From: a virus | Lineage: Duplodnaviria; Caudoviricetes | IMG/VR virus record: IMGVR_UViG_3300047160_014082 | Span: 1-64,000 of that record | Reading direction: 5' to 3' (one strand) | Length of the DNA stretch: 64,000 bases | Shown: positions 1 through 64,000 of the stretch, one piece after another | How the letters are laid out: the number at the start of each line of letters is the position of its first letter | Numbering within the stretch: the first letter of the stretch is position 1 | The notes under the pieces: generated by a model | Told to the model about the DNA's origin: nothing | The model's input: only the letters and a program-made list of their open reading frames with translations | The model's database searches: none | Program-made: the position numbers and the translations under genes

Positions 1-2
1 AT

Positions 3-149
3 CCGAAAGCGATTGCTCCGCCACCACCACCGCCACCACCACCGCCACCACCGCCACCGCCTCCGCCACCCCCGCCTGTTGGGCAGGCAACGATCATCCT
101 GGCAGGCACGGGCCTCTATGACGGACAATACGTGAAAAAGGGAACCTAG
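3..149 (+). CDS. 3' end of a gene truncated by the window edge; contains 20 consecutive prolines
   Basis: Frame 3 reads PKAIA-P20-VGQATIILAGTGLYDGQYVKKGT*; CCN x20 at 18-77, TAG at 147-149. Confidence 0.75.
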   Translation, partial: PKAIAPPPPPPPPPPPPPPPPPPPPVGQATIILAGTGLYDGQYVKKGT

Positions 150-151
150 CT

Positions 152-949
152 ATGTGGCTGATGAGACTACCTCTGTTGTTGGTGCTGTTGCTGTTCTTTC
201 AGAAGATTGACCAACCGCCACCGCCGTTGCCGCCTATCAAGGAGCCCGTGGTCGTCGGCACCGGCCCTCTGAGCCTGGGCGAGCCCCGCGAAGTGGACTT
301 CAAGTACGGTAAGCTCATCACCATCGATGCCGATGGTGTTGACGAAGTGACCTGGCTGATCGAATGCCAGGGGGGCACGGATACCAAGGATTTGGAGAAC
401 ATCCGTTATCCCAAAAGTATTAAGTTTCCCATCCCCGAGCCCGGTACGGTTGTCATGATCACCGCGGCAGCGGTGCAAAATGGCAAGGCGGTCCTAGCCA
501 AAACCACCGTGACCGTGCGCGGTGCTTCCAGCACCAAGGGACCAGCCATCCTATACAAGGACAGTGAGACCAAAGAGCCCGAGAAGAACCTACCCGGGAT
601 CCGGGTAGCCAGTATTGCTATTGTCTTCAAGAATGGCGATGCCGCGGCTAATACCCCGCTGGGCCGGCTCTTGGCCATGCCAACGCTGCAAGCTGCTCTG
701 GCGGCCAAGGGGGTCCAGCTGCGCAAGCCGGTGGATGTGGCGGACCCGGATCCGCTGGTTCGGCGCCTGAACTTTGGCGATACCTACAACAACCAAGTGG
801 GAGGGCCTTTTGTCAAGGCGTACGGTGCTAATGAAGTCCCAATCCCCGGGGCCATATGGAAGCTGGACAGTACGAACTTGACGGGGGATCCGGCCGGCGA
901 CCTGCATAACCTGTTGGGCTGGATCAACCGCCTGAACGGGGTGAGGTGA
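152..949 (+). CDS. Exported hypothetical protein (signal peptide, Pro-rich linker)
   Basis: Hydrophobic N-terminus followed by PPPPLPP; co-oriented and tightly packed with neighbours. Confidence 0.7.
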   Translation: MWLMRLPLLLVLLLFFQKIDQPPPPLPPIKEPVVVGTGPLSLGEPREVDFKYGKLITIDADGVDEVTWLIECQGGTDTKDLENIRYPKSIKFPIPEPGTVVMITAAAVQNGKAVLAKTTVTVRGASSTKGPAILYKDSETKEPEKNLPGIRVASIAIVFKNGDAAANTPLGRLLAMPTLQAALAAKGVQLRKPVDVADPDPLVRRLNFGDTYNNQVGGPFVKAYGANEVPIPGAIWKLDSTNLTGDPAGDLHNLLGWINRLNGVR

Positions 950-956
950 GTCTAGT

Positions 957-2531
957 GTGAAGCTCCTGACGACGTGTCTTCTCGTACTCGCTTTGGTCAT
1001 CCCGTCCCTCGCCGAATTGGGGGAGACAGTGCCGACGCGCTTATGGACGCCCGCAAGCGCTATTTACGCAATATACGCGGATGTATTATCCTTGACGGAC
1101 GCGGGACTGGATGCCAGCTGTTTCCAGTATTTCAGCTTGTACAACGAGGTGAGCGCGGAAGCGGTGCGACAGCGTACGGAGCAACTGACCTTGGCCGTCA
1201 ATGAGCTGAATGTGAGCACGACCTATCTGGTGAAACCTACCAAGGTGACACCCGACGGCCGGGTCGTGCGCTTCTGCATTGATGATCTGGGCCTGGCCCG
1301 TAAGGATCTGGAATGGCTCGGCAAGAACGGCTCGGGGGATGCCCCCTTTCCCGAGCCCTATTTCCATCGTGTGCTCACGGCCACCATAGAAGAAGAGTAC
1401 ACAACTCGGGATTGGTGGCCGGGAGGTCTTTGGCAAGGCACCTACTACCGGGAAGGCTGGTATGACAACAAAAGAACCAGGCAGAAGTTTCAGAACAAGA
1501 TCCTTCAGCCGAAGCATTTACCGCGCGTTGAACTTGATACGGTCATTCGTCTCACCCGTACCGATTTTCCCGTTTTCCGTGCTGACTGGTTCACTGTGTA
1601 TAGCGGCTTACCGCCGGCCTATCTGCGCTTCCTGGGCAACCCGCAAACGGTCGATGATGTTCGAACCCTTGCGGGATTAGACAAGGAGACTTATGCCAAG
1701 CAGAGCCAGGACGTTGGTATCGGGCTGCGTGGTACGGCTCTACATAGCAAAGTCGCTCGCCACAATCGGGCGGCCGAGCGCCGCCCGACCCCGTACAATC
1801 GCGGGCGCGGGATTGATTATGAGACCTTCGACTTCAAAACGTCGCTCAACGCCGATGACGTGACCAACAACCTGTTGGTCCATGAGCGCGATGCCGGCGA
1901 GACCTTTTTCACCCTGAGAAATGGCCTACTCGGTTGGATCGTCATCAACGGCAACAAGAAGAACATTCCGGCCGCGGAGCGCAACAAGGTTCTCCAACAG
2001 GCCGATCCGAACATTGTGGTGAACTACCGGACCGGGGGGCCGCAGGATGTGGCCATTCGTTCTGGCCCCATCAGCTGTGGTGGTTGTCACATGAAGGGGA
2101 TCGTGGCTTTCAACGATGACGCGCGCTTGCAGGCGACTACCGGGCGTGGCTTCACCAATCAGAGCTTGCGCACGAAGTACAAAGTCGATGATTTGTACTT
2201 TTCGGAGGACTTAGGTCTATTGATCGCCCAGGATCAGCAGAACTACGCTCGCCAGGTAGTGGCCTTGACTGGCAGCCTGCCCGAAGCTGTGCATTTGGGC
2301 ACCGATGCCATGGCTTTCGCCTATTTGGAAGGGCAGGTCAGTCCGGATGGTGTCTGCCTGGAAACAGGCTATCCGCCCACGGTCGTCGGCCCGGTCATCC
2401 AGGAAGCTGGCCGCGTCGGGCTCGACCATGTGTTTGTAGGTATGCTCTCCGGGCGCAACGGCCGTCGCGATCAGTTCGAACGCGGCTTCGGGCAAATGAT
2501 GGAGTATCTAGTAACTTTACCCATAAAGTAG
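957..2531 (+). CDS. Exported protein with one CxxCH haem-c motif
   Basis: Signal peptide MKLLTTCLLVLALVIPSLA; SCGGCHMK near the C-terminus. Confidence 0.7.
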   Translation: MKLLTTCLLVLALVIPSLAELGETVPTRLWTPASAIYAIYADVLSLTDAGLDASCFQYFSLYNEVSAEAVRQRTEQLTLAVNELNVSTTYLVKPTKVTPDGRVVRFCIDDLGLARKDLEWLGKNGSGDAPFPEPYFHRVLTATIEEEYTTRDWWPGGLWQGTYYREGWYDNKRTRQKFQNKILQPKHLPRVELDTVIRLTRTDFPVFRADWFTVYSGLPPAYLRFLGNPQTVDDVRTLAGLDKETYAKQSQDVGIGLRGTALHSKVARHNRAAERRPTPYNRGRGIDYETFDFKTSLNADDVTNNLLVHERDAGETFFTLRNGLLGWIVINGNKKNIPAAERNKVLQQADPNIVVNYRTGGPQDVAIRSGPISCGGCHMKGIVAFNDDARLQATTGRGFTNQSLRTKYKVDDLYFSEDLGLLIAQDQQNYARQVVALTGSLPEAVHLGTDAMAFAYLEGQVSPDGVCLETGYPPTVVGPVIQEAGRVGLDHVFVGMLSGRNGRRDQFERGFGQMMEYLVTLPIK

Positions 2532-2540
2532 GAGAAAAAC

Positions 2541-3116
2541 ATGAAACTGGTTCTGGCAGTGCTGGTCTCCCTGGTTTTGGCGAGTTCGACGTGCCTGGCC
2601 GGCGGTCCCTACGGCTGCGGTTATTACTACACGCCCAGCTATTGCTACAACTCGTGCTACACGCCGAGCTACTGCTATAGCTACTACTGTGCGGGGGTGT
2701 ATGGGGGCCGGTGGTATCCGGCCGGGAACTATGCCCTCATCGGCGGCTGCTGGTACCGCCAGGGCTACGGCTATGAGTACGGCATCCCGATCCAACAGTA
2801 TGTAGTGCAATCGGCTCTGGTGGCCCCCTATGGCGTGCTTCAGCCGGCGGGTATCACCGTGCAAGCCAACGCGCTGCCGTTGCAGACCGTACAGGCGACT
2901 CAGGTAGCCGCGGTGCAGCAACAGTACGCGGTGCAACAGCCGCAGATGCAGCAGCAAGTAGGCTATAGCCAGCAGCCAATGCAGCAATCGGCTGTACCCA
3001 CGGCCGACGAAATGAAGAAATTCAAGTTGATGTTCCGTGAAGCCATGGCCGAGCTTCAGCAAGAGTTTGCCAAGCAGCAATCCCAGGCTCAGGCCCCGAT
3101 GGCTCCTCCGAAGTGA
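2541..3116 (+). CDS. Exported Tyr/Cys- then Gln-rich low-complexity protein
   Basis: AGGAG RBS, signal peptide, YTPSYCY repeated twice, Gln-rich tail. Confidence 0.7.
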   Translation: MKLVLAVLVSLVLASSTCLAGGPYGCGYYYTPSYCYNSCYTPSYCYSYYCAGVYGGRWYPAGNYALIGGCWYRQGYGYEYGIPIQQYVVQSALVAPYGVLQPAGITVQANALPLQTVQATQVAAVQQQYAVQQPQMQQQVGYSQQPMQQSAVPTADEMKKFKLMFREAMAELQQEFAKQQSQAQAPMAPPK

Positions 3117-3125
3117 GGTGATGTC

Positions 3126-3866
3126 GTGCGTTTGGCCCTCGTGCTCTTGCTACTGGCTACATCGGGGGTGATGGGAGGGGATGGTTATTACCCCTCCCGT
3201 TATCCCTTTGTGGAAATCTTCTATGTTCCCCAACCCACACTTTTGGTAAACTTGAGTCCGCCAATGGTGTATCCCAACTCGGGGATCGTACAACAGCCAT
3301 TGGCGCAGACATACGCAACTCCCGTAGCAGTGTACCCTAGCCAGACGATGACGACGACGGTGGCCACGACGGCCCCCGTGCAGCAGCAGCAGGTGGTGCA
3401 ACAGGCCCCGGCCGCAGCTATGCCGGACTTCTGTGCCGAGCTGTTGAAAAGGCAAATAGAAGTAGAGAAAGTAATGTTTGAAAGTCTGCGGATCATGAGG
3501 AACTTGCCGCCGCCGGAACCGGAAGGTGCCGTAACCCCATCGGCCGGTCTGGTGGCGGCAGTTTCTGCTCCCGTGCCGGCGTCTGCACCGTCCCCGTTGA
3601 CGGTGCAGCGCCGGCCCCCCTTTGATCCGAGCTATGCGGTGAGCCTACTGCACCGCTACTGTGCCGAGTGTCATACGGGGCCGCGCTCCCGGGGGCCACG
3701 CGGCGAACGAGTGCAGTTGTTTGCTCAAGATGGCCGGCTGAACCTCATCAACACTACCAAGCGGGCCATCATGGAATCCATCGCCACAGATTACATGCCG
3801 GCCCGCGAACCCAAGGTCCCGTGGAATTTGAAACAACACATACAGCAGTGGGCCGAACATCACTAA
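3126..3866 (+). CDS. Exported protein with a C-terminal cytochrome-c-like domain
   Basis: Signal peptide; YCAECHTG followed by MPAREP (candidate distal Met ligand). Confidence 0.7.
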   Translation: MRLALVLLLLATSGVMGGDGYYPSRYPFVEIFYVPQPTLLVNLSPPMVYPNSGIVQQPLAQTYATPVAVYPSQTMTTTVATTAPVQQQQVVQQAPAAAMPDFCAELLKRQIEVEKVMFESLRIMRNLPPPEPEGAVTPSAGLVAAVSAPVPASAPSPLTVQRRPPFDPSYAVSLLHRYCAECHTGPRSRGPRGERVQLFAQDGRLNLINTTKRAIMESIATDYMPAREPKVPWNLKQHIQQWAEHH

Positions 3867-3885
3867 TAAGAAAGGGAGGTGAATT

Positions 3886-4584
3886 ATGCGATGCTTTGCT
3901 CTAGCTCTGGCAGCAATTCTGGTTTGGACGGGTTTGGCGCCGGCTCAGCGCGTCGTCGTGCGAGCGCCGTTCACGAACGTCAACATCGGTGCTCGGGGCT
4001 TCGGCTTTGGTGGTGTGAGCCGGGGCACGTTCTTCCGCCCGGGCTTCGGGACTTTCAACACCTTCGGCACCTTCAATAGGGGCGTGTTCTTCAACCGGGC
4101 GCCGTTCTTCAGCACGTTCGGTTATGGCGGCTTCAACCGCGGGTTGTTCTTCAACCAAGGCTATGGCTACAACATCAATCAGGCGGCATTCTTCCCGAGC
4201 TACTTCCCGAGTTACGCCCAGACGTACATGCCGCCGGTGCAGCTTCTGCTTCAGGCTGCCCCGGTCCTGACCTACCGGGTTCCGGTGCAGACGACGTATC
4301 AGATTCAGCAACAGCTGGCGCCGGTCCAGACGTATCAGCAAGAGCTGGCCTATCCCCCGGCGGAAACGGTCAGCTACGCTCCGAGCTACGCCCCCAGCTA
4401 TGCTCAGAGCTACGGCTACACTCCGAGCTACGCCCAGAGCTACTCTCAGAGCTACGGTTATGCTCCGTTGCCGGTCAATCCGCAGGGTGTAAGTCCTGTG
4501 GTGACGTCCGGCTACTGTGGCACCTTGGCGAATCTGTACGGCGGTCGGGGCCTGTTCTTCCGGCCGTTCCGCTTCTTCAGGTAA
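3886..4584 (+). CDS. Exported Gly/Phe/Tyr-rich low-complexity protein
   Basis: GGAGGT RBS, signal peptide, FNRGxFFN and SYAPSY/SYAQSY repeats. Confidence 0.7.
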   Translation: MRCFALALAAILVWTGLAPAQRVVVRAPFTNVNIGARGFGFGGVSRGTFFRPGFGTFNTFGTFNRGVFFNRAPFFSTFGYGGFNRGLFFNQGYGYNINQAAFFPSYFPSYAQTYMPPVQLLLQAAPVLTYRVPVQTTYQIQQQLAPVQTYQQELAYPPAETVSYAPSYAPSYAQSYGYTPSYAQSYSQSYGYAPLPVNPQGVSPVVTSGYCGTLANLYGGRGLFFRPFRFFR

Positions 4585-4597
4585 GCCGTGCCTGAGA

Positions 4598-4639
4598 GCC
4601 CGGGGGTGCGAACCATGCTGGGCCGCCCCCGGGCGTTTT
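4598..4639 (+). terminator. Intrinsic terminator
   Basis: 11-bp GC stem GCCCGGGGGTG/CGCCCCCGGGC followed by GTTTT, just after the 4584 stop. Confidence 0.65.
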
Positions 4640-4689
4640 CTAAAGTGTGCAATTTCGCCCGTGTTTCTCTTCTGTTAAGGAGTCGGTGA

Positions 4690-5085
4690 ATGCGTTGGAT
4701 TCTCAGTGCGACGGTGGCGTTGGTGTGCCTGGTCGGCTCGGCTGCTCCGGCCAAGGCGGACATGTCGGTGACTTTTACAGGGGTTCAAAAGTTCCCCATG
4801 TCTGGGATCATCGAGTTCTCCGGGCAGTATTCTCTTGGTACGGGGGATTACAAACCCGAAGGTACTGTAGTCATTGTAAAAACCAATAACTCATGTATTA
4901 CGGCCCAGGGGACGGTGACGTTTACTACCGTTGCTGGCACCACGGGGGGCACCTGGACGGCGCTTATTGAGACCCCAGGTAATGGGAGTTACAACGCGAA
5001 GATGAATTATACCTGGTACAACGGTACGTGCCGTCATGCAAACACGTTCAACGATCCCTGTAGTCCCTCTGTGACCTGGCCGTGA
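4690..5085 (+). CDS. Exported beta-rich hypothetical protein
   Basis: AAGGAG RBS, signal peptide ending PAKA, Thr/Gly-rich mature part. Confidence 0.65.
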   Translation: MRWILSATVALVCLVGSAAPAKADMSVTFTGVQKFPMSGIIEFSGQYSLGTGDYKPEGTVVIVKTNNSCITAQGTVTFTTVAGTTGGTWTALIETPGNGSYNAKMNYTWYNGTCRHANTFNDPCSPSVTWP

Positions 5086-5132
5086 GAACTCTGCGACCCA
5101 CACCTTTGATCTACATTCTGGAGGAACCAAGT

Positions 5133-5741
5133 ATGCTTGCACATGGTCTGGCTGGACATCCTGAGTATGTTGCAGCCCAAGCCGCAGCTCAGAGGGCACG
5201 GATTCCCTGGGGGGCTTTCATCCAGCTGCTGACCGGCCCGGATGCACTTCTGGTTCTGAAGTACATTCCTCAAGTAGCAGCTCTCTTCGCAGGGGGTACT
5301 CTGAATCCGGTGGCTCTCGTAGCTCTGCTGCAAAGCGCCGGCCCGGATGCCCAGAAGATCATCACGGACATCTTGGCCATATTTCAGGGTGGTGCGGGGG
5401 GTGTTGTCCCCAGTCCCCAGCATCTGGGCGTGTCCGTGGGTTATGTCCCGGGTGGCAATGTGACCCTGACCTTCTCGTGGGATCCGGCCAGCGACGGCGG
5501 CGCTACGGACCATTACACGCTGCAAATTGCTGGTATGCCGGCCTGGACGTTGCCGGGAACGGCTTCATCGTATGCCGTTACTGTGTCGGATAGCACCAGC
5601 GCTACCAATGCTACGCTGACGGCCTGGAACAAGGACAACAAGCCCTGTCCGTTGCCGGCCATCGTAACTTTTGTGCCCCATACCAACCCGCCGGCGCCCA
5701 TTCCAAGCAACCCGGCAAACTTTGGCGTTGTGGTCTCCTAG
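5133..5741 (+). CDS. Hypothetical protein: amphipathic helical N-domain plus fibronectin-III-like domain
   Basis: GGAGG RBS before ATG 5133 (ORF open from 5082); VTLTFSWDPASDGGATDHYTL...VTVS...ATLTAWN resembles FN3. Confidence 0.6.
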   Translation: MLAHGLAGHPEYVAAQAAAQRARIPWGAFIQLLTGPDALLVLKYIPQVAALFAGGTLNPVALVALLQSAGPDAQKIITDILAIFQGGAGGVVPSPQHLGVSVGYVPGGNVTLTFSWDPASDGGATDHYTLQIAGMPAWTLPGTASSYAVTVSDSTSATNATLTAWNKDNKPCPLPAIVTFVPHTNPPAPIPSNPANFGVVVS

Positions 5742-5745
5742 TGGC

Positions 5746-6546
5746 CTAGGCGGACTGCTTTTTTTGTGCGTGGTCGGGGTGGGGTTGTTTGTCGTCACCC
5801 GGCGGACGGCCCCGCCCCTTCGGTTGCTCAAGAGGTTTTTCCAGAAGCGGAACCTTGGGACGAAATAAGTCAGCAAGGAGTTTCGTCCCAGGCATCAGGC
5901 CGGTTAACTCGTGACCTTGCAGCAAAGCCAGGTCGAGTTCATACGGGGAAGTCTCGTGGACGACGTTGTTGTACAAAAACCTGAAGGTCTCCGTGGGCTT
6001 GTCGTTGTGGGTGTTGACCGGCGCCAGTTCGATCAGGTTTTTCAAGCTGGGATCCGTCAGGAGGGTCAAAGCGAACGTATCCGGAGTGTTCAGCAGACAC
6101 GAAAACAGCTCGCCATACTCATCCAAGCCAACTCCCCAACATCCTACCGACGTCAACCACCAGCTGTAGTTTTGCGGACATTGGCCATCCTTGACGCGAT
6201 GAACCGGCACCATGACCGGCGTCCCCTTGGCGTTACGCTTACCCGTAGGTACGGGCAGGGGCAAAAAGTTGATCGTGGTCTTGAGCATGCGGAATTTCCA
6301 GCAGCCGATGCAGATCCAGGGACTGGTGAAAAACAGGGCATGACTGCGCGGTTGTTTCACGAAAGGCTGAACGTCGGGCTCGTCGTGCCGGAACAATTGT
6401 TTGCAGGCGGCGCCGCACCAGTGACAGCGTTCTTTGCCTTCGCAGGCACTACCGCGGGCAATGGCAAACAGCGACGGTGCGGTGACGGTTGCCTTGGCAA
6501 ATAACGATGGAGCGGTGACGATTCCGGTTGTGCTAGAGTCGGCCAT
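5746..6546 (-). CDS. Csf1/Cas8(type IV)-like zinc-finger protein with a C-terminal AT-hook-like motif
   Basis: CHWCG...SPWICIGC, then SWW...LL.TP..F.L.....N....APVN pattern recalled from Csf1; KGRGRPP tail; has its own promoter. Confidence 0.45.
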   Translation of the reverse strand: MADSSTTGIVTAPSLFAKATVTAPSLFAIARGSACEGKERCHWCGAACKQLFRHDEPDVQPFVKQPRSHALFFTSPWICIGCWKFRMLKTTINFLPLPVPTGKRNAKGTPVMVPVHRVKDGQCPQNYSWWLTSVGCWGVGLDEYGELFSCLLNTPDTFALTLLTDPSLKNLIELAPVNTHNDKPTETFRFLYNNVVHETSPYELDLALLQGHELTGLMPGTKLLADLFRPKVPLLEKPLEQPKGRGRPPGDDKQPHPDHAQKKQSA

Positions 6547-6568
6547 GTTTACCCCCAGAGACGAGTAC

Positions 6569-6597
6569 AAAAGGGGGGATCCAACACGGATCCCGCG
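6569..6597 (-). terminator. Leader hairpin plus U-run upstream of the Csf1-like gene
   Basis: GGGATCC-aacac-GGATCCC stem at 6576-6594, TTTT on the minus strand at 6572-6569. Confidence 0.35.
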
Positions 6598-6606
6598 CAA
6601 GGGCTA

Positions 6607-6636
6607 AGTATAAGCGCGCGGAAAAGACCTAGGCAA
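6607..6636 (-). promoter_or_regulatory. Sigma70-like promoter TTGCCT-N18-TATACT
   Basis: Same -35 hexamer family and 18-nt spacer as three other intergenic sites. Confidence 0.6.
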
Positions 6637-6657
6637 GTATTTTGTTGGGGAAATCCC

Positions 6658-8358
6658 ATGGGCCGCATCCAAAACATCAGGGAGAAGGCCGCTCGGCCAT
6701 CGCCCAGTACGCGCGGTGATGCCGGCCGTTTGTGGCGGGAAATCTTCGTCAACAAAGAGCGCGACTTCGGTCCCAACCCTTCCCGGCCCGATCATCCGAC
6801 TACTCCCGGGGGCAACAACGACCCTCGCGCCCAGGGTGCCGTGCAGGATGTGCCGGTCACCCGGCGCAGCATCAGTGCGGCCAACGAAACGGCTTATGTT
6901 GCTCTGCTCAAGGCCATGCGGTCGCGTGCTCCTGGTGGTTGGGCTTCCGACCACTGGGAGCAACTCAAACACTACGTTGGCATCGCCTATGTTGGTATTG
7001 ATCGCATCGGGCGCCAGTGGCAGCGCTTCGAATTCAACGTTTATATGAAGGATGAGACCAGCCAGAATGGCAAGCGGGCCGTCACCGAGAACGATCCGCC
7101 GCAGGGAGGTCGCTTCTGCAAGCCGTATGACCTGATCAAGCTTCTGCAACGGCCGAACAAGCAGGATCACTGGGGTAAATTGTGCTTCCGCTGGTGTCAG
7201 CAGAAAAAGCTGACCGGGATGGCTTTGACCTGGGTTGTGCCGAATGGCCTGGGGGTGCCGATTGAACTATACTGCATTCCGACGGCCCTGGCGATTCCGC
7301 AAGCGGTCATCAATGAAGAATATCCGGATGGATATTACCGCATTCAACCGGTCTATCCCTATGGGCCGTTTTCGAGCTACCCGACGCCAGCCGCGGCCGT
7401 AGGTGCTGCCATCCCAGCTGAGTGGATGATGCGTTTTATGGATCCGCATCCCTTCTTCCGTTATGAAGGGTACGGGCCACTGGAGGGGGGACGTCAGCAA
7501 CTTGATAGCGTGGAAATGATCGACAAGTCGCGCAATTACAAAATGCGCACGTCGTTCAATCCCTCTGCTGTGTTGCAGATGGACGGTGCGGATGAATCGC
7601 AGGGTCTGCCGGAAGACGAAATTGAACGCATCCGGGCCGAGTTTGAGAATCAATGGCTCGACCCGTCGCATCATGGCAATCTGTTCGTGACCTACCCGGG
7701 CGCCCGCGTCGAGGAGTGGGGCAAGGGTCCGGCCGAGTACGACTATCCGCAAAGCTGGGAACAACTCATTAGCTTCTGCCTGGGCGGTGTGTTTGGCATT
7801 ACCAAGCAGGCCGCGGGTATGATCGAGGACAGTAGCTATGCCACGCTGTTTGCGACCCTGAAGCAGCTGCACGTCACTGAGCTGGAACCGAGCTGTGAAG
7901 ACCTGGGCGCCGAACTCACCGCTCAATTGGCCCCCCATTTTGGTGATAATCTGATTGTCGAAGTGCGTTGTCCACGCATCGATGATCATGAGCTGCGCCT
8001 GGCCAAGCTCGACCAACTCATAGCTGCCAAGTGTGTCACCAAGAATCAAGTTCTCATCGAGTGGGGTATGCCCCCGACTGATGAACCTTGGGGCGAAGAC
8101 ATTGCCGGCGATCCGTCGCCAAACGAATCTGCACAGATGCAGCAAGAAATGGAAATGTCGATGATGGCCCCACCGGGCATGGAAGGTGAAGAAGGCTCTC
8201 CCGAAGAAGCGCAAGCCGGTATTGGTAGTGAGCGTCCCGGCCCGGGTGAATTGGGCCGGGGATCGCTCGGACCGCGCAAACATGTTATGTCTCCAAAAAT
8301 TAAGCGCTTTCAGCCGCATCGCAACGGCAAGGGAGGTGTACCATCCCGTGTTTCATAA
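6658..8358 (+). CDS. Phage portal protein (HK97-like)
   Basis: LKHYVGIAYVGIDRI, LIKLLQRPN, LTGMALTWV, EGYGPL, FNPSAVL...AEFENQW, SWEQL...FGITK portal motifs. Confidence 0.92.
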   Translation: MGRIQNIREKAARPSPSTRGDAGRLWREIFVNKERDFGPNPSRPDHPTTPGGNNDPRAQGAVQDVPVTRRSISAANETAYVALLKAMRSRAPGGWASDHWEQLKHYVGIAYVGIDRIGRQWQRFEFNVYMKDETSQNGKRAVTENDPPQGGRFCKPYDLIKLLQRPNKQDHWGKLCFRWCQQKKLTGMALTWVVPNGLGVPIELYCIPTALAIPQAVINEEYPDGYYRIQPVYPYGPFSSYPTPAAAVGAAIPAEWMMRFMDPHPFFRYEGYGPLEGGRQQLDSVEMIDKSRNYKMRTSFNPSAVLQMDGADESQGLPEDEIERIRAEFENQWLDPSHHGNLFVTYPGARVEEWGKGPAEYDYPQSWEQLISFCLGGVFGITKQAAGMIEDSSYATLFATLKQLHVTELEPSCEDLGAELTAQLAPHFGDNLIVEVRCPRIDDHELRLAKLDQLIAAKCVTKNQVLIEWGMPPTDEPWGEDIAGDPSPNESAQMQQEMEMSMMAPPGMEGEEGSPEEAQAGIGSERPGPGELGRGSLGPRKHVMSPKIKRFQPHRNGKGGVPSRVS

Positions 8359-8366
8359 TTGCCAAC

Positions 8367-8702
8367 ATGTCCGGCGGCGATCCCATCATGGGATTGTCCG
8401 GCTGGCCCTGGAGCGGAACGGGAAGCTTTGCTCTGGGTGGTATTCAGCTCAAGGCTGACAAGAATAACAGCGGCAATATCTACGTCGGCACTTCGGGTGG
8501 TATCACTAATCGCTCGGGAGGTTTCCTGGCTAGCGGAATGTCTGGCTTGTTGGATGGGATGCAGCTAGGACCGGGGGATGCCCTGTTTGTGCCTGCTACT
8601 CTTTGTGGACGCACATCGGGCAACTTGAACATCTTCGCGGTTGCTGACAGCGCTTGTTCTGGGCAGGCCCGGCTGTACTGGTGGCCCGAACTCATAGGGT
8701 GA
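8367..8702 (+). CDS. Small Ser-Gly-rich putative virion protein
   Basis: LKADKNNSGNIYVG motif; 10 of 12 Ser are followed by Gly; start may be GTG 8348 with a +1 shift. Confidence 0.7.
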   Translation: MSGGDPIMGLSGWPWSGTGSFALGGIQLKADKNNSGNIYVGTSGGITNRSGGFLASGMSGLLDGMQLGPGDALFVPATLCGRTSGNLNIFAVADSACSGQARLYWWPELIG

Positions 8703-8706
8703 TCCC

Positions 8707-9234
8707 ATGCCTGAGTACGTACGACCGGCCAAGCAACGAAGTTCGCTACGCAATGAGCTACGGCTCTGGCATCCGGGCGGCACGACAGGCTTTGTCGAGG
8801 ATGGGTTGGTCCTTTCGGATCGCTCCAAGGGAGCCACTATTTCCATCTGGCTGCCCGAGAACCGCAAGCCGGGGGTGTGGCTGAGCTGGTATAAGGTCGG
8901 CGGCCTGGACCGGCAGCTGATCTGGGTTGGAGAAGCCGGTGAGGTTCATGTGAGCTGGAACCGTGGCTTGCAATACATGATGTTCCCAGCGCCGTTGACG
9001 GAGCGTGTTCATGTAGTCATGGTCTACCAGGAAGGTCTTGAAATCTTCTATATCAATGGCCAGCAAGTAGACACGATGGTCTGTTCTCCCGTTGGGACCT
9101 GGGGGGATCGCTTGCGCGTTGGGGGTGGGGACTTCCTAGGTTGGCTCTATTGTGGCGTCTGGTTTCGTCTGCTCAGTCCGGAGGAAGTGGGTTGGCTGTG
9201 GAAGGGTGGCACCGGCCTGGACAGTCCCTTTTAG
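8707..9234 (+). CDS. LamG/concanavalin-like domain protein
   Basis: HVVMVY...IFYINGQQV...LRVGG...F.G....WFRLLSPEEV pattern. Confidence 0.6.
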   Translation: MPEYVRPAKQRSSLRNELRLWHPGGTTGFVEDGLVLSDRSKGATISIWLPENRKPGVWLSWYKVGGLDRQLIWVGEAGEVHVSWNRGLQYMMFPAPLTERVHVVMVYQEGLEIFYINGQQVDTMVCSPVGTWGDRLRVGGGDFLGWLYCGVWFRLLSPEEVGWLWKGGTGLDSPF

Positions 9235-9240
9235 GGGTGG

Positions 9241-10665
9241 GTGATGGCGTACACCGACTTTTACATGCAAAGTACGGGCAACGACCTGAACGCTGGCTCG
9301 ACCAGCGCCGACACGGCTGTTTATACGTCCACGGGCGGTAACTGGGATGGCACGAGTATCTTCACGCCTACGGATGGCTCGACTCCTGCTAACTCGGTGA
9401 ATATTGGGGATTGGGCGAGTATTTACCCCACGGGCAACACGGTCTCGGCTTATGTTGCTCAAGTCACAGCAGTTGGTGCGGGTGTTAATGGGACGATTAC
9501 TCTGAGCACTACGGCCAAATTTGGCACAGTGCCATCTGTCAATTCGGGCTCTCGTAACTGCAAGACCGGGGGAGCCTGGGCCAGCTTTGCTACGATGCCG
9601 AACTTGTTTGTAGCCAATACGCTCACCTTTTCCATGCGGGTGAATGTCAAGCAGGCGACCTATACAAACACGACGAATACGCGCACGAACGCTCTGAGCG
9701 GGACAGCTTCTTTCTCCCTTTGGTTTAGGGGTTACAACACCACCCCGGGGGATTGTGATACCAACCCGGCCCTGACCAAGCCTACGGTCAGCTTCACGAC
9801 GGGCCAGTACCTGATATCGGGTGATTTCAACATCACTTCGAATATCATCTTTACGGCAGCGCAGACGACCAACGGGACCGTGCGCGTCTCGGGCGCTACT
9901 ATGAATACCTTTATGCGCTGCCGGTTCTCTGGTACGGCGGCCAACGCCAATAGTCGAGCTTTCTTCTGTGGCTCGTTCAACGTGGTGTTCATCGCTTGTC
10001 AGTTTAACGTGACCAGCACGACGGTTACGGAAATGATCAGTACAACGGGCACGATGCTTCTGATTGACTGCTCCCTGAACGGTGCGGGCACGGGCGCCGG
10101 AACGGCCAATGGTATCACCACGTCGGGTGCTGTTATTGTTGCTACCGGTTGCGTCTTCAACAACATAGCTGCTCATTGCATCAGCTTTAGCGGTGCTACT
10201 TTGGGATTTGTTTGCAATAACAGTTACTACAATACCGGGGCCAACGGGGATGCCCTACGCTCGTCTAGTACGGCCATTGTCGTGTCCGTGAATAACATCT
10301 ACGCAAACATTGGTGGTTATGGGGTCAATAGTAGTGCGGCGGCTTCGGGCAAGATTGTGCGTAGCAATAACGACTCGTTCAGTGTGACTCTGGGCTCGGC
10401 TAATAACGTTGGGGATACCCCGGAATTCTCTCCCATCACGGATGGCTCTAGTCCTTACAACAATGCGGGCTCTTTGGACTTTTCGCTGGCGGCCATCACC
10501 AACGCCCGCGGTGGTGGTGCTCCGGGAGTGGGTGGTGCTACCCCTGGGACGTTTGAGGGCGAAACGTATACAAGCTATTTGGACAACGGCGCCGTACAGA
10601 ATCCGAATACTTTTCCTACTCCTCTTGGTGTTCTTATTATGAGTGGCAAGCTGCTCGGAGGTTAA
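9241..10665 (+). CDS. Putative virion fibre/spike protein with a beta-helix-like region
   Basis: Thr/Gly/Asn/Ser-rich, recurring CxF / NNxY strands, YLDNGAVQ near the end. Confidence 0.6.
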   Translation: MMAYTDFYMQSTGNDLNAGSTSADTAVYTSTGGNWDGTSIFTPTDGSTPANSVNIGDWASIYPTGNTVSAYVAQVTAVGAGVNGTITLSTTAKFGTVPSVNSGSRNCKTGGAWASFATMPNLFVANTLTFSMRVNVKQATYTNTTNTRTNALSGTASFSLWFRGYNTTPGDCDTNPALTKPTVSFTTGQYLISGDFNITSNIIFTAAQTTNGTVRVSGATMNTFMRCRFSGTAANANSRAFFCGSFNVVFIACQFNVTSTTVTEMISTTGTMLLIDCSLNGAGTGAGTANGITTSGAVIVATGCVFNNIAAHCISFSGATLGFVCNNSYYNTGANGDALRSSSTAIVVSVNNIYANIGGYGVNSSAAASGKIVRSNNDSFSVTLGSANNVGDTPEFSPITDGSSPYNNAGSLDFSLAAITNARGGGAPGVGGATPGTFEGETYTSYLDNGAVQNPNTFPTPLGVLIMSGKLLGG

Positions 10666-10668
10666 TCC

Positions 10669-13600
10669 ATGAAGCTTCCGAGTTATGTAGCGAATCAAGG
10701 TGGCGGTACTGGGGGCGGGGCGCAAGGGCCTCCGGGTCCTCCAGGTACGTTGTCGTCCGGGTCGGTGCAAGGGTTCTTCGGCGCTAGCGGTATGATCCTG
10801 TCCGGCACGGTCGGGGTCTATGACTTAGGCTCGGGTGCGGTCATTGCTGGCCAGCTTGGTTCCGGGGCCGTGCAGACTCAGAACATCGCATCCGGAGCCA
10901 TTAATCAGTTCAAGCTGTCGTCGGGTTGTGTAGTCTCGGGCGACATCGGCAACGCAGCGGTAGTGTCCGGTTCCATCGCTAGTGGCTCGGTAAGTCAGTT
11001 TGCTCTAAGTAGCGGCGCTGTCAATTCGGGTCAGCTTAACACAACTGGTACGCCGAGCGCAACGACGTTCCTGCGCGGTGATCTGGTTTGGGCTACTCCC
11101 CCGGGTGGTGTGAACTCGGGGGACATTGGCTCGGGCAAGATCGCCAGCGGTGCTGTGCAAGGCTTCTTCGGTACGGTGCGCAATATCGCATCGGGTACGG
11201 TCGGAGTATTTGACTTCGGTTCTGGAGCTGTCATCGCGGGCGCTGTGGGTTCGGGGGCGATCCAATCCCAGAATATTGCTAGTGGCGCTGTTGGTCAGTT
11301 TGCTCTTAGCTCTGGTGCTGTGAATTCGGGGGACATCAACGATGGCGCCGTAGTCTCGGGCTCCATCGCTTCTGGCCAGATCACCCTGTACCATATTGCC
11401 AGCGGTCAGCACGTTGCCGGTTCGGGTAACGAAGTTCAGTACAACATCAATGCGGGCTTCGCAGCGGACTCGGGCTTTACCTATCTGGGCTCGGGTGGTA
11501 TTCGCCAGCTGATGGTGCCGACGGTTTTCATCTACAACACCTTTGGCCTGGCGACGCGCTACATATCGGGCAATGCGACCCTGAGTGCTCCTAACTCGGG
11601 CCAGACGATCATCCTGGCGGATGCTACCAAGGGTAACATGACGATTACCCTGCCTGACCCGACTAACATGCCCGGTCAGGTTTACATCGTCAAGAAGATC
11701 GATGCTACGACTAATCAGGTCGGGGTGCGTGCTCCGGGTATTCAGCCCTTGGAAGGTAGTATTTCTACTATCTTCATGACTGTTCCCAACCAATGGATGG
11801 GAGTAGTTGCGGACTTCAACACCAACTCAGGTTGGTGGATCATCGACCAATCCCCTGCGGGTGCTACCCTATCCAGTGGTTCGGTAGGTTCGGGTATTGT
11901 AGCATCGGGGACCGTCCCGGGCTTTTTCGGTCCCTATCGTGGCATCATGTCTGGGACCGTGGGTGTTTTCGACTTCGGTTCTGGAGCAGTGATAGCTGGT
12001 ACGGTCGGGAGTGGTGCAATTCAGTCTGGCAACATTGCATCGGGTCAGATTGCCCAATTTCATCTGGCCAGCGGCGCGGTGAATTCTGGCCAGATTAACA
12101 CTACAGGCACGCCCAGTACATCTGTCTTCCTACGAGGTGACTTTGCCTGGGCGGCAGCGGGGGGCGGACTCGCTTCGGGCGCTGTTGGTTCAGGCTTCCT
12201 GGCTAGTGGTTCTGTTCAGGGGTTTTTCGGTGCTACACGGGACATCGCGTCGGGAACCGTGGGTGTATTTGATTTCGGCTCTGGTGCTGTTATTGCTGGG
12301 ACCGTTGGTTCTGGTGCTATACAGTCTGGTAATATTGCTAGCGGTGATATCGGAAGTTATCATCTGTCTTCTGGAGACATTATCGACATTGCCCAGTATG
12401 GGGCGCTGTACACGAGCGGTTTACAGCGCGTTTCCCCGGCGGTAATTACCAAGGAAACTATTTCTGGGGGACGGGCGGTCTCTATCGACGCTAGCGGTCA
12501 TCTTCAGATCGCCATGGCTAGCATACCCTCACGTATGCCGGCTGTGGGTGTGGTCGTCGATAACGTCCTGTCTGGCATCCAGGTCAATGCCTATACGTTC
12601 GGTTCCTTCCTGTTGACGTCAGGGATGATTGAATGGTCTGGGAACTACGGAGCGCAAGCCTATGTCGGCCGTTCCGGGCAGATCGTGTCCTGGTCCGGGG
12701 CTTGGTGGAACTCGGGTGGTTTCTTGTCTGGAGACTATTTCCAGGTTGTAGGTACTCTAGCTGGCTCGGGCCTGGTGGCTGTTGGTCTCAATGCCCCCAA
12801 TGCTTTTCCGATTGGAGTAGGGGATCCAACATTCATTGTGACCAGCGGTTTCATCGCATCGGGGGCCGTCGGTCCGTTTGCTTTGGCTAACAACGCTGTG
12901 CAGTCGGGGAACATCGCTAGCGGGGCGGTGAGTCAGTTCAAGCTGGCTTCGGGAGCGGTAAATTCGGGCCAGGTCGGTAGCGGCGCCATTATGGGCGAAG
13001 CTGGCGGTGGTGCTTTCAACATCGCTAGTGGTACTATCAACAACTTCGACATCGCCGCGGCTGGAGTACTGTCGGGTAATATCGCGTCGGGTCAAATTGC
13101 TCAGTTCCATCTAGCCAGCGGTGCGGTCAATTCGGGGCAGATCAACACTACGGGTACGCCTAGTACATCGGTCTTTCTGCGCGGTGATTTCAGCTGGGCA
13201 ACCCCAGCTGGTGGTGGCTTGGTATCGGGCTCTGTGCAGTCAGGGCACATCGCATCGGGTGCCGTGCAAGGTTTCTTTGGATCGACACGCAACATCGCAT
13301 CGGGAACAGTAGGAGCTTTTGACTTTGGCTCTGGCGCTGTTATGGCAGGCCAGATGGGTTCTGGCGCGGTGCAATCGGGTAACGTCGGCTCGGGTCAGCT
13401 GGGCGCCCCAGAACATTTCTCTTCCGGAGGTATCATCGATCGCGCCCGTTATGTGGTGCCTTTCCAGTCGGGCTATACCCGCATCGGTTCGGGTGGAGCT
13501 GTAACGGAAGAGAACATTTCGGGCATCCGCGCCGTTTGCATGCAGGTCTCCGGTTATCTGCGCGTTGCCATGGCCGGAACCAGTGGGCGCATGCCGGCTG

Positions 13601-14409
13601 TCGGTATCGTAATGGACAACATTGCCAGCGGCGGCGAATGTACCGTATTTACCGATGGCGTGTTCCAGGCAACTTCTGGCCTGGCGGACTACTCGGGCTA
13701 TCTAGGACAAACTCTGTTCGTCGGACGTTCTGGTAACATTGTCACCTCATCGGGTAGCTTCAACTCGGGCGGCTTGTTGTCTGGGGATATCTGGCAACCC
13801 ATCGGGACCGTCGTGCGGACGAGCGGATACTTCAAGGTCTCCGTTGCCGCCCAGATGGCTTTTCAGGTCGGCCTGGTCACCAGCGGTTTGATCGCTTCGG
13901 GCCAGATCTGGACGTACCACGTTGCTAGTGGGGCGGTCTTCCCCCGTGCTCAGGAAGTCTGTCCAACCTACTCCGGTACGTTCTCGACTCAGACGGCCGA
14001 AGAGCTGATTTCCGGCGTGCGTGCGGTGCAAGTGTCTTACTCGGGCAATATTCGTATTGCCATGGCCAGCATCCCGACGCGCATGCCGGCGGTTGGCATT
14101 GTCTTTGACAATATTTCTAGCGGCCAAGTAGCTAATGTCTTTACCATGGGCTTCCGGGCGGCCTTTGCCATCGCTTCGGGCGTAGTGGACTACTCGGGCT
14201 ATGTTGGCCGGCCCGTGTTTGTTGGTCGCTCAGGGCAGATTACTAATGCTTCCGGCTCGTTCTCGTCGGGTCTGTTCCTGTCGGGCGATCAAGGGCAGTT
14301 GGTGGGTATAGCGGCCAATAGCGGCGCCTTCTATTACAACGTGTTCCCGATTGCCTACTCAGGCGGCCCCGCGGCCATTGGTGGTTTGGGTACAGCTTCC
14401 CAGGGGTAA
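10669..14409 (+). CDS. Large head-fibre-like protein: xxSGx pentapeptide repeats plus three decoration-like domains
   Basis: Module TTGTPS..FLRGD..W...SG.VQGFFG..R.IASGTVG.FDFGSGAV repeated; three E.ISG.RAV...RMPAVG domains. Confidence 0.7.
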   Translation: MKLPSYVANQGGGTGGGAQGPPGPPGTLSSGSVQGFFGASGMILSGTVGVYDLGSGAVIAGQLGSGAVQTQNIASGAINQFKLSSGCVVSGDIGNAAVVSGSIASGSVSQFALSSGAVNSGQLNTTGTPSATTFLRGDLVWATPPGGVNSGDIGSGKIASGAVQGFFGTVRNIASGTVGVFDFGSGAVIAGAVGSGAIQSQNIASGAVGQFALSSGAVNSGDINDGAVVSGSIASGQITLYHIASGQHVAGSGNEVQYNINAGFAADSGFTYLGSGGIRQLMVPTVFIYNTFGLATRYISGNATLSAPNSGQTIILADATKGNMTITLPDPTNMPGQVYIVKKIDATTNQVGVRAPGIQPLEGSISTIFMTVPNQWMGVVADFNTNSGWWIIDQSPAGATLSSGSVGSGIVASGTVPGFFGPYRGIMSGTVGVFDFGSGAVIAGTVGSGAIQSGNIASGQIAQFHLASGAVNSGQINTTGTPSTSVFLRGDFAWAAAGGGLASGAVGSGFLASGSVQGFFGATRDIASGTVGVFDFGSGAVIAGTVGSGAIQSGNIASGDIGSYHLSSGDIIDIAQYGALYTSGLQRVSPAVITKETISGGRAVSIDASGHLQIAMASIPSRMPAVGVVVDNVLSGIQVNAYTFGSFLLTSGMIEWSGNYGAQAYVGRSGQIVSWSGAWWNSGGFLSGDYFQVVGTLAGSGLVAVGLNAPNAFPIGVGDPTFIVTSGFIASGAVGPFALANNAVQSGNIASGAVSQFKLASGAVNSGQVGSGAIMGEAGGGAFNIASGTINNFDIAAAGVLSGNIASGQIAQFHLASGAVNSGQINTTGTPSTSVFLRGDFSWATPAGGGLVSGSVQSGHIASGAVQGFFGSTRNIASGTVGAFDFGSGAVMAGQMGSGAVQSGNVGSGQLGAPEHFSSGGIIDRARYVVPFQSGYTRIGSGGAVTEENISGIRAVCMQVSGYLRVAMAGTSGRMPAVGIVMDNIASGGECTVFTDGVFQATSGLADYSGYLGQTLFVGRSGNIVTSSGSFNSGGLLSGDIWQPIGTVVRTSGYFKVSVAAQMAFQVGLVTSGLIASGQIWTYHVASGAVFPRAQEVCPTYSGTFSTQTAEELISGVRAVQVSYSGNIRIAMASIPTRMPAVGIVFDNISSGQVANVFTMGFRAAFAIASGVVDYSGYVGRPVFVGRSGQITNASGSFSSGLFLSGDQGQLVGIAANSGAFYYNVFPIAYSGGPAAIGGLGTASQG

Positions 14410-14412
14410 GTC

Positions 14413-17400
14413 ATGCTTCAGCCAAATGTGCTACGCTCTGGGATCGTAACCAGCGGTTTCATCGGCAATGCCGCCGTGAACTCGGGCAACATCGCTTCGG
14501 GTGCTGTTGGTCTGTTCGCTTTGGCTAGCGGTGCGCTAGGCTCAGGAGCGCTTGTTTCTGGGAGTATCACAAGTTTCAATCTGTCGTCGGGGTGTGTGCG
14601 CAGTGGACACGTCGGCAATGCGGCCATCACTTCTGGCAATATTGCTAGTGGTCAAGTCGGGTCTCCCCACCTAGCCATCTACGCCGTGCAGTCAGGCAAC
14701 ATCGCATCCGGGGCTGTCAATCAATTCGCGTTCTGTTCCGGAGCTGTCCTGTCCGGGGACGTTGGTAACGCGGCTGTTACATCGGGCAATATCGCATCGG
14801 GGCAGATTAGTCTCTACCATCTGGCTTCTGGCCTGTTGTCCTTTTCGGGCTCGGCCCTGTCGGGCTCTATTGGCAATTTCCAGATCGCTTCCGGGGGGTT
14901 GGGTTCGGGCAGCATCGCTTCGGGAGCTATCGGCTGGCCTCTAATTGCGAATGCGGGGGTGCTCAGTGGTAATATTGCATCCGGATCCGTTAGTGCGTTC
15001 CATCTTGCGAGCGGTTTGGTTGGCGTGTCGTCAGGCAGTATCCAAAGCGGGCTTATCGGCAATGCTGCCGTGGTGTCTGGTAGCATCGCCTCCGGGCAAG
15101 TTGCTTGGCCCCATCTGGCTTCTGGTGCGGTTCGGAGCGGATGTCTTGGCGATGCTAGCGTTAATCCTGGTAGTATTGCTAGCGGAACTATTGGCAATCA
15201 GCACATTGCTAGTGGTGGCCTTGGCTCTGGCTCCCTGGGTTCTGGTCAGGTTGGGCAGTTTCATCTGTCTTCTGGCGCTGTATCTAGCGGGAAGGTCGGC
15301 AACGCCGCCGTCTCTTCGGGCAACATTGCTAGCGGTTCCATCGGAACCGTTCACATTTGTTCCGGAGGGTTGCTGTCGGGAGCTATCGGTTCCGGCCAAA
15401 TCGGACTTATCCATCTACAATCCGGAGTCACGCCTCTGACTTCGGGTGCCGTTCAAAGCGGCTTTATTGGTAACGTCGCTGTTGTATCTGGCAGTTTCGC
15501 CAGTGGTGCTATTAGTCAGTTTGCGCTAGCATCCGGAGCCGTGAACTCCGGCCAGATCAACAACGCCGCGGTAAACTCTGGAACCATTGCATCGGGATGT
15601 GTTGGTACGGTGCATATCAGCAGCGGGGGGCTAGGTTCAGGCGCCATCGGTTCGGGTCAGATCAGCTCGCCGCACCTGGCGAGCGGGGCCGTCCTTTCAG
15701 GAGACATCGGCAATGCAGCTATTGCGAGTGGCTCACTGGCTAGCGGTATTGTTGGGAACGTGCATATCAATAGCGGTGGGCTGGGCTCTGGGTCCGTCGG
15801 CAGCGGCCAGATCGGTTGGCCACACCTTGCTTCTGGTGCTGTTCGCAGCGGTGCTATTGGAAATAACGCTGTGGTTAGTGGCTCTGTGGCCAGTGGACAA
15901 CTCGGCACCGTTCATATCCAATCCGGAGGACTCCAATCAGGATCCATCGGTTCCGGGACTCTGATCTTCCTAAACTTCGTTAGTGGTGCTCTAGTACCCA
16001 ACTCGGGGGCCGTGCAGCAATTCCAGTTGGCTTCGGGCTCTGTAAATTCGGGGCAAGTCGCCAGCGGCGCCATCCTGGGCTTTAGCGTTGCTACCGGGCG
16101 CAACATTGCTAGTGGCACCATTGGCTGGGCAGATCTGGGCTCGGGGTCCGTCCAGAGTGGCCATCTGGTCTCAGGCCTGTTGAACACCGTTCATTTGTCG
16201 TCGGGGGTGGTGCAGAGCGGCCAGATTGGTAATAACACTGTCAATTCGGGCAACATTACCAGTGGCGCCATTGGTGATGTTCACATTACCAATTTTGGTA
16301 TTCTGGGCCGGTCGCTGGCGTCGGGGGCGGTGACATCCCTCAAGATCAATTCGGGCTCTATCGTCTCGGGCCTGATGGCATCGGGCTCTGTTGCGGGTTC
16401 GGTATCGAGTGGCGATTGGCACATTGCCAGCGGGACCATCGGCACCAACGATATCGGTTCCGGTCAGATCAATACGGGCAATATCGCCAGTGGCGCCATC
16501 AAGAATTACCATCTGCAATCGGGGATTGTTGATGTAACCAAGATCGCTAGCGGGGCTGTCGGTTCCGGGCAGCTAGCAACGTTAGGAACGCCTTTATCGG
16601 GCGCGTTCTTGCGGGCGGATTTCAACTGGATTCCGTTTACGTCGGGCTTCACGTCCGGCATGATCCAATCGGGCTTGCTCTCTTCCGGAACCGTTCAGGG
16701 GTTCTTTGGTGCAACTCGACAAATTGCAAGTGGCACTGTGGGAGTCTTTGATTTTGGCAGTGGTGCTGTCGTTGCTGGAACCATTGGCTCTGGCGCTGTG
16801 GGTAGTGGGAATATTGCTAGTGGTTCTATCGGAGTCAACCACCTCTCCTCCGGATCTGTAACTAGTGGTGCTATTGCCAGTGGTCAAGTTGGCCAGTTCC
16901 ATCTGTCGTCGGGTTGTGTAAACTCAGGCCAGATCGGCAACAACGCCGTCGTTTCGGGCTCGTTGGCTTCGGGCCAGATCCATCGTTACCACATGGCTAG
17001 CGGCTGCTTGGTTGAGCCGATCCAGGCCGGGCAAGCGATATCGGGCATCATCGCCGTGACTATGGCCAGCGGTTTCACAACTATTGTCGTCCCCGCCGAG
17101 CGCCAAAGTGGTCTGCGCTTGCCGGCTATCGGGGTTGTCCCTGGGACTTTGAACTCAGGGGATGCCGGCTGGATGGTTCGTTGGGGCTATGTAACCGGGC
17201 CGTCTGGAACCATCGCTAGTGGTTTCATCGGCTCCTACCTGTATGTCGGTAGCGGAGGTCTTATCGTCAATCAGTCGGGATTCTGTGGTGGTAACAGTTC
17301 GGGGGCGCCTACGCTGTCGGGTAGCCTGGTACAACGTATCGGCCTAGCGATTTCGGGTGGCATCTATGTCATGCCCGAGTTCACGCCCAGCTCGGGTCTC

Positions 17401-17427
17401 TACAGCGGCTTGTTGGGTCAGTATTAG
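14413..17427 (+). CDS. Second head-fibre-like paralogue, almost entirely [ILV]xSGx pentapeptides
   Basis: Strict 5-residue register over ~850 aa; shares the FLRAD/VQGFFG module and the C-terminal RLPAIG domain with 10669. Confidence 0.7.
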   Translation: MLQPNVLRSGIVTSGFIGNAAVNSGNIASGAVGLFALASGALGSGALVSGSITSFNLSSGCVRSGHVGNAAITSGNIASGQVGSPHLAIYAVQSGNIASGAVNQFAFCSGAVLSGDVGNAAVTSGNIASGQISLYHLASGLLSFSGSALSGSIGNFQIASGGLGSGSIASGAIGWPLIANAGVLSGNIASGSVSAFHLASGLVGVSSGSIQSGLIGNAAVVSGSIASGQVAWPHLASGAVRSGCLGDASVNPGSIASGTIGNQHIASGGLGSGSLGSGQVGQFHLSSGAVSSGKVGNAAVSSGNIASGSIGTVHICSGGLLSGAIGSGQIGLIHLQSGVTPLTSGAVQSGFIGNVAVVSGSFASGAISQFALASGAVNSGQINNAAVNSGTIASGCVGTVHISSGGLGSGAIGSGQISSPHLASGAVLSGDIGNAAIASGSLASGIVGNVHINSGGLGSGSVGSGQIGWPHLASGAVRSGAIGNNAVVSGSVASGQLGTVHIQSGGLQSGSIGSGTLIFLNFVSGALVPNSGAVQQFQLASGSVNSGQVASGAILGFSVATGRNIASGTIGWADLGSGSVQSGHLVSGLLNTVHLSSGVVQSGQIGNNTVNSGNITSGAIGDVHITNFGILGRSLASGAVTSLKINSGSIVSGLMASGSVAGSVSSGDWHIASGTIGTNDIGSGQINTGNIASGAIKNYHLQSGIVDVTKIASGAVGSGQLATLGTPLSGAFLRADFNWIPFTSGFTSGMIQSGLLSSGTVQGFFGATRQIASGTVGVFDFGSGAVVAGTIGSGAVGSGNIASGSIGVNHLSSGSVTSGAIASGQVGQFHLSSGCVNSGQIGNNAVVSGSLASGQIHRYHMASGCLVEPIQAGQAISGIIAVTMASGFTTIVVPAERQSGLRLPAIGVVPGTLNSGDAGWMVRWGYVTGPSGTIASGFIGSYLYVGSGGLIVNQSGFCGGNSSGAPTLSGSLVQRIGLAISGGIYVMPEFTPSSGLYSGLLGQY

Positions 17428-17435
17428 TCGGAGGT

Positions 17436-20400
17436 TTGGACATGTTTCGACGATTGCATTTGGCCTTTTGCATCGGGGCTTTGTGCTTGATGGGGTTGGC
17501 GGCGGCGAGAGGTCTCTACACTCTGCCCCCGGCTCCGCAAGCTCAGAAGCCAGAGCCGGCAGACAAGGCTCCCAAAGCCAAGGCTCCTCTGCCGGTCGCG
17601 GCCCGGTCGTACCCGGTCATGAGCGTGACGCTCAAGACTTTGCCTCAACCGGGCGTCAATCTTGATTACGATATCTTCTATGTACGTTGCCCCCGGCCGC
17701 AGGATCCTACTAAAGCGCCGATCCTGCCGGATATTGCTCGACCACTGGCCCAGCCTCTGGGCTCCGATATCATGCGCTGGAGCCATGTAGACGGCTCGGA
17801 GACCTTGTTTGCGGCTGCCGGAAACGGCGCCTACGCTGATTTGAAAATGTCGTTTGATGGTAACTATCTGTATGCCACCTACTATAACGACCAATCGGGT
17901 TTAGACTTCTCCGGCAATGTTTTTACGGCCAAGGGTGCCGACGTCTGGAAGTTCAACATCGCGACGGGCCAAGGCACGAACCTTACGGCCAATGTTGGTT
18001 ACGATGTCAATACGGGCGCGGTGCCCTGGGGGCCGGACCTGCTGAGCACGTCCCCGCCCAAGGGCAAGGTCTCTATTGGCTTCAAGGTCTTCAACATTCA
18101 CCCGTGCCCCCTACCCAACGGGCAGATTTGTTTTACGTCTTCCCGCCATGGCTTGGCACCCCACAAGAACGGTAATCATCACCCGGCGCTTCAGCTGTGT
18201 GTGATGAACGAGGATGGGACCAATCTGACGACTATTGGCCCGATGCACATCGGCACGGCCTTGCACCCGATCTGCTTGCAAGATGGGCGCATTGCTTACT
18301 CTAGTATGGAAAGTCAGGGTCTGCGTTCCGGGAAGTGGTGGGGGACGTGGGGTATCCATCCGGACGGAACCAATTGGGAACCTCTCTGGAGTGCATTCCC
18401 GTACTCGGAAACCAGCTCGTTCCACTTCCAAACCCAGCTGTCTAATGGCAACATCGTCAACGAGGTGTATTACACCTCCAATGATTTCGGTATGGGTACG
18501 TTGGGCCTGTTCGCGCCCAGCACGCCCCAGGGCTTTTTCCAATTCGGCCCGGGGGATCCTAACGATCCGCGCAATGTGAATTTCCCAACAGGTCCGGTGC
18601 GTTCCCCGGCCCGTTTTCCCTTTACCCCCTATCTGTTGACAGCGCTGACCCCGTGGGCCACATTCTTTGATGATGCGGCCGATTTGTCGGATCCCAACAA
18701 TCCGAATTCGACACGGGTGGGTAAGCTTACCCATCCCGGCGCCGCGGCCGATAACCACCTGCTAGCGTCGTGGTCGAACGGTCCAGTATGCAGCAACGTC
18801 AGCGTGAATCCCCATACCCCTTACCCGAATAATCAAATTGTGCTGATTGTTGGCGGCCAGCCAACGACTCAGCCTGGGGACATGGTGGCTATCGGCACTC
18901 TGGATCCGCTGTACAACAAGACCTGGCCTACGGCCGGTTGTAGCTATATGCGCTTGTGCGGCCTGGCTCAGCCCAGGGTCATCGCTCCCCTGGCTAATGA
19001 CGGTAGCATCAATTCTAACCTGCCCGAAGGCACGCCGTTCGGCTTAATTGGGACTTCAAGCGTATACAAAAGGGAAAGCTATCCCCAGGGCAAAGTTACT
19101 GCACCTTCGGTGACCGCAGGTTTCAACGGTGTGCCCCCTGACGATGTCGCTAAGGGTTTCCCCCTGACAGCTCAGACTGCACAGACGACCAATTTCTTCA
19201 AGCAGGGGGGTGATCACGGCCTGTATAGCAACGACGACATCGTTGCCATGCGCATCTTGCAGCTGGAACCGCCGAGCCTGCGCATGCGGGGTGGTCCGGT
19301 AAACCTCACCAATTACGTGCAGTTCCAGGGTCGTCTTTGGTACAATTCTGCCTACGAAAGGATGAAAATTCTGGGGGAGGTACCGCTCCGCCATTTCAAT
19401 GGTGGCGTGCAGTTGACCGATCCCGATGGCAATCCTGATACAAGCTTCCTGGCGGTGATCCCGTCCCTGACTCCATTTACGTTCCAGCTGGTGAACAAGC
19501 GGGGTATGGCTCTGACGACGGCGCAGACCTGGCACCAGCTAGAGCCCGGAGAACTACGTTGGAACTGTGGGGGCTGTCACGCCCACAGCCAACGGCCGAC
19601 GAGCGTTCTGCAAACGGCTGCGGGTCAGCCCGGCTATGTGCCGCTCGACCTCACGGCCAAGACCTGGCTCTTGACCGCTAAGGCCAACGATCAGTATGGG
19701 CAGCAACTTAATGTTGCCAATGATGTTGGCCTACGCTACGTCACGACTGGCCCGGTCATGTTTGACTTCTATCGGGACATCAAACCGATCTTGGTGGCCA
19801 AGTGTGTCAGCTGCCATACGACGACGGCCAATCCCCCGCCGATGAATTTGGCCTTTGACCGTACGGGTCGGGAAACGATCCCGAGTACAGGTACTCAGGT
19901 CCCAACGGAATATTTCGTGTTCGGGGCTGATGAGAACTTCAAATATGCTCCTATTCCCCCAACCTACCCAGCGGGCTTCTTGCCCTATCGTAGTGTGTAT
20001 GCAGCCAGCCGTATCATCGCTTACAAGCAACAGTCCCTTCGTTCCATCCTGGCCTGGAAGCTGGAGAACGCCCGTACGGATGGCTGGCAGAATGGTGTTT
20101 TGAATGACAACCTGGACTTTGTTGGCACCCAATGTCAGGCCAATGCCGTTACCACGGATGAAGAGAAGCGCTTGTTCTATCGCTGGATCGACACGTGCTG
20201 TAGTGTGGACCTGGACCCGGACGGTACGCAATGGGGCCTGTTCTGCAACGATCAGCGACCGTCTCTAAACGTGACCATTCCGGCCCCGGGTGCTAATACT
20301 AGCTTCACACGGATCTTGCTGGGAGGTTTTAGCTACAACCTGGATCCTAAGAGCTTGTCTGTGAAGGCCGATTTTGTCATCGACGGCAATCCAGCAGGTA

Positions 20401-20612
20401 CCGAGCTAGCTGGATTGTTCACGGGTCTGTCTGGCAGCCGTTATCAGTATACTCTGGTGAATCCTCCCCAAAACGGCCAGCCACAAGGAACGCTCACCGT
20501 TACCATCAAGGATCTGAACGGTAACATATCTACAGTCAAGCGGACGTTCCTGGTGACGCCACCAATGCAGGCCCGGAAGGGACCGGCCAAGGCGCCGGCC
20601 AAGAAGAAGTAA
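17436..20612 (+). CDS. Exported hydrazine-synthase-alpha-like beta-propeller protein with two CxxCH motifs
   Basis: Signal peptide; propeller repeats (LPNGQICFTSSR, LQDGRIAYSS); LGEVP...SFLAVIP..TPFTFQLVNKRGMAL...W..L.PGE..NCGGCH; KCVSCH. Confidence 0.7.
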   Translation: MDMFRRLHLAFCIGALCLMGLAAARGLYTLPPAPQAQKPEPADKAPKAKAPLPVAARSYPVMSVTLKTLPQPGVNLDYDIFYVRCPRPQDPTKAPILPDIARPLAQPLGSDIMRWSHVDGSETLFAAAGNGAYADLKMSFDGNYLYATYYNDQSGLDFSGNVFTAKGADVWKFNIATGQGTNLTANVGYDVNTGAVPWGPDLLSTSPPKGKVSIGFKVFNIHPCPLPNGQICFTSSRHGLAPHKNGNHHPALQLCVMNEDGTNLTTIGPMHIGTALHPICLQDGRIAYSSMESQGLRSGKWWGTWGIHPDGTNWEPLWSAFPYSETSSFHFQTQLSNGNIVNEVYYTSNDFGMGTLGLFAPSTPQGFFQFGPGDPNDPRNVNFPTGPVRSPARFPFTPYLLTALTPWATFFDDAADLSDPNNPNSTRVGKLTHPGAAADNHLLASWSNGPVCSNVSVNPHTPYPNNQIVLIVGGQPTTQPGDMVAIGTLDPLYNKTWPTAGCSYMRLCGLAQPRVIAPLANDGSINSNLPEGTPFGLIGTSSVYKRESYPQGKVTAPSVTAGFNGVPPDDVAKGFPLTAQTAQTTNFFKQGGDHGLYSNDDIVAMRILQLEPPSLRMRGGPVNLTNYVQFQGRLWYNSAYERMKILGEVPLRHFNGGVQLTDPDGNPDTSFLAVIPSLTPFTFQLVNKRGMALTTAQTWHQLEPGELRWNCGGCHAHSQRPTSVLQTAAGQPGYVPLDLTAKTWLLTAKANDQYGQQLNVANDVGLRYVTTGPVMFDFYRDIKPILVAKCVSCHTTTANPPPMNLAFDRTGRETIPSTGTQVPTEYFVFGADENFKYAPIPPTYPAGFLPYRSVYAASRIIAYKQQSLRSILAWKLENARTDGWQNGVLNDNLDFVGTQCQANAVTTDEEKRLFYRWIDTCCSVDLDPDGTQWGLFCNDQRPSLNVTIPAPGANTSFTRILLGGFSYNLDPKSLSVKADFVIDGNPAGTELAGLFTGLSGSRYQYTLVNPPQNGQPQGTLTVTIKDLNGNISTVKRTFLVTPPMQARKGPAKAPAKKK

Positions 20613-20619
20613 GAGGCAG

Positions 20620-21231
20620 ATGATGAACTTCAAGCAAACGAACCAGAACCAGGGGGACGTGTACAACGTCCCCCACCTCTACACCAGGCCGCTCTGTTGG
20701 GCGGGCTTTCTGGATATGGATGGAACTCTGGTAGATTTTCGCGCGGGCGCCCTCAAGGCCCACGGCTGGACCTTGCCCGATGACGATGGCGAGTACGAAT
20801 TTTGGAAGAAATTTGAAGTTACGGCTTCCGACTTCTGGGGGCCGCTACGCAACGAAGAGTTTTGGGCCAATCTGCAACCAACTCCAGAAGCGTTCAATCT
20901 GGTGTTGTTGGCCGAGAAGTATTTTGGCGTCGATAACGTCTTCCTCTGTTCCAGTGGTGCCTGCCCGCGTTCTGGGATCGGCAAGCTGATGTGGATCGAA
21001 AAGTACCTGCCCCACTATCGGGGCAGAGTCCAGCTGTTGGGGCCGGATAAGTACAAGATGGCCCGTCCGGGGTATGTACTTATCGATGATTACGATTTGT
21101 ACATTGAACAATGGCGTATGGCAGGCGGACACGCCATCACCTTCCCGCGTCCCTGGAACACGATGCATGCCGCGTCCGTTTCCCAGTTGCGTGTTGTCGA
21201 GCAAGGGCTAAAACTCTACATGGGAGGCTGA
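20620..21231 (+). CDS. HAD-family 5'(3')-deoxyribonucleotidase-like protein
   Basis: FLDMDGTLVDF, FWANL.P, K..WIEKY, VLIDD motifs. Confidence 0.85.
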   Translation: MMNFKQTNQNQGDVYNVPHLYTRPLCWAGFLDMDGTLVDFRAGALKAHGWTLPDDDGEYEFWKKFEVTASDFWGPLRNEEFWANLQPTPEAFNLVLLAEKYFGVDNVFLCSSGACPRSGIGKLMWIEKYLPHYRGRVQLLGPDKYKMARPGYVLIDDYDLYIEQWRMAGGHAITFPRPWNTMHAASVSQLRVVEQGLKLYMGG

Positions 21232-21233
21232 CT

Positions 21234-21902
21234 ATGGCCGGGGAAATCCAAGCTCGGGGCTTGCCAACAGGCCAGACGGCTTACGCCTTGATCCATAATG
21301 GCATCGGCCAATACTGGAACATAGCCACGACGCTGTTTGAGAACTTCACCGGCGCCAACTTTGCAAACTATGCGGTTAGCATCGTGGAGCAAGGCTCGAC
21401 CGGTTGCTACGTCGGCACCTTCCCGCCACAGATCACCGCGGGCGTGTACGGCATCGAAGCACGCTTGCAGCTGGGTGGTTCCCCGGCCCAGTCTGATCCG
21501 AGTGTAGCAGGCGAGAATTTCCAGTGGCAAGGCTCAGCTGTTTTGCCCCTGTCCGCTCTGGCGTCGTCGGGACAGGTTAGCCAGATCTTGTTCCAACGTA
21601 TTCCCAAGGGGGTGATGATTCCGAACTATCCCATTTGGCTTGTGCTGGCTACCGATCACATCAGCGATTTCGTTAGCGGCTCGGCCATCAGTGGTCAGAT
21701 CAAGCGTGACGCTGGGAACTGGGGGCCGCTCCAGAGTGGGAGCTTTACGGAATGGGGCTTTGGCAACTACACTGTTACCCTGACGTCTGGCGACCTCAAC
21801 GGCAATTCCATCAGCGTACGCTTCCAGGGGGCCAATCTGACGGGGGGTCTGAGCGATCCCTACAAGGTAACGTTCCTCACCAATCCCGTAAGTGGGAGTT
21901 AA
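21234..21902 (+). CDS. Putative virion structural protein (two Ig-like beta domains), SG-enriched C-terminal half
   Basis: GGAGG RBS before ATG 21234; 6 SG dipeptides. Confidence 0.6.
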   Translation: MAGEIQARGLPTGQTAYALIHNGIGQYWNIATTLFENFTGANFANYAVSIVEQGSTGCYVGTFPPQITAGVYGIEARLQLGGSPAQSDPSVAGENFQWQGSAVLPLSALASSGQVSQILFQRIPKGVMIPNYPIWLVLATDHISDFVSGSAISGQIKRDAGNWGPLQSGSFTEWGFGNYTVTLTSGDLNGNSISVRFQGANLTGGLSDPYKVTFLTNPVSGS

Positions 21903-21904
21903 GC

Positions 21905-22114
21905 ATGGTCATCGATCATCATAGTGTCGTCGGCGCGGCCATAAGTGTTCCGCCTACTGCGGAATTCATCCTGGCGGTTCCCCCCATTGGTGGGGGTGGC
22001 GTTGGCCTGGGCGGACCCCCGACCTACCAGCCCCCCGTCAAACAAGCCAGTAGCTCGCCGGCAACGATTACCCTTCAGGCCAGCTCCCGAGTAATCGACG
22101 TCCCGCCGGTTTGA
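21905..22114 (+). CDS. Small hypothetical protein
   Basis: GGAG RBS, ATG directly after the preceding stop. Confidence 0.5.
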   Translation: MVIDHHSVVGAAISVPPTAEFILAVPPIGGGGVGLGGPPTYQPPVKQASSSPATITLQASSRVIDVPPV

Positions 22115-22129
22115 TATATTGATTTGCTA

Positions 22130-22159
22130 TTGCCCTAAATTCGCCCCTTCGGGTAGGGT
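22130..22159 (+). promoter_or_regulatory. Promoter TTGCCC-N18-TAGGGT
   Basis: Flanks GCTATTGCCC...TAGGGTAGTC are identical to the 37765 site. Confidence 0.65.
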
Positions 22160-22168
22160 AGTCTTCGA

Positions 22169-22435
22169 ATGCCGAGTTGGATGTTCGATACAAGGGGCCG
22201 GATTGTGGAAGAGAAGCAGGACAAAAGCCTTCTGGAGGGTATGGAAATCAAGGAGAGCCCGAGCTACCGGGAAGCCATGGGTAAGGCGCATGTCATCCAG
22301 GAAGCGGGTATCAATGACGTAGATTGGGCCGTTGTTGGGCACTGCCCAAAGTGTGGCTGCCCGATCTACGGACCCAAGGTGGTCCCGGCGGGGCGGATCC
22401 CCACGCTTCACAAGAGCTGTACTTGTTGCGTATAG
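22169..22435 (+). CDS. Small protein with a CPKCGC zinc-ribbon-like motif
   Basis: GHCPKCGCPIY...SCTC; directly downstream of a promoter. Confidence 0.6.
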   Translation: MPSWMFDTRGRIVEEKQDKSLLEGMEIKESPSYREAMGKAHVIQEAGINDVDWAVVGHCPKCGCPIYGPKVVPAGRIPTLHKSCTCCV

Positions 22436-22550
22436 CGCCAAATCGCCCAGGATCGCTCTGGACGCGATCATCATTGAAAACTGTCCCCCAAACCTTCTTT
22501 GCATGATGATCGCGTCCTGAACGAAGCTAGGGCCTATCCAGGCCAAACGA

Positions 22551-22788
22551 GCCTTTCCTCCTGGGCAGGGGAAGGACCGACCCTGAGCGGAGCACCCTTC
22601 CGCTCAGGGTTTTAAGCCAGCAAGAGGGGGCCTTTCTCGTTTGAGAGAGCGGGGAAGGGCCTCATACTCCCCCGGGGGGGACTCGTAGTTCCCCCCGGTT
22701 TTTGACTTTCGCAGTGGCGGAAGCCTTCCCTTGAGCAAGGAAGGTCATAGCCCCGGGGGGGCAGTCACTCCTCCCCCCCGGGGTTTTT
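22551..22788 (+). ncRNA. Three tandem structured units (CCTT..AAGG hairpin, short linker, GC terminator hairpin, U-tract)
   Basis: Units at 22551-22613, 22629-22703 and 22723-22788 share architecture; no credible ORF. Confidence 0.55.
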
Positions 22789-22821
22789 GTTCGGGTTGGG
22801 TTATATTGGTCTGCTATAGCC

Positions 22822-23016
22822 ATGAGTCAACAGGGCGTCACCATCTTCATTGCGGGGCCGGAACGACACGAGCGCTTGCGCGAGTTGTCCCTGCGCACGG
22901 ACCTAAGCATGGCCGAATGGATGCGGCGAATGCTGGATCATTGCCTGGCCGAGCCGGTGTTGAACCAGCTGGCACCGGCCTGGTCGGGACAATTAAATAA
23001 TCGGGAGGTCCGTTAA
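22822..23016 (+). CDS. Ribbon-helix-helix (CopG/Arc-like) DNA-binding protein
   Basis: VTIFI strand followed by HERLRELS..TDLSMAEWMRRML helices. Confidence 0.7.
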   Translation: MSQQGVTIFIAGPERHERLRELSLRTDLSMAEWMRRMLDHCLAEPVLNQLAPAWSGQLNNREVR

Positions 23017-23681
23017 TGCCCGGTAGTTGGGAACTGATGCAAAATGTTCAAGTACAGTGTTATACATTGCACACCGAGCTGACAACCCTGGCTTGGTCTT
23101 ACGGCTGGCGCAACCTGATCATCCCGGGCAACCTGGCGCCTCTGCCTACGACAGGGATGCCTTTCGACCATGCCCGCAACGACGCTACCCAGCATGCCCT
23201 GAACGTTGGCGCCGATTGGATCTTTTCGCTCGACTCGGACGTGATCCCACCCCATGATGCTCTTATACGGTTGATCGCCCGCGGTCTACCGATCATATCG
23301 GGAACCTATCATCGGCGCTCCCCTCCCGAAGGTGTTCCGGTAGCCCAGAAAAACGGCCAATGGTTTGTTCATCCCCCGGCGAACAAGATTGCCGAAGTCG
23401 ATGTTGTTGGTGCCGGCTGTCTACTGGTGCATCGCAGCGTATTCGAGAAGCTGCCGTACCAGCGACCGAAAGAGGGTAAGAAGTGGTTCGATTGGCGTGT
23501 GGACAAGCGCGGCCTGGAACCACCCGGCGCGTCCATGAGTGAAGATTTCACCTTCTGCAACTGGGCACGGATGCACGGTTACAAGATCTATCTGGACCTG
23601 TCCGTGCAGTGCCGTCATGCGGGCTCTGCCGAAGCAACCTACGGTCAGCTCAAACCCCTACAAACCCTTTCGGTGACCTGA
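23016..23681 (+). CDS. GT-A fold (GT2-like) glycosyltransferase
   Basis: DHARN, IFSLDSD (DxD), VVGAGCLLVHRSVF, SEDFTFC. Confidence 0.85.
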   Translation: MPGSWELMQNVQVQCYTLHTELTTLAWSYGWRNLIIPGNLAPLPTTGMPFDHARNDATQHALNVGADWIFSLDSDVIPPHDALIRLIARGLPIISGTYHRRSPPEGVPVAQKNGQWFVHPPANKIAEVDVVGAGCLLVHRSVFEKLPYQRPKEGKKWFDWRVDKRGLEPPGASMSEDFTFCNWARMHGYKIYLDLSVQCRHAGSAEATYGQLKPLQTLSVT

Positions 23682-23709
23682 TGTATGAACTGACTGAAAA
23701 GGATCTGTA

Positions 23710-24240
23710 ATGAAGCAAGCAAGCAAAATTCTGCACAACTGGACGGGACACGATCTGAAATGGTGGCTCAATCGGGTTGGTGTGCTGATCGGGGAAAGTT
23801 CCTATCCGATGAAGGGAAAGGGAAACGAAGGCCTGTACAACACCAATACGGTCAAGTGGATCACCAAGCTGTCCGAAGAAATGCGGTCCTTCGCCGAGAA
23901 TCGCATTCCCATTGCCGCGGATGGGAACTTGGTTATGTCCTGCCTGGTAGGTCTCATCCTGATGGCCTTCTTCTACCGCTGTGGCCGGGCTAAGTGTTAC
24001 GATCCGCGCCGGGATCCTCGTGACCGGCGCATGGCTCTGAAGCGTATGGCAATGTACGCCCAGATGTTTGCAGAAGTTCTATTGGACGACACCCAGGATC
24101 CCAAGTTGTTCCCAGATCAGGAATGGGATCATCCGTTTGCCAAGAAAGCCCATCACGAGCCGGATCGGGTTGAAAAACTACGTAAGGACTTCGAGAAGCG
24201 CGAACAGGCCAAGCGGAAGAAGAAAGAAGCTAAGGCATGA
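23710..24240 (+). CDS. Hypothetical protein
   Basis: Operonic ORF whose stop overlaps the next start. Confidence 0.6.
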   Translation: MKQASKILHNWTGHDLKWWLNRVGVLIGESSYPMKGKGNEGLYNTNTVKWITKLSEEMRSFAENRIPIAADGNLVMSCLVGLILMAFFYRCGRAKCYDPRRDPRDRRMALKRMAMYAQMFAEVLLDDTQDPKLFPDQEWDHPFAKKAHHEPDRVEKLRKDFEKREQAKRKKKEAKA

Positions 24241-25295
24241 GAATTTGTGTCATATCGACCCCCGTGTTTCGCATGCCGGTTGCTGGTTACTCCGGCCTGG
24301 AGCATCTAGCCTGGCAGATCGCCGCCGGCCTGGCAGCGCAAGGTCATTGGGTATCCCTCATCGGCCCTGATGGCACCAGCTGTCCGAACGTGGATTGCAT
24401 CGCGTTCGGACCGGAACGTTCTTGTGATGAGAAGACGGCTTATTCGCGCTACTGGCACCGTCTGCCCGATTATGACGTCATCATTGATCATACCTGGGGC
24501 AAATGGAGTTACATGCTCAAGGCGGAAGGCAAGCTCAAGGCGCCGGTACTGGGGGTTTGTCATGCCCCGGTCAACACCATGTACCAGCAGTGGCCTCCGG
24601 TCTTTCCGATCCCGAATTCCCAGCCCGTCACAAAGGGCTGTGCTGTTTGCATCAGTCAGGATCAGGCCAATCACTTCCAAGCCTTATTTAGCGCTCCGGC
24701 GCGCGTAGCCTACAACGGCATCGATCTGGACTTCTACAAGCCGATGTCGGTCAAGCGGAACGATCCCTACTTGTTCCTGGCGCGTTTCTCTACCATCAAA
24801 GGTCCGGATATAGCCATCGCAGCTTGCATGGCGGTTGGGGCCAAGCTGAACCTGGTGGGCGATACCCAAATTACCCAGGAGCCCGAGTATTTTGCCCGTT
24901 GTAAGAGCATGTGTGATGGGGTTAATATCAAGCTGGTCGGCCCGGCAACGCGCGGGGAATGCGTTTACTGGTTCTCGCGCAGTCTGGCATTGTTGCATCC
25001 GAACCAGCGTTTCCGGGAACCGTTCGGCCTGGCGCCCATCGAAGCGCAGGCATGTGGCTGCCCTGTCATCGCCTGGGACCTTGGGGCTATGCGTGAGACA
25101 GTCAAGCATGGTGAGACCGGCATGCTGGTGTCGAGCCCGGAGGAATTTGCTGCCCAGGTCAAGCTCGGCCTGACCGGCGTTCCTGATACGGTACGCAAGA
25201 AATGTCGTGAATGGGCATCGCAGTTTTCTATACAGCGCATGGGAGCGCGCTACGCGGAACTATGCACGGAAGCGGTGAATACCGGAGGGTGGTAG
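24237..25295 (+). CDS. GT4 (GT-B) glycosyltransferase
   Basis: YSGLEH, YNGID, LFLARF...KG, EPFGLAPIEAQACGCPV. Confidence 0.9.
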   Translation: MRICVISTPVFRMPVAGYSGLEHLAWQIAAGLAAQGHWVSLIGPDGTSCPNVDCIAFGPERSCDEKTAYSRYWHRLPDYDVIIDHTWGKWSYMLKAEGKLKAPVLGVCHAPVNTMYQQWPPVFPIPNSQPVTKGCAVCISQDQANHFQALFSAPARVAYNGIDLDFYKPMSVKRNDPYLFLARFSTIKGPDIAIAACMAVGAKLNLVGDTQITQEPEYFARCKSMCDGVNIKLVGPATRGECVYWFSRSLALLHPNQRFREPFGLAPIEAQACGCPVIAWDLGAMRETVKHGETGMLVSSPEEFAAQVKLGLTGVPDTVRKKCREWASQFSIQRMGARYAELCTEAVNTGGW

Positions 25296-25742
25296 ATGAA
25301 AGAATTCACGCAAATTATTCCGGCTCTGGTCTACACCACGATTCAGGCTGAGAACGCCGAAGAGGCGCAGCGGATTATCCTGACCATGGCCGGACAGCGC
25401 CTCCGGGTCAGGATCGAACAGGAAAATTGCCCCAACATCGACGTCAAAGTCACCTTCAGCCTATCCCATCCGGTCGCAGGCTACGAAGAGGAGCCCTCCG
25501 CTCCCGCAGGGTGTGGTCTGGGCTGGAAAAATACTTGGTACACCTATGAGCAGATGAAGAATTTGGACTTTGGCTGTTACTCGGAAGACAGCTATACCTG
25601 GACGGAGAAGGATGGGGTGAAGGGTTGTTATGTCCAGGAAGGATTTTGTGATATTCATGGACTAATTTGTTCCCAATTGGGTAGCATGAGTAGTCCGGAC
25701 CAGCTACGGCACCCTTGTGGAGCGCCGAAACATGGATCTTGA
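25296..25742 (+). CDS. Hypothetical protein
   Basis: GGAGG RBS; adjacent to the upstream stop. Confidence 0.55.
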   Translation: MKEFTQIIPALVYTTIQAENAEEAQRIILTMAGQRLRVRIEQENCPNIDVKVTFSLSHPVAGYEEEPSAPAGCGLGWKNTWYTYEQMKNLDFGCYSEDSYTWTEKDGVKGCYVQEGFCDIHGLICSQLGSMSSPDQLRHPCGAPKHGS

Positions 25743-25998
25743 TTGGACTTTTGCCAGCCCAGAGCCGATCAACGCCAGTACCCACGTTGTAGCAATCGTG
25801 TCGAGTGTGCTGTTCGGCTTTGTGTTCTTTTACACCCTGTCTTGGTGCTGGCGGGTCATGATGGAACGCTGGATGCGTGCTCATTTCATGAATGACAGCC
25901 CGACCATGCGCGACATTCAACGTGCCCGGCTGTTGGAAATTATGATGGCCCGGGTAGAGCGTACCGATCAGGAATTCGAAGAGGGGGCGGGGATATGA
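25732..25998 (+). CDS. Small membrane protein
   Basis: One hydrophobic segment VVAIVSSVLFGFVFFYTLSW. Confidence 0.55.
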   Translation: MDLDWTFASPEPINASTHVVAIVSSVLFGFVFFYTLSWCWRVMMERWMRAHFMNDSPTMRDIQRARLLEIMMARVERTDQEFEEGAGI

Positions 25999-26168
25999 GG
26001 TCCATTGACGAGCTGCGCAAGGTGGTTCAGGAGTTGCGCAAGTTTGGCAAGTTCCCGCCGTCCCATCCCCGTCCCGATGACCAGGTGCGTTACCTGGTCG
26101 CCTATGTCCACAAGTTGGAAAAGGAATTGGCCGAACGTCGTAAACAAGATCGGAGCTTCTTTGCATGA
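25995..26168 (+). CDS. 57-aa hypothetical protein not in the ORF track
   Basis: MRSIDELRKVVQELRKFG...RSFFA*; ATGA overlaps with both neighbours. Confidence 0.55.
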   Translation: MRSIDELRKVVQELRKFGKFPPSHPRPDDQVRYLVAYVHKLEKELAERRKQDRSFFA

Positions 26169-26452
26169 CCAAGAGTAAATTCACCTATCGCCCGCGGAAC
26201 AATATGGTGGTCTGTCAGCGCGTTCCGCGCGGTGAGACGGCATCAGGTATTTCGGTGCCGACCGAAAGTGCTGAAGGCCATCGTTGGTACGTTGTTGCCA
26301 TCGGCCCCCAGGTCGAAGACTTGGAAATCGGGGATGAGGTGCTAGTGGGTGGCGTTCCGGGCACCCACTACGGCCAGATCCCAACGGAAAAACATCTATG
26401 GATGGTCAATGAGGTTAATTGTCTGGCGGTAGTCGGGAAAGACGAGACATGA
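26165..26452 (+). CDS. groES: GroES/Cpn10-like co-chaperonin
   Basis: RPRNNMVV...ETASGISVP...VVAIGP...LEIGDEVL...NE..CLAVV. Confidence 0.8.
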   Translation: MTKSKFTYRPRNNMVVCQRVPRGETASGISVPTESAEGHRWYVVAIGPQVEDLEIGDEVLVGGVPGTHYGQIPTEKHLWMVNEVNCLAVVGKDET

Positions 26453-27537
26453 GCTTCCATCTATATCTAACAGCTGATGATGTTGGTTCTGCTACGGGTG
26501 GTGGTATAGTTACGGCCCAGGAACTTACCGCCCTAAGTGATCTGGGCATGACCGAAATCTGGGCGCGTAAGCATCTGGAGACCGTCAGAGTCCCTAATTA
26601 TAGCCTGGGCCTGGGTATTCCCCCCTGGGAATGGGATCAGGCTTTCCTGACGGCTTGCGGTTCTGCCGAAAGGGGCCGTTGGGACCTGGCTCATGTTTAC
26701 TCGGGGACGTTCCCCAAGTCAGTGCCCTTTCTGAAGTCCCTGGGGGTTAAGGTCACTTACACGGCCGCGGCCCATAACATCAAGAAGTCACAAGAAGAAC
26801 ACGTACGCTTGGGGATCCCCTATGTCTACCCTCACCTCACCGAACCTGTATTGCTCGATCACTACCTGGCCGGTTATCGTGCCGCGGACGTCGTGGTGTG
26901 TCCTTCCCGGATGTCCGCAGATATTATGCGAGGGTTTGGCTGTCAACGGGTTGAGGTTATCCCGCATGGCACCGATCGTGCCGTGTCTGAAATACAACCC
27001 CTACCGGGGACTTTCACGGTGGGTTACTTGGGTGCAACTGGACCCGACAAGGGACTGAGGTACTTGCTGGAAGCCTGGCGGAAGTTAGATTATCACAACG
27101 AGGCTGAGTTGCTTCTAGCTGGTAAGGATTCCCAAAGCCCATTCATGCAAGGCCTGGTGCGGCAGTTTGCACCCAATACCCGAGTCCAGTTTTTGGGCTG
27201 GGTCGAGAACGTCAGCGATTTCTACAACAACATTTCGCTGTACGTACAGCCGAGCGTCACGGAAGGTTTCGGCATCGAAGTCCTGGAAGCCATGGCCCAC
27301 GGCCGGGTGCCTTTGGTATCTGATGGCGCCGGCGCTGTTGACTGTTTACCATCGCCTAATTCCATATGTCGCTTCCCGGCCCGAGACGTTGATGGCCTAG
27401 CAGAGAGGATCCATCAGGCCAAGCATAACTGGGCGTTGGACGCGGCGGGGGTGACCGCTCGCAACCACGTTGCGGCCTACTATACCTGGGACCTGATTCG
27501 CGCTCAGTACCAAGCGCTTTGGAGAAGCTTACTATGA
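26449..27537 (+). CDS. GT4 (GT-B) glycosyltransferase
   Basis: VIPHG, GYLG...DKG, PSVTEGFGIEVLEAMAHG. Confidence 0.9.
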   Translation: MSFHLYLTADDVGSATGGGIVTAQELTALSDLGMTEIWARKHLETVRVPNYSLGLGIPPWEWDQAFLTACGSAERGRWDLAHVYSGTFPKSVPFLKSLGVKVTYTAAAHNIKKSQEEHVRLGIPYVYPHLTEPVLLDHYLAGYRAADVVVCPSRMSADIMRGFGCQRVEVIPHGTDRAVSEIQPLPGTFTVGYLGATGPDKGLRYLLEAWRKLDYHNEAELLLAGKDSQSPFMQGLVRQFAPNTRVQFLGWVENVSDFYNNISLYVQPSVTEGFGIEVLEAMAHGRVPLVSDGAGAVDCLPSPNSICRFPARDVDGLAERIHQAKHNWALDAAGVTARNHVAAYYTWDLIRAQYQALWRSLL

Positions 27538-27836
27538 GACAGCTACTTGTCAAGATTCTGCTTCGGGATGGACAGTTCTTCCAAATCGTGTACGACGAGG
27601 ACCGAGCGCACGCTCTGGTGCGGGATTGGGCGTCGGGACAATTTGCCCTCAAAGGGTTCAAAATCATCGGTGATTGGGCATCCCCAATGCCTTGGGCGTT
27701 GGCTCTGGATGCCATTATTGGTATGCATGTGATGGATATGGATGAACTGCGCCGGGCGCATGAAGCTCAGCAACAGAACCTACAACGGATTCCTCCGTAT
27801 GGCTCGCAGGGTTCCCCTTTTGGAAAGGGTGTGTAG
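27534..27836 (+). CDS. Hypothetical protein
   Basis: ATG overlaps the upstream stop; operonic. Confidence 0.55.
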   Translation: MRQLLVKILLRDGQFFQIVYDEDRAHALVRDWASGQFALKGFKIIGDWASPMPWALALDAIIGMHVMDMDELRRAHEAQQQNLQRIPPYGSQGSPFGKGV

Positions 27837-28582
27837 TGGCTACCATCTGCGAATACATCAAGAGGGAAATTCCTCCCGAATGGGATACGATGATGATTCG
27901 GGAGTTGATCGCTGAAGAAGCCCGATGTCCCCAGTGTTTTGTTCTCCAGAAAAACAAGAATTGGGACCGCTGGGTCTGTCCCTCGCCAACGGGCTGGAGT
28001 GCCCTACACTGGAGCCGGCAAGGGGAGTATCCTTGGGTGCTGCGGAACCTGTCAGGACTGCCGAAGACGTCTTCGATTCTGGATGTGGGTGGGGGCTGTA
28101 CTCTGGATCGGTTTCTGGCCCGGCACGTCGATTCCCTGACGGTAGTAGATACCGACCCCAAAGCCTTAACTCACTTTCAAGCAACGGCTGAGTTGCAAAA
28201 CATTAAAACTATGCAATTCATCCAGGGGGATGCCCGGGACTTGCCGATTCCCGATGACGTATTCGATATAGTCCTATCGGTGTCTGTTATAGAACATATT
28301 CCAGGCAGCTGCGCTACGTGCTTTGCGGAATTGGTTCGGGTATGCAAGCCAGGGGGACTGGTCTTGTGTACCATGGACGTATTGCTACGTACGGACGCCG
28401 CGGACCGGGACGACAATTTTTGTGTAGGACGGGCAACTGCGTCGGCTCTGCTTCAGCAGTGGAAGGTCCCCATCCCGAACCCAACCATGAATCCTTTAGG
28501 GGCCTACCTGAAGAAAGAGGACTGTCAGATTATGCCTATTATGATCCGTTATGAGAAGCCGGTGACCGGGGGCGTAGGATGA
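27836..28582 (+). CDS. Class I SAM-dependent methyltransferase
   Basis: ILDVGGG, VVDTD, GDARDL, FDIVLSVSVIEHI, LVRVCKPGG. Confidence 0.88.
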   Translation: MATICEYIKREIPPEWDTMMIRELIAEEARCPQCFVLQKNKNWDRWVCPSPTGWSALHWSRQGEYPWVLRNLSGLPKTSSILDVGGGCTLDRFLARHVDSLTVVDTDPKALTHFQATAELQNIKTMQFIQGDARDLPIPDDVFDIVLSVSVIEHIPGSCATCFAELVRVCKPGGLVLCTMDVLLRTDAADRDDNFCVGRATASALLQQWKVPIPNPTMNPLGAYLKKEDCQIMPIMIRYEKPVTGGVG

Positions 28583-28836
28583 GTGATTTCCAAGATCTTC
28601 TGGGCCGTAAGGTCACTATCTGCCCGCACATTGCAGCCGTATCAGGTTGTAATCCTGTTACTTGGTATAGCTGTCCCTTGATAACTCCAGGGGAAGTGAC
28701 CTTGCCGGACGGAACCAGGGAAATCGTTTTTGGGTCTATCGTGTGCCCGGCCTGTTGGGAAGAATGTGACCATTTCAACAAGCCAGCGCGGATCGGCCGA
28801 ATTGTAACTTTTGGTGTCCAAGGTGATCTGAATTAG
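28579..28836 (+). CDS. Small Cys-containing hypothetical protein
   Basis: Operonic; CPACW. Confidence 0.5.
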   Translation: MSDFQDLLGRKVTICPHIAAVSGCNPVTWYSCPLITPGEVTLPDGTREIVFGSIVCPACWEECDHFNKPARIGRIVTFGVQGDLN

Positions 28837-28846
28837 GAGACCTCCC

Positions 28847-31800
28847 GTGTCCAAGAAGAAAGTGCTCCTGGTTCAGGTCAATCATCGGTACGGCAAGCAG
28901 ATTTTCTTGCCGTACTCGGTTGGTCTCCTACGCGCCTACGCCGAAAGCATCCCAGAAATCCGGGAGGCCTATGAATTCCTGCCTTTCATCTACGAGCGCG
29001 AAGACATCGATGAGTTATTCCGCAATAGCAGTATCAACCACGACCCGGACGTTATTGGACTTAGCTGCTACATCTGGAACTGGGAATGGACGCGCACCTT
29101 TGGGAGAATGGCTCGTAAGTTCTGGCCTGATGTTCTGATTGTTCTGGGGGGACCGCACATCCCGGCCAACGATCCGGACTTTTTCCAGCGCGAGCCCTGG
29201 GCCGATACCATCGTGCATTACGAAGGCGAAGAGACGTTCGCCAAGATCTTGATGGCTCATGACGCGAATCCTTTTTCCCGGGGGAGGATTCCGGGCACCA
29301 GTGACAACGCCGGACCGGGCTGGGGACTTATCAAAAATCCCCCAGCGGAGCGCATCACCGACCTGGACAAGTTGCCATCACCCTATCTGACGGGGATGTT
29401 TGATGATTTGCTCAGGGAGCCGTACCAGTGGCAGGCCCTGAGTGAAACCCATAGGGGATGTCCATTTTCTTGCGCCTTTTGCGATTGGGGAAGTGCAGTA
29501 TTCCAGAAGGTGAGAAAGTTTTCTGATGAGAGGATCACGGCCGAGTTGGATTGGTGCGGGCATAATAGGATCGAATTGTTGTACAACTGTGATGCCAACT
29601 TCGCCATGTTTGAACGTGATGTGGCCTACGTCCGGCGCATGGCCGAATGCAAACGCACCTATGGGTTCCCAAGCAAGTTCCGTGCTGCCTACGCCAAGAA
29701 CTCCGGTGAGCGCGTCTTCGAGGTGAGCCGGATCCTGAACGACGCCGGCCTGAGCAAGGGAACGACCCTGAGCTTTCAGAGCATGAACGAAGAGACCCTA
29801 GGCCTCATCAAGCGCAGTAACATCAAGATGAACAACTTCAAAGATCTAGTGGCGAAATATCGTATCCATAATATTCCCACGTATACAGAGCTGATCATCG
29901 GTCTGCCGGGGGAGACCTACGATAGCTTTGCTAATGGCATTGAACAGCTCCTGGATGCGGGCTGTCATGACGGCCTGTCGGTGTATACGTGCCTAGCCGA
30001 AGGGTCTTCGATCTATACGATAAACGGAAGCAAGGCGATTGAAGACATAGATCCTGGTGAACAGATCCTTGGCTGGGATGAGTTTCTAGGAAAAAGGGTT
30101 ATCTGCACAGCTTCTAGGTCGGTGTACAACGGGCGCAGGAGAACATGGAAGCTGACGCACGACCAGGGAAGTGTTATAGCTACCCACGACCATAGGATCT
30201 TCACCACTAATGGGTGGAGAAAGCTCTGTGAACTCAAAGAGGGTGATCAAGTTCTGTGCAAACTGCGGGGGGACGGCTTGGAGAAGCCGGGCCAAGAGGT
30301 ATTGCTCCAGGAAGTGTTGGCTAGAATCGGGGGAGTTCAAGGCCACGAGCCGACAGGTCCAGCTGGAAGGGAAGCATGGGAGGAACAAGGCCAAGAGAAT
30401 AGCGGCGGTCTTGGCTATCCTCCGGAAGAAAAAATGTCTGTCTTGTGGGGGGCCGCTCGACAAGATGAAGACGGCTCGCAAGCTGAACATCAAGAAGGCG
30501 CTGAAGGCCAAATGCTGTTCCCAACAATGCCAAGGGAGAAATCCCGAGAGGATCAAAAAAGTCAAGCGGGCGCACAAGAATGGTCGATACGATTACTCCC
30601 CCCTTCTAAATCATGTGAACTCGAATCAAAATTGGGTCAAGAACCGAACGCCGGAACAGGAGAGACAAAGAGCAAAGAAACATCGCAAGTCGATGGAGAA
30701 ATACTATACCGATCCGAAGTGGGTAGTAGCCCACATGAAAAAATCGGGTCGTGCCCCGAACAAATTCGAGAGGAAAATAATTCGATTTCTCAAGAAGAGG
30801 GGGCTGCCGTTCGACTTTACGGGGGACTTCAGCTTTTGGGTTCGCCCGAAAGGTGTGACCTCAAGCAAGAACCCGGATTTTGTTCACGAGAACAGGAAGC
30901 TTCGGTTGGCAATACTGGCCCACGGAACCTACTGGCACCGGGACAGCAGGAAGGTCCAGGAGGAGTTGGATTTTTACCGCGGGGCCGGTTGGAAAGTGTT
31001 CATCATCTGGGAGGACGATCGTTTTTGCGACCGGCTGGAAGATCGGATTCGGATGTTTGCTGGTCTACTGTAAGGGCTATCGAGTTTGTTGGGACAATTC
31101 GGGTCTACGATCTTTTGGGCGTAACCCCTACCCAAAACTTTTTTGCTGACGGGGTACTCGTTCACAATTGCGAGCTACTTCCTAACTCTGAAATGTCCCA
31201 GCCCGAGTATCGGGAAAAGCATGGCATCAAGAGCGTCAACACCCCCCAGTTGTTCTATCATGCGAGCCCGGCGCCGGATCCGCACACGGAGAAGTACGAA
31301 CTTGTCATCGGCACCAATACGCTCGACCCGGGGGATTGGCTCGACTGCCAGATGTTCGCCTGGGCCGTGCAAGCCTTCCATTGCATGTACCTGACCCGGG
31401 CTGTAGCCATGATGCTACGGCACAACAAAAATATGGGCTATCGCCAGTTTTACGAAGCCTTGCTGGACTGGGCCAACCTGAACACGGATACAATCCTGGG
31501 CAAGGCGTACAAAACGGCCCTGAACTTTTACGAGCGCATGCGCGAAGGCAAAACCCCAACGTTGGTAGACAAGCGCTTCGGGGATGTCTCCTGGCCCCCG
31601 GAGGAATTCGCCTTTTTGCAGTGTGTCAACTCCATGTTCTTCTGGCCCGAGCTGGTAACTTTCATTGAAACTCTGGGCTGGCGCCCGGATGAGCGCCTGA
31701 TAGACGAGCTGGTCTATTTCCAGGAAGCGACCACCAAGAGCCCGCGGCCGGCGGCGCGTGCGCTGGAGTTCATTTTTGACATCCCGAACTATCTGAGCGA

Positions 31801-31984
31801 TCCGACGGCCAATGTCGGCCCTAATCCTTGGGTCAAAGTGGCGCCTCTGGCCAAGCATTTTGGCTACGCCGTCGAATGTAACGAACCACGTAACCTGGAA
31901 CAGTTTGCCCGCGAGGTCGTCTGGTATGGACGCAAGGGTGGCACCTTTGCTCGTAAGGTCACCAAGTTGGAGAATGTCCAATGA
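28847..31984 (+). CDS. Cobalamin-binding radical SAM enzyme, interrupted by an intein
   Basis: N-terminal B12-binding domain (GLSCYIWN, LGGPH, EGEE); RGCPFSCAFC (CxxxCxxC); extein junction LSVYT|CELLPNSE. Confidence 0.9.
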   Translation: MSKKKVLLVQVNHRYGKQIFLPYSVGLLRAYAESIPEIREAYEFLPFIYEREDIDELFRNSSINHDPDVIGLSCYIWNWEWTRTFGRMARKFWPDVLIVLGGPHIPANDPDFFQREPWADTIVHYEGEETFAKILMAHDANPFSRGRIPGTSDNAGPGWGLIKNPPAERITDLDKLPSPYLTGMFDDLLREPYQWQALSETHRGCPFSCAFCDWGSAVFQKVRKFSDERITAELDWCGHNRIELLYNCDANFAMFERDVAYVRRMAECKRTYGFPSKFRAAYAKNSGERVFEVSRILNDAGLSKGTTLSFQSMNEETLGLIKRSNIKMNNFKDLVAKYRIHNIPTYTELIIGLPGETYDSFANGIEQLLDAGCHDGLSVYTCLAEGSSIYTINGSKAIEDIDPGEQILGWDEFLGKRVICTASRSVYNGRRRTWKLTHDQGSVIATHDHRIFTTNGWRKLCELKEGDQVLCKLRGDGLEKPGQEVLLQEVLARIGGVQGHEPTGPAGREAWEEQGQENSGGLGYPPEEKMSVLWGAARQDEDGSQAEHQEGAEGQMLFPTMPREKSREDQKSQAGAQEWSIRLLPPSKSCELESKLGQEPNAGTGETKSKETSQVDGEILYRSEVGSSPHEKIGSCPEQIREENNSISQEEGAAVRLYGGLQLLGSPERCDLKQEPGFCSREQEASVGNTGPRNLLAPGQQEGPGGVGFLPRGRLESVHHLGGRSFLRPAGRSDSDVCWSTVRAIEFVGTIRVYDLLGVTPTQNFFADGVLVHNCELLPNSEMSQPEYREKHGIKSVNTPQLFYHASPAPDPHTEKYELVIGTNTLDPGDWLDCQMFAWAVQAFHCMYLTRAVAMMLRHNKNMGYRQFYEALLDWANLNTDTILGKAYKTALNFYERMREGKTPTLVDKRFGDVSWPPEEFAFLQCVNSMFFWPELVTFIETLGWRPDERLIDELVYFQEATTKSPRPAARALEFIFDIPNYLSDPTANVGPNPWVKVAPLAKHFGYAVECNEPRNLEQFAREVVWYGRKGGTFARKVTKLENVQ
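29990..31168 (+). mobile_element. Intein (393 aa)
   Basis: Block A CLAEGSSI, block B THDHRIFT..GW, block F VYDL, block G FADGVLVHN followed by Cys+1. Confidence 0.92.
30210..31073 (+). CDS. Zn-finger plus Vsr/DUF559-like endonuclease nested in the +1 frame inside the intein
   Basis: CxxC..YCSRKC, CxxC..CCSQQC; PNKFE...NPDFV...LAHGTYWH...GWKVFIIWE; AGGA 5' of the ATG. Confidence 0.8.
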   Translation: MGGESSVNSKRVIKFCANCGGTAWRSRAKRYCSRKCWLESGEFKATSRQVQLEGKHGRNKAKRIAAVLAILRKKKCLSCGGPLDKMKTARKLNIKKALKAKCCSQQCQGRNPERIKKVKRAHKNGRYDYSPLLNHVNSNQNWVKNRTPEQERQRAKKHRKSMEKYYTDPKWVVAHMKKSGRAPNKFERKIIRFLKKRGLPFDFTGDFSFWVRPKGVTSSKNPDFVHENRKLRLAILAHGTYWHRDSRKVQEELDFYRGAGWKVFIIWEDDRFCDRLEDRIRMFAGLL

Positions 31985-32268
31985 ATGTTGGTGAGCTGCG
32001 CAAGGCCCTGGAAGCTTACCCGGATGATGCTTTGGTGCTCCGGGAAAACGTAGATCAGGATGATGGGGTGATGTTGGATGAGGACATAAAGATTGGCTAT
32101 GAAGATGTGGCCAAGCTGGCATATGCGAACGAGCGCTCTGATGTGGACCAGCGCTTTAATTCTATTGGCTGGCATGTTCGTACTAAGGAAGCCAAGGATT
32201 ACCTAGAAAATAGATACGTTCTGTACTGTCGAGTGTGTGATGATATAAAAGCCGTTATCATTTACTAG
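31981..32268 (+). CDS. Hypothetical protein (MNVGELRKALEAYPDD N-terminus common in phages)
   Basis: ATGA overlap with the upstream gene. Confidence 0.6.
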   Translation: MNVGELRKALEAYPDDALVLRENVDQDDGVMLDEDIKIGYEDVAKLAYANERSDVDQRFNSIGWHVRTKEAKDYLENRYVLYCRVCDDIKAVIIY

Positions 32269-32278
32269 GGGAACTAGC

Positions 32279-33682
32279 ATGAACGTTGGCGTTATTGGTT
32301 TGGGCAAGCTTGGATTGCCAGTTGCTGTTTGTCTGGCGTTGCGTCACAACGTTTGCGGCTACGACCTGAACCCGCCGACGCTCAAGCCCTACCCGCATCG
32401 GGAGACCGGCCCGGGTGGTCGTAGTCCGTTTCAGCCCTGGCTGGATCAAAGCAAGCTGTCGGTTCAGTTCGATCTGGAGGTGGTCTGCCAAAACAGTGAC
32501 ATCCTATTCGTTGCTGTACAGACTCCCCATCAGCCCCGCTTTGAGGGTACGACCCATCTGCCCGCGGACCGAGCGGACTTCAATTATTCTTTCCTCAAGA
32601 CGGCGCTGCAGTCCCTAGTCCCCTACCTCAAATCCAGCCATACGGTCGTGGTGATATCGACCGTGCTGCCGGGGACATGCCGGCGCGAGTTGTACTCCAT
32701 CATCAAGCCATCCAAGGCTGGCCTGGTGTACAACCCGCTGTTCATCGCCATGGGTACGGTCATGAAGGATTTCCTGAACCCGGAGTTTGTGCTCCTGGGC
32801 GGGGATAATACAAAACGGGAGGATCCGGTGCCGGAAGACGTGGCGCGCTTGATGACGTTCTACGAAGACTTCCACATGCACGTCGGCCCGGATGGTAAGA
32901 ATTACCAGCAGTGGCATCGCTATCGTACGCCCGAAATTCGTGTCATGTCTTATGAGTCAGCTGAGCTGACCAAATGCGCTTATAACACCTGGATTTCAGC
33001 GAAGATCCATGTGACCAATACCCTGATGGAAGTGGCCCATCAGACCCCCGGCTGTCATATCGATGATGTTACCGAAGCGCTAAAGTACGCTATGGATCGG
33101 ATCGTTTCACCCAAGTACATGGATGCAGGTATGGGAGACGGCGGGGGGTGTCATCCACGGGATAACATCGCCATGTCCTGGTTGGCGCGCAAGCTGTACT
33201 TGTCGTATGACCTGTTTGGAGTCCTGATGATGGCACGGGAGAAGCAGGCGACCTGGCTGGCGAATCTGGCCCGGAACTACTGCATCGGGCGCAGTCTGCC
33301 TCTGGTTTTGCTGGGCAAGAGCTTCAAGCCGGAAACAAACATCACCACGGGCTCGCCGGCTATGCTCGTTGCTAACATTCTGAAAGCCGCGTCGGAGTCG
33401 TTTCCTTTTACCCATCACGATCCCTACGTTGATGGGGTAAAGTGGGAACCGGAAGCGGGAGCCGATCCGAAACCCGCCGTATTCCTGATCTGCACCAAAC
33501 ACGAATGTTACGCCAAGATGTTTTTCCCCCGCGGCTCGGTCGTCCTGGACCCGTTCCGCTATGTCTGGAAGGGACAAGAGGGAGTTGAAATCGTCCCTAT
33601 CGGCGTTGGCCCAACGCCGCAGAACTGTATCCCTCCGGATGATAATGCTAATTATGCTTCTCTTGGAGTAAATCAATCATGA
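32279..33682 (+). CDS. ugd: UDP-glucose/GDP-mannose dehydrogenase family protein
   Basis: VIGLGKLGLP (Rossmann), FVAVQTP, STVLPGT, YNP.F, AELTK..YNT, GGGCHPRD, GKSFKPET. Confidence 0.9.
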   Translation: MNVGVIGLGKLGLPVAVCLALRHNVCGYDLNPPTLKPYPHRETGPGGRSPFQPWLDQSKLSVQFDLEVVCQNSDILFVAVQTPHQPRFEGTTHLPADRADFNYSFLKTALQSLVPYLKSSHTVVVISTVLPGTCRRELYSIIKPSKAGLVYNPLFIAMGTVMKDFLNPEFVLLGGDNTKREDPVPEDVARLMTFYEDFHMHVGPDGKNYQQWHRYRTPEIRVMSYESAELTKCAYNTWISAKIHVTNTLMEVAHQTPGCHIDDVTEALKYAMDRIVSPKYMDAGMGDGGGCHPRDNIAMSWLARKLYLSYDLFGVLMMAREKQATWLANLARNYCIGRSLPLVLLGKSFKPETNITTGSPAMLVANILKAASESFPFTHHDPYVDGVKWEPEAGADPKPAVFLICTKHECYAKMFFPRGSVVLDPFRYVWKGQEGVEIVPIGVGPTPQNCIPPDDNANYASLGVNQS

Positions 33683-34653
33683 AGCTTTCTATTATTCATC
33701 TGACCTATCGTCCGGGCGGCCTGGGGATCTTCCTGCATTCCTTAAATCACCAAAAGTCCCCCCCGGACTATGAATTGATCATCGTGGACGACTACCCCGG
33801 CCGTCCCGAGCGCGGGCAAGTCAAAGACTACTGTACTCATCTGGACATTCCCCTGGTGTGGCACGGTCCAAGTAAGGAGAAGAGCTACCCGAAAACCTAC
33901 CAGGGTCTGCTGAACGCCATGAACACCGGCGCCATGCAAGCCTCCGGTAACTATGTGCTGTTCACGCACGATTTCACGGCGTTCACCACGGAGTTGATGC
34001 TTCAAAGATGGATCAAGGCGATGTGCTTTCGGTCCAAGGTTCTGATCCACGGCCGGGCGGAAGTTTTCCGGACGCAACCCCCGAACATCGTCGATGATAT
34101 TTATACCTGGGAAATAGACAGAAATAGTCTGACTTCTGGTATCAAGATCAATTCCTGGTGGGCGCAGGAAGCCAAGTTCCGGGATATCTGGCAGCCGAAA
34201 GAATGGGAAATGTTCTACTTTGCCTGCCCTACGGATTACCTGGACAAGATCAACGGCTTTGACGAGCGTGGGGATCATTCCGGCCTGGACATTCTGGACA
34301 GCACCATGGGCCAGGCCAAGGCAAATGGCTATCTGTTGGTGGTCGATCCCGAACTGGTTTGCATCATGATTGACCATCGCATCTGGGGCGATGCAGTAGC
34401 GGCCAACAAGATGCCCCTATGGAAAATCGCTGCCGAAACCGGGGCCGGACTAGCCCCGATACTACCAGAGTGGCCCGCATGCAGCCCCAACCCATTTTCC
34501 TTCGCCTACAACCGTGAGAAGAACGTAAAAAGGAGGATTTATGGCCAAGAAAGAGAAACCAACCAGCGACCAGTTGTGGGACCGCTTCCGCCCGCGGAAG
34601 TTCAAGGCGGACCAGGGGGAACGGGCAGAACAGCTCCTGAAGGCGACGTTTGA
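33679..34653 (+). CDS. GT-A fold (GT2-like) glycosyltransferase
   Basis: SIIHLTYR, ELIIVDD, NAMNTG, YVLFTHD, KINGFDE. Confidence 0.8.
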   Translation: MKLSIIHLTYRPGGLGIFLHSLNHQKSPPDYELIIVDDYPGRPERGQVKDYCTHLDIPLVWHGPSKEKSYPKTYQGLLNAMNTGAMQASGNYVLFTHDFTAFTTELMLQRWIKAMCFRSKVLIHGRAEVFRTQPPNIVDDIYTWEIDRNSLTSGIKINSWWAQEAKFRDIWQPKEWEMFYFACPTDYLDKINGFDERGDHSGLDILDSTMGQAKANGYLLVVDPELVCIMIDHRIWGDAVAANKMPLWKIAAETGAGLAPILPEWPACSPNPFSFAYNREKNVKRRIYGQERETNQRPVVGPLPPAEVQGGPGGTGRTAPEGDV

Positions 34654-34774
34654 GTGTGCCAAGCAATTAGTACAACACACCCCGGCCAGCAAGGAACAGG
34701 ATGAGGCTCTGGTGCATCTTGAACTGGCCTACTACTACTCCGTCCAGGCCATGAAGCTCAACGAAGGCGACTAA
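34541..34774 (+). CDS. Acb2/Tad1-like cyclic-nucleotide sponge (putative anti-CBASS/Thoeris)
   Basis: AGGAGG RBS; DRF...Q.ER.EQL.......A..L...TP.SKEQ..AL..LE.A......A...N pattern; overlaps the GT2 gene by 113 nt. Confidence 0.6.
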   Translation: MAKKEKPTSDQLWDRFRPRKFKADQGERAEQLLKATFECAKQLVQHTPASKEQDEALVHLELAYYYSVQAMKLNEGD

Positions 34775-34792
34775 CACGAGGTCTTTCAACTG

Positions 34793-36316
34793 ATGATTAC
34801 TTTGAACAAAGCCCCCGGACAGCGCGTTCTGGAACTGGGCGGCGGCCAGAATCGTAATGCAGCCACGGACGTCAATGTCGATGTACGTCCCGGGTCGGGT
34901 GTAGATATTGTCCATGATCTGAGCAAGCCCCCAATTCCAGGGCTCAAGGATCAGGATTTCGATGCTGTTATCATGCACTACTCCCTGGAACATGTCACCT
35001 ATCCAAGGGTGCGCGAGCTGCTCAAGGAAGTCTGGCGCGTTCTGAAGCCAGGCGGACGATTTGTAATCGTCACGTCTGATACCTACCAGCAATTCCGCTG
35101 GCTGGTGGATCATCCGCACGGCTGGGACGGGAAGCCGTTCTGGGAAAGGGCTAGTGAGCTGCTGTTTGGCAGTCAAGACTACCCCGAAAACTCCCACAAG
35201 TGCTATTTCGATCAGCGCACCCTGCGCCAGCTGCTGGAAGAAGCCCTTTTTGTGGTGGAGAAGATCGAAAACCACAACCCGCGCAATACGGACCTGGAAG
35301 TAGTGGCCAAACGGCCGCATACGCCGGAGACTTATGTAGAGACAACTTTCAGTTTCAGGGTTCCGAAGCCTCAGATAGGAGTACAGGATCCGCTTGGTTC
35401 GGGTGGGATTGGATACTCGCATTCCCAGATCATCGAACGACCTAAGATTAACCCATTCCAGGAAACAAGTGTGGAAGAAATTGGTGTTATCGAGAAGACT
35501 CCTGTTTTCGAGAAGACACCGAACCCTCTTCCGGGCTTGCCCAGGTCAGTAGATGCACCAGCAGACAGACCGATGGTTCAGGTGGGCCAGTATTGGCTGG
35601 AACTGCACCAGAATGATCCCTGGATCAACCCGCCGCTGCTGGCCGGAACATACGAAAGCAACGAAACCAAGCTGATCCGAGAGTACGCTCAGAAATACCC
35701 CGATCATGCCATACTCGACATCGGAGCGCATGTAGGGTATTACACCCTGGTCCTGGCGGATGCTACCAAAGGCGCGCGGGGCATGATTGTGGCGTTTGAG
35801 GCCAGCCCGGACAACTTCAAGCTGCTGGAAAAGAACATCCGGCGCAATGATTTGGGTGGCCAGGTGATGGTGTTTAATCTAGCCGTAGCAGACAAGCCCG
35901 GCACGATCGGTCTGAGTCGCAATCCCTACTGCACGGGGGATACCCGGCCCTGGGAAGCTGGCTTCGGTCCGATGACTCAAGTAGAAGCAATCAGCTTGGA
36001 TGACATGATAGGTCGGGAATCAAAGATTTCAGTCATCAAGCTGGACGTTCAGGGTGGCGAGGTCAAGGCCCTACGCGGCATGAAGGAACTGATCGCTGCC
36101 CAAAAGAATCTGGCTGTATTTGTCGAGTTCTGGCCTTGGGGACTGCAACAGGCCGGCAATACCATTGATGAGTTCATCGAGTGCTTCTGGAAATTCTCCA
36201 AGGTGTACGAAATCTGGGAGGATCCCCCCGGGCTCAAGGAAATAAGGCTCTCCGATCTGCCTACCCTTGTCGCCCCAAACACCGATCATTTTACCAACCT
36301 GCTTTTCATCAAGTGA
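34793..36316 (+). CDS. Two-domain methyltransferase (class I plus FkbM-like)
   Basis: VLELGGG..VNVD..HYSLEH..RVLKPGG; ILDIGAHVGYY..AFEA..IKLDVQGGE. Confidence 0.88.
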   Translation: MITLNKAPGQRVLELGGGQNRNAATDVNVDVRPGSGVDIVHDLSKPPIPGLKDQDFDAVIMHYSLEHVTYPRVRELLKEVWRVLKPGGRFVIVTSDTYQQFRWLVDHPHGWDGKPFWERASELLFGSQDYPENSHKCYFDQRTLRQLLEEALFVVEKIENHNPRNTDLEVVAKRPHTPETYVETTFSFRVPKPQIGVQDPLGSGGIGYSHSQIIERPKINPFQETSVEEIGVIEKTPVFEKTPNPLPGLPRSVDAPADRPMVQVGQYWLELHQNDPWINPPLLAGTYESNETKLIREYAQKYPDHAILDIGAHVGYYTLVLADATKGARGMIVAFEASPDNFKLLEKNIRRNDLGGQVMVFNLAVADKPGTIGLSRNPYCTGDTRPWEAGFGPMTQVEAISLDDMIGRESKISVIKLDVQGGEVKALRGMKELIAAQKNLAVFVEFWPWGLQQAGNTIDEFIECFWKFSKVYEIWEDPPGLKEIRLSDLPTLVAPNTDHFTNLLFIK

Positions 36317-36322
36317 GACCCG

Positions 36323-37759
36323 ATGAGCATTACCTGGAAAACTCCGCCGAAGCCGACGATCAAAGTTGTCGAGAAGCCGGACCCTCCAACGCTAGCCGGC
36401 TATCCCATCAAGTTCGTGAATAAGCCTGGCACGTTGGGCGTTTCTGGCCCCATGATCCTGGGCACACTTGATGATATGCGCCCGCCCCAGATCGAGCGGG
36501 AACAACTGTTCGACAAGGCATACTTCAACGGCGGCGGGAAGGTCGGCGGCTACGCCCGCGAAGGTTACTGGGATTACCCGGTGCATGAAGTCACGGCCCG
36601 GCATATCCTGGCTCGTCACCCTGAGTCGGTACTGGAGCTGGGCTGCGCCCGCGGTTACATCCTGAAGCGCTTACAGGACAAGGGAGTTCCGGCGCTGGGT
36701 ATGGAAATCAGCAAGCATTGCTATATGACGCGCGTTGCTAGTGGAATTTTACAGGGGGATATGTGCCAAACCCCCTGGACGCTTCCATCAGTAGCAGAAC
36801 AGGAACGGACTTGCCTGGGGGCAAGCGTTTATACGCTGCCCATTGATCTGTGCTACTCCGTGGCTACTTTGGAGCATATCCCCGAGAATTTCTTGCCGTC
36901 CATTATCGGCGAAATGGTCCGTTGCACCAAGCGCGGCCTTCATGGTGTGGACTTTGGTGCTAACGATGATGGTTTTGACAAGACCCATTGCACCTTAAGG
37001 CCCTATGAATGGTGGCGGGATCTGTTCAACAAGCTGGCTCCGGGCTACCCCGTGGAAATTGTGGACAAGCAGGAGCTGGAACAGGGCTTTGTGCCCCCGG
37101 AGGTGCTTCGTGGCGACGGCAAGCTCAAGCTCAACATCGGTTCCTTCACGACTATGTTCCACCACGGCTGGATCAACCTGGATATATTCGGAGAGCTTCA
37201 TCAATTTGCCCAACAGCACGGCTACCGTTACCAGCAGTGTGATGTCCGGGGAGGTATGCCTTATCCTACCGAAAGTGTAGACCTCATCATGTCCTGCCAC
37301 ATGCTGGAACACCTCACCTACGAAGAAGGCATCCGCTTCCTGCGCGAATGCCGGCGCGTCCTCAAGCCCACGGGGGCCATGCGCATTCTGGTGCCAGATG
37401 CCAGAATGTTGTGCAACATGTATGCTGGTGAGCAATATGATGGGAGTGAGCTTGCAGAGTTTGATGAAATAAATGATGGCTGTGCCCAGGCGCCCACGCT
37501 TCTGGGCAAGCTCTGGGCTCTGCTGCACGCGGGCCACTCGGCCGCGTACGATGATGTAACGCTGACGAAGGTTTTGGAGCTGTCCGGCTTCAAGGCTTAC
37601 CTGTCTGATTTTCGGGGTTCACCAATCCTTTACGATGATGTCGGAACGGTTTGCAACACAAGCTTTGCGGCTCAGGAAAAGCAGATCCTGGCCGAAACTC
37701 TGGACATGCTCCCGTGCCTGACGCTGTACATGATGGCCGTTCCCGACACGGGTGCGTAG
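36323..37759 (+). CDS. Two-domain class I methyltransferase
   Basis: VLELGCARG..SVATLEH; LKLNIGS..WINLD..SCHMLEHL..RRVLKPTG. Confidence 0.85.
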   Translation: MSITWKTPPKPTIKVVEKPDPPTLAGYPIKFVNKPGTLGVSGPMILGTLDDMRPPQIEREQLFDKAYFNGGGKVGGYAREGYWDYPVHEVTARHILARHPESVLELGCARGYILKRLQDKGVPALGMEISKHCYMTRVASGILQGDMCQTPWTLPSVAEQERTCLGASVYTLPIDLCYSVATLEHIPENFLPSIIGEMVRCTKRGLHGVDFGANDDGFDKTHCTLRPYEWWRDLFNKLAPGYPVEIVDKQELEQGFVPPEVLRGDGKLKLNIGSFTTMFHHGWINLDIFGELHQFAQQHGYRYQQCDVRGGMPYPTESVDLIMSCHMLEHLTYEEGIRFLRECRRVLKPTGAMRILVPDARMLCNMYAGEQYDGSELAEFDEINDGCAQAPTLLGKLWALLHAGHSAAYDDVTLTKVLELSGFKAYLSDFRGSPILYDDVGTVCNTSFAAQEKQILAETLDMLPCLTLYMMAVPDTGA

Positions 37760-37764
37760 CGCTA

Positions 37765-37794
37765 TTGCCCAAAAATAGCTAGTTAGGATAGGGT
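37765..37794 (+). promoter_or_regulatory. Promoter TTGCCC-N18-TAGGGT
   Basis: Matches the 22130 site in hexamers, spacing and flanks. Confidence 0.65.
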
Positions 37795-37819
37795 AGTCCT
37801 TTGTGACTGTATGGGAGAG

Positions 37820-37859
37820 CCGTCCTGGGGTGGTCGCGCATCCCAGGACGGATCTTTTT
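37820..37859 (+). terminator. Intrinsic terminator-like hairpin
   Basis: 13-bp stem CCGTCCTGGGGTG/CATCCCAGGACGG then ATCTTTTT. Confidence 0.65.
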
Positions 37860-37922
37860 GGTCCGGTTCGCACCAGAGCCGGACCGGCAAACCAATGCCA
37901 CCTAGCACAAAGGATCGGACCC

Positions 37923-38414
37923 ATGCCTGAACGTTTCCCAACCTCTAAGCCGGAAGTCATCTGCGGGACCAACCTGTTTTCCGGCACCCCCAACACGGGT
38001 CAGCAGCCGACAACCTACGGCGGCTCCAACAATTTCCAGAAGTTTTCGGGCACCGTCGGCCCAGACCTAAGCATCTGGGTAGGTGCCGGCCGTCTGGACA
38101 ACTTTGCTTCTCTGGGAACCATCGGCACCACGGACATCAAGCAAGCCAGCGGCCAGCCGATCATCTTTTACGATTCGGCCATCGCGGCTTCGGGTGGTCC
38201 CATCGCTGCTTCTGGTCACAAGATCATCGCCATTCTGGACACCCGCGGCTTTCCTTTGCCTGGGGGTAACCCGAACATCTTTAACTCGGGCGCTCTGTCC
38301 TACGGCTACCCGCCGACCCCCGTGGGCGCCGTTTTCACTTCTGGGCTGTGCGTCAGCATGACCAGCGGTCAGGTCGGCTTTAACGTCAGCTTCACCCCGG
38401 TCGTCAGCGGTTGA
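37923..38414 (+). CDS. SG-rich putative virion protein
   Basis: Likely start ATG 37923; 9 of 17 Ser are followed by Gly. Confidence 0.65.
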   Translation: MPERFPTSKPEVICGTNLFSGTPNTGQQPTTYGGSNNFQKFSGTVGPDLSIWVGAGRLDNFASLGTIGTTDIKQASGQPIIFYDSAIAASGGPIAASGHKIIAILDTRGFPLPGGNPNIFNSGALSYGYPPTPVGAVFTSGLCVSMTSGQVGFNVSFTPVVSG

Positions 38415-38450
38415 TGCAAACCCCTTGCCGGGATTGTCAGGGCCTTTCCT

Positions 38451-41400
38451 ATGCATTCGGATCCAACCACGTCCTGGCCCGAATGTGCCTTGGCGATCCC
38501 GGATTTTTTTCCGCTCACATCTGGTTCGGTCAAGTCTCATGGAGAGCATCGATGGGGATGCCTTCTCGGTGTTTTGCCTGATGTCCAGCGCAAGACTCTG
38601 ACGGACTGGACGCTGGAGAACGTTCTCGATGCTCACCTTGGGCCGGGCGGTCGGGAACTCCGGCCCCATGTCACCGTTGCTTATGGCTTTGATGAGCCAG
38701 ACCTGGACAAGCTCAAGGAAATTTGTCATCACCCCTATGGTCTTACGGCTCATCTGACTGGTCATTCCTATTTCGAGCCGGGTCCGGATGGCGCACCCTG
38801 GAAATACGACATCGCCAGCGAAGATCTGCTCAAGCTGCATGACAAGATTCGAAAGAACTTTCCCTTGCCGGGTGAGAAGTATCATTCCTACCGGCCGCAT
38901 GTCACCATCGCCTATTTGGATCCATCGGCACGAGCGGTCTATGCCGAAGAGGTCCCTCCCCTGATTGGAGAACACCTCGTTTTGCATGAGCTGTTCTATG
39001 TCTCTCCGGATGGTCAGACGCAAACGGTCATCCCGATAACCCAGGCCTTGCCCATTCTGGGCACCAAGTCCCACAAGCAGCCCGATGAAGAAGTCGATTG
39101 GGAGCTGTGGAAGGAAATCGTCATCGCTTTTCGTGGTCTGAAGCGCCCCCAGCGTACCCCCTATAAAATTGGTCGGGTACGGGGCTTTAAGATCATGCTC
39201 GTTGATGGCGACCGGCAGAAGATCGAACACAATATGGATTACATCGAGGGGGGTAATGGCTATCGCTATTCCTGGATCCCCAAGGATGAAATCTGGCTGG
39301 ATGACAGCCTGGAAACGCACGACCTGTCGCTCATCTGCTATCACGAAGTTCACGAATCCCTTCTGATGATGCATGGCATGAAGTACGAGACGGCGCATGA
39401 GAAAGCCGACAAGGCCGAGCGTGTCCTGCGCGTCCGCTACTTTGAGCCGCACGGTAAGACCATGCCCGAGCTGGTCAAAGGGAGCTATTTTGATACTTGT
39501 CCTAGGGATGAAAGGGGTCATTGTCTGCCAGAAGAGCTATCCGACCGGATGAGGCAGAAGGAAACCGACGACAAGCCCAGAAGGCGCGCCAATATTGATC
39601 CGGTAGAAGGACCAAAAGCTCCGGGGGAACCGGCACCCGTCCCGGTCAAAGGCAGTAAACCCATCCGGACATCGGCAAGAAAGGGGGATGATACTCTTGT
39701 CAAGGTGTACGTGGGAATTCCCAAGGATCATACTCCGCAGGACGAATTCGTATTCATCAGCACCAGTCCGGAACTGGCCAGCCTGCACGGCATGGTCCAT
39801 GAGTATCAGTTGCTGCCCGGTGCCGTCTTACATCCGGATCCTGCACTAGAGGAACAATTTCTGGAGTCTCATCCTGATGAGGAATTTACGGGTGCAGCTT
39901 CCTTGAAAATGGGATCTGCTCTTGTTCATCGTATGTTCCTGGGTCGCAGGAAGGTGGCCCCTTCTGGCATAAACAAAAAAACCATGTCCTGGCTGGCGGC
40001 GGGGCATGGTGCCGAGCTGGTCAAGCCCCCCAAGTTTCCGAAGAAGCTCAAGGATCTACGATCCCAATATCGGGCCAAAAGTCACTTTGTCGAATCCCAG
40101 CACCCCCGCGGACAGCCCGAGAACACCGGCCAGTTTGTTGAGAGCGGCCGGGAAAGCACAGCCAGGCCAAAGCCACCAGAAGTTCGACCGGCTAGTTCCC
40201 GGGGCAAGCTCTTGGAGCAGCTCAAAAAGACGGGCCATAATATCCAGCACATCGAGCAAGTTGCCAAGGAATGGGCGCAGGATCGCATCGAAGAAAACCT
40301 TAACAAGCTGCCGCCCCGGATCCAAAGTATCGCTCAGAAGGTCTGGGTTGCGATCCGCTTCGGAACCAAAGCTAGCTTTGTGACTTACCAGGCCGGGCAG
40401 GCACTGGCGGAACGGATAGCCCTTGCTAAAGGAGTCCCTCCGGAGCAAGCGCGCCGCCTGCGCGCCGTGCTTAGCGCCATCGATGTGATGACTTTAAAGC
40501 CGGTAAGCATCGGGTTAGGAGCCATGGCTGGGCCGGCGGCAAGCCTGGGGGTTAGTTTCATCCCGGTAGGAAGCTTCACCTATCTGGCTTACTCGACCGC
40601 TACGGATCCGATGGCAACTCTGCGCGCTGCCAAGCAGATGGCTCAGGACATGATCATCGGGCGTAAGGATCTGGACACAACGGAACTGGTAGAAGAAATC
40701 TGCACCTGGCTAGATTATGATAGCAAGATGGCGCTCTTGCTGGCACTGCTGGATGAAACCAACTCGCTTGATGAAGCCTGGCAAGCTGCCCGAGGTTCCA
40801 AGCCAGATTCTTCCCCCCAGGAAAAGGCCCTTCTGGACTACGACGTCAAAGCAGGCTTTACCGGCATGCGCCGGGATCGACTCGGCCGGCGTTTTTGTTT
40901 CAGAATGGGGGTCCGAGTTCCGTGTGTCCGCCCGAAGCCTGTTTCTACCCCCAAAAAGCCTAGCGCCAAGCCCTTGGAAGTCCAAAAGCGGCCCGAAACC
41001 CCTCCGGAGGAACATCAGGGCTCTAAACCCGCAAAACTAAGTTCTACCCGGGTAAAAATAGGGAAAGCTCCGGAAGGAGTGGAACGGGCATTCCGGGGGG
41101 ATCAAGTTAATGTCCAAACCAAGCTCAGCAAGCAACTAGCCGGAGTCATCGGTGAGAAAATCGCCATCCATTATCTGAAAAGCATCGGTCTGGAGGATGC
41201 ACGCACCGCTGACTTGGATCGGAACAACTTCCCCCTGGATGTCATCGCCGGCTTTGAGGCAGTGGAGGTCAAAACGGGCAATGCCGGTAATGGCCCCGGC
41301 GCTCAGCAATGGCGTTTAACCATCGGCGAGCCGGGAAAGAAGGAAAAGGAATGGCTAGCCAAAGCCACCCCCGAAGAGAAAGCGTTCTGGAATGCCAACA

Positions 41401-41621
41401 AGCAACAGATGATTCACGACCGCAAGGGAGCAGCTCTGAAGGAGCTGGAAAGCAAGCTAGGAGGGAAAGTCAAGGCCCGGACGATAGCGCTTATTCTGGA
41501 TCCCGACCGTGGTGTGGCGGACGTGTATAGTTTTGATGACTGGCACGACCGTATTGGCTGGAACTCGGAACAGGCCAAGAAAGGTTATGTCCGCAGCTTT
41601 ACGTATGAAGTCGAACAATGA
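38451..41621 (+). CDS. Polyvalent head-associated protein: 2H phosphoesterase, HExxE metallo-domain, ART-like, helical, PD-(D/E)XK nuclease
   Basis: RPHVTVAY / RPHVTIAY; YHEVHE..LM..G..Y..AH; VYVG..FISTS; FVESQHPRGQ; GEK..PLDVI..VEVKTG. Confidence 0.75.
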   Translation: MHSDPTTSWPECALAIPDFFPLTSGSVKSHGEHRWGCLLGVLPDVQRKTLTDWTLENVLDAHLGPGGRELRPHVTVAYGFDEPDLDKLKEICHHPYGLTAHLTGHSYFEPGPDGAPWKYDIASEDLLKLHDKIRKNFPLPGEKYHSYRPHVTIAYLDPSARAVYAEEVPPLIGEHLVLHELFYVSPDGQTQTVIPITQALPILGTKSHKQPDEEVDWELWKEIVIAFRGLKRPQRTPYKIGRVRGFKIMLVDGDRQKIEHNMDYIEGGNGYRYSWIPKDEIWLDDSLETHDLSLICYHEVHESLLMMHGMKYETAHEKADKAERVLRVRYFEPHGKTMPELVKGSYFDTCPRDERGHCLPEELSDRMRQKETDDKPRRRANIDPVEGPKAPGEPAPVPVKGSKPIRTSARKGDDTLVKVYVGIPKDHTPQDEFVFISTSPELASLHGMVHEYQLLPGAVLHPDPALEEQFLESHPDEEFTGAASLKMGSALVHRMFLGRRKVAPSGINKKTMSWLAAGHGAELVKPPKFPKKLKDLRSQYRAKSHFVESQHPRGQPENTGQFVESGRESTARPKPPEVRPASSRGKLLEQLKKTGHNIQHIEQVAKEWAQDRIEENLNKLPPRIQSIAQKVWVAIRFGTKASFVTYQAGQALAERIALAKGVPPEQARRLRAVLSAIDVMTLKPVSIGLGAMAGPAASLGVSFIPVGSFTYLAYSTATDPMATLRAAKQMAQDMIIGRKDLDTTELVEEICTWLDYDSKMALLLALLDETNSLDEAWQAARGSKPDSSPQEKALLDYDVKAGFTGMRRDRLGRRFCFRMGVRVPCVRPKPVSTPKKPSAKPLEVQKRPETPPEEHQGSKPAKLSSTRVKIGKAPEGVERAFRGDQVNVQTKLSKQLAGVIGEKIAIHYLKSIGLEDARTADLDRNNFPLDVIAGFEAVEVKTGNAGNGPGAQQWRLTIGEPGKKEKEWLAKATPEEKAFWNANKQQMIHDRKGAALKELESKLGGKVKARTIALILDPDRGVADVYSFDDWHDRIGWNSEQAKKGYVRSFTYEVEQ

Positions 41622-41767
41622 ACAAACCTCAAAACCCCCCTGATGATGTCGTTAAGGAGTTCCAAGAGGAGCTGGATGACGAAGCCGGCCGTTGGGTCGA
41701 AGCCGTGTTTAACATCCTCAAGGACAAGAAGCGCTCGGATACCGAGCGCGACAAAACACCTGAATAG
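41618..41767 (+). CDS. 49-aa acidic protein not in the ORF track
   Basis: ATGA overlap with the polyvalent gene; MNKPQNPPDDVVKEFQEELDDEAGRWVEAVFNIL... Confidence 0.5.
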   Translation: MNKPQNPPDDVVKEFQEELDDEAGRWVEAVFNILKDKKRSDTERDKTPE

Positions 41768-41769
41768 CC

Positions 41770-41799
41770 TTGCCGGAAAATCGCCTTTTGCCTTAGAGT
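41770..41799 (+). promoter_or_regulatory. Promoter TTGCCG-N18-TAGAGT
   Basis: Same family and spacing; upstream of the protease-MCP operon. Confidence 0.6.
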
Positions 41800-41811
41800 A
41801 AAGGTCCTACG

Positions 41812-42033
41812 ATGATGCGTCCTCTACAGATGGCCCAACCAAGCAACAAAGTAGAAGAACCGTTGACGAGCTTTCGCGCGTCCCTGGAAGACGCCCGGGA
41901 CATCCTGATGAAACTCGGCCCCTTTTGTTCCACCCTGGATGATGCTATCAGGGTGTTCGATCTGGGGGCCACGGACGAAAGCCAAGCCCGCTTCTTGTAT
42001 AACCTCATGTTCGCGAAGGATCATCCCCCGTGA
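41812..42033 (+). CDS. Small hypothetical protein
   Basis: Lies between the promoter and the protease; stop overlaps the protease start. Confidence 0.5.
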   Translation: MMRPLQMAQPSNKVEEPLTSFRASLEDARDILMKLGPFCSTLDDAIRVFDLGATDESQARFLYNLMFAKDHPP

Positions 42034-45000
42034 ACCCGGAACTGGAAGCCATCAAAATTCTGGAAGCTCGTTCGGATGTACAAACTCCGGGCTGGAGCTA
42101 CAAACTTCAGGGCGGCATGTATGGGCTTGACTATGCCATCATGCCCGAAGTCCTGGACATTGATGAAAAAGCCATGTCCGTATGGATCCCCTACGCTTCG
42201 GGGATCAATCGTGATGGCGTAGGGGATCTGTTGGAAATCGGAGGTATCGAACTAGATCGACACCGCAAGAATCCCATCTTCCTCTTCGATCACGGCAAGA
42301 ACGTTCAGCTTCCCATCGGGCTCAGTTGCGTACGCTCGGGCGACGGCCGCTACGATCTGGCCCAATACACCGGGGTCCTGGACCTGGAGCGCAAGGAAGC
42401 GCGCGACAATGTTTTCTTCTACCAGGGCAAGCGCGATTGGATGGATCTGAACGGCCAGATACCAGAATCGTTGATTAGCAAGAACCAGGAATACCAGCAC
42501 AGCCTGTATGCTGAGCAGCTCTATCACATGGTGGCTGTGCGCCTGTTAGGCGCTGGTTCCATTGGCTACCAAACCATCAAAGCTTATCCCCTACGCCCGG
42601 ATCCGGAACAGGGTATCCCCCAGGGCATGCACCTCCTGCGCGTGCGCCGGCTAGAGGGTAGCCTGGTGGTGCTGCCAGCCAACGGTGATACCGTGCGCAA
42701 GGCTCTGGCCATGCCGACCATCTGCGGCAAGCCTATGTGCGAGTACCTGATCAAAAGCCTAACTCCCTGGTCGGACCCCAAACCGGCGCAGGTCACGGGA
42801 GGATACGAAATAAAGTCAGCGGACGCCGACAAGTTTCTCGCTGTCCTGCAACAGGCCGTAAACAAGGCGGCGGCGCAGGAAGATGAGGACACAAACGGCG
42901 GTATTGGCGTCTTTTACCAGAAAAATCCCCCTCATAACGTGTTCATCGACGTGCGTGACTGGGGTGATTCGGATTTGGGGCGCATGATCGGCGCGTCGGT
43001 GCATAATTACCTTTCTGTGCAGTACGGCAACGAACAAAATCCTCCGAAAGAGTGGGGGGAATGTATGAAGATCAAACCTACTGAGGGTGTGAAGCACCAG
43101 CCTAGTGATGATATTACTCCTGAGAAAGCTCGCCAGATGCTGCGCGACGGTACGGCTCAGGGACATCCGCTTACGGACAAGCAACGGCGCATGTTGGGGG
43201 CTGCCGCGGGGAAGGACAAGAAAGCCCTGCGCATGAAGTACCGGGCCAAGGGCAAGCTCCCTTACACCCATGGTGAGTTCCAGAGGCGCTACCGGGCCGT
43301 CGGCCACATGTCCGAAGGCCAGATGAACGAATTTCGGGATACAGCCCATCGGGCGGGTGATGAAGACGCTCATGAGTACGCCCGGGGTGTCGAAGCCAAT
43401 CATGTGCATACGGCCGACGAGCTGCACCGTCACATTGGGGAACACTGGCAGAGGGAACGCAAGCGCCGGGGGGTCAAGTCCAGCGATCCCGCAGAGTTCA
43501 TGCACGGCTTCGACAGCGTAGATCGAAGCTCAGGGGGACATAACTTCGTTCACGTTGGCAAGCTGCGCAACCATTTGGGATGGGAGCGCAGTCGCTTCGA
43601 CAATGCTTATTCTCATCATCGCCGTTCCGGCACCCTCACCGTGGCCGGACCCGAAGGCCGGGAAGGACTGAGTGAGGAAGATCGAGCCGCCATGATCCGA
43701 GACAAAAACGATGGTGATGTAATGTATCTATCACGGCGCACCAAAGGCCTGGAACTACGTCAGAAATACCGCAAGGGCTCGATGAAACGCCTGCGCCACG
43801 GCTCCCCCGGCTCGGCTGTGGTGCGTGTCTCGGAAAAGGATCTGGACATGGTTAAGAAGGCCGTGGCCGAGCACAAGCTCAAGATGGAACACATGGGCGT
43901 AGTTGGGGGACTGGCGCGCGTGAAACTCATCGGGGCCGACGACGGCATTGATGCTGTGGCTAAGGCCTTTGGCGTATCCGGAAAATCCTTGGAACAGGGG
44001 AGCAAAGCCATGGGCGTTGCCACGAAAAGCGAAATCGACCAGGATGCCGCCGATATGAACGAGGAGCCCGAAGGCACTGGCATGGAAGAAGGAGGGGGAG
44101 GCGGCGAACCTCACGGTGCCCAAGTCATCCGGCGCATTCACTCCGATTTCAGCGAGCATATGGAGGAATATGACTCGTGGTTGCCACACACCGAAAACCA
44201 ACGGGTCGAGAAGTTCGTTCACAAGCTGCTAGAGCAGTTTGAAGCTGGCTTGTCCGAAGCCGAGCAGATCTTTTCCAGCGAGGAGAAATACAAGGATTTG
44301 CCAGAGCTGGAAGGGGGGATGAAGCCGGAAGAAGAAGGCATCGACAACGAGGGGGAGGAAGCCGCGGGTGAGGAAGTTCCGGAGGAAGGAGCTGGAGGGG
44401 AGGAAGAAGGGGGAGAAGAAGCCGGCGGCAAGAACGACAGCGATACCAGTCAGGAAGAAGCCGCCCCGGCCACCAGCGAAACCCGTGAGGAACCGCCGCC
44501 GGAGGAATCGGTGCAGGGCATGGAAAAGAGCAAGCTGGACAAGGCTCTGGAGCCCTATAAGCCTCATCCGATGAGTCAGGCGGCCCATGATGCTTCACAA
44601 CGGGCTCACAGCCAGACTCAGAACAGTCAAAATCGCAATGCAGAAGCTGAAAAGCATTCGGAAGCTGCTTTAGACCAGTCGCATGTTGCCAAAGCCGGAT
44701 ATCATGCTTCCCATGAAACAGCAGCTCGTCATCATGTCCAGGCAGGGCACGCTCATAGTCACGCTGCGGAACATCGGCAGGCTTCGGCTCACTATGAAGC
44801 TGGCGCCCGGCACTACGAAGCGCACAACGAACTGGTTCATGGCATCAAGCCCAAGGAAAAGGCCCTGATGAAAGTTCCGCCCGCCGAGAAGGCCGAACAT
44901 AATGCTCTGGCTCGGGCCAACAAACTGGGCAAGAAATCGGGCATGTGCCAGTGTCCGAATAACGGCCGGGCCAATTGTACTTGCAAAGCTTGTATGGGTA

Positions 45001-46052
45001 CTAAGAGCGCTTGCCCTCATTGTGGTAAGGAACCATGCGAATGCGGCCGGCACCCGGGCAGCGAATCGACAGAACAGGCCAAGCCTGGACATCCTGGAAG
45101 GACCAATGCCTCCGGCGAGGATTTGGGGCATGAGTCTGCCCAGCAAACCCCCGGCAGTACCCCAGAGAAGGATCCGGCCGCAGGGGAGGACCTGGGTGAA
45201 GAGGCCTACGCCCAGGAAGGTAAGCCAGCATTCCACGGAGCTACGGAGTTCCAGGATCATGAGAAGAAATCGCTCGGCGAAGCCTCTGGCTTTCTGGGCA
45301 TGCTGGGACAGGCCGGCTCGCCCTTCGACAATAGCCATCGCATGGATGCCTGGCACTACCACAAGACCCTGACCGGAATGCTCCAGCTAGAACAAGCGCA
45401 CGAAGATCTAGCACAGACACCAACGCAAGATCATGTACCTCCGGCTGAATGGGAACCAGGCGTTGGGGCCAAGGATCATGGCAGTGTTGTAGCGCAGCAG
45501 GTAGCACAACGACGGCGCCAGCCTTTGAACGACATTCATACACCAGAGGATAAAAAGAAGTCGGTGCAAACCGGTCCCGAGCGCCACGAAAATAATCGTG
45601 AAGTAGTACCGGCCACGGCCGAAAACAACAACCGGGGGGTGAACATATACGATCCGAACAAGAAGAGTCAAATCCCCGGTGATCTGGACTACTGGCAGGA
45701 AGAAGGCCGTGAGTCTGGGCATCGCGGCCAGAATGGTCCGGTAGCGCACGCCGCCAAGTGGTTCAAGGCCTTGTCGATGACCCCCGACTTCGGCGATCCG
45801 CACCGGGCCAAATGTATGATGGTCAAGAAGTCCCTGGATGACATCTTGACAGAGAAGGAGGAGCTACACGAAGGGGCCGGGCCGGATACGTTGGTCGGGG
45901 ACGGAGCCGAATCGACTCCGGACCAACCTGGTCCTGGTGAAGTTGAAACCAAGATGCAGGAATGGCTGGAACAAGAAGAAGATCACAACTCCCAAATTGA
46001 GGAGTTGTACACGACGTTGCAGAAACTCCAGAAGATTACCACCCCACGATGA
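42030..46052 (+). CDS. HK97-type prohead protease with a ~1080-aa multi-module C-terminal extension
   Basis: NRDGVGD, RKNPIFLFDHG..LPIG, SIGY, EGSLVVLPAN within the first ~250 aa. Confidence 0.88.
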   Translation: MNPELEAIKILEARSDVQTPGWSYKLQGGMYGLDYAIMPEVLDIDEKAMSVWIPYASGINRDGVGDLLEIGGIELDRHRKNPIFLFDHGKNVQLPIGLSCVRSGDGRYDLAQYTGVLDLERKEARDNVFFYQGKRDWMDLNGQIPESLISKNQEYQHSLYAEQLYHMVAVRLLGAGSIGYQTIKAYPLRPDPEQGIPQGMHLLRVRRLEGSLVVLPANGDTVRKALAMPTICGKPMCEYLIKSLTPWSDPKPAQVTGGYEIKSADADKFLAVLQQAVNKAAAQEDEDTNGGIGVFYQKNPPHNVFIDVRDWGDSDLGRMIGASVHNYLSVQYGNEQNPPKEWGECMKIKPTEGVKHQPSDDITPEKARQMLRDGTAQGHPLTDKQRRMLGAAAGKDKKALRMKYRAKGKLPYTHGEFQRRYRAVGHMSEGQMNEFRDTAHRAGDEDAHEYARGVEANHVHTADELHRHIGEHWQRERKRRGVKSSDPAEFMHGFDSVDRSSGGHNFVHVGKLRNHLGWERSRFDNAYSHHRRSGTLTVAGPEGREGLSEEDRAAMIRDKNDGDVMYLSRRTKGLELRQKYRKGSMKRLRHGSPGSAVVRVSEKDLDMVKKAVAEHKLKMEHMGVVGGLARVKLIGADDGIDAVAKAFGVSGKSLEQGSKAMGVATKSEIDQDAADMNEEPEGTGMEEGGGGGEPHGAQVIRRIHSDFSEHMEEYDSWLPHTENQRVEKFVHKLLEQFEAGLSEAEQIFSSEEKYKDLPELEGGMKPEEEGIDNEGEEAAGEEVPEEGAGGEEEGGEEAGGKNDSDTSQEEAAPATSETREEPPPEESVQGMEKSKLDKALEPYKPHPMSQAAHDASQRAHSQTQNSQNRNAEAEKHSEAALDQSHVAKAGYHASHETAARHHVQAGHAHSHAAEHRQASAHYEAGARHYEAHNELVHGIKPKEKALMKVPPAEKAEHNALARANKLGKKSGMCQCPNNGRANCTCKACMGTKSACPHCGKEPCECGRHPGSESTEQAKPGHPGRTNASGEDLGHESAQQTPGSTPEKDPAAGEDLGEEAYAQEGKPAFHGATEFQDHEKKSLGEASGFLGMLGQAGSPFDNSHRMDAWHYHKTLTGMLQLEQAHEDLAQTPTQDHVPPAEWEPGVGAKDHGSVVAQQVAQRRRQPLNDIHTPEDKKKSVQTGPERHENNREVVPATAENNNRGVNIYDPNKKSQIPGDLDYWQEEGRESGHRGQNGPVAHAAKWFKALSMTPDFGDPHRAKCMMVKKSLDDILTEKEELHEGAGPDTLVGDGAESTPDQPGPGEVETKMQEWLEQEEDHNSQIEELYTTLQKLQKITTPR

Positions 46053-46141
46053 CCTTTCACCCATAACGAAAGGGAACCTATCCCGGTGACGCGACCGCCG
46101 GGGAAAGGCCCAAGTGACCTTTACCCAAAGGAGCAATTACC

Positions 46142-47605
46142 GTGGATCAGGACAATTCTCTGGCCATTGCCACCAAGGCGATGGAATTGAGCAAGAAGAA
46201 CTCGGAGGCCCTTGCCGGCATCCAGCAGGGCGTCAAGGCCCTGACAGACCGTCTGGGGGCCATTCGGGATCCGCGCCACCCGAGCGCCAGCGATGTATTC
46301 GGCGTGCCCCATGTCCGCAAGGGCGAGGACAGCATGGGTTCGCGCGGTTTCAGCCTGATCAAGATGTTTGGCCTGATCACCAAGCAGCTTCAGCCTGACA
46401 ATGCTCGCACCGAATACGACTTCCACAACCGGCTGCACAAGATCTACAACGAGGGGGGTGGCGAGCGCTACGACTACAAGAGCGGTCATGTCCCTGGCGA
46501 CCGTGCTTTTCTGGCCCCCCTGGCGCCGGCCTTCTTCCCGGACAACTACGTTCCCGCAGACTTCCGCCGGGAAATGAAGATGTCCATGCAAGCGGGCGTG
46601 GATGGCTACGATCCGGATGAAGCCGTTCGGATACAGAGCAAGTTTTTCGAGGCCAAGGGCTACGACGTCAAGACGTTGTCCTGGCTCAACGAAATTCTGG
46701 GCGGCTCGCTGGTGGCCCCTCCGGAGCAAGGCGAACTCATCGAACTGCTTCGTAACAAGGAAGCGCTTGTCAACGCCGGCGCCCGCACCGTGCCGCTGCC
46801 CCCGCAAGGGCGCATGAAGTACCCGCGGCAGACGGCAGCTTCACTGACCTTCTGGGTCGGCGAAAATTCGCCGATCACCAGCAGCGACATCGGCACGGGT
46901 GAAATCATCCTGCAAGCGAAGAAGCTCACGGTTCTTATCAAGATGCCGAATGAGCTAATTCGCTTCGCCAACCCGGCCGCGGAAGCGCTGGTGCGCGACG
47001 ACATGACCAAGAGCCTGGCGCTCGGCATGGACCTGGCCGGCCTGGAAGGTCTGGGCGGTGATAACCGGCCGCTCGGTCTGATCAATCGTCAGGGCATCCA
47101 GAACATCACGTCGTCCCAGCCCGGGCCGAACGGTGATCGTCTGGTTGCCGAAGACATCTATCGTATGGTGGCGGCTGTCGAAGAAGGTAACGCCACTTTC
47201 GAAAGCTGGATCATGCGTCCGAAGACCTGGTACAAGTACCTCCAGCTGCGGGCCGATGCCGTCAGCCAGGGTGACCGCCAGGGCATGTTCCTGTTTAACA
47301 TGATTCGCGAGCCTGGCGAATCGTCCAAGCCGACCCTGGCGACCTACCCGGTGACCAAGAGCACTCAGGTTAGCCAGGTCCGTAGTAAGGGTGGTTCCAC
47401 CAATCTGACCTACATCCTGGGCGGCATGTTCTCCGACGTACTGATCGGTATGTTCGGCGCCATCGAGTTCAGTGCTACTACGCTGGGCGACACGCCGTTC
47501 GTGAATGATCAGACGTGGGTCAAGGGCATCCTGTCCGCGGACGTCCAGGTCCGCCACGAAATCGGCCTGGTGCTGATGGACAATCTGGACGTCGTGAACC
47601 AGTAA
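46142..47605 (+). CDS. Major capsid protein, HK97 fold, with a ~177-aa delta domain
   Basis: GGSLVAP, YPRQT....WVGE, KKL.VL..MPNELI, DLAGLEG.G...PLG; predicted cleavage YDVK|TLS. Confidence 0.93.
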   Translation: MDQDNSLAIATKAMELSKKNSEALAGIQQGVKALTDRLGAIRDPRHPSASDVFGVPHVRKGEDSMGSRGFSLIKMFGLITKQLQPDNARTEYDFHNRLHKIYNEGGGERYDYKSGHVPGDRAFLAPLAPAFFPDNYVPADFRREMKMSMQAGVDGYDPDEAVRIQSKFFEAKGYDVKTLSWLNEILGGSLVAPPEQGELIELLRNKEALVNAGARTVPLPPQGRMKYPRQTAASLTFWVGENSPITSSDIGTGEIILQAKKLTVLIKMPNELIRFANPAAEALVRDDMTKSLALGMDLAGLEGLGGDNRPLGLINRQGIQNITSSQPGPNGDRLVAEDIYRMVAAVEEGNATFESWIMRPKTWYKYLQLRADAVSQGDRQGMFLFNMIREPGESSKPTLATYPVTKSTQVSQVRSKGGSTNLTYILGGMFSDVLIGMFGAIEFSATTLGDTPFVNDQTWVKGILSADVQVRHEIGLVLMDNLDVVNQ

Positions 47606-47607
47606 AC

Positions 47608-47630
47608 AGGGGGTTATGCACCCTCTTTTT
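47608..47630 (+). terminator. Terminator after the MCP gene, with a competing alternative stem
   Basis: AGGGGGT-tatgc-ACCCTCT plus TTTT; 47605-47616 can instead pair with 47641-47652. Confidence 0.55.
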
Positions 47631-47665
47631 CTTGTACCTTTAACCTCCTGTTAGGAGCTGTAATC

Positions 47666-48223
47666 GTGAGCGCGAATCTTGTGGTGGATCTGGCCAATAC
47701 TACCGACTATCGAGTCAGCGTTTCGCTCGGCTCGGGTGGTGGCGGCCCTCTGGTCGGTGAAATCATCGACATGGAATTTGCCAATACGTTGACAAACATC
47801 TTCTGCGCCGGCGGCCCTGGTTCGGGCGCTATCAACCTTCAGGTGCAGACCTGCGACGGTACGGCCTCTGGTTCGTTCACGGACCCGACGTCCGGTCTGT
47901 CGGCGGGTGCGGCCCCGGGTGGTCTACCCGTGGGGCAGACTAACCTGGTATCGGGCGGTAACTTCTGGGTGAATTCCGGACTATGGACGTCCGGTAACTT
48001 CAGTGTGACGGCCCCAGTCAACAATGCCCCGGTGTTCTGCTCGGGCGGCATTCAGTTCGGCGCCTTCCAGATGCCGCACCGCTTTGCCCGTCTGATCAGT
48101 CTTTCGGGGGCATTCCCGAACTTCTACAACGCCGGCTTTATCAAGCAGAAGCGCACCGTGGGTTCTGGTGCTGGCTTCACGTGGAGTCCTGGCAGCGGGG
48201 CGTCGAACTTCCCGCAAGTGTAA
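47666..48223 (+). CDS. Putative head decoration protein, SG-rich
   Basis: AGGAG RBS; immediately after the MCP gene; 11 of 20 Ser are followed by Gly. Confidence 0.65.
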   Translation: MSANLVVDLANTTDYRVSVSLGSGGGGPLVGEIIDMEFANTLTNIFCAGGPGSGAINLQVQTCDGTASGSFTDPTSGLSAGAAPGGLPVGQTNLVSGGNFWVNSGLWTSGNFSVTAPVNNAPVFCSGGIQFGAFQMPHRFARLISLSGAFPNFYNAGFIKQKRTVGSGAGFTWSPGSGASNFPQV

Positions 48224-48241
48224 CCAACGTAAAGCCCGAAA

Positions 48242-48282
48242 CTGGCGGGGGGTGGAGGTGATCCTTAAAACCCCCCCGCCAG
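48242..48282 (+). promoter_or_regulatory. Strong intergenic hairpin
   Basis: 11-bp perfect stem CTGGCGGGGGG/CCCCCCGCCAG just 5' of the next RBS; no U-tract. Confidence 0.45.
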
Positions 48283-48299
48283 ATACAGGAGCCTTGGTT

Positions 48300-48992
48300 A
48301 TGCCGCTGTTCACCGATTTGGATACTCTGAAGATCTATTTAGAAATAGATCCGGACAACACGGAAGAGGACGCCAAGCTGACGTTCATCAATACCTGCGC
48401 CGCTAACTTGATCGAAGAGTATCTAGGCCGGCAGAACTCGGGCATTTTTTACAATCATCATGTGGATTTTTACAACGGTACAGGTACGCAAAAACTAGTG
48501 TTGCGTAGCCGGCCCGTATACACCGTGCCCACCATTCAGGTATGGATTGATGAGGGGGGATTGTGGGGGCAGGCACCCAACAGCTTCGACAACAACCCCC
48601 AGCCCAATCAACTGGTATTCGGCACGGACTTCGCGTTGTGGGTGGATCAGGATGATGGTAGTTCTCGGCGCGCCATCTTGATCCGCAACAACGACTACTG
48701 GCCCCGCCCGGTGGTACGTACGGTCGGGCTCTTATCGAGCTATCTGGGAACAGGCTACGGCACCATCAAGGTCGATTACTATGCGGGCTGGACCCCGGAC
48801 CAATTGCCGGCCTCGTTCCAGATGGGGGTGACCCAACTGATTTCAACCATGCGCAACCTGTTCCCCCTGGGGGAACCCCTGAGCAGCGAAAGTTACGAGG
48901 AACGGGCCATTAGTTACCTCAAGCAACACAAAGCCGCCCTGACAGGCTTTATGAAACAAACCTTGTTCAACTTTCGTAATTGGCACTTTTGA
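48300..48992 (+). CDS. Head-tail connector/adaptor (gp6/gp15-like)
   Basis: LDTLKIYLEI..EDAKL.....AANLIEEYLGR; IKVDYYAGW...LPA. Confidence 0.8.
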   Translation: MPLFTDLDTLKIYLEIDPDNTEEDAKLTFINTCAANLIEEYLGRQNSGIFYNHHVDFYNGTGTQKLVLRSRPVYTVPTIQVWIDEGGLWGQAPNSFDNNPQPNQLVFGTDFALWVDQDDGSSRRAILIRNNDYWPRPVVRTVGLLSSYLGTGYGTIKVDYYAGWTPDQLPASFQMGVTQLISTMRNLFPLGEPLSSESYEERAISYLKQHKAALTGFMKQTLFNFRNWHF

Positions 48993-48993
48993 C

Positions 48994-49218
48994 ATGGCTA
49001 TACTAGCAGGCTCAGAACGGGCAACGGAGGTTTTTAATCATGGTTGTGACGCTCGGATTCAGGGGGTGGCGTATCGGGCTAATCCGTACTCGGTAGTTTG
49101 GCAGCGTACGGATCACAACAACTGGAATCGGGGTTGGCTAGATGTTCATGCGTACTGGGGCAAATGGGTGCGAGGACGTTGGCCATTGTGGCGCCTGCCG
49201 CTAGTTAGGGAGCCTTGA
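48994..49218 (+). CDS. Rmf/CrpP-fold-like small protein
   Basis: F..G..A...G.....NPY.......W..GW pattern. Confidence 0.45.
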   Translation: MAILAGSERATEVFNHGCDARIQGVAYRANPYSVVWQRTDHNNWNRGWLDVHAYWGKWVRGRWPLWRLPLVREP

Positions 49219-49221
49219 GCA

Positions 49222-49653
49222 ATGCCGCTGAACCGGCGCACAACCACGACGACGGCCTACCGCACGGTGTATGCGGGCATTACCCAGTCCATCTTTCTGC
49301 TCAAGCGTGGCAACGATCAGTTCCAAGGCCAAGTGGTGCAATATAAGCTGTTCAATTGCCGGATTTCCAGGCAGAACAAGACGGGTGAGACAGTCCAGCG
49401 CGATATGACGGTTAGCCATCGGGCCATCTGGCACATCCCGAAGAAAGAGCTACTGCGCTTTGGTATTCACTACCTCAACGCTCTGGATCGTATCGTGCAG
49501 ATCCAGGGGGATGAAGCCGGTTTTACCTGGCAACCGGAAGGCACCACGGATATCGAGGTCAAGCTTTTTGGCAACGAAGTGGATTTGCACTGTCTGCGGG
49601 TAGATCCGTTCAGCTTGGGGGATCCTAGCAACGGCCCGGGAGCAAACCTGTAG
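49222..49653 (+). CDS. Putative head closure/stopper protein
   Basis: Position after the connector; beta-rich; LNALDRIV pattern. Confidence 0.55.
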   Translation: MPLNRRTTTTTAYRTVYAGITQSIFLLKRGNDQFQGQVVQYKLFNCRISRQNKTGETVQRDMTVSHRAIWHIPKKELLRFGIHYLNALDRIVQIQGDEAGFTWQPEGTTDIEVKLFGNEVDLHCLRVDPFSLGDPSNGPGANL

Positions 49654-49676
49654 TTTGAGAAGGAGGAGTCTGGCCC

Positions 49677-50310
49677 ATGGCCAGAGACTTTCATAATCCC
49701 CGGTGAGGCCCTCATCAAGGTCGCTTTCGGCGCCCATGTGCCGCCGACCGCATCGGGCTTGACCAACAAGGTCGAGCTGGGATTGTGCCTGCATGAAGTC
49801 CACGTCGGCTTGCAGTTCAAGCACAAGGAACTCAGTTGTGATGATTTCGGCCCAACCATCCCAGCCGAAGTTATGTACAACCTGGCCAGCGCTACCATCG
49901 CGCTGCGTTTGTGTCATTGGGACATTAGCGTAGTCAACCGCTGTTGGTCGGAAGCTTGCGGGGGCAACGCCTTCCCGGGTGACGTATTGGGCATGAATGG
50001 TGTGCTTCAGAATGCCGGCACCTTGCCCCCTAATGGCTTGACTCTGGGGCGCGGACGACAGCCGATGGCGAGTGGCAATCATTACGTGAGCCTCAATATT
50101 CTGTCGCCACAGTTGCAATATCCATTTCGTTTTCCGTTTACCTACATCACGGGTGATCCTCCTTCAGTATGGCCGATGGGAACGGAGAAAAGCATTCTCG
50201 ATGTTACTTTCCGGGCGATACCCTACGTGCCGCCCTTGACCCCCGGTGGTACGCCACAAGAGCTGTCTAGCTCTGGGGCTGTGCTCTGGGGTTATATCGA
50301 AGATATGTAG
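49677..50310 (+). CDS. Tail tube-like protein 1; needs a +1 frameshift at codon 5
   Basis: AGGAGGAG RBS plus ATG 49677; MARDF|IIPGEALIKV aligns without gaps to paralogue MPRDFQITGESLVLV. Confidence 0.7.
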
Positions 50311-50320
50311 GAGGTGAATT

Positions 50321-50923
50321 GTGCCTCGTGATTTTCAAATTACAGGTGAGTCGCTGGTGCTGGTCAAGGGAGCGGTTGATACAGCCTTTCCGACCTTGAC
50401 GCAGCTTGGGCTGCCCTTCGACCGTATCAACGTTCAGGTCCAGTACAAGAACCGGGACATGAATCTGGACGCCTGGGGTGGTGAGGTCCCTCCGGATACT
50501 CAGATCATGCTGGCCATGGCCATAATCCGGATTAACTTGATCCATTTTGACCCGGCGGTGCTGGCCGAGTGTAGTCGTCTGGCCATGGGTGGAGGTAACG
50601 TGTATGGGGCTGTCGGTCGAGCCGGTACACGTATGGGCGGGCCAGTGGGGGGTCTGGCCCAGCCCCGCTTTGGCGCCGGCAACAAGTATGTCGGGCTCAA
50701 CATCGCTGTACCTACCGCGGTCCAGGTTGGCACCAGCCAGCCTTATTGCTTCCTGTACAGTCAATTGATCGACGCCATCGAAATGCCCTTGGGGGTGGAA
50801 AAGCAAATCCTCAGTACAACCTGGCGGGCCATCCCATACACAACCGATCCGGCCGGTATTGTTAACGGCGTCGTTACGGGCGCCACCAACGCTCTCATCT
50901 GGACGAACGTTTTGGACACCTAA
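50321..50923 (+). CDS. Tail tube-like protein 2 (paralogue of 49677)
   Basis: Shared LGL, D..G...P, LA...L.H.D, GN.Y..LNI, G.EK.IL...RAIPY; directly upstream of the chaperone gene. Confidence 0.7.
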   Translation: MPRDFQITGESLVLVKGAVDTAFPTLTQLGLPFDRINVQVQYKNRDMNLDAWGGEVPPDTQIMLAMAIIRINLIHFDPAVLAECSRLAMGGGNVYGAVGRAGTRMGGPVGGLAQPRFGAGNKYVGLNIAVPTAVQVGTSQPYCFLYSQLIDAIEMPLGVEKQILSTTWRAIPYTTDPAGIVNGVVTGATNALIWTNVLDT

Positions 50924-50934
50924 GAAGAGTACCT

Positions 50935-51507
50935 ATGATATCTGAAATTATAAGGTGGTTTTCTGGCAAGCCCCCTGAAGGCGTATTTGTCCCAAGTCAG
51001 CGGGAAATTTACTACTATTGGGATGGGGTGAAGTCTCGACGGGCAGACCCGCTAGTGCTATATCGTCGCTTCATGGAGGTTGGTCCGGAGTTGCAAGCCG
51101 ATGCTAAGCTGGCCAAGAGTATGAGCAAGGATAAGCTCAAGGGCCTGGAAGGTGTGATGAAGAAGATTCGTTATGTCTTCAACCTAGATCCGCTGGGGCA
51201 GGACAATGGCCTGGAAGACCTGGCCTGTCTGGAATTGCTCGATCACTTCCTGGATTGGGCGGGGGTGGTAAAAAAAAATTCGAAGAATACGCCGATGTCT
51301 GCGATGGCGACCCCGGACGTTACCAAACCCTCGCCGGACGTCCCATTACCTACCTCGAATATTTTGGAATCTGGCTCAACCGCCGGCGCATCCAGCACCG
51401 CCGCGCCGGCCCCGTCCTCTACGCCATCAACGCCGGACTTGGGCTCATCGAACCAAGCGATGAATTCTGGAACGCCAACAGCGACGGCCTTGGAGAAGCC
51501 CTCTTAG
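50935..51507 (+). CDS. Tail assembly chaperone (G-like)
   Basis: Located between tube and tape measure genes; contains the A9 slippery run. Confidence 0.75.
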   Translation: MISEIIRWFSGKPPEGVFVPSQREIYYYWDGVKSRRADPLVLYRRFMEVGPELQADAKLAKSMSKDKLKGLEGVMKKIRYVFNLDPLGQDNGLEDLACLELLDHFLDWAGVVKKNSKNTPMSAMATPDVTKPSPDVPLPTSNILESGSTAGASSTAAPAPSSTPSTPDLGSSNQAMNSGTPTATALEKPS

Positions 51508-51560
51508 CCAAGGCGATATTCACCCAGGCCCACCGGAGCAAGGCGGACACCAATGCCTAG
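51270..51560 (+). CDS. -1 frameshift extension of the tail chaperone (GT-like); slippery site A AAA AAA at 51270-51276
   Basis: -1 frame is open to 51560 and protein-like (KKFEEYAD...YLEYFGIW), while the 0-frame tail is low complexity. Confidence 0.75.
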   Translation, partial: KKKFEEYADVCDGDPGRYQTLAGRPITYLEYFGIWLNRRRIQHRRAGPVLYAINAGLGLIEPSDEFWNANSDGLGEALLAKAIFTQAHRSKADTNA

Positions 51561-52782
51561 TTCTACCCCCGAACAAGATCGCTTTGATCAGGCCCTGCGC
51601 CGCCTGGAATCGCGTCTCAATGATTTGCTGCCAGCTTATGGTGTTTATGGGACCGCGGCTCCAGCCATGGCCTACCCTACGGATGAGGCAGAGGCCAGCA
51701 AGTTCGCGGATCAGTTGGAGCGCGCTCTTAGTAGCATCGGCCAGCGCATGGCGCGGGGATCAGATGTAACCCAGCCCCGGCCGCTGGAACCAGTTGCCGA
51801 AGATCGTCTTGGCCAGCAACTAGCACAGATTATGGGGGGAGCCCTATCGAGCCGGCTGGAAACTGCGGTAAGCCAGCGGGCCGGAGAACGACAGGCACCA
51901 GGGGTGCCCCTGGGACCTGGTGAGGATTGCTGCGAGCGCTTGCTGGAACAGTTTCGTGAGCTGATCAATCGGGTAGCTCAGATTGATCAGCATGTGATGA
52001 ACATAACGGGGCGTGGGGGCAGGGAAAAGCCGGAGAAAGCAGAATCGGATCCTCTTGGCATTTTCCGAGACTTTGTAGAGAAAAAGTTTCCTGTGTGGTT
52101 GCAAAAAGCTACGGAGGATGCTGTAAGAATCTTCCCAGCTATGGCACGAGGTTTCAAAGGTCCGGCCGGGGGTCTGCTACAAAGCGAACGCTTTGGCCAT
52201 ATCGTGGGAGGGGTTGGCGGGATTGGTGAAGCAGCGGGAGCGATGATTCCCGGACCGGCCGGAGTTGGGATCGAGACCGCTGGTAAGCTCGTGCGGGTGA
52301 TGGGAGAAGCGTTAGAGAAGCTCCGCGACTTCGCCGAAGGATTACATCAAGCCAACATGCGCTTTGCTCGCATATCCCCATCTATGTCGGTCGTGCAAGC
52401 TGAACATCAGATGCGCCAGATGTTACTGGATTTCCAACGGGGCCAACGCCGAGCCGAGCCGGCCCGGGATCTGAGCGCCGCTCTGGATCGTCTCAACGCT
52501 CGTCTAGCAGTATTTGAGGACTTCTGGGCTAATGCTAAGGCTAAAGCTGCAACCATCGGCCTGGGCATTGCTGATGTTATGGTCCAGAACCTGACCCCTG
52601 CATTCATGGGAATTATTCAATCGAATGGTTTGTTGTTAGCGGCCATGAATAAGCTTGCCGATATATTCGGGAAGGGGAAAGCTCAGGGGCCTATGAATGC
52701 GCAGACTGCGGGGGAATGGGCCGAAGCGCTTGGGGGTGGCCCTTGGTTCCAGGCTCATGGACGGCCGCCGTGGATGAAATAG
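51553..52782 (+). CDS. Probable short tape measure protein
   Basis: Follows the frameshifting chaperone; helical and Ala/Gly/Gln-rich. Confidence 0.6.
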   Translation: MPSSTPEQDRFDQALRRLESRLNDLLPAYGVYGTAAPAMAYPTDEAEASKFADQLERALSSIGQRMARGSDVTQPRPLEPVAEDRLGQQLAQIMGGALSSRLETAVSQRAGERQAPGVPLGPGEDCCERLLEQFRELINRVAQIDQHVMNITGRGGREKPEKAESDPLGIFRDFVEKKFPVWLQKATEDAVRIFPAMARGFKGPAGGLLQSERFGHIVGGVGGIGEAAGAMIPGPAGVGIETAGKLVRVMGEALEKLRDFAEGLHQANMRFARISPSMSVVQAEHQMRQMLLDFQRGQRRAEPARDLSAALDRLNARLAVFEDFWANAKAKAATIGLGIADVMVQNLTPAFMGIIQSNGLLLAAMNKLADIFGKGKAQGPMNAQTAGEWAEALGGGPWFQAHGRPPWMK

Positions 52783-52792
52783 GGGAGCAACT

Positions 52793-54637
52793 ATGTCGGT
52801 AGTAACTTACAATGGGGTGCAGCTTCCTTACGCCACGACGACTAATTTTGCGCAGGCGACTCGAAAGGATGGCTCTGATACAGATTGGCACCTTATTGAC
52901 TATGACATCCAAGTAACATGCATCATCAATACCGACTACCTGGTGATGATTGCTAATGACTTGGTAGGTCAAGAGTCTGTGTTCAACCCAGCTAACATTC
53001 TCCAGCTACTACGCAAGCGCCTGATGGTGCATCGCAAAAAGCTGTCCTTCACCTACAATGGCCGGGAACTTGTCACTCTGCCCCAGACCGGTTTACCTGG
53101 CACCGTAGATGCCGAGAACGGCCCCAAACCGGTCAGTTGCGATTGCTTGGAAATGAACAACCAGACCTGGATTTTGATGTATCACATCAAAGGTGCTTAT
53201 TGGGAATGTAATACTACTACAGGCCAGGGGGTCATCCAAAATACTGTTGGCCGGGATGTGCTCTACAACCGTTGGAGCGAAAACGTTACTCTGGACGAAA
53301 ACCAGATGAGCCGGCGTGTCCGAGAAGGCATTTACGTTATCCGTAGTGATAATGTACATGGCAGCATTGCCGACTCTTACCGTAGCGATTTTGCTGTGGT
53401 TGGGGTGCCTATTGGCTGGATCCGGGTGAGTAGTTATTATGCGATCGATCCGGATGGCCTGAAGCTGCGCTATCGGGTAGAAGACCGGGAAGTTTACTTA
53501 ACTCCCCCGTCTCCAGCTTTCACTGCACGCGGGAACTATTCGGAGACCAGCGCTCCTTATAATGGCCAGCCGATGCGTCTTATTCAGTGCAATGTGGAAA
53601 TGACCGCGGATAAGCTTACCAGCAAGGTGCAATTGTTTAATACGTGCGTTGGCGTAGCCATTAGTAAGGTGATTGCCGCACTTAATCCCAATGAAACTTT
53701 TATTCCCGTATCGGCCCGAGTTAGCACTGAGCTGTACGAAAACAAGGTCGATTGTGCTATTGAAGCATTGTCACCACCCCTACCCGGATCCAGCGATGGC
53801 TCTAATCAGGGCAAAGGTATCTATACGGCGTTGTGGGGCTTTTCGCGTTGGGCAAACTTTGCAACTACCCCCGGTGCCGGAAGTCAGGGAGACGGTTTCC
53901 AGCCCCCCGGCTATTTTGATCGTGGTTCTGCTGGTGTGTTGCTCCAGGCTGCCGCTTACAACGATCCTTGCTTACAAGCCACCCTAGACGGCACAACCGG
54001 GCAGATGCTAAAGGGACTAGCTCCGGGACAAGCAGGCCAGCAGCTGGAAACCTCCGCTTCTACAACTACGGGTATGCCGCAACAGGTTTTGTTCCACGGT
54101 ACGGAAAATCAGGAATTCACTCTGGCATCGGTGTTAATTACTCCTATTGATTACACCAACTTCAATGCGCGTTACCAGCCGCATTCGCCTGATCTGAGCT
54201 TCTTCACCGAATACTATGTGGAGAACGAGTATGAAAATGACCAGCATAAATACATGGGGGGCCTGACGTCACCTAGTGGCTTCAACGGCAGCACCGTAGC
54301 TTTCGTGCAGTTAGCCATGCCAACTACTCTACTAGTCAGCAAGTGGACGGCGCTAAAGGCTCTGAACCAACCTGAGTATCCTACTTACCAGATAAGTGAT
54401 GGTTCTCCTTGGCTGATACTGGATGCCTGGTTTACGCCTGCCAGCATGACAACCGGCTCTGACGGTACCACGGTGTTGTATCGTTTGTCTGGTGTGTACA
54501 TTTTCGGGGCCAAGAACCCCAGCGCCCAGATAACTAATGATATGAATTTCCCACGTCCGGCGTGGCTCAATCCAGCGGGTGTAGATCGTACCTTGCCTGC
54601 AACCAAGCAAATACCTGATTTGATATTTAGTAGCTAG
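52793..54637 (+). CDS. Tail tip/baseplate protein
   Basis: Position after the tape measure; beta-rich. Confidence 0.55.
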   Translation: MSVVTYNGVQLPYATTTNFAQATRKDGSDTDWHLIDYDIQVTCIINTDYLVMIANDLVGQESVFNPANILQLLRKRLMVHRKKLSFTYNGRELVTLPQTGLPGTVDAENGPKPVSCDCLEMNNQTWILMYHIKGAYWECNTTTGQGVIQNTVGRDVLYNRWSENVTLDENQMSRRVREGIYVIRSDNVHGSIADSYRSDFAVVGVPIGWIRVSSYYAIDPDGLKLRYRVEDREVYLTPPSPAFTARGNYSETSAPYNGQPMRLIQCNVEMTADKLTSKVQLFNTCVGVAISKVIAALNPNETFIPVSARVSTELYENKVDCAIEALSPPLPGSSDGSNQGKGIYTALWGFSRWANFATTPGAGSQGDGFQPPGYFDRGSAGVLLQAAAYNDPCLQATLDGTTGQMLKGLAPGQAGQQLETSASTTTGMPQQVLFHGTENQEFTLASVLITPIDYTNFNARYQPHSPDLSFFTEYYVENEYENDQHKYMGGLTSPSGFNGSTVAFVQLAMPTTLLVSKWTALKALNQPEYPTYQISDGSPWLILDAWFTPASMTTGSDGTTVLYRLSGVYIFGAKNPSAQITNDMNFPRPAWLNPAGVDRTLPATKQIPDLIFSS

Positions 54638-54649
54638 GAATCTTCCCCT

Positions 54650-57589
54650 ATGCCGATCATCTGGAACCAAAACACCGCTTTTGAACTCAGCTTTAACGGG
54701 ATCCCTTTCTTTGCTGATGATGCCAAAGCCTACCGCATGCCCAGCAAGGTATCGGACTACATAGGCCAAGAACGCTCCCCCGTCCAGCAACAGCAGCCCC
54801 TGGAAAACCTGGTCGAAGAATTAGACCGGCTGCTGCCGTTCCGCTACCTGGACGACTACTATGAGGTGGCGTCCTTCCCCGGCCGTAATCTGGCTGGTAT
54901 TGCGCGGCAGACTGTCGATGAGTACAAGCTTAATCCGGAAATCAAAATAGGAGAGTTCTTTTATCCCAATGGTGCTTCGCGCTGGAGCGTGTTTCGTGGC
55001 CTGATGACCAGCAGCCAGGTACGGGCGCTGATCCGCACGACCCAGCTACCGATGACCAGCGGCAGCTATTCGACGTCGGGACAACGAGCCGATTCTTTGG
55101 GCAACGTCCCGGGTATCTTCCACATCAAGGCTCTGCCTCTGATCTTTGCACCCAATACACCGCAAGACGCTCTCGGAGCTGCCCCCTATTCGATCATCAC
55201 CAATATGTACATGCTGCCGCCGCGGCCCCTGGCGGAACATGGTGGCAACTTCGATGGCCTGTATCTTATCACCCTGGTTGATGAGCGCTTTTGGTGGCAA
55301 TTCTCCCCCGTGAGCCTGATGGCTCCTCAATTTCCGCACGACGCTTTCGATACGCTACTAGCACGCCTGACCATCGGCGAATCGAGCTGGCAACAGATCT
55401 TGTTCTCCCTGGCCGAAGCTCTGGGGATCTTTCTCTTGCTCGATCCCATCGACCCGGCCTATGTCGTACCGGAGCGGGATTCACCGTTCTGGTGCAACTA
55501 CGAGAACGCTGCCCAGCTGCTGGACGCGGTAGCGGCTAATGTCGGCGCCGTGTTCGTCCGGAAATTCAACGGCACCTACATTCTGCGCAGCACAACTCAA
55601 TCTATTTCCACGGTGCAAACCAACCTGGCCGAGCTGGGCGGGATTGTCACCAGTGGACTTCAGCGCCTGCGCACGGCCGGCGGGGACTTGTTCTCGCCAT
55701 CGGGTAGTGCCTTACCCGTGGGGGATCTGACGACGGCGCGGAACTTTGCCATCCCGGCCAGCGTTACGGTGACCTTTCCGAGCTACGTTTACAACGATGC
55801 TCCTGTACCTCACTTCTACAACAAACGCACCATGCCCCCGGATGCTACCCTCTGGCATCAGGAGAGCTTTGGGGGTGTCTGGCCTCTTACAGTTGGTATC
55901 AAGTCTGGGGGGCCGTATGTCTCGGGTCTAGGCGGGACCGGACCGCAACAATCGGGATGGTTGATTTCCGGAGTGACTGGACTGCCCATTGATTTCTCGG
56001 GTGGTTACTCCGTCGTCCTGCGCACCACGGCCAAGGCGCTGTTCTCGGGGGAACGGGCTTGTGAGCCGGCTTCGGGCTTGACCCATCTGGACGTCCATCC
56101 GGCCAATGAAAGCGGCTTGACTGCTCTGGCAACGGCCCTGGCAGTCAACTACTACACAACCCAGGTTGCCGTAGCTCTGGACGAAGTATTTCCCGGGACC
56201 TTTCTTTGGGATCCGGAGGGCTTTCACGATCTGCTTTACACCTACTCACCAAGGCAAAGACTAGCGACGACGCGGGTGATGCGCAGTCAGCCCTGGAATC
56301 AGAAAGTAGAAGAGTACCAATACGGCACACCCCCCTTTAGCGGCTTCGGGGGCACGGTCAAAGGGGTGGGTGGTCCCTTGCCAGCGCAGAGCTGGACGGA
56401 CAAGGATCGCCTGAGCGGCACCTACGCCCAGGGCTCGGGCTTCTGTGCGTCGGGGGGTAGTGGACTGATCTTTACCACATTGGCCAACAACTACTTCTCG
56501 GGGACGTTCACCTTCATCTTCGTGGATGAAGAGACCGAAGCCATTGCCGTTGCTGCTCAGGACTACTTTCCAACGGGAAATCGCTGGAAAGGCCAGATCC
56601 TTAGCAACCTGTACCAGGATATCAGTCTGGCCATCCAGTACAGCGCTACTATATCGGGCTATTGCAATAGCGGTGTACTGGTCTCGGGGATTGACCTAGG
56701 GGATCCGAATATCCAATCTGGATATGTCATAGAGAATTTGTTGTTTGAGGGCACCAGCGGCGGCCGGAATCTGGTAGGGGGTGCGCAGAATCCTCCCTTC
56801 CTGTCCATCTACTGGCGCGGTATCGACGGCACCAAGCCCTTCCCGATTCATCACAGCGGTGCCATCCTGACCATGATCAACCCGAACACGATGTACGGGG
56901 CCAACGTGGTCAAACACGGCAAGATGCAATACTCGTTCCCGGACGATTGGACCGCGGGCGGCGCCAAGGCGGTGCATGTCGTGCCGCAAATGCAGACTGT
57001 GCGCGTCCATAGCGAAAGTGGCATTTACATCAACAACCTGCGTCACTACTCGGGGGCCGTATATGCCTACGATACCGCCCAGCGTAGCAGGAACATGTCC
57101 GGCCTGTTCACCAGCGGCATAAGTCCTGTATCTGGCTGGCAAGGCTTATCTGGACAAGTCTACGGAACCGATCCGCATGTTAGCGGCCTGCCCAAACAAG
57201 AGCCCTGTTGGATCGTGGAGCGCAACAACTACCCGCTGACGTCGGGGATCTATTATGATGGTCAGCTCGTGGGCTATAGCGCCAAGTTCTCGGGGATTCT
57301 GGCTTCCGACGAGAGTGGGGGAGCTGTCTTCCCAGGCACAAATACCCAGGTCGGCAGCGGTAACTATGTGCCTGGCACGGCCATATCGGGCACGGCCCCT
57401 GTCTACCTGGTCAACTGGGATCCCCCCGAAGTGCAGATGGTGCGCATTGTCGGCCCGGGGGATTTTGGCTTTCTGGATGCTTACGTACAAAAGCCAAAGG
57501 TCGATCCCGTTACGGGCATCTGGAACGGTACTGATTGGGTGGATGTGGAACGAATTCTCTTCCAGGATGCGAACTTCACTGGTGGGTAG
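54650..57589 (+). CDS. Large tail tip/hub protein, SG-enriched
   Basis: YLITLVDERFWW; QLLDAVAANVG (hub-like); about 36 SG counted by eye, mostly in the C-terminal 60%. Confidence 0.6.
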   Translation: MPIIWNQNTAFELSFNGIPFFADDAKAYRMPSKVSDYIGQERSPVQQQQPLENLVEELDRLLPFRYLDDYYEVASFPGRNLAGIARQTVDEYKLNPEIKIGEFFYPNGASRWSVFRGLMTSSQVRALIRTTQLPMTSGSYSTSGQRADSLGNVPGIFHIKALPLIFAPNTPQDALGAAPYSIITNMYMLPPRPLAEHGGNFDGLYLITLVDERFWWQFSPVSLMAPQFPHDAFDTLLARLTIGESSWQQILFSLAEALGIFLLLDPIDPAYVVPERDSPFWCNYENAAQLLDAVAANVGAVFVRKFNGTYILRSTTQSISTVQTNLAELGGIVTSGLQRLRTAGGDLFSPSGSALPVGDLTTARNFAIPASVTVTFPSYVYNDAPVPHFYNKRTMPPDATLWHQESFGGVWPLTVGIKSGGPYVSGLGGTGPQQSGWLISGVTGLPIDFSGGYSVVLRTTAKALFSGERACEPASGLTHLDVHPANESGLTALATALAVNYYTTQVAVALDEVFPGTFLWDPEGFHDLLYTYSPRQRLATTRVMRSQPWNQKVEEYQYGTPPFSGFGGTVKGVGGPLPAQSWTDKDRLSGTYAQGSGFCASGGSGLIFTTLANNYFSGTFTFIFVDEETEAIAVAAQDYFPTGNRWKGQILSNLYQDISLAIQYSATISGYCNSGVLVSGIDLGDPNIQSGYVIENLLFEGTSGGRNLVGGAQNPPFLSIYWRGIDGTKPFPIHHSGAILTMINPNTMYGANVVKHGKMQYSFPDDWTAGGAKAVHVVPQMQTVRVHSESGIYINNLRHYSGAVYAYDTAQRSRNMSGLFTSGISPVSGWQGLSGQVYGTDPHVSGLPKQEPCWIVERNNYPLTSGIYYDGQLVGYSAKFSGILASDESGGAVFPGTNTQVGSGNYVPGTAISGTAPVYLVNWDPPEVQMVRIVGPGDFGFLDAYVQKPKVDPVTGIWNGTDWVDVERILFQDANFTGG

Positions 57590-57594
57590 CTTCT

Positions 57595-58407
57595 ATGACG
57601 GTCAACAACGCGCGCTTTCGGGCTATCCATCATCGGCTTGTAGATCCACGTACCGGGACGCGCATTTTCGTAGCTACCTGTCCGGACGGAATAACGGGAC
57701 ATCGCTTTTTGGCTACCTATCTACGCTTGTTGGAACCGAGAACCTACAAACGCATATTCTCCACCAACTTTTGCGGCCAGATTGTCAATAGCGAGCGCTT
57801 CCTATCGCGCTATTTGATCCGCGATCCCAAGACCAACAAGCGCATTTTCACCAGCGACTGCTGTCCGGGGGGGACTGGTTCCGGCACGGGCTTTCGTGCC
57901 TGTTCCTGTTGTCCGGATCCCAAGCCTTGCTATCACGTCACCTATAACAGCGCTACCCGTCCAGGAACATTCCCTCCATGTCCTGGCTGTCCCTGCACCG
58001 ATGGCATGACGCATCAAATTTGCATCTACCAGTTTTTGGTGGTAGATAAAGCCCAATGTCAATATGGCCAAGTAGCTCTGGTTTGGCGGGGCTCTGTAGG
58101 TGGCATCAATTGCATTCCTGAACAGGGTCCGAAATGCTTTGGCGCTCAGCTACGCTGCAATTATGTCGTCGGCGGCCCGCATGAGGGTTGTGGCCTGTAT
58201 GAGTTCAAGGTACGTTGTAAGCCAGATGGCGATTGTGGTAACGACAGCATTAGCATGGACTGGAACGACAGTCAGCTCGACAATGGCGTCACGGCTTGTA
58301 CGTGTGATCCTTTCCATCTGGTGTATGGTTTCCAGCAAATTACATCAGCCTCAACAGACTGTTGTCTGGCCGAGAATTGTATGGTCACCGCAGACATTGT
58401 GAATTGA
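57595..58407 (+). CDS. Cys-rich protein with three N-terminal RF......(D/E)P(R/K)T..RIF repeats
   Basis: Repeats visible in the translation; many Cys in the C-terminal two-thirds. Confidence 0.65.
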   Translation: MTVNNARFRAIHHRLVDPRTGTRIFVATCPDGITGHRFLATYLRLLEPRTYKRIFSTNFCGQIVNSERFLSRYLIRDPKTNKRIFTSDCCPGGTGSGTGFRACSCCPDPKPCYHVTYNSATRPGTFPPCPGCPCTDGMTHQICIYQFLVVDKAQCQYGQVALVWRGSVGGINCIPEQGPKCFGAQLRCNYVVGGPHEGCGLYEFKVRCKPDGDCGNDSISMDWNDSQLDNGVTACTCDPFHLVYGFQQITSASTDCCLAENCMVTADIVN

Positions 58408-58410
58408 ACT

Positions 58411-60216
58411 ATGGATACTCCAACTACAGCAAATACAGCTCCGAAAAAAATCAGATCCTTGGATTGTGAGTGCCCAGCTCCGGGCTATTGCCCGAAATAT
58501 GAACGCAAGATGCTAGGACGCTTATGGGAGCTGTGTAGCGGTCATTGCCACCCGGAGCGTCCCTGCACCCGGGATATGATTCTGTCCTATCGGAAACACT
58601 TCGTTGAACTCTATTTAGGCTTGAGTAAGGAGGAAATCGACCGTCTGGAAGTAGAAACAATCGTTGAGGAGCATAAACGCACACCAAGTCCGGCTCCTAG
58701 AGAAATGCGCCGGGCGCTGCCTTGTGCCTACCTAGGACCTGAAAAGGACCAGAATGTCTGCGGGAGCTGCACAAATAATACTCGTGTCAAGGTCTTTTCT
58801 TGTTCTAATCCTGGCAAGCCTGATGGCCGCACTACGTTACGATTTTGCTGGGATCATTGCCCAATTTATACCCCTGAATACGGATCCTGGAACGATCTGC
58901 CCGAACCTGTGCAGATGCCATCGGAGAATATGAGCCTGGTGTCTGCTCTCAAGCTTCTGGATTCTCCCCCCATCGTTCCCCAAGGAAGCCAGGCTGAATG
59001 GTCCAGCTGGAAGGTAGTATCGGACGCTCACATAATTGGTGCTGATGCTGCTGCGGCGAGGGCGCTGCGCCTATCCTGTCCTAGCCTGCCCCAGGAAAAG
59101 GGTATTGTTATGGGTGTGGGGGGAACAGACTTGTATACTCAAGCTTGGGTTTGCACCAAGCGCCTGCGCGACCTGGGTTGTAAGCTGCCGATTCAGTGGT
59201 GGTATATCGGGCTTGGGGAAATGGACCCGACGATGATCGACCTGGTACAAAGCGAGTTGAACGTCGAATGCGTTAACGCTCGGGACCATACAGCACTACA
59301 TCCGGCGCGGATCCTGGCCGGCTGGGAACTCAAGCCTTACTCTATTATCCATTCTCCTTTCTACCAGGTCTTGTATCTGGATGCAGACAATACCCCCTGC
59401 CGGGATCCTACTTACTTGTTCGATGCTATGTTATTCCAAGAGCTTGGCGCTGTGTTCTGGCCCGACATCCCACCGCCCAACCGGATGGAATGGATTCCGC
59501 CCAAAGCTTGGGAATCGTGTGGTATGGCTTACATCAGCAGCCGCGCTTTTGAAACGGGCCAACTTATGGTAGACAAGCGCAAATGTTGGCCCGCGCTACA
59601 ACTTACCATGTGGATCAATGAGCACTCGGATCGTTTCTACCGGGTCGTGTATGGGGATAAGGATACTTTCCTGCTAGCCTGGACAAAGACGAATACCCGC
59701 TATGCCATGCCTGGGCGTGGCGCTGATGACAACGGTGCCGGCTTGACTCATTTTGATCTGCAAGACAATCGAATCTTTCAGCATCGCTGTCAACACAAAT
59801 GGCGCTATCAAGGACCGAATCGCAGCCCCCGTACCTTCTATTTTGGTGCGGAATGCCTGCAAATCATCGATGGCCTATGCCAGCGTTGGTGTGGGCGTCC
59901 TTGGGATCCTCAGTATATGAGCCCGGATGAAGACAGGCTAGCAGATGAAGTAGTCGGCCTATATCAATACGAGCGCATTGGTTTGAATATCCGGCCCTTG
60001 CAATTGATGCAGAATGGGAAGATAGGAACAGGACGTGCGGGCTGTGAAGATTATTGGAGTTTGTATATCTTGAATGGAGTTCCGACGCTGATTATCGGCG
60101 GGGGTGGACGAGCAACGATGTTCTTGACCGGGGGTTTGAACCGTGGGATTTGGCGCGGGCGTTGGGAATACTACGAGCGCTGCCCCGTGGCTTTGGTAAA
60201 ATTGGAGGGGTGCTAA
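58411..60216 (+). CDS. GT71/Mnn2-like mannosyltransferase domain with a Cys-rich N-terminus
   Basis: GIVMGVGG, LR.LGC.LPI, GWELKPYSIIHSPF..VLYLDAD, AVFWPD, ETGQL..DK, YGDKDTF..AW. Confidence 0.8.
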   Translation: MDTPTTANTAPKKIRSLDCECPAPGYCPKYERKMLGRLWELCSGHCHPERPCTRDMILSYRKHFVELYLGLSKEEIDRLEVETIVEEHKRTPSPAPREMRRALPCAYLGPEKDQNVCGSCTNNTRVKVFSCSNPGKPDGRTTLRFCWDHCPIYTPEYGSWNDLPEPVQMPSENMSLVSALKLLDSPPIVPQGSQAEWSSWKVVSDAHIIGADAAAARALRLSCPSLPQEKGIVMGVGGTDLYTQAWVCTKRLRDLGCKLPIQWWYIGLGEMDPTMIDLVQSELNVECVNARDHTALHPARILAGWELKPYSIIHSPFYQVLYLDADNTPCRDPTYLFDAMLFQELGAVFWPDIPPPNRMEWIPPKAWESCGMAYISSRAFETGQLMVDKRKCWPALQLTMWINEHSDRFYRVVYGDKDTFLLAWTKTNTRYAMPGRGADDNGAGLTHFDLQDNRIFQHRCQHKWRYQGPNRSPRTFYFGAECLQIIDGLCQRWCGRPWDPQYMSPDEDRLADEVVGLYQYERIGLNIRPLQLMQNGKIGTGRAGCEDYWSLYILNGVPTLIIGGGGRATMFLTGGLNRGIWRGRWEYYERCPVALVKLEGC

Positions 60217-60217
60217 A

Positions 60218-60904
60218 ATGGGGCTGTGCTTCCGACCAAATACCTGGGATCAAGCCATCTGGGAAAGCGTGTCTCTGCGGAACGAGTACCAACTACCCGA
60301 TTCTCTGGTAGGCCGCAGTGTGGTAGATATTGGCGCGCATATTGGTTCTTTCGCCGCTGCCTGCTTGCGCCGGCACGCTGCCAAGATCTACTGTTACGAG
60401 GCCAATTGGGACAATGTAAAGTGCATGGTTCATAATCTGCATTCTGCTCTGGAGGCTTGGCAGACGGTAGAAATACATCACTTGGCAGTCTGGAGAGCCA
60501 ATGAAAATCCTGGCTATATGCGTCTAGTCGAGCCAGCTGGCGTAGATTGCAATACGGGTGGACGGTTTGTTACTACGGATAATCTAGGGATGGAAACTGT
60601 GGGGGTTGTGGGTATTGATGAAGTGCTACAACGGACAGCTACGCGCAGTTCTACAAATGGCTGCCCAAATCGAGTGGGCTTGCTAAAGATGGATTGCGAA
60701 GGAGCGGAATGGGACCTGTTGCGGACCAGCCAATGTTTGGATCTGGTAGATGAAGTAGTGGGAGAGTATCACTTGGTTCCGAGACAGGAAGAAGAACGGG
60801 GCAGCGTGGAAAACCTAATGACCTACTTACACCGAGCTGGCTTTCAGACACGTACTAAGCTGTCCTCGACTTACTTGGGATTATTCTGGGCCTGGAGGGG
60901 TTAA
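60218..60904 (+). CDS. FkbM-like methyltransferase
   Basis: VVDIGAHIGSF, CYEA, LLKMDCEGAE, VGEYH. Confidence 0.88.
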   Translation: MGLCFRPNTWDQAIWESVSLRNEYQLPDSLVGRSVVDIGAHIGSFAAACLRRHAAKIYCYEANWDNVKCMVHNLHSALEAWQTVEIHHLAVWRANENPGYMRLVEPAGVDCNTGGRFVTTDNLGMETVGVVGIDEVLQRTATRSSTNGCPNRVGLLKMDCEGAEWDLLRTSQCLDLVDEVVGEYHLVPRQEEERGSVENLMTYLHRAGFQTRTKLSSTYLGLFWAWRG

Positions 60905-60921
60905 TTGGAGGAGGATGAGAC

Positions 60922-61260
60922 ATGCCTGTCGTACAAAGTTTCCAATTCATTCGGTTCCAGGACGGCCTCCTGGAAATTGGTATGCTGCCGTCTGAGCCCA
61001 TTTCCGGTTGGAGCATCAACTTTCAGGTCTTTACCCGGCCTGGGGGTACAGTACCGCTCATCAACAAGTACCTGGCATCGGGCTTCATCAACGGCGAGAG
61101 CGGCATGTACCTGGTGAATGGGGCCGCGGGTGTGTACTCGGTGGCGCTGCACGCCGGCGATACTAGTGGTTTTCTGAACGCAAATTACTATTACACCAAT
61201 ACGCGCACGGATTCGGGGAACGTCAAGGAATTGTCGCGGGGATTCATCACGATGAGGTGA
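60922..61260 (+). CDS. Ig-like (BppU-N-like) putative virion protein, SG-enriched
   Basis: Beta-sandwich pattern; 5 of 10 Ser are followed by Gly. Confidence 0.5.
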   Translation: MPVVQSFQFIRFQDGLLEIGMLPSEPISGWSINFQVFTRPGGTVPLINKYLASGFINGESGMYLVNGAAGVYSVALHAGDTSGFLNANYYYTNTRTDSGNVKELSRGFITMR

Positions 61261-61652
61261 GGTGGGATATGCAGAAGGTGAATTTGAAGGCGACGGGGCA
61301 AGCGGCTCTGGTAGCCGTGAAAGCCATTCTCAAGCTGGCTGACAAAGCGGTGAAGAAGAGGGAGCCGGAGGCCCCCAAGGTTCACCGCACCCACAAGCTC
61401 GACTCCGCGGGCTGGCTGGAGAGCGGCCGCTGGGTGAACGTGTCGAGCAGTAACGTCCATTCCATCCGGTACGACCAAGCGATGGCCATCTTGTTCGTCC
61501 GTTTTCAGAACGACCAAGGTGGCCCCGGCGCCGAGTATGCTTACTACAACGTGCCGCGGCGGATCGCCAAGGGGATGTTTAATGCGGGATCGATGGGAAA
61601 ATATGTTTGGAGTCATTTGAGGGATAAATATTCCTATGCTAGGCTTAATTGA
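61257..61652 (+). CDS. KTSC domain protein
   Basis: VSSSNVHSIRYD....LFVRF....YAYYNVP......NAGSMGKY. Confidence 0.88.
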   Translation: MRWDMQKVNLKATGQAALVAVKAILKLADKAVKKREPEAPKVHRTHKLDSAGWLESGRWVNVSSSNVHSIRYDQAMAILFVRFQNDQGGPGAEYAYYNVPRRIAKGMFNAGSMGKYVWSHLRDKYSYARLN

Positions 61653-62220
61653 CAGTTCTCCACTTCTTGCGGTTTATAATATGGCAAACTAGGGTATCAC
61701 TTATGTTGAAACGCTCGGCCAGTTCTTTTTGGGTGTAATGGCCAGAAGTGTACAAAGCTCGAAGTTCCCTTACTGACTTTACAGTCATCTTGCTTTGCAT
61801 TCCGTTTGATTCACCTATATTATAATGTACCCCTTTTGGTCCTATCCTTCGATCCGTTCCGTGAAACACCTTGTCCCGTTCATTTTCTTGGTACGTTCCC
61901 CATTGAATATTATTAAGATTACAATTAGACGGGTTCCGGTCTGGAAAGTGCCGACAAATCATCCCTTCGGGGCGGGGTCCTACGAAGGACAAGAGGACTA
62001 AATGATGAACAAAAAAGACTTTGACCTGTTTTTCTTTGCATAGGGTGACAGTGAGCCGGCCCTTGTTATCCGCACGGGGTTTTAGAATTCTTCCTTGGAT
62101 TTTACACGTTTTTCCTTTCCCATAGGGAACAATACGAGGTATGGAACGGATGCTTCCTAAATTAGAAGCCTGATAATACTCCTCGTATCCAGGAACATCT
62201 TTCCATACCTCGTCTTTCAT
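61645..62220 (-). mobile_element. NUMOD4-HNH homing endonuclease gene
   Basis: EVWKDVPGYEEYYQASNLGSIRS (NUMOD4); VHHLVL..FVG...RH...N.SNCNLNNI.WGT..EN (HNH); visibly AT-richer than the flanks. Confidence 0.9.
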
Positions 62221-62234
62221 ATTTTTCTCCCATC

Positions 62235-62297
62235 ATGGGCAAGTACGTCTGGGCCAAGCTGCGCGACAAGTACAGCTATGCCAAACTCAACGGCTAG
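62235..62297 (+). pseudogene. Orphan duplicate of the KTSC 3' end
   Basis: Encodes MGKYVWAKLRDKYSYAKLNG*, versus MGKYVWSHLRDKYSYARLN* at 61593-61652. Confidence 0.8.
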
Positions 62298-62530
62298 GTT
62301 CGGGCCACGGGATTGGTGTAGGTCCCGGAAATGCGCTTGGTGCTGGCCCCGCAGCCCTCGTCCCAGCGCTTGCCCATGTCTTCGATTTCCAGGGTGAAGA
62401 TGATCCGGCCACAGTTTTTGCATTTACGTTTGCGGACCACCTTGCCAGGGCGCTCGTCCCGAGTATCCAGAACTTCCTGACGGCCCTTCTGGCAATACTT
62501 GCAGATCATCATTCCCTCGCACTTCTTCAT
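62294..62530 (-). CDS. NrdR-N-like zinc ribbon protein (no ATP cone)
   Basis: MICKYC...EVLDTR....VVRKRKCKNCGRIIFTLE. Confidence 0.7.
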   Translation of the reverse strand: MKKCEGMMICKYCQKGRQEVLDTRDERPGKVVRKRKCKNCGRIIFTLEIEDMGKRWDEGCGASTKRISGTYTNPVART

Positions 62531-62858
62531 GGGTCCATATGTAGGTCACACCAGCGATGGTAAAGATTTCTTCGTCGTAGCGCTTTCTCAGGTCAGTAAG
62601 GTGATAAACCATCGTTTTCTCGTAAACGGCTCTTATGGCATAGGCCGCACCAAGACAATACATCGCTTGGCAGAGCACAAACGATAGCCACGGAAGCGGT
62701 CCCATACCTAATTGCCAGGTCATAAACCAGACATAGACTTGGAAGGCTCCCCCAGCCACTACAAACATAATCAAGGGGGCTCTCATCAGGAGTGCTCGTA
62801 GCACGAGCTTGGCCCAGCTGCGCTTGGTACGCTTAAATCGTCGTTGGGGTAAAAGCAT
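62424..62858 (-). CDS. Membrane protein with two predicted TM helices
   Basis: Two hydrophobic segments; the last ~35 codons overlap the zinc-ribbon gene. Confidence 0.5.
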   Translation of the reverse strand: MLLPQRRFKRTKRSWAKLVLRALLMRAPLIMFVVAGGAFQVYVWFMTWQLGMGPLPWLSFVLCQAMYCLGAAYAIRAVYEKTMVYHLTDLRKRYDEEIFTIAGVTYIWTHEEVRGNDDLQVLPEGPSGSSGYSGRAPWQGGPQT

Positions 62859-62860
62859 AA

Positions 62861-63448
62861 CTACTCTCCTAAATCGTAAACCTTGTTACCCACACACAGG
62901 TCGGGGATGTGGGTGGCCATGATGAATTGGATCCCTAATTCCTGGGCCAGCTCGCGAATGAGCTGAGCGGCCCGGGGCCGGCATTCCTTGTCTAGGAACT
63001 TGAACGGCTCGTCTTGAACGAGCAACTTGCGTTTCGCGGGATGGCTCAGACACAAGCAGGCCAGGCGCTGGGCGAAACCGATCATATCGCAAACCCCCCC
63101 GCCGGCCTGGTGCAAAGGGTCGTCCAGCTCCAGGCCGTCCCGATACAGAACAACAACGGCTTCCGTCTTGCCACGCTTCTGTTCGAACTTGATTTCTACT
63201 GAGTAGGGCTGTTCATACACGGCTTCCAAGCAGCGTGTAACGACCTTGGCAATTCTTTGGCTGACCTGGTTCTGAACCTGTTGGGCGACCTCCTGGCAAA
63301 GCTTCTGGGCGCCCTGGGTATACCCCAAGGCAATCTTGTCGTTCTTGATGGCCTTCTTGATGGTCTTGATGTCCCGTACGATCCCCTGATGTTCCGTTAA
63401 TAGCCGGTCCAAGTTTTTCCGCCATCTGTCTAGCTCGACGTCGAGCAT
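62861..63448 (-). CDS. SbcC/Rad50-like C-terminal half (coiled coil, ABC signature, Walker B)
   Basis: QAGGGVCDMIGFAQRLA and LLVQDEPFKFLD; no Walker A; likely start ATG 63448. Confidence 0.8.
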   Translation of the reverse strand: MLDVELDRWRKNLDRLLTEHQGIVRDIKTIKKAIKNDKIALGYTQGAQKLCQEVAQQVQNQVSQRIAKVVTRCLEAVYEQPYSVEIKFEQKRGKTEAVVVLYRDGLELDDPLHQAGGGVCDMIGFAQRLACLCLSHPAKRKLLVQDEPFKFLDKECRPRAAQLIRELAQELGIQFIMATHIPDLCVGNKVYDLGE

Positions 63449-63677
63449 GATTGTCGTTGCTCCTTTTCCGGCACGTTGGGCACAAGACGATCCCAGGACC
63501 GCGCCGCCGGCCGCAGACGGGGCACAAGCCCTGAGCCTTGCGTTGTTCATAACGTTCCTTGGCCTTAGCGATGATGCTGCGCATACATTCCTTGCAAACG
63601 CTGGCCCCAGGTTGGGGGGCACCACAAGCACCACAACGGTCGGCTTCCCGGTAACGTAAGTATGATAGGCTACTCAC
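63213..63677 (-). CDS. Multi-CxxC zinc-finger protein
   Basis: CGACG..VCKEC..LCPVCG..LCPTC; the C-terminal part overlaps the SbcC-like gene. Confidence 0.6.
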   Translation of the reverse strand: MSSLSYLRYREADRCGACGAPQPGASVCKECMRSIIAKAKERYEQRKAQGLCPVCGRRRGPGIVLCPTCRKRSNDNHARRRARQMAEKLGPAINGTSGDRTGHQDHQEGHQERQDCLGVYPGRPEALPGGRPTGSEPGQPKNCQGRYTLLGSRV

Positions 63678-63932
63678 TTATAGATCCTCCAAGGCTTTGC
63701 GGACTTGAGGCTCCGTCTGTTCCCGCCAGACGGTGCGTCTCTCATCTACTTCGGGCTCTTCCTTCGCTAGCAGTTGTTGTAATTTGGCCAGGCGCTTCTT
63801 CAGCTGCTCCAGGTCTAAACCCTCATCTTCCTTGTGTTGCTGAATCTGGCCTTCGGTCTGATGTAACAGGCGCTCATACTGCTTCTCCAGTTCTTTCAGC
63901 TCCCGATACTCATCTGGGGTTAGGGGTTTCAT
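63678..63932 (-). CDS. Coiled-coil protein (possible middle piece of a split SbcC)
   Basis: Heptad-rich, charged. Confidence 0.55.
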   Translation of the reverse strand: MKPLTPDEYRELKELEKQYERLLHQTEGQIQQHKEDEGLDLEQLKKRLAKLQQLLAKEEPEVDERRTVWREQTEPQVRKALEDL

Positions 63933-64000
63933 TTTTTGTCCCCACCCATGGCTGCTAGGGCACGTTGCCGCAAGCCATCGGAAACTTGGCCATGATCCAT
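63929..64000 (-). CDS. 3' end of a gene truncated by the window edge
   Basis: ...MDHGQVSDGLRQRALAAMGGDKK*; TGA overlaps the ATG at 63932. Confidence 0.5.
   Translation of the reverse strand: MDHGQVSDGLRQRALAAMGGDKK

What the first reader, a model, noticed from the sequence alone, without database searches (positions are those of the whole stretch)
8367..61260. Candidate new system: a Ser-Gly sequon across accessory virion proteins, paired with a phage glycan pathway
Seen (hand counts of Ser followed by Gly): 10/12 in 8367, 9/17 in 37923, 11/20 in 47666, 5/10 in 60922; 6 SG in 21234, ~36 in 54650, and one every 5-10 residues in the two fibres (10669, 14413). In contrast, the UDP-sugar dehydrogenase has 0 SG and the MCP has 1. 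The enriched proteins are unrelated folds, so this is convergent and not a single repeat. The same genome encodes five glycosyltransferases, a UDP-glucose-dehydrogenase-family enzyme and six methyltransferase domains. Established: Ser-Gly is the O-glycan attachment dipeptide of eukaryotic proteoglycans, UDP-glucose dehydrogenase makes UDP-glucuronate, and some mycobacteriophages glycosylate their virions. Inference: the phage may install a dense, methylated O-glycan coat on SG sites of exposed proteins, for shielding, adhesion or mimicry of the host surface.
Basis: partly seen in the sequence, partly recalled or inferred. Interest (0 to 1): 0.85.

Follow-up and report, generated by a model that had tools for sequence, protein, structure and literature searches.

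The report
Ser-Gly motif on phage virion proteins
A subset of the outer particle proteins of this uncultured phage and its relatives carries about four times too many Ser-Gly pairs, at fixed loop positions; these may be attachment sites for the phage's own sugar-adding enzymes, but no chemistry shows that yet.

Summary
Against shuffled composition, Ser-Gly (SG) is enriched only in two fibres (109 and 124 SG, z about 18), the baseplate hub (36, z 11) and four small proteins (z 3.8-5.7). The rest of the genome is at 0.97x. The signal is at protein level, one-directional and Ser-specific (Thr-Gly 0.5x). It is conserved: 10 SG sites are 97-100% invariant in 119 homologues of the capsid decoration protein, and both Ser codon families occur at each site.

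The families are unrelated (jellyroll, VgrG-like hub, five-residue-periodic fibre). The same fibre repeat in other phages mostly uses other small residues in that slot. Four glycosyltransferase (GT) genes and at least five methyltransferase (MT) genes lie inside the structural gene block, and a GT+MT pair sits between two SG-rich genes.

The glycan-sequon reading is plausible (about 0.4) but unproven. A Clostridia phage with no annotated GT has SG-rich fibre repeats. One lineage lost every hub SG yet kept them in the decoration protein. No complete GT-free relative could be examined. A purely structural turn motif is nearly as likely.

This scan has flagged the same pattern in at least 23 other phage genomes. 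The closest precedent is Ser-only heptosylation of Ser-Gly sites in the TibA autotransporter.

The parts
6658..8358 (+). Portal protein; SG-poor control (0 SG, 2.9 expected)
   Evidence: Pfam Phage_portal E 5e-18; SG count
8367..8702 (+). 111-aa SG-rich protein beside the fibre genes (10 SG from 12 Ser)
   Evidence: z 5.7; homologues in G001 and G002 keep 7 of the 10 sites; no Pfam or PHROG family
10669..14409 (+). Fibre 1, built on a five-residue period (S-G-x-hydrophobic-x); 109 SG
   Evidence: phrog_892 tail fibre; SG spacing 5 or 10; SG fills 58% of in-register pentad slots
14413..17427 (+). Fibre 2, same repeat; 124 SG
   Evidence: phrog_13518 and phrog_892; 63% of pentad slots are SG
21111..21902 (+). 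263-aa protein (true start probably 21234) with 6 SG
   Evidence: The first 5 sites are kept in all 3 homologues and the sixth in 2 of 3; homologues have z 2.9-4.7
24237..25295 (+). GT4-family glycosyltransferase a, conserved in G001, G002 and G005
   Evidence: Pfam Glycos_transf_1 and Glyco_transf_4; best solved relative is alpha-1,2-glucosyltransferase 7fg9, E 9e-22; homologues
26419..27537 (+). GT4-family glycosyltransferase b, conserved in G001, G002 and G005
   Evidence: Pfam; solved relatives include 6kih, 7qsg and PimA; homologues
27836..28582 (+). Class I SAM methyltransferase
   Evidence: Pfam Methyltransf_11 E 2e-17
28847..31984 (+). B12-binding radical-SAM C-methyltransferase (KedN5 family) interrupted by an intein
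   Evidence: Pfam B12-binding, Radical_SAM and Intein_splicing; NCBIfam NF033712 E 1e-77
32279..33682 (+). Nucleotide-sugar dehydrogenase (0 SG)
   Evidence: Pfam UDPG_MGDP_dh_N and central domain; TIGR03026
33679..34653 (+). GT2-family glycosyltransferase; its orthologue lies directly upstream of the hub gene in G001/L004 and L003
   Evidence: Pfam Glycos_transf_2; positions of orthologues
34793..37759 (+). Two multi-domain methyltransferase genes (34793-36316: Methyltransf_11 plus FkbM; 36323-37759: Methyltransf_11); fused into one gene of about 620 aa in relatives
   Evidence: Pfam; homologues in G001, G002, G003 and G005
37803..38414 (+). 203-aa SG-rich protein (9 SG) directly after the methyltransferase genes
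   Evidence: z 4.6; 7 of 9 sites kept in all 3 homologues
46142..47605 (+). HK97-type major capsid protein; SG-poor control (1 SG)
   Evidence: Pfam Phage_capsid E 4e-27
47666..48223 (+). Capsid decoration/cement protein with a jellyroll-like fold; 11 SG, 10 of them 97-100% invariant in 119 homologues
   Evidence: AlphaFold model pLDDT 70; weak best fold match to the BPP-1 cement protein 3j4u_H, E 0.013
54650..57589 (+). Baseplate hub/spike protein (VgrG, gp27, Mu gp44-like); 36 SG, about 12 positionally conserved
   Evidence: model pLDDT 63; Foldseek 7aef_q E 3e-7, 3cdd, 9ki1; ESM Atlas structure rows VgrG and GpP-like
58411..60216 (+). Glycosyltransferase with a Mannosyl_trans3 (PF11051) domain, downstream of the hub gene
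   Evidence: Pfam E 1e-28; homologues next to the hub gene in L057, L067, L077 and G001
60218..60904 (+). FkbM-family methyltransferase between the GT gene and the next SG-rich gene
   Evidence: Pfam Methyltransf_21 E 4e-7, above the cut-off
60922..61260 (+). 112-aa SG-rich tail-module protein (5 SG; two sites kept in 17 of 17 homologues)

Best explanation
Ser-Gly, usually as S-G-x-hydrophobic at a loop or strand edge, is a Ser-specific surface motif. It is selected for in a defined subset of exposed virion proteins: fibres, baseplate hub, capsid decoration protein and several small proteins. Most likely it marks serines that receive an O-linked, partly methylated glycan from the phage's own late-expressed enzymes. 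On this reading a GT4 pair plus GT2 and PF11051-type GTs build the glycan, and SAM and B12-radical-SAM methyltransferases methylate the sugars. The sequence facts are shown: enrichment, Ser specificity, conservation, loop location and gene context. The inferred steps are that the serines are modified at all, which enzyme starts the chain, which sugar is used, and what the coat does.
For: (1) SG is 4.0x expected in five non-fibre proteins and 3.7x in the fibres, against 0.97x elsewhere. Thr-Gly, Asn-Gly and Asp-Gly are depleted and Gly-Ser is not enriched. (2) Selection acts on serine itself. Ten sites are 97-100% SG in 119 decoration-protein homologues whose mean identity is 55%, which is half of all invariant columns. 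TCN and AGY Ser codons both occur at every conserved site. (3) The fold does not require it. The homologous fibre repeat in P-GSP1, DSS3_VP1 and a Christensenellales phage has SG in 1-3% of the same slots, against 58-64% here. Hub homologues P0033 and G004/L074 keep the fold-level alignment with 0 of 12 SG sites. (4) The enriched families are unrelated to each other. (5) In the models, 45 of 47 SG lie outside helices and strands. (6) Gene context supports a link. GT4a, GT4b and the multi-MT gene are conserved in G001, G002 and G005, inside a co-directional structural block. The order hub, unknown gene, GT, FkbM MT, SG protein is seen at 54650-61260. GT or MT genes lie beside the hub gene in at least six lineages, and the GT2 orthologue alternates between the island and the hub. 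(7) There is a precedent. TibC heptosylates Ser313 and Ser322 of TibA, which lie in NSGG and VSGT, on Ser but not Thr (PMC4358343).
Against: There is no chemical evidence. Terrisporobacter phage TVCOM_ph1, with no annotated GT, has a fibre with 34% SG pentads and z 5.4. Near-total positional invariance fits a structural or assembly role better than a shield. The G004/L074 lineage lost all hub SG sites but keeps 12 SG in its decoration protein, so there is no genome-wide switch. The GTs are generic, and their nearest solved relatives act on small molecules or polysaccharides. Having a GT next to the hub gene goes with hub SG excess only weakly (one-sided p 0.059, lineages not independent). Other proteins show no SG avoidance (0.97x). 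Phage GT4 enzymes can also glycosylate DNA (PMC13326640).
Confidence: 0.4

Rival explanations
1. SG is a purely structural device with no modification. On this view it is the lineage's preferred way to build exposed tight turns and strand starts in beta-rich virion proteins, with Ser capping the turn and Gly taking the unusual backbone angle. It may be chosen over Asn-Gly and Asp-Gly because those pairs deamidate or isomerise in long-lived particles.
For: SG sits at loops and strand or helix edges; Ser488 opens a helix. Positions are nearly invariant, as for core structural residues. Gly is often kept where Ser is lost (6-8 of 12 sites in P0033 and P0035). Asn-Gly is 0 observed against 20.6 expected in the fibres. 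The Terrisporobacter phage, which has no annotated GT, uses SG in 34% of pentads. The SG-poor hub of G004/L074 coexists with an SG-rich decoration protein.
Against: This does not explain why Thr, Asn, Asp or Gly almost never replace Ser at about 10 sites across 119 sequences. It does not explain why unrelated folds in one genome converge on a single dipeptide while the MCP, portal and enzymes do not. It does not explain why the same fibre scaffold elsewhere uses many other pairs.
Confidence: 0.35
2. The serines are modified, but not by these GTs or not with sugar. Candidates are a host enzyme, phosphorylation, acylation, or another activity carried by the neighbouring polyvalent protein.
For: Ser specificity and codon-family switching point to hydroxyl chemistry without naming the adduct. 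SG-rich fibre repeats exist in a phage with no annotated GT.
Against: No candidate enzyme was identified. The GT and MT genes are the only conserved modification genes in the structural block.
Confidence: 0.1
3. The GT/MT island is unrelated to the SG motif. It would glycosylate phage DNA or remodel a host surface polysaccharide.
For: Phage GT4-like enzymes glycosylate 5-hydroxy- or hydroxymethyl-pyrimidines in DNA, and RL38J1 gp151 has the same best solved relative, 7fg9, as GT4a here (PMC13326640). The GTs look like polysaccharide or small-molecule enzymes.
Against: G000 has no thymidylate-synthase-type, ThyX or TET/JBP homologue, although the TET/JBP model hit none of the control genomes either, so that search is not informative. 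Relatives carry ordinary ThyX (G001, G005) or ThyA (G002) far from the island. The island and the GT+MT pair lie among virion genes on the same strand.
Confidence: 0.15

Closest known systems
Bacterial autotransporter heptosyltransferases (TibC, AAH) acting on TibA and AIDA-I
   Same: Many serines, not threonines, are O-glycosylated at turns of a repetitive beta-structure. The mapped TibA sites Ser313 and Ser322 lie in NSGG and VSGT, which are Ser-Gly (PMC4358343). A cytoplasmic GT-B enzyme acts on a surface adhesin.
   Different: No GT9/TibC-type gene is present in G000, G001, G002, G003 or G005. The candidate enzymes here are GT4, GT2 and PF11051 types. The targets are phage virion proteins of several folds, and no modification has been demonstrated.
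Mycobacteriophage virion glycosylation (Freeman et al. 2023, known here only through citing papers PMC12619734 and PMC11256854)
   Same: Phage-encoded GTs put glycans on capsid and tail proteins.
   Different: In that system glycans are reported at the C-termini of the capsid and tail-tube subunits. Here the MCP is SG-poor and the candidate sites are internal loops of the fibres, hub and decoration protein. The primary paper was not held.
SdgA/SdgB on Ser-Asp repeats and GtfA/GtfB on serine-rich repeat adhesins (my own knowledge)
   Same: A pair of GT4-family enzymes glycosylates serines defined by a very short repeated context on surface adhesins.
   Different: Those targets are disordered repeat regions. 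The only link found here is a weak generic hit of GT4b to the SdgB model (E 3.5e-4, 19 bits against a cut-off of 800), so membership is not supported.
Eukaryotic proteoglycan xylosylation at Ser-Gly
   Same: The acceptor dipeptide is Ser-Gly, and a UDP-sugar dehydrogenase supplies the pathway.
   Different: It is a secretory-pathway system with acidic flanking residues. No related xylosyltransferase was found here. The flanks here are hydrophobic or small residues.
Five-residue-periodic phage fibre repeat (phrog_892 and phrog_13518; for example P-GSP1, S-TIP37, DSS3_VP1)
   Same: The two fibres share this repeat scaffold.
   Different: The first two positions of each pentad are mixed small residues in those phages (1-3% SG) but 58-64% SG in this clade.

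Membership tests
BAHT (TibC/AAH) protein O-heptosylation system | GT9-like heptosyltransferase gene | tested here: not met
   PF01075 found nothing in G000, G001, G002, G003 or G005, while 4 control genomes were hit
BAHT (TibC/AAH) protein O-heptosylation system | Ser-only acceptor sites in Ser-Gly context at turns of repetitive beta-structure | tested here: met
   SG about 4x, Thr-Gly 0.3-0.5x; loop and edge location; TibA sites NSGG and VSGT. This is sequence context only; modification was not tested.
Phage virion glycosylation (mycobacteriophage type) | Phage-encoded GT genes | tested here: met
   GT4 x2, GT2 and a PF11051 GT, conserved in relatives
Phage virion glycosylation (mycobacteriophage type) | Glycan chemically detected on virion proteins | not testable with these tools
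   Needs mass spectrometry or glycan staining of virions
Phage virion glycosylation (mycobacteriophage type) | Acceptor region at the C-terminus of the capsid and tail-tube subunits | tested here: not met
   The MCP has 1 SG and no Ser-rich tail. The candidate sites are internal loops of other proteins.
Phage DNA glycosylation (hypermodified pyrimidine) | Pyrimidine hydroxylase or hydroxymethylase (thymidylate-synthase homologue, or TET/JBP) encoded near the GTs | tested here: not met
   None in G000, but G000 is only 73% complete and the TET/JBP model hit no control genome. Relatives have ThyX or ThyA far from the island.
phrog_892-type tail fibre repeat | Profile match and five-residue hydrophobic periodicity | tested here: met
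   E 1e-42 and 6e-19; SG spacing 5 or 10; tblastn matches to fibre proteins of cyanophages and others
VgrG / gp27 / Mu gp44 baseplate hub | Hub fold | tested here: met
   Foldseek E 3e-7 to 2e-4 against contractile injection system (CIS), MuSo2, Mu and T6SS hubs, on a model of moderate quality, pLDDT 63; ESM Atlas structure rows agree
Jellyroll capsid cement/decoration protein (BPP-1 type) | Jellyroll fold and a gene directly after the MCP gene | tested here: inconclusive
   The gene position is met. The fold match is weak (3j4u_H, E 0.013, TM 0.33-0.42, model pLDDT 70).

The most novel reading that the evidence does not exclude
A widespread clade of uncultured phages, with hundreds of relatives in groundwater, soil and other metagenomes, uses a minimal Ser-Gly(-x-hydrophobic) sequon. 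Phage-encoded GT4, GT2 and PF11051 enzymes would use it to place methylated O-glycans at fixed loop positions on fibres, baseplate hub and capsid decoration proteins. That would be a virion glycosylation code functionally parallel to autotransporter heptosylation but built from unrelated enzymes.
Probability: 0.35. Interest if true: 0.8.

Novelty: new variant of a known kind. Interest (0 to 1): 0.55.

Why it matters
If the serines are glycosylated, this would be a sequence-readable sequon for phage virion glycosylation. Glycan-coated particle proteins could then be predicted directly from metagenomes. It would extend virion glycosylation well beyond mycobacteriophages, and it would give a defined enzyme and acceptor set for engineering glycan coats on phage particles. 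If they are not glycosylated, the invariant Ser-Gly turns are still an unexplained, strongly selected design rule of exposed phage proteins. Possible reasons worth testing are chemical stability or assembly.

Tried and rejected
1. A DNA-motif origin was rejected: all six Ser codons and all four Gly codons are used.
2. A single shared repeat or paralogy among the small proteins was rejected (hhalign).
The contigs of the SG-free hub homologues P0033 and P0007 therefore could not be fetched. P0007 is not in the phage collection.
4. The portal has no tblastn match in the phage collection. The single-sequence hub scan of viral contigs found nothing; the alignment-based scans worked.
5. G004 first looked like a control free of both GTs and SG. 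Its contig starts at the hub gene, so the head, fibre and GT region is missing. The sister contig L074 carries an SG-rich decoration protein. It was rejected as a control.
6. G006, a distant relative with 42% MCP identity, has neither GT4 nor SG-rich proteins. It is too distant and only 73% complete, so it carries little weight.
7. The MCP family shows SG at 0.38x. Many dipeptides are equally skewed in this closely related family, so this is inconclusive as evidence of sequon avoidance.
8. GT adjacency against hub SG excess gave p 0.059, not significant.
9. Sequence searches of solved structures for the fibre, the hub and the 58411 GT found nothing.
10. The Freeman 2023 paper is not held.
11. 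Complex prediction was not used, because transient enzyme-substrate pairs are a poor use of it.
Full report
WHAT THE WINDOW IS. The window is the first 64 kb of an 83-kb phage contig (CheckV estimates 73% completeness). Almost all genes from 152 to 61652 lie on the + strand. In order they are: portal (6658), a small SG-rich protein (8367), two giant fibres (10669, 14413), a glycan and methylation island (24237-37759), another SG-rich protein (37803), a polyvalent protein, a large protein at 42030 that an earlier first-reader note takes to contain the prohead protease (not tested here), an HK97-type major capsid protein (MCP, 46142), a decoration protein (47666), tail genes, a baseplate hub (54650), a glycosyltransferase (GT, 58411), an FkbM methyltransferase (MT, 60218) and a last SG-rich protein (60922).

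THE OBSERVATION. I shuffled each ORF's own composition 2000 times. Seven ORFs stand out. They are the fibres (109 and 124 SG against 28 and 35 expected, z about 18), the hub (36 against 8.3, z 10.8), and 8367, 37803, 47666 and 60922 (z 3.8-5.7). ORF 21111 is weaker (z 2.2). The MCP (1 SG), the portal (0) and the sugar dehydrogenase (0) are at or below expectation.

Pooled over the five non-fibre proteins, SG is the only enriched dipeptide (71 against 17.9, z 12.5). Thr-Gly (0.51x), Asn-Gly (0.56x), Asp-Gly (0.74x) and every other Ser-X pair are depleted. The remaining proteome has SG at 0.97x. All six Ser codons and all four Gly codons encode the pair, so the signal is at protein level.

WHAT THE PROTEINS ARE.
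- The 47666 protein folds as a beta-sandwich (pLDDT 70). Its best, weak, match is the jellyroll cement protein of phage BPP-1. Together with its position after the MCP gene, this makes it a capsid decoration protein.
- The 54650 protein is a VgrG, gp27 or Mu gp44-like hub (model pLDDT 63; Foldseek E down to 3e-7; ESM Atlas rows agree).
- The fibres match tail-fibre PHROGs. They have a strict five-residue period in which S-G occupies the first two positions and a hydrophobic residue the fourth.
- The five small families have no detectable similarity to one another.

CONSERVATION.
- The hub has 63 homologues at 28-40% identity, and most are SG-enriched (z 4-12). About 12 SG sites are positionally conserved, up to 44 of 49 sequences.
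- The decoration protein has 119 listed homologues. Ten SG sites are 97-100% invariant and make up half of the invariant columns.
- In the families of 60922, 37803, 8367 and 21111, most SG sites are kept in all or nearly all homologues, at only 33-56% overall identity.
- At every conserved site, both Ser codon families (TCN and AGY) occur among homologues. Serine itself is therefore under strong purifying selection.
- In five large IMG/VR relatives fetched whole (G001-G005, GC 45-56%), G001, G002, G003 and G005 each carry several of the same orthologous families in SG-enriched form. G001 carries extra SG-rich genes between the portal and the fibres. G004 has none that pass the threshold; its contig starts at the hub gene.

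IS SG REQUIRED BY THE FOLDS? Mostly not.
- The homologous fibre repeat in cyanopodovirus P-GSP1, roseophage DSS3_VP1 and a Christensenellales phage has SG in only 1-3% of in-register pentad slots. Those phages use TA, DS, SA, DG, AN or AG instead. This clade has 58-64%.
- Hub homologues P0033 and G004/L074 align throughout yet retain 0 of 12 SG sites, with D, K, E, N or A in place of Ser. P0007 retains 2 or 3.
- In the two models, 45 of 47 SG lie outside helices and strands, often in low-confidence loops.

THE GLYCAN GENES.
- Pfam supports four GTs: GT4 at 24237 and 26419, GT2 at 33679, and a PF11051 GT at 58411.
- It also supports a nucleotide-sugar dehydrogenase, four SAM-MT genes, and a KedN5-family B12 radical-SAM C-methyltransferase split by an intein.
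- GT4a, GT4b and the multi-domain MT are conserved in G001, G002 and G005. GT2 is conserved in G001, G002 and G003.
- The GT2 orthologue lies in the island in G000, G002 and G003, but directly upstream of the hub gene in G001/L004 and L003.
- PF11051-type GTs or FkbM MTs flank the hub gene in G000, L057, L067, L077, L003 and L080.
- In the window, a GT and an FkbM MT lie between the hub gene and the SG-rich 60922 gene.
This context is the best argument that the enzymes act on virion proteins.

THE PRECEDENT. TibC heptosylates TibA at Ser313 and Ser322, which lie in NSGG and VSGT, on serine but not threonine (PMC4358343). That matches the Ser-only, Gly-following pattern here. No GT9 gene exists in these phages, so this is a functional analogy, not family membership.

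WHAT GOES AGAINST THE SEQUON READING.
1. Nothing chemical is known.
2. Terrisporobacter phage TVCOM_ph1 is a 41.5-kb temperate phage with no annotated GT. Its fibre has 34% SG pentads and z 5.4.
3. The G004/L074 lineage lost all hub SG sites, yet its decoration protein has 12 SG. Loss is therefore protein-specific, not the genome-wide relaxation expected after losing a trans-acting enzyme.
4. Near-absolute positional invariance is more typical of structural residues than of a glycan shield.
5. The GTs are generic.
6. GT adjacency predicts hub SG excess only weakly (p 0.059).
7. Every relative that covers the island region has both features.

RIVALS.
- A purely structural turn motif is almost as likely (0.35). 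It could be a chemically stable substitute for the deamidation-prone Asn-Gly, which occurs 0 times against 20.6 expected in the fibres.
- DNA glycosylation by the island is a real alternative for the GT genes (PMC13326640). However, G000 has no pyrimidine hydroxylase homologue, and relatives carry ordinary ThyX or ThyA far from the island.
- Another modification, or a host enzyme, remains possible.

PRIOR NOTES OF THIS SCAN. The same idea has been raised for at least 23 other phage genomes, and follow-ups reached similar verdicts of partly supported. One of those windows, e1-5745212, is my relative G001: its coordinates match the SG-rich ORFs I computed. I treated these notes as leads only. 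The TibC paper came from them, and I read it myself.

VERDICT. The glycan-sequon interpretation is the single best explanation (about 0.4) but is unproven. If true, it would be a new variant of known protein O-glycosylation and virion glycosylation systems.

Noticed in passing
window 28847-31984: The B12 radical-SAM C-methyltransferase (KedN5 family) is interrupted by an intein (Pfam Intein_splicing over residues 434-774). The G005 homologue at 26101 is shorter (about 600 aa).
   Followed up: partly
window 62424-62858 (- strand): A 144-aa ORF with a hydrophobic N-terminal half ends in a short tail carrying three SG (z 3.65).
   Followed up: no
window 8707-9234: A 175-aa protein between the SG-rich 8367 gene and the fibre genes has a weak concanavalin-A-like lectin/glucanase match (Laminin_G_3, E 9e-5, below the cut-off) and 0 SG.
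   Followed up: no
window 17436-20612: A 1058-aa protein directly after the fibres has a hydrazine-synthase-alpha-like middle domain (PF18582, E 1e-8) and is not SG-enriched (4 against 5.4).
   Followed up: no
G001 36691-40799 (loci L013-L014): Relative G001 has an expanded set of SG-rich genes between the portal and the fibre, for example 304 aa with 24 SG and 184 aa with 11 SG. These are absent from the window's genome.
   Followed up: partly
L110 17387-18370 (Terrisporobacter phage TVCOM_ph1): The tail fibre of a temperate Clostridia phage with no annotated glycosyltransferase carries the same five-residue repeat, with SG in 34% of slots. It is a useful cultured system for testing whether SG serines are modified by host enzymes.
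   Followed up: partly
L047 (Planctomycetota MAG chromosome OY970367.1, 3371571-3392906): A distant hub homologue (27% identity) with tail-gene neighbours lies in a 6.5-Mb Planctomycetota chromosome. It may be a prophage and a hint at the host range of the wider group. It shows no SG enrichment.
   Followed up: no
window 10669-17427: The fibres also over-use His-Leu (17 against 2.1 expected) at regular repeat positions (...HLASG...), and Asn-Gly is entirely absent (0 against 20.6).
   Followed up: no
P0309 (portal homologue, 889 aa): Some portal homologues are much longer (about 890-2200 aa). P0309 appears to carry an insertion that interrupts the portal match (two matched stretches). Its nature was not checked.
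   Followed up: no

Follow-up and report, generated by a model that had tools for sequence, protein, structure and literature searches.

A phage B12-radical-SAM gene with an intein and, nested in +1, a predicted Vsr-like homing endonuclease gene

Introduction

How an intein can keep its host frame open from end to end while a second protein is encoded in another frame of the same DNA is the question raised by a locus in the 64,000-nt stretch of viral DNA analysed here (positions 1 to 64,000 of IMG/VR record IMGVR_UViG_3300047160_014082; hereafter the window). Inteins with out-of-frame or antisense endonucleases are known (bioRxiv 10.1101/2025.01.02.630785; bioRxiv 10.64898/2026.09.14.751524), the out-of-frame kind is also credited to Gorbalenya 1998 as that work is cited by others, and Vsr-like homing endonucleases have been tied to inteins since Dassa et al. 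2009 (PMC2677866). A preliminary description of the window had called both the architecture and the nuclease family uncommon; for the architecture this has to be tempered, since out-of-frame and antisense intein endonucleases had already been described. New here are the sense-strand +1 Vsr-like nuclease and the B12-radical-SAM clade; layouts of the same type, with other nuclease arrangements, had been reported in 2025-2026. The locus is interpreted as a phage B12-radical-SAM gene interrupted by a mobile class-1 intein, whose homing endonuclease is probably a separate gene nested in the +1 frame.

The host gene and its intein

The host gene (28847..31984, plus strand, as are all features below) lies on an 83-kb metagenomic phage contig and encodes a B12-binding radical-SAM enzyme precursor of 1045 aa. 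It was placed in a KedN5-like methyltransferase family by Pfam (B12-binding, 4.6e-11; Radical_SAM, 2.3e-9) and by NCBIfam, where the match to B12_rSAM_KedN5 (1.2e-77) stays under the cut-off of the model. Alignment with intein-bearing and intein-free homologues delimited an N-extein (28847..29989) ending in ...GLSVYT and a C-extein (31169..31984, CELLPNSEM...), the first residue of which is the +1 nucleophile Cys. The intein between them (29990..31168) was recognised by Pfam and by alignment; it carries Cys1, the block B residues T65-x-x-H68 and a terminal HN, scored 44.8 bits against Pfam Intein_splicing (cut-off 35.8) and ends in the junction ...VLVHN|C. As the preliminary description had stated, the host frame runs through all 393 codons without a stop; in the third frame 21 stops were counted.

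Only residues 1-94 and 353-393 are intein-like. The former constitute the N-terminal splicing (HINT) domain (29990..30271), modelled by AlphaFold2 as all beta with a pLDDT of about 90, and the latter the C-terminal splicing domain (31046..31168, last residues VLVHN), which had a pLDDT of 85-96 and matched NCBIfam intein_Cterm. Foldseek related the intein model to the Ssp DnaB and Mtu RecA mini-inteins (E about 1e-6). In an alignment of eight inteins the invariant residues included C1, T65 and H68 and, within the C-terminal splicing domain, W358, V372, N383 and N393. Cys occupies the +1 position in the 11 intact elements, and in one decayed element (L016) the junction is lost (ILHRS|R). On these sequence and model matches the insert is a class-1 intein with the HINT fold, and its splicing is predicted.

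The two splicing domains are separated by a linker of 258 codons (residues 95-352, 30272..31045), which had no match in Pfam, NCBIfam or PHROG, and which was modelled as disordered, with a pLDDT of about 32 and without secondary structure. Together with its low identity between homologues this points to translated filler that has no fold of its own. Its composition (46% E+Q+G+S, pI 4.9) agrees with the earlier account of an E/Q/G/S-rich middle devoid of nuclease motifs, there put at about 280 residues. A disordered insert of 258 residues might slow splicing.

The nuclease gene in the +1 frame

The +1 frame is open at 30180-31073 only, with stops on either side, and within this interval the 864-nt ORF reported earlier (30210..31073) was recovered, with an ATG start, 287 aa and a stop, as also supported by homologues. 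The ATG was said to lie inside block B; it is present, but as intein codon 74 it stands five codons past block B His68, in the last strands of the N-terminal splicing domain and outside block B proper. Likewise, the AGGA noted upstream of it exists, but at a distance of 12 nt, which is poor spacing. Two alternative starts also have such motifs, GTG 30228 with GGAG 8 nt upstream and GTG 30243 directly preceded by AAGAGG, and all three codons are therefore candidate starts. The stop, earlier assigned to block F, is intein codon 361; since the structured part of the C-terminal splicing domain begins at about 353-356, only a few codons of that domain precede it. Consequently two short segments are dual-coding for folded parts: at the 5′ side the ORF start runs over the last N-terminal splicing-domain strands (30210..30271), and at the 3′ side the C-terminal helix and stop of the nuclease share their DNA with the first C-terminal splicing-domain strand (31046..31073). 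A run of six G residues lies at 30265-30270.

The +1 protein contains the pattern CxxC...CxxxC twice, forming two Cys4 units. The first zinc-ribbon-like unit (30255..30317; C16, C19, C32, C36) follows the pattern CxxCG...CSxxC, which is kept in relatives, and in profile searches gave only weak YacG-like matches (E 0.3); the second (30435..30530; C76, C79, C103, C107) was assigned from its Cys pattern and from relatives. No NUMOD match was found with Pfam in the N-terminal region.

Residues 181-287 (30750..31070) form a Vsr-fold nuclease domain according to both structure and profile matches. With VIA-align the model of this domain reached Z 10.6 to I-Bth0305I (3r3p), 9.8 to 3hrl and 9.7 to Vsr (1cw0), and profile searches matched 3r3p at 7e-6 and also Vsr; with plain Foldseek the nuclease model found nothing at E <= 0.001, the values being only about 0.02-0.1. 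Since the curated Vsr models were not reached (Pfam 16 bits, cut-off 27; TIGR00632 19.9, cut-off 97.85), the nuclease is to be regarded as a distant Vsr relative and not as a Vsr orthologue. The claim of two Zn-finger-like units followed by a Vsr-like nuclease is thus upheld by Cys pattern, profiles and structure match.

Residues E187, D223, H238, H243 and E252 are invariant among the aligned relatives. D223, H238 and H243 are the equivalents of Vsr D51, H64 and H69 when aligned to the Vsr signature PDF...HG.FWH, and E187 presumably pairs with Vsr E25, as judged from an alignment to the E. coli Vsr sequence. In terms of the EDxHD site, D223 corresponds to the first Asp and H243 to the His; the position of Vsr Phe62 is taken by Leu236 ('ILAHG'), which is invariant in the clade, and the EDxHD-defining Glu is absent. 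This Glu is present in the distant relatives P0004 and P0005 ('IIELFGDYWH'). The invariant E252 stands three residues off the position of Vsr D97 in an alignment that is uncertain there. A loss of catalytic Glu and Asp, as the comparison with P0004 had suggested, was rejected: closer relatives and the Vsr alignment show a D/H/H site of Vsr type.

An exhaustive protein search returned 1540 homologues, the best ones reaching E 1.2e-46 with 45-56% identity, and a word-indexed search two. The majority are 150-400 aa long, that is, of free-standing size, and in-frame fused forms of the nuclease domain were not found in a search of longer proteins, which is weak evidence. A scan of prokaryote genomes yielded a single free-standing relative, in an Omnitrophota MAG, tblastn gave no match in GenBank phages, and the N-extein had none in a scan of viral contigs. 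Taken together, the data support the +1 product as a real nuclease gene rather than an in-frame domain, with catalytic activity as a prediction.

Related elements and insertion sites

The same layout, always with the nuclease in +1, was found in eleven further elements in B12-radical-SAM genes on independent viral and metagenomic contigs (L004, L005, L006, L009 with two, and L012-L017), and in frameshifted form in L010. Their nuclease domains share 38-61% identity among themselves, and the nucleases 28-45% with that of the window. Four insertion sites are used, namely each of the three CxxxCxxC cysteines and the site in the window, so that the clade's inteins are predicted to use each of the three iron-sulfur cysteines as splice nucleophile. 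Intein-free alleles exist for each site: the window has no inteins at CxxxCxxC, and L004 and L005 have no insertion at the site of the window. The distance from nuclease stop to intein end, 95 nt in the window, is the same in six of the ten other elements measured. In addition, L012 holds a nuclease-less mini-intein of the same family. Decay was seen as a host-frame stop and degenerate C-terminus in L016 and as a deletion within the nuclease in L015; in view of these copies and of L010, any single copy could be inactive.

Stop avoidance and constraint on the two frames

With the +1 offset, a host-frame stop always arises as T|AA, T|AG or T|GA spanning a nuclease codon boundary. For each of them a synonymous T-to-C exchange at the nuclease third position suffices as a remedy, and the arrangement is therefore free of cost to the nuclease. 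Codon usage follows this rule closely, as T-ending codons before a codon starting with AA, AG or GA occurred in 1/892 cases compared to 579/2172 elsewhere (Fisher p = 2e-96). For the ten full-length nuclease ORFs 10-18 host-frame stops were expected, and none was observed in nine of them and one in the decayed L016; not one of 5000 synonymous shuffles per locus left the host frame open. Five free-standing relatives, used as a control, have 5-39 stops in the equivalent frame. Codon choice thus keeps the host frame open in the window and in the eleven related elements, which confirms the stop-free dual coding proposed before.

The codon-level comparison of both frames that had been suggested as a check located the constraint in the nuclease frame: between loci, the nuclease domain is 49% identical when read in the nuclease frame but 27% when read in the host frame, with the nuclease frame higher in 36/36 pairs, and the first, second and third nuclease codon positions have nucleotide identities of 0.61, 0.66 and 0.38, respectively. 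Purifying selection tracks the nuclease frame rather than the host frame. A dozen diverged copies, a free-standing negative control and a simple explanation from the genetic code make this an unusually strong comparative case of one frame being selected for protein and the other only for openness.

These data also bear on the possibility, named at the outset as one that would overturn the description, that an in-frame nuclease was shifted by a pair of compensating indel errors in the assembly. The metagenomic origin of the contig and the G6 run at 30265-30270 speak for such errors, but an erroneous host-frame reading of the window would contain about 14 stops, and none is present (0/5000 shuffles stop-free). 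Moreover, the +1 layout is repeated in the eleven elements from independent assemblies in spite of their low nuclease identity to the window, and the frame transitions sit in sequence that is meaningful in both frames. On account of the shuffle deficit, the free-standing control and the conservation in the nuclease frame, sequencing error is excluded, with practically no residual chance, and the layout is attributed to selected dual coding.

The constraint observed is a property of the family, and the window's own nuclease might still be an unexpressed or inactive relic, the element persisting by vertical inheritance as a mini-intein with a long tolerated filler. The decayed copies L016, L015 and L010 and the weak Shine-Dalgarno context at the ATG are compatible with this, and the nearest nuclease, at 57% identity, is not close enough for gauging recent selection. 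A dead ORF would, however, soon collect stops, of which the third frame has 16 over the same span, whereas the window ORF is intact through 287 codons, has retained all residues that are invariant in the family, the catalytic E187, D223, H238 and H243 among them, and belongs to a family in which constraint follows the nuclease frame. A relic is accordingly considered unlikely. In annotation, such inteins are easily taken for decaying or mini-inteins, and the nuclease genes in them are left uncalled.

Expression of the two products

Under the preferred reading of a nested nuclease gene, host-frame ribosomes would produce a precursor of N-extein, HINT N-domain, 258-residue disordered filler, HINT C-domain and C-extein, from which the intein would excise itself via Cys1, T65/H68, Asn393 and Cys+1. 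Internal initiation at ATG 30210 or at GTG 30228 or 30243 would yield the separately translated, basic 287-aa +1 protein, in which two zinc-ribbon-like DNA-binding units are combined with a Vsr-type nuclease, and nuclease expression would be uncoupled from host-protein splicing. The nuclease presumably cuts intein-free alleles and thereby spreads the whole element, which would make it mobile at present. Selection acts on the protein sequence in the nuclease frame and on the mere absence of stops in the host-frame linker. A difficulty for the nested gene is that about 14 host-frame stops had to be avoided when the layout first arose.

In most loci a start codon with a Shine-Dalgarno-like motif was found 5′ of the first zinc ribbon; in L004 and L009 only TTG or GTG starts precede it. 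The RNA fold at the nuclease start of the window showed no unusual structure (z = -0.36), so that a regulatory hairpin of the type described by Dassa et al. is not supported.

In three more distant relatives, each a single predicted protein (P0041, P0099 and P0156), a B12 domain is followed by a HINT N-domain and then by the nuclease, whose stop terminates the protein; scans for the contigs carrying them retrieved none. They indicate that fusing the nuclease to the N-terminal half of an intein is a viable arrangement, and a tethered product of this kind could arise in the window by programmed +1 ribosomal frameshifting, joining N-extein and HINT N-domain to the nuclease. Such a mechanism is very improbable there: the +1 frame is closed at 30177-30179, ten codons 5′ of the ATG, the junction sequences share no conserved slippery motif on inspection by eye, the junction lacks stable RNA structure (z = -0.36), and start codons with Shine-Dalgarno-like motifs exist.

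As the three fused proteins do not continue beyond the nuclease, separate translation of a C-terminal half is implied for them. Together with the mini-intein of L012 and the 12 contiguous +1-overprinted elements they raise a more tentative idea, that the clade may be a living intermediate between contiguous and split ('fractured') inteins, switching architecture by single mutations. If so, preference for the +1 offset would follow from the fact that each host-frame stop is removable by a synonymous nuclease change, and the origin of natural split inteins would be directly testable within one family.

Comparison with known systems

The closest parallels to the window's layout, here taken as a nested nuclease gene, are inteins of actinobacteriophages (bioRxiv 10.1101/2025.01.02.630785), which are likewise contiguous, have an in-frame middle without recognisable structure and carry a separate overlapping endonuclease ORF at the usual slot, Vsr-like among other types; invasion by a free-standing endonuclease gene was proposed as their origin. 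There, however, the Vsr-like nuclease is antisense, the sole sense out-of-frame case is endonuclease-VII-like and in frame 3, and the inteins sit in DNA polymerase, minor capsid, terminase and thymidylate synthase genes. The clade of the window differs by its sense-strand +1 Vsr-like nuclease, four insertion sites, quantified stop avoidance and B12-radical-SAM hosts in uncultured phages. A cyanobacterial dnaX intein (bioRxiv 10.64898/2026.09.14.751524) shares the overlapping frames, a disordered host-frame stretch and purifying selection in the endonuclease frame, but its endonuclease is a LAGLIDADG enzyme in a '+2ORF' of a cellular host, as opposed to a Vsr fold in +1 of a phage radical-SAM gene. 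The known out-of-frame intein endonucleases are thereby extended to sense-strand Vsr-type enzymes and to phage B12-radical-SAM hosts.

Fractured genes (PMC2677866) resemble the window in having a Vsr-like nuclease at the endonuclease slot of the intein, on the same strand and in phage-like metagenomic hosts, with the 3′ end of the nuclease overlapping the C-terminal intein coding sequence in another frame by 6-69 bp. In these genes a stop follows the N-terminal half, a spacer of 27-51 nt is present and the C-terminal half has its own start; as the host frame is closed, the intein acts in trans (PMC2677866). In the window the host frame is open through 393 codons and the intein is contiguous, hence not split. 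A single nonsense mutation within the linker would be enough to interrupt the host frame in the manner of a fractured gene, and the C-terminal half would then still need a start codon of its own.

I-Bth0305I (Taylor et al. 2011, PMC3239194; 3r3p), the best structural match with Z 10.6, also has a C-terminal Vsr-fold domain, a modular N-terminal DNA-binding region and a homing role, the last two being predictions for the window's nuclease. It differs in being intron-encoded, and the N-terminal region of the window's nuclease has zinc ribbons and no NUMOD match. At the Vsr Phe62 position I-Bth0305I, as an EDxHD enzyme, has Glu and the window Leu236, and at the Vsr His64 position the window has His as in Vsr and I-Bth0305I Asn. 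E. coli Vsr (1cw0, 1vsr) shares the fold (Z 9.7 and 8.2) and the signature PDF...HG.[YF]WH (D51, H64, H69), with marginal sequence similarity (Pfam Vsr 16 bits, cut-off 27), and is a T:G mismatch repair nickase without the zinc-ribbon N-terminal extension. The family may be of use in two ways: its inteins are compact and accommodate fillers of about 210-290 residues, and its nucleases are a predicted Vsr-type set in which the zinc-ribbon DNA-binding regions are modular.

The host gene and its intein

The window derives from an 83 kb metagenomic virus record in IMG/VR. Its plus strand encodes at 28847-31984 a protein of 1045 aa, which was assigned by domain matches as a B12-binding and radical-SAM protein; the top NCBIfam match were KedN5-type C-methyltransferases, at a score under the model cut-off. 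An intein of 393 codons (29990-31168, plus strand) is located directly after ...GLSVYT, starts with Cys, contains block B (T65-x-x-H68) and ends with His-Asn followed by Cys. No host-frame stop was found across it, in agreement with the preliminary description, which had reported a frame open for 393 codons. The intein matched the Pfam family Intein_splicing with 44.8 bits (cut-off 35.8), the match covering only residues up to ~95 and from ~352 on. In an AlphaFold2 model built from eight aligned inteins, residues 1-93 and 353-393 reached a pLDDT of ~90 and resembled the mini-intein crystal structures of Ssp DnaB, Mtu RecA, gp41-1 and NrdJ-1 (Foldseek E ~1e-6), and residues 95-352 had a pLDDT of ~32 and no secondary structure. 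Judged by sequence and model, the intein looks splice-competent. Its 258-residue middle consists to 46% of E, Q, G and S, has a pI of 4.9 and gave no family match in Pfam, NCBIfam or PHROGs, which bears out the earlier reading of an E/Q/G/S-rich middle without nuclease motifs.

The nuclease in the +1 frame

Within the intein, 30180-31073 is the sole open stretch of the +1 frame, and the third frame contains 21 stops. The product of the ORF at 30210-31073 (plus strand) is basic (25% K+R, pI 10.4), 287 aa long and has two CxxC...CxxxC units. Its matches to Vsr in profile libraries were weak. An exhaustive HMMER search returned 1540 homologues (E ≤ 1e-3), 74 of which passed E ≤ 1e-10, the top ones with E 1.2e-46 and identities of 45-56%; among the matches listed, almost all were 120-420 aa in size. 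The profile of these homologues matched I-Bth0305I (PDB 3r3p, 7e-6) and E. coli Vsr. The AlphaFold2 model of the nuclease (mean pLDDT 76.5; residues 181-287 at 82-97) was compared with known structures, giving Z 10.6 with rmsd 2.7 over 91 residues for I-Bth0305I, Z 9.8 for 3hrl and Z 9.7 for Vsr (1cw0). The nuclease motif NPDF...ILAHG.YWH aligned to PDF...FTHG.FWH of Vsr, hence equivalents of Vsr D51, H64 and H69 are present; D223, H238 and H243 are invariant within the clade. E187 is invariant too, and corresponds to Vsr E25 in an alignment to the E. coli Vsr sequence. The nuclease has an intact active site, and the proposal that the ORF encodes two Zn-finger-like units and a Vsr-like nuclease holds. 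In the EDxHD family, the defining Glu takes the place of Vsr Phe62 (PMC2677866, PMC3239194). Since this position is Leu236 in the window's nuclease, the protein belongs to the Vsr-like superfamily and is not a strict EDxHD member.

As a side observation, the nuclease-coding stretch at 30200-30800 has a strong AT skew (A over T, 0.26-0.44) compared with the remaining host gene, which is consistent with the Lys/Arg-rich codons of the nuclease and suggests that base composition could serve as a simple flag of hidden overlapping genes.

Recurrence and stop avoidance

When viral and metagenomic contigs were scanned with an alignment of the nuclease, 17 loci were recovered. In 12 of them the nuclease ORF is read +1 relative to a long uninterrupted ORF that encodes B12-binding, radical-SAM and HINT (splicing) domains, namely L004 (= L011), L005, L006, L009, the frameshifted L010 and L012-L017. 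With the window included, L009 counted as two and the duplicate L011 and the broken L010 left out, 12 elements were obtained; the offset is +1 in every one, and their nuclease domains share only 38-61% identity. Of 11 elements measured, the window included, 7 have the nuclease stop exactly 95 nt 5′ of the intein end. The L009 gene (L009:411-4691, B12-radical-SAM, 1427 codons) contains two inteins, at 1047-2243 and 2775-3965, each with its own +1 Vsr-like nuclease ORF (1081-2148 and 2935-3867). Decaying copies are present as well: in L010:1-2233, whose nuclease is the closest relative of the window's (57% identity), one indel near 1030-1068 puts host and nuclease frames both out of step; L016:2-1208 no longer has the intein C-terminus and contains a stop in the host frame; L015:2688-3626 carries a deletion inside the nuclease core.

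For each locus, synonymous codons were shuffled within the nuclease ORF (5000 shuffles) and host-frame stops were counted. The shuffles gave on average 10-18 host-frame stops in the ten full-length nuclease ORFs and 3.1 in the 85-codon fragment L017, and a stop-free host frame occurred in 0/5000 shuffles at every full-length locus. The observed number was zero, with the exception of the visibly decayed L016 with one. At the +1 offset, host-frame stops are T|AA, T|AG or T|GA spanning a nuclease codon boundary; a T-ending codon preceded an AA-, AG- or GA-starting codon in 1/892 cases vs 579/2172 elsewhere (Fisher p = 2e-96). Five free-standing relatives, used as controls, showed no T-codon avoidance and carried 5-39 stops in the corresponding frame.

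An artefact of two compensating indel errors, by which the nuclease would in truth lie in frame, is ruled out because ~14 stops would be expected in the artefactual frame and the layout recurs in independent assemblies. The claim of a stop-free dual-coding arrangement therefore stands. As each NNT codon has an NNC synonym, it follows from the genetic code that a +1 offset costs the nuclease little, which fits the observed T-codon avoidance. The offset is not a universal rule, published cases using frame 3 or a '+2' ORF. A fresh insertion would bring ~14 host-frame stops, an obstacle to explaining the origin of the layout.

Selection on the two frames

In pairwise comparisons of the nuclease domain among loci, constraint tracks the nuclease frame, with 49% identity vs 27% in the host frame and a higher value in 36/36 pairs. 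Nucleotide identity was 0.61 at the first, 0.66 at the second and 0.38 at the third position of the nuclease codons, the signature of a +1-frame protein, and apparent host-frame motifs are shadows of conserved nuclease motifs, e.g. 'LLAPG' of 'YWH.D'. Both frames are meaningful at the two ends only, where the initial 10-20 nuclease codons overlap the final strands of the N-terminal HINT domain and the final ~8 nuclease codons and the stop overlap the strand that opens the C-terminal domain; in this 3′ overlap the codon of a conserved Trp in the host frame shares bases with that of a conserved Gly in the nuclease. These are two overlapping coding frames with long-term selection on both.

Insertion sites and mobility

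The elements occupy four insertion sites, each with Cys as +1 residue and each with known intein-free alleles: before the first (L009a, the first L009 intein, L006 and L014), second (L004 and L013) or third cysteine (L005, L012, L015, L016 and L017) of the CxxxCxxC iron-sulfur motif, and the window's site ...YT|CE[LV]LPN, shared with L009b, the second L009 intein. The CPFSCAFC motif is unbroken in the window, and the window's site is uninterrupted in L004 and L005. L012:1695-5234 contains a nuclease-less mini-intein of ~137 residues at the first cysteine, six residues upstream of its nuclease-bearing +1 intein at the third. Pairwise identities of nuclease and HINT domains gave no clear grouping by insertion site. 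Free-standing nuclease relatives were found in further viral contigs and in a single MAG of Candidatus Omnitrophota; the MAG copy (L032:2221-3117) adjoins phage-like genes and was the sole match in a scan of one genome per species over ~185,000 prokaryote species. The search of GenBank phages gave no nuclease relative.

Proposed expression of the nuclease

In the most likely scenario, ribosomes in the host frame would produce a precursor that splices despite its disordered filler, a minority would start internally and produce the nuclease, and the nuclease would cut intein-free alleles, leading to homing. Candidate nuclease starts are ATG 30210 (AGGA 12 nt upstream), GTG 30228 (GGAG 8 nt upstream) and GTG 30243, which directly abuts AAGAGG; RNA structure at the nuclease start of the window was not unusual. 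Most other loci have a start codon with a Shine-Dalgarno-like motif, and L004 and L009 offer only TTG or GTG starts ahead of the first zinc ribbon. It may be speculated that nesting in a translated ORF would hold nuclease levels low and couple nuclease synthesis to host-gene transcription.

Comparison with known systems

Antisense-strand endonucleases in inteins were noted by Gorbalenya 1998, as cited in two preprints (10.1101/2025.01.02.630785 and 10.64898/2026.09.14.751524). The former, from 2025, describes actinobacteriophage contiguous inteins with antisense LAGLIDADG, antisense Vsr-like and frame-3 endonuclease-VII-like nucleases, for which invasion by free-standing endonuclease genes was proposed as origin; the latter, from 2026, shows purifying selection on an out-of-frame LAGLIDADG nuclease in the cyanobacterial dnaX intein. 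Dassa et al. 2009 (PMC2677866) reported nucleases of the Vsr-like type located between the halves of split inteins, with 3′ overlaps resembling the window's. The general kind, an out-of-frame or antisense endonuclease in an intein, is therefore already known, and the earlier view of an uncommon architecture is to be tempered. New are, as a combination, a zinc-ribbon nuclease with a D/H/H active site of the Vsr type, encoded on the sense strand at a +1 offset; the B12-radical-SAM genes as host family; insertion at each of the three iron-sulfur cysteines and at a fourth site; and genes with two such inteins. The underlying observation is confirmed and its interpretation supported.

Three database proteins that are more distant relatives (P0041, P0099 and P0156) have another junction, in which a B12 domain, a HINT N-domain and the nuclease follow in a single frame and the protein ends with the nuclease C-terminus. 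If this layout is real, translation of the C-terminal intein half must occur separately, and these proteins would possibly represent a split intein whose N-terminal half carries the nuclease as a fusion.
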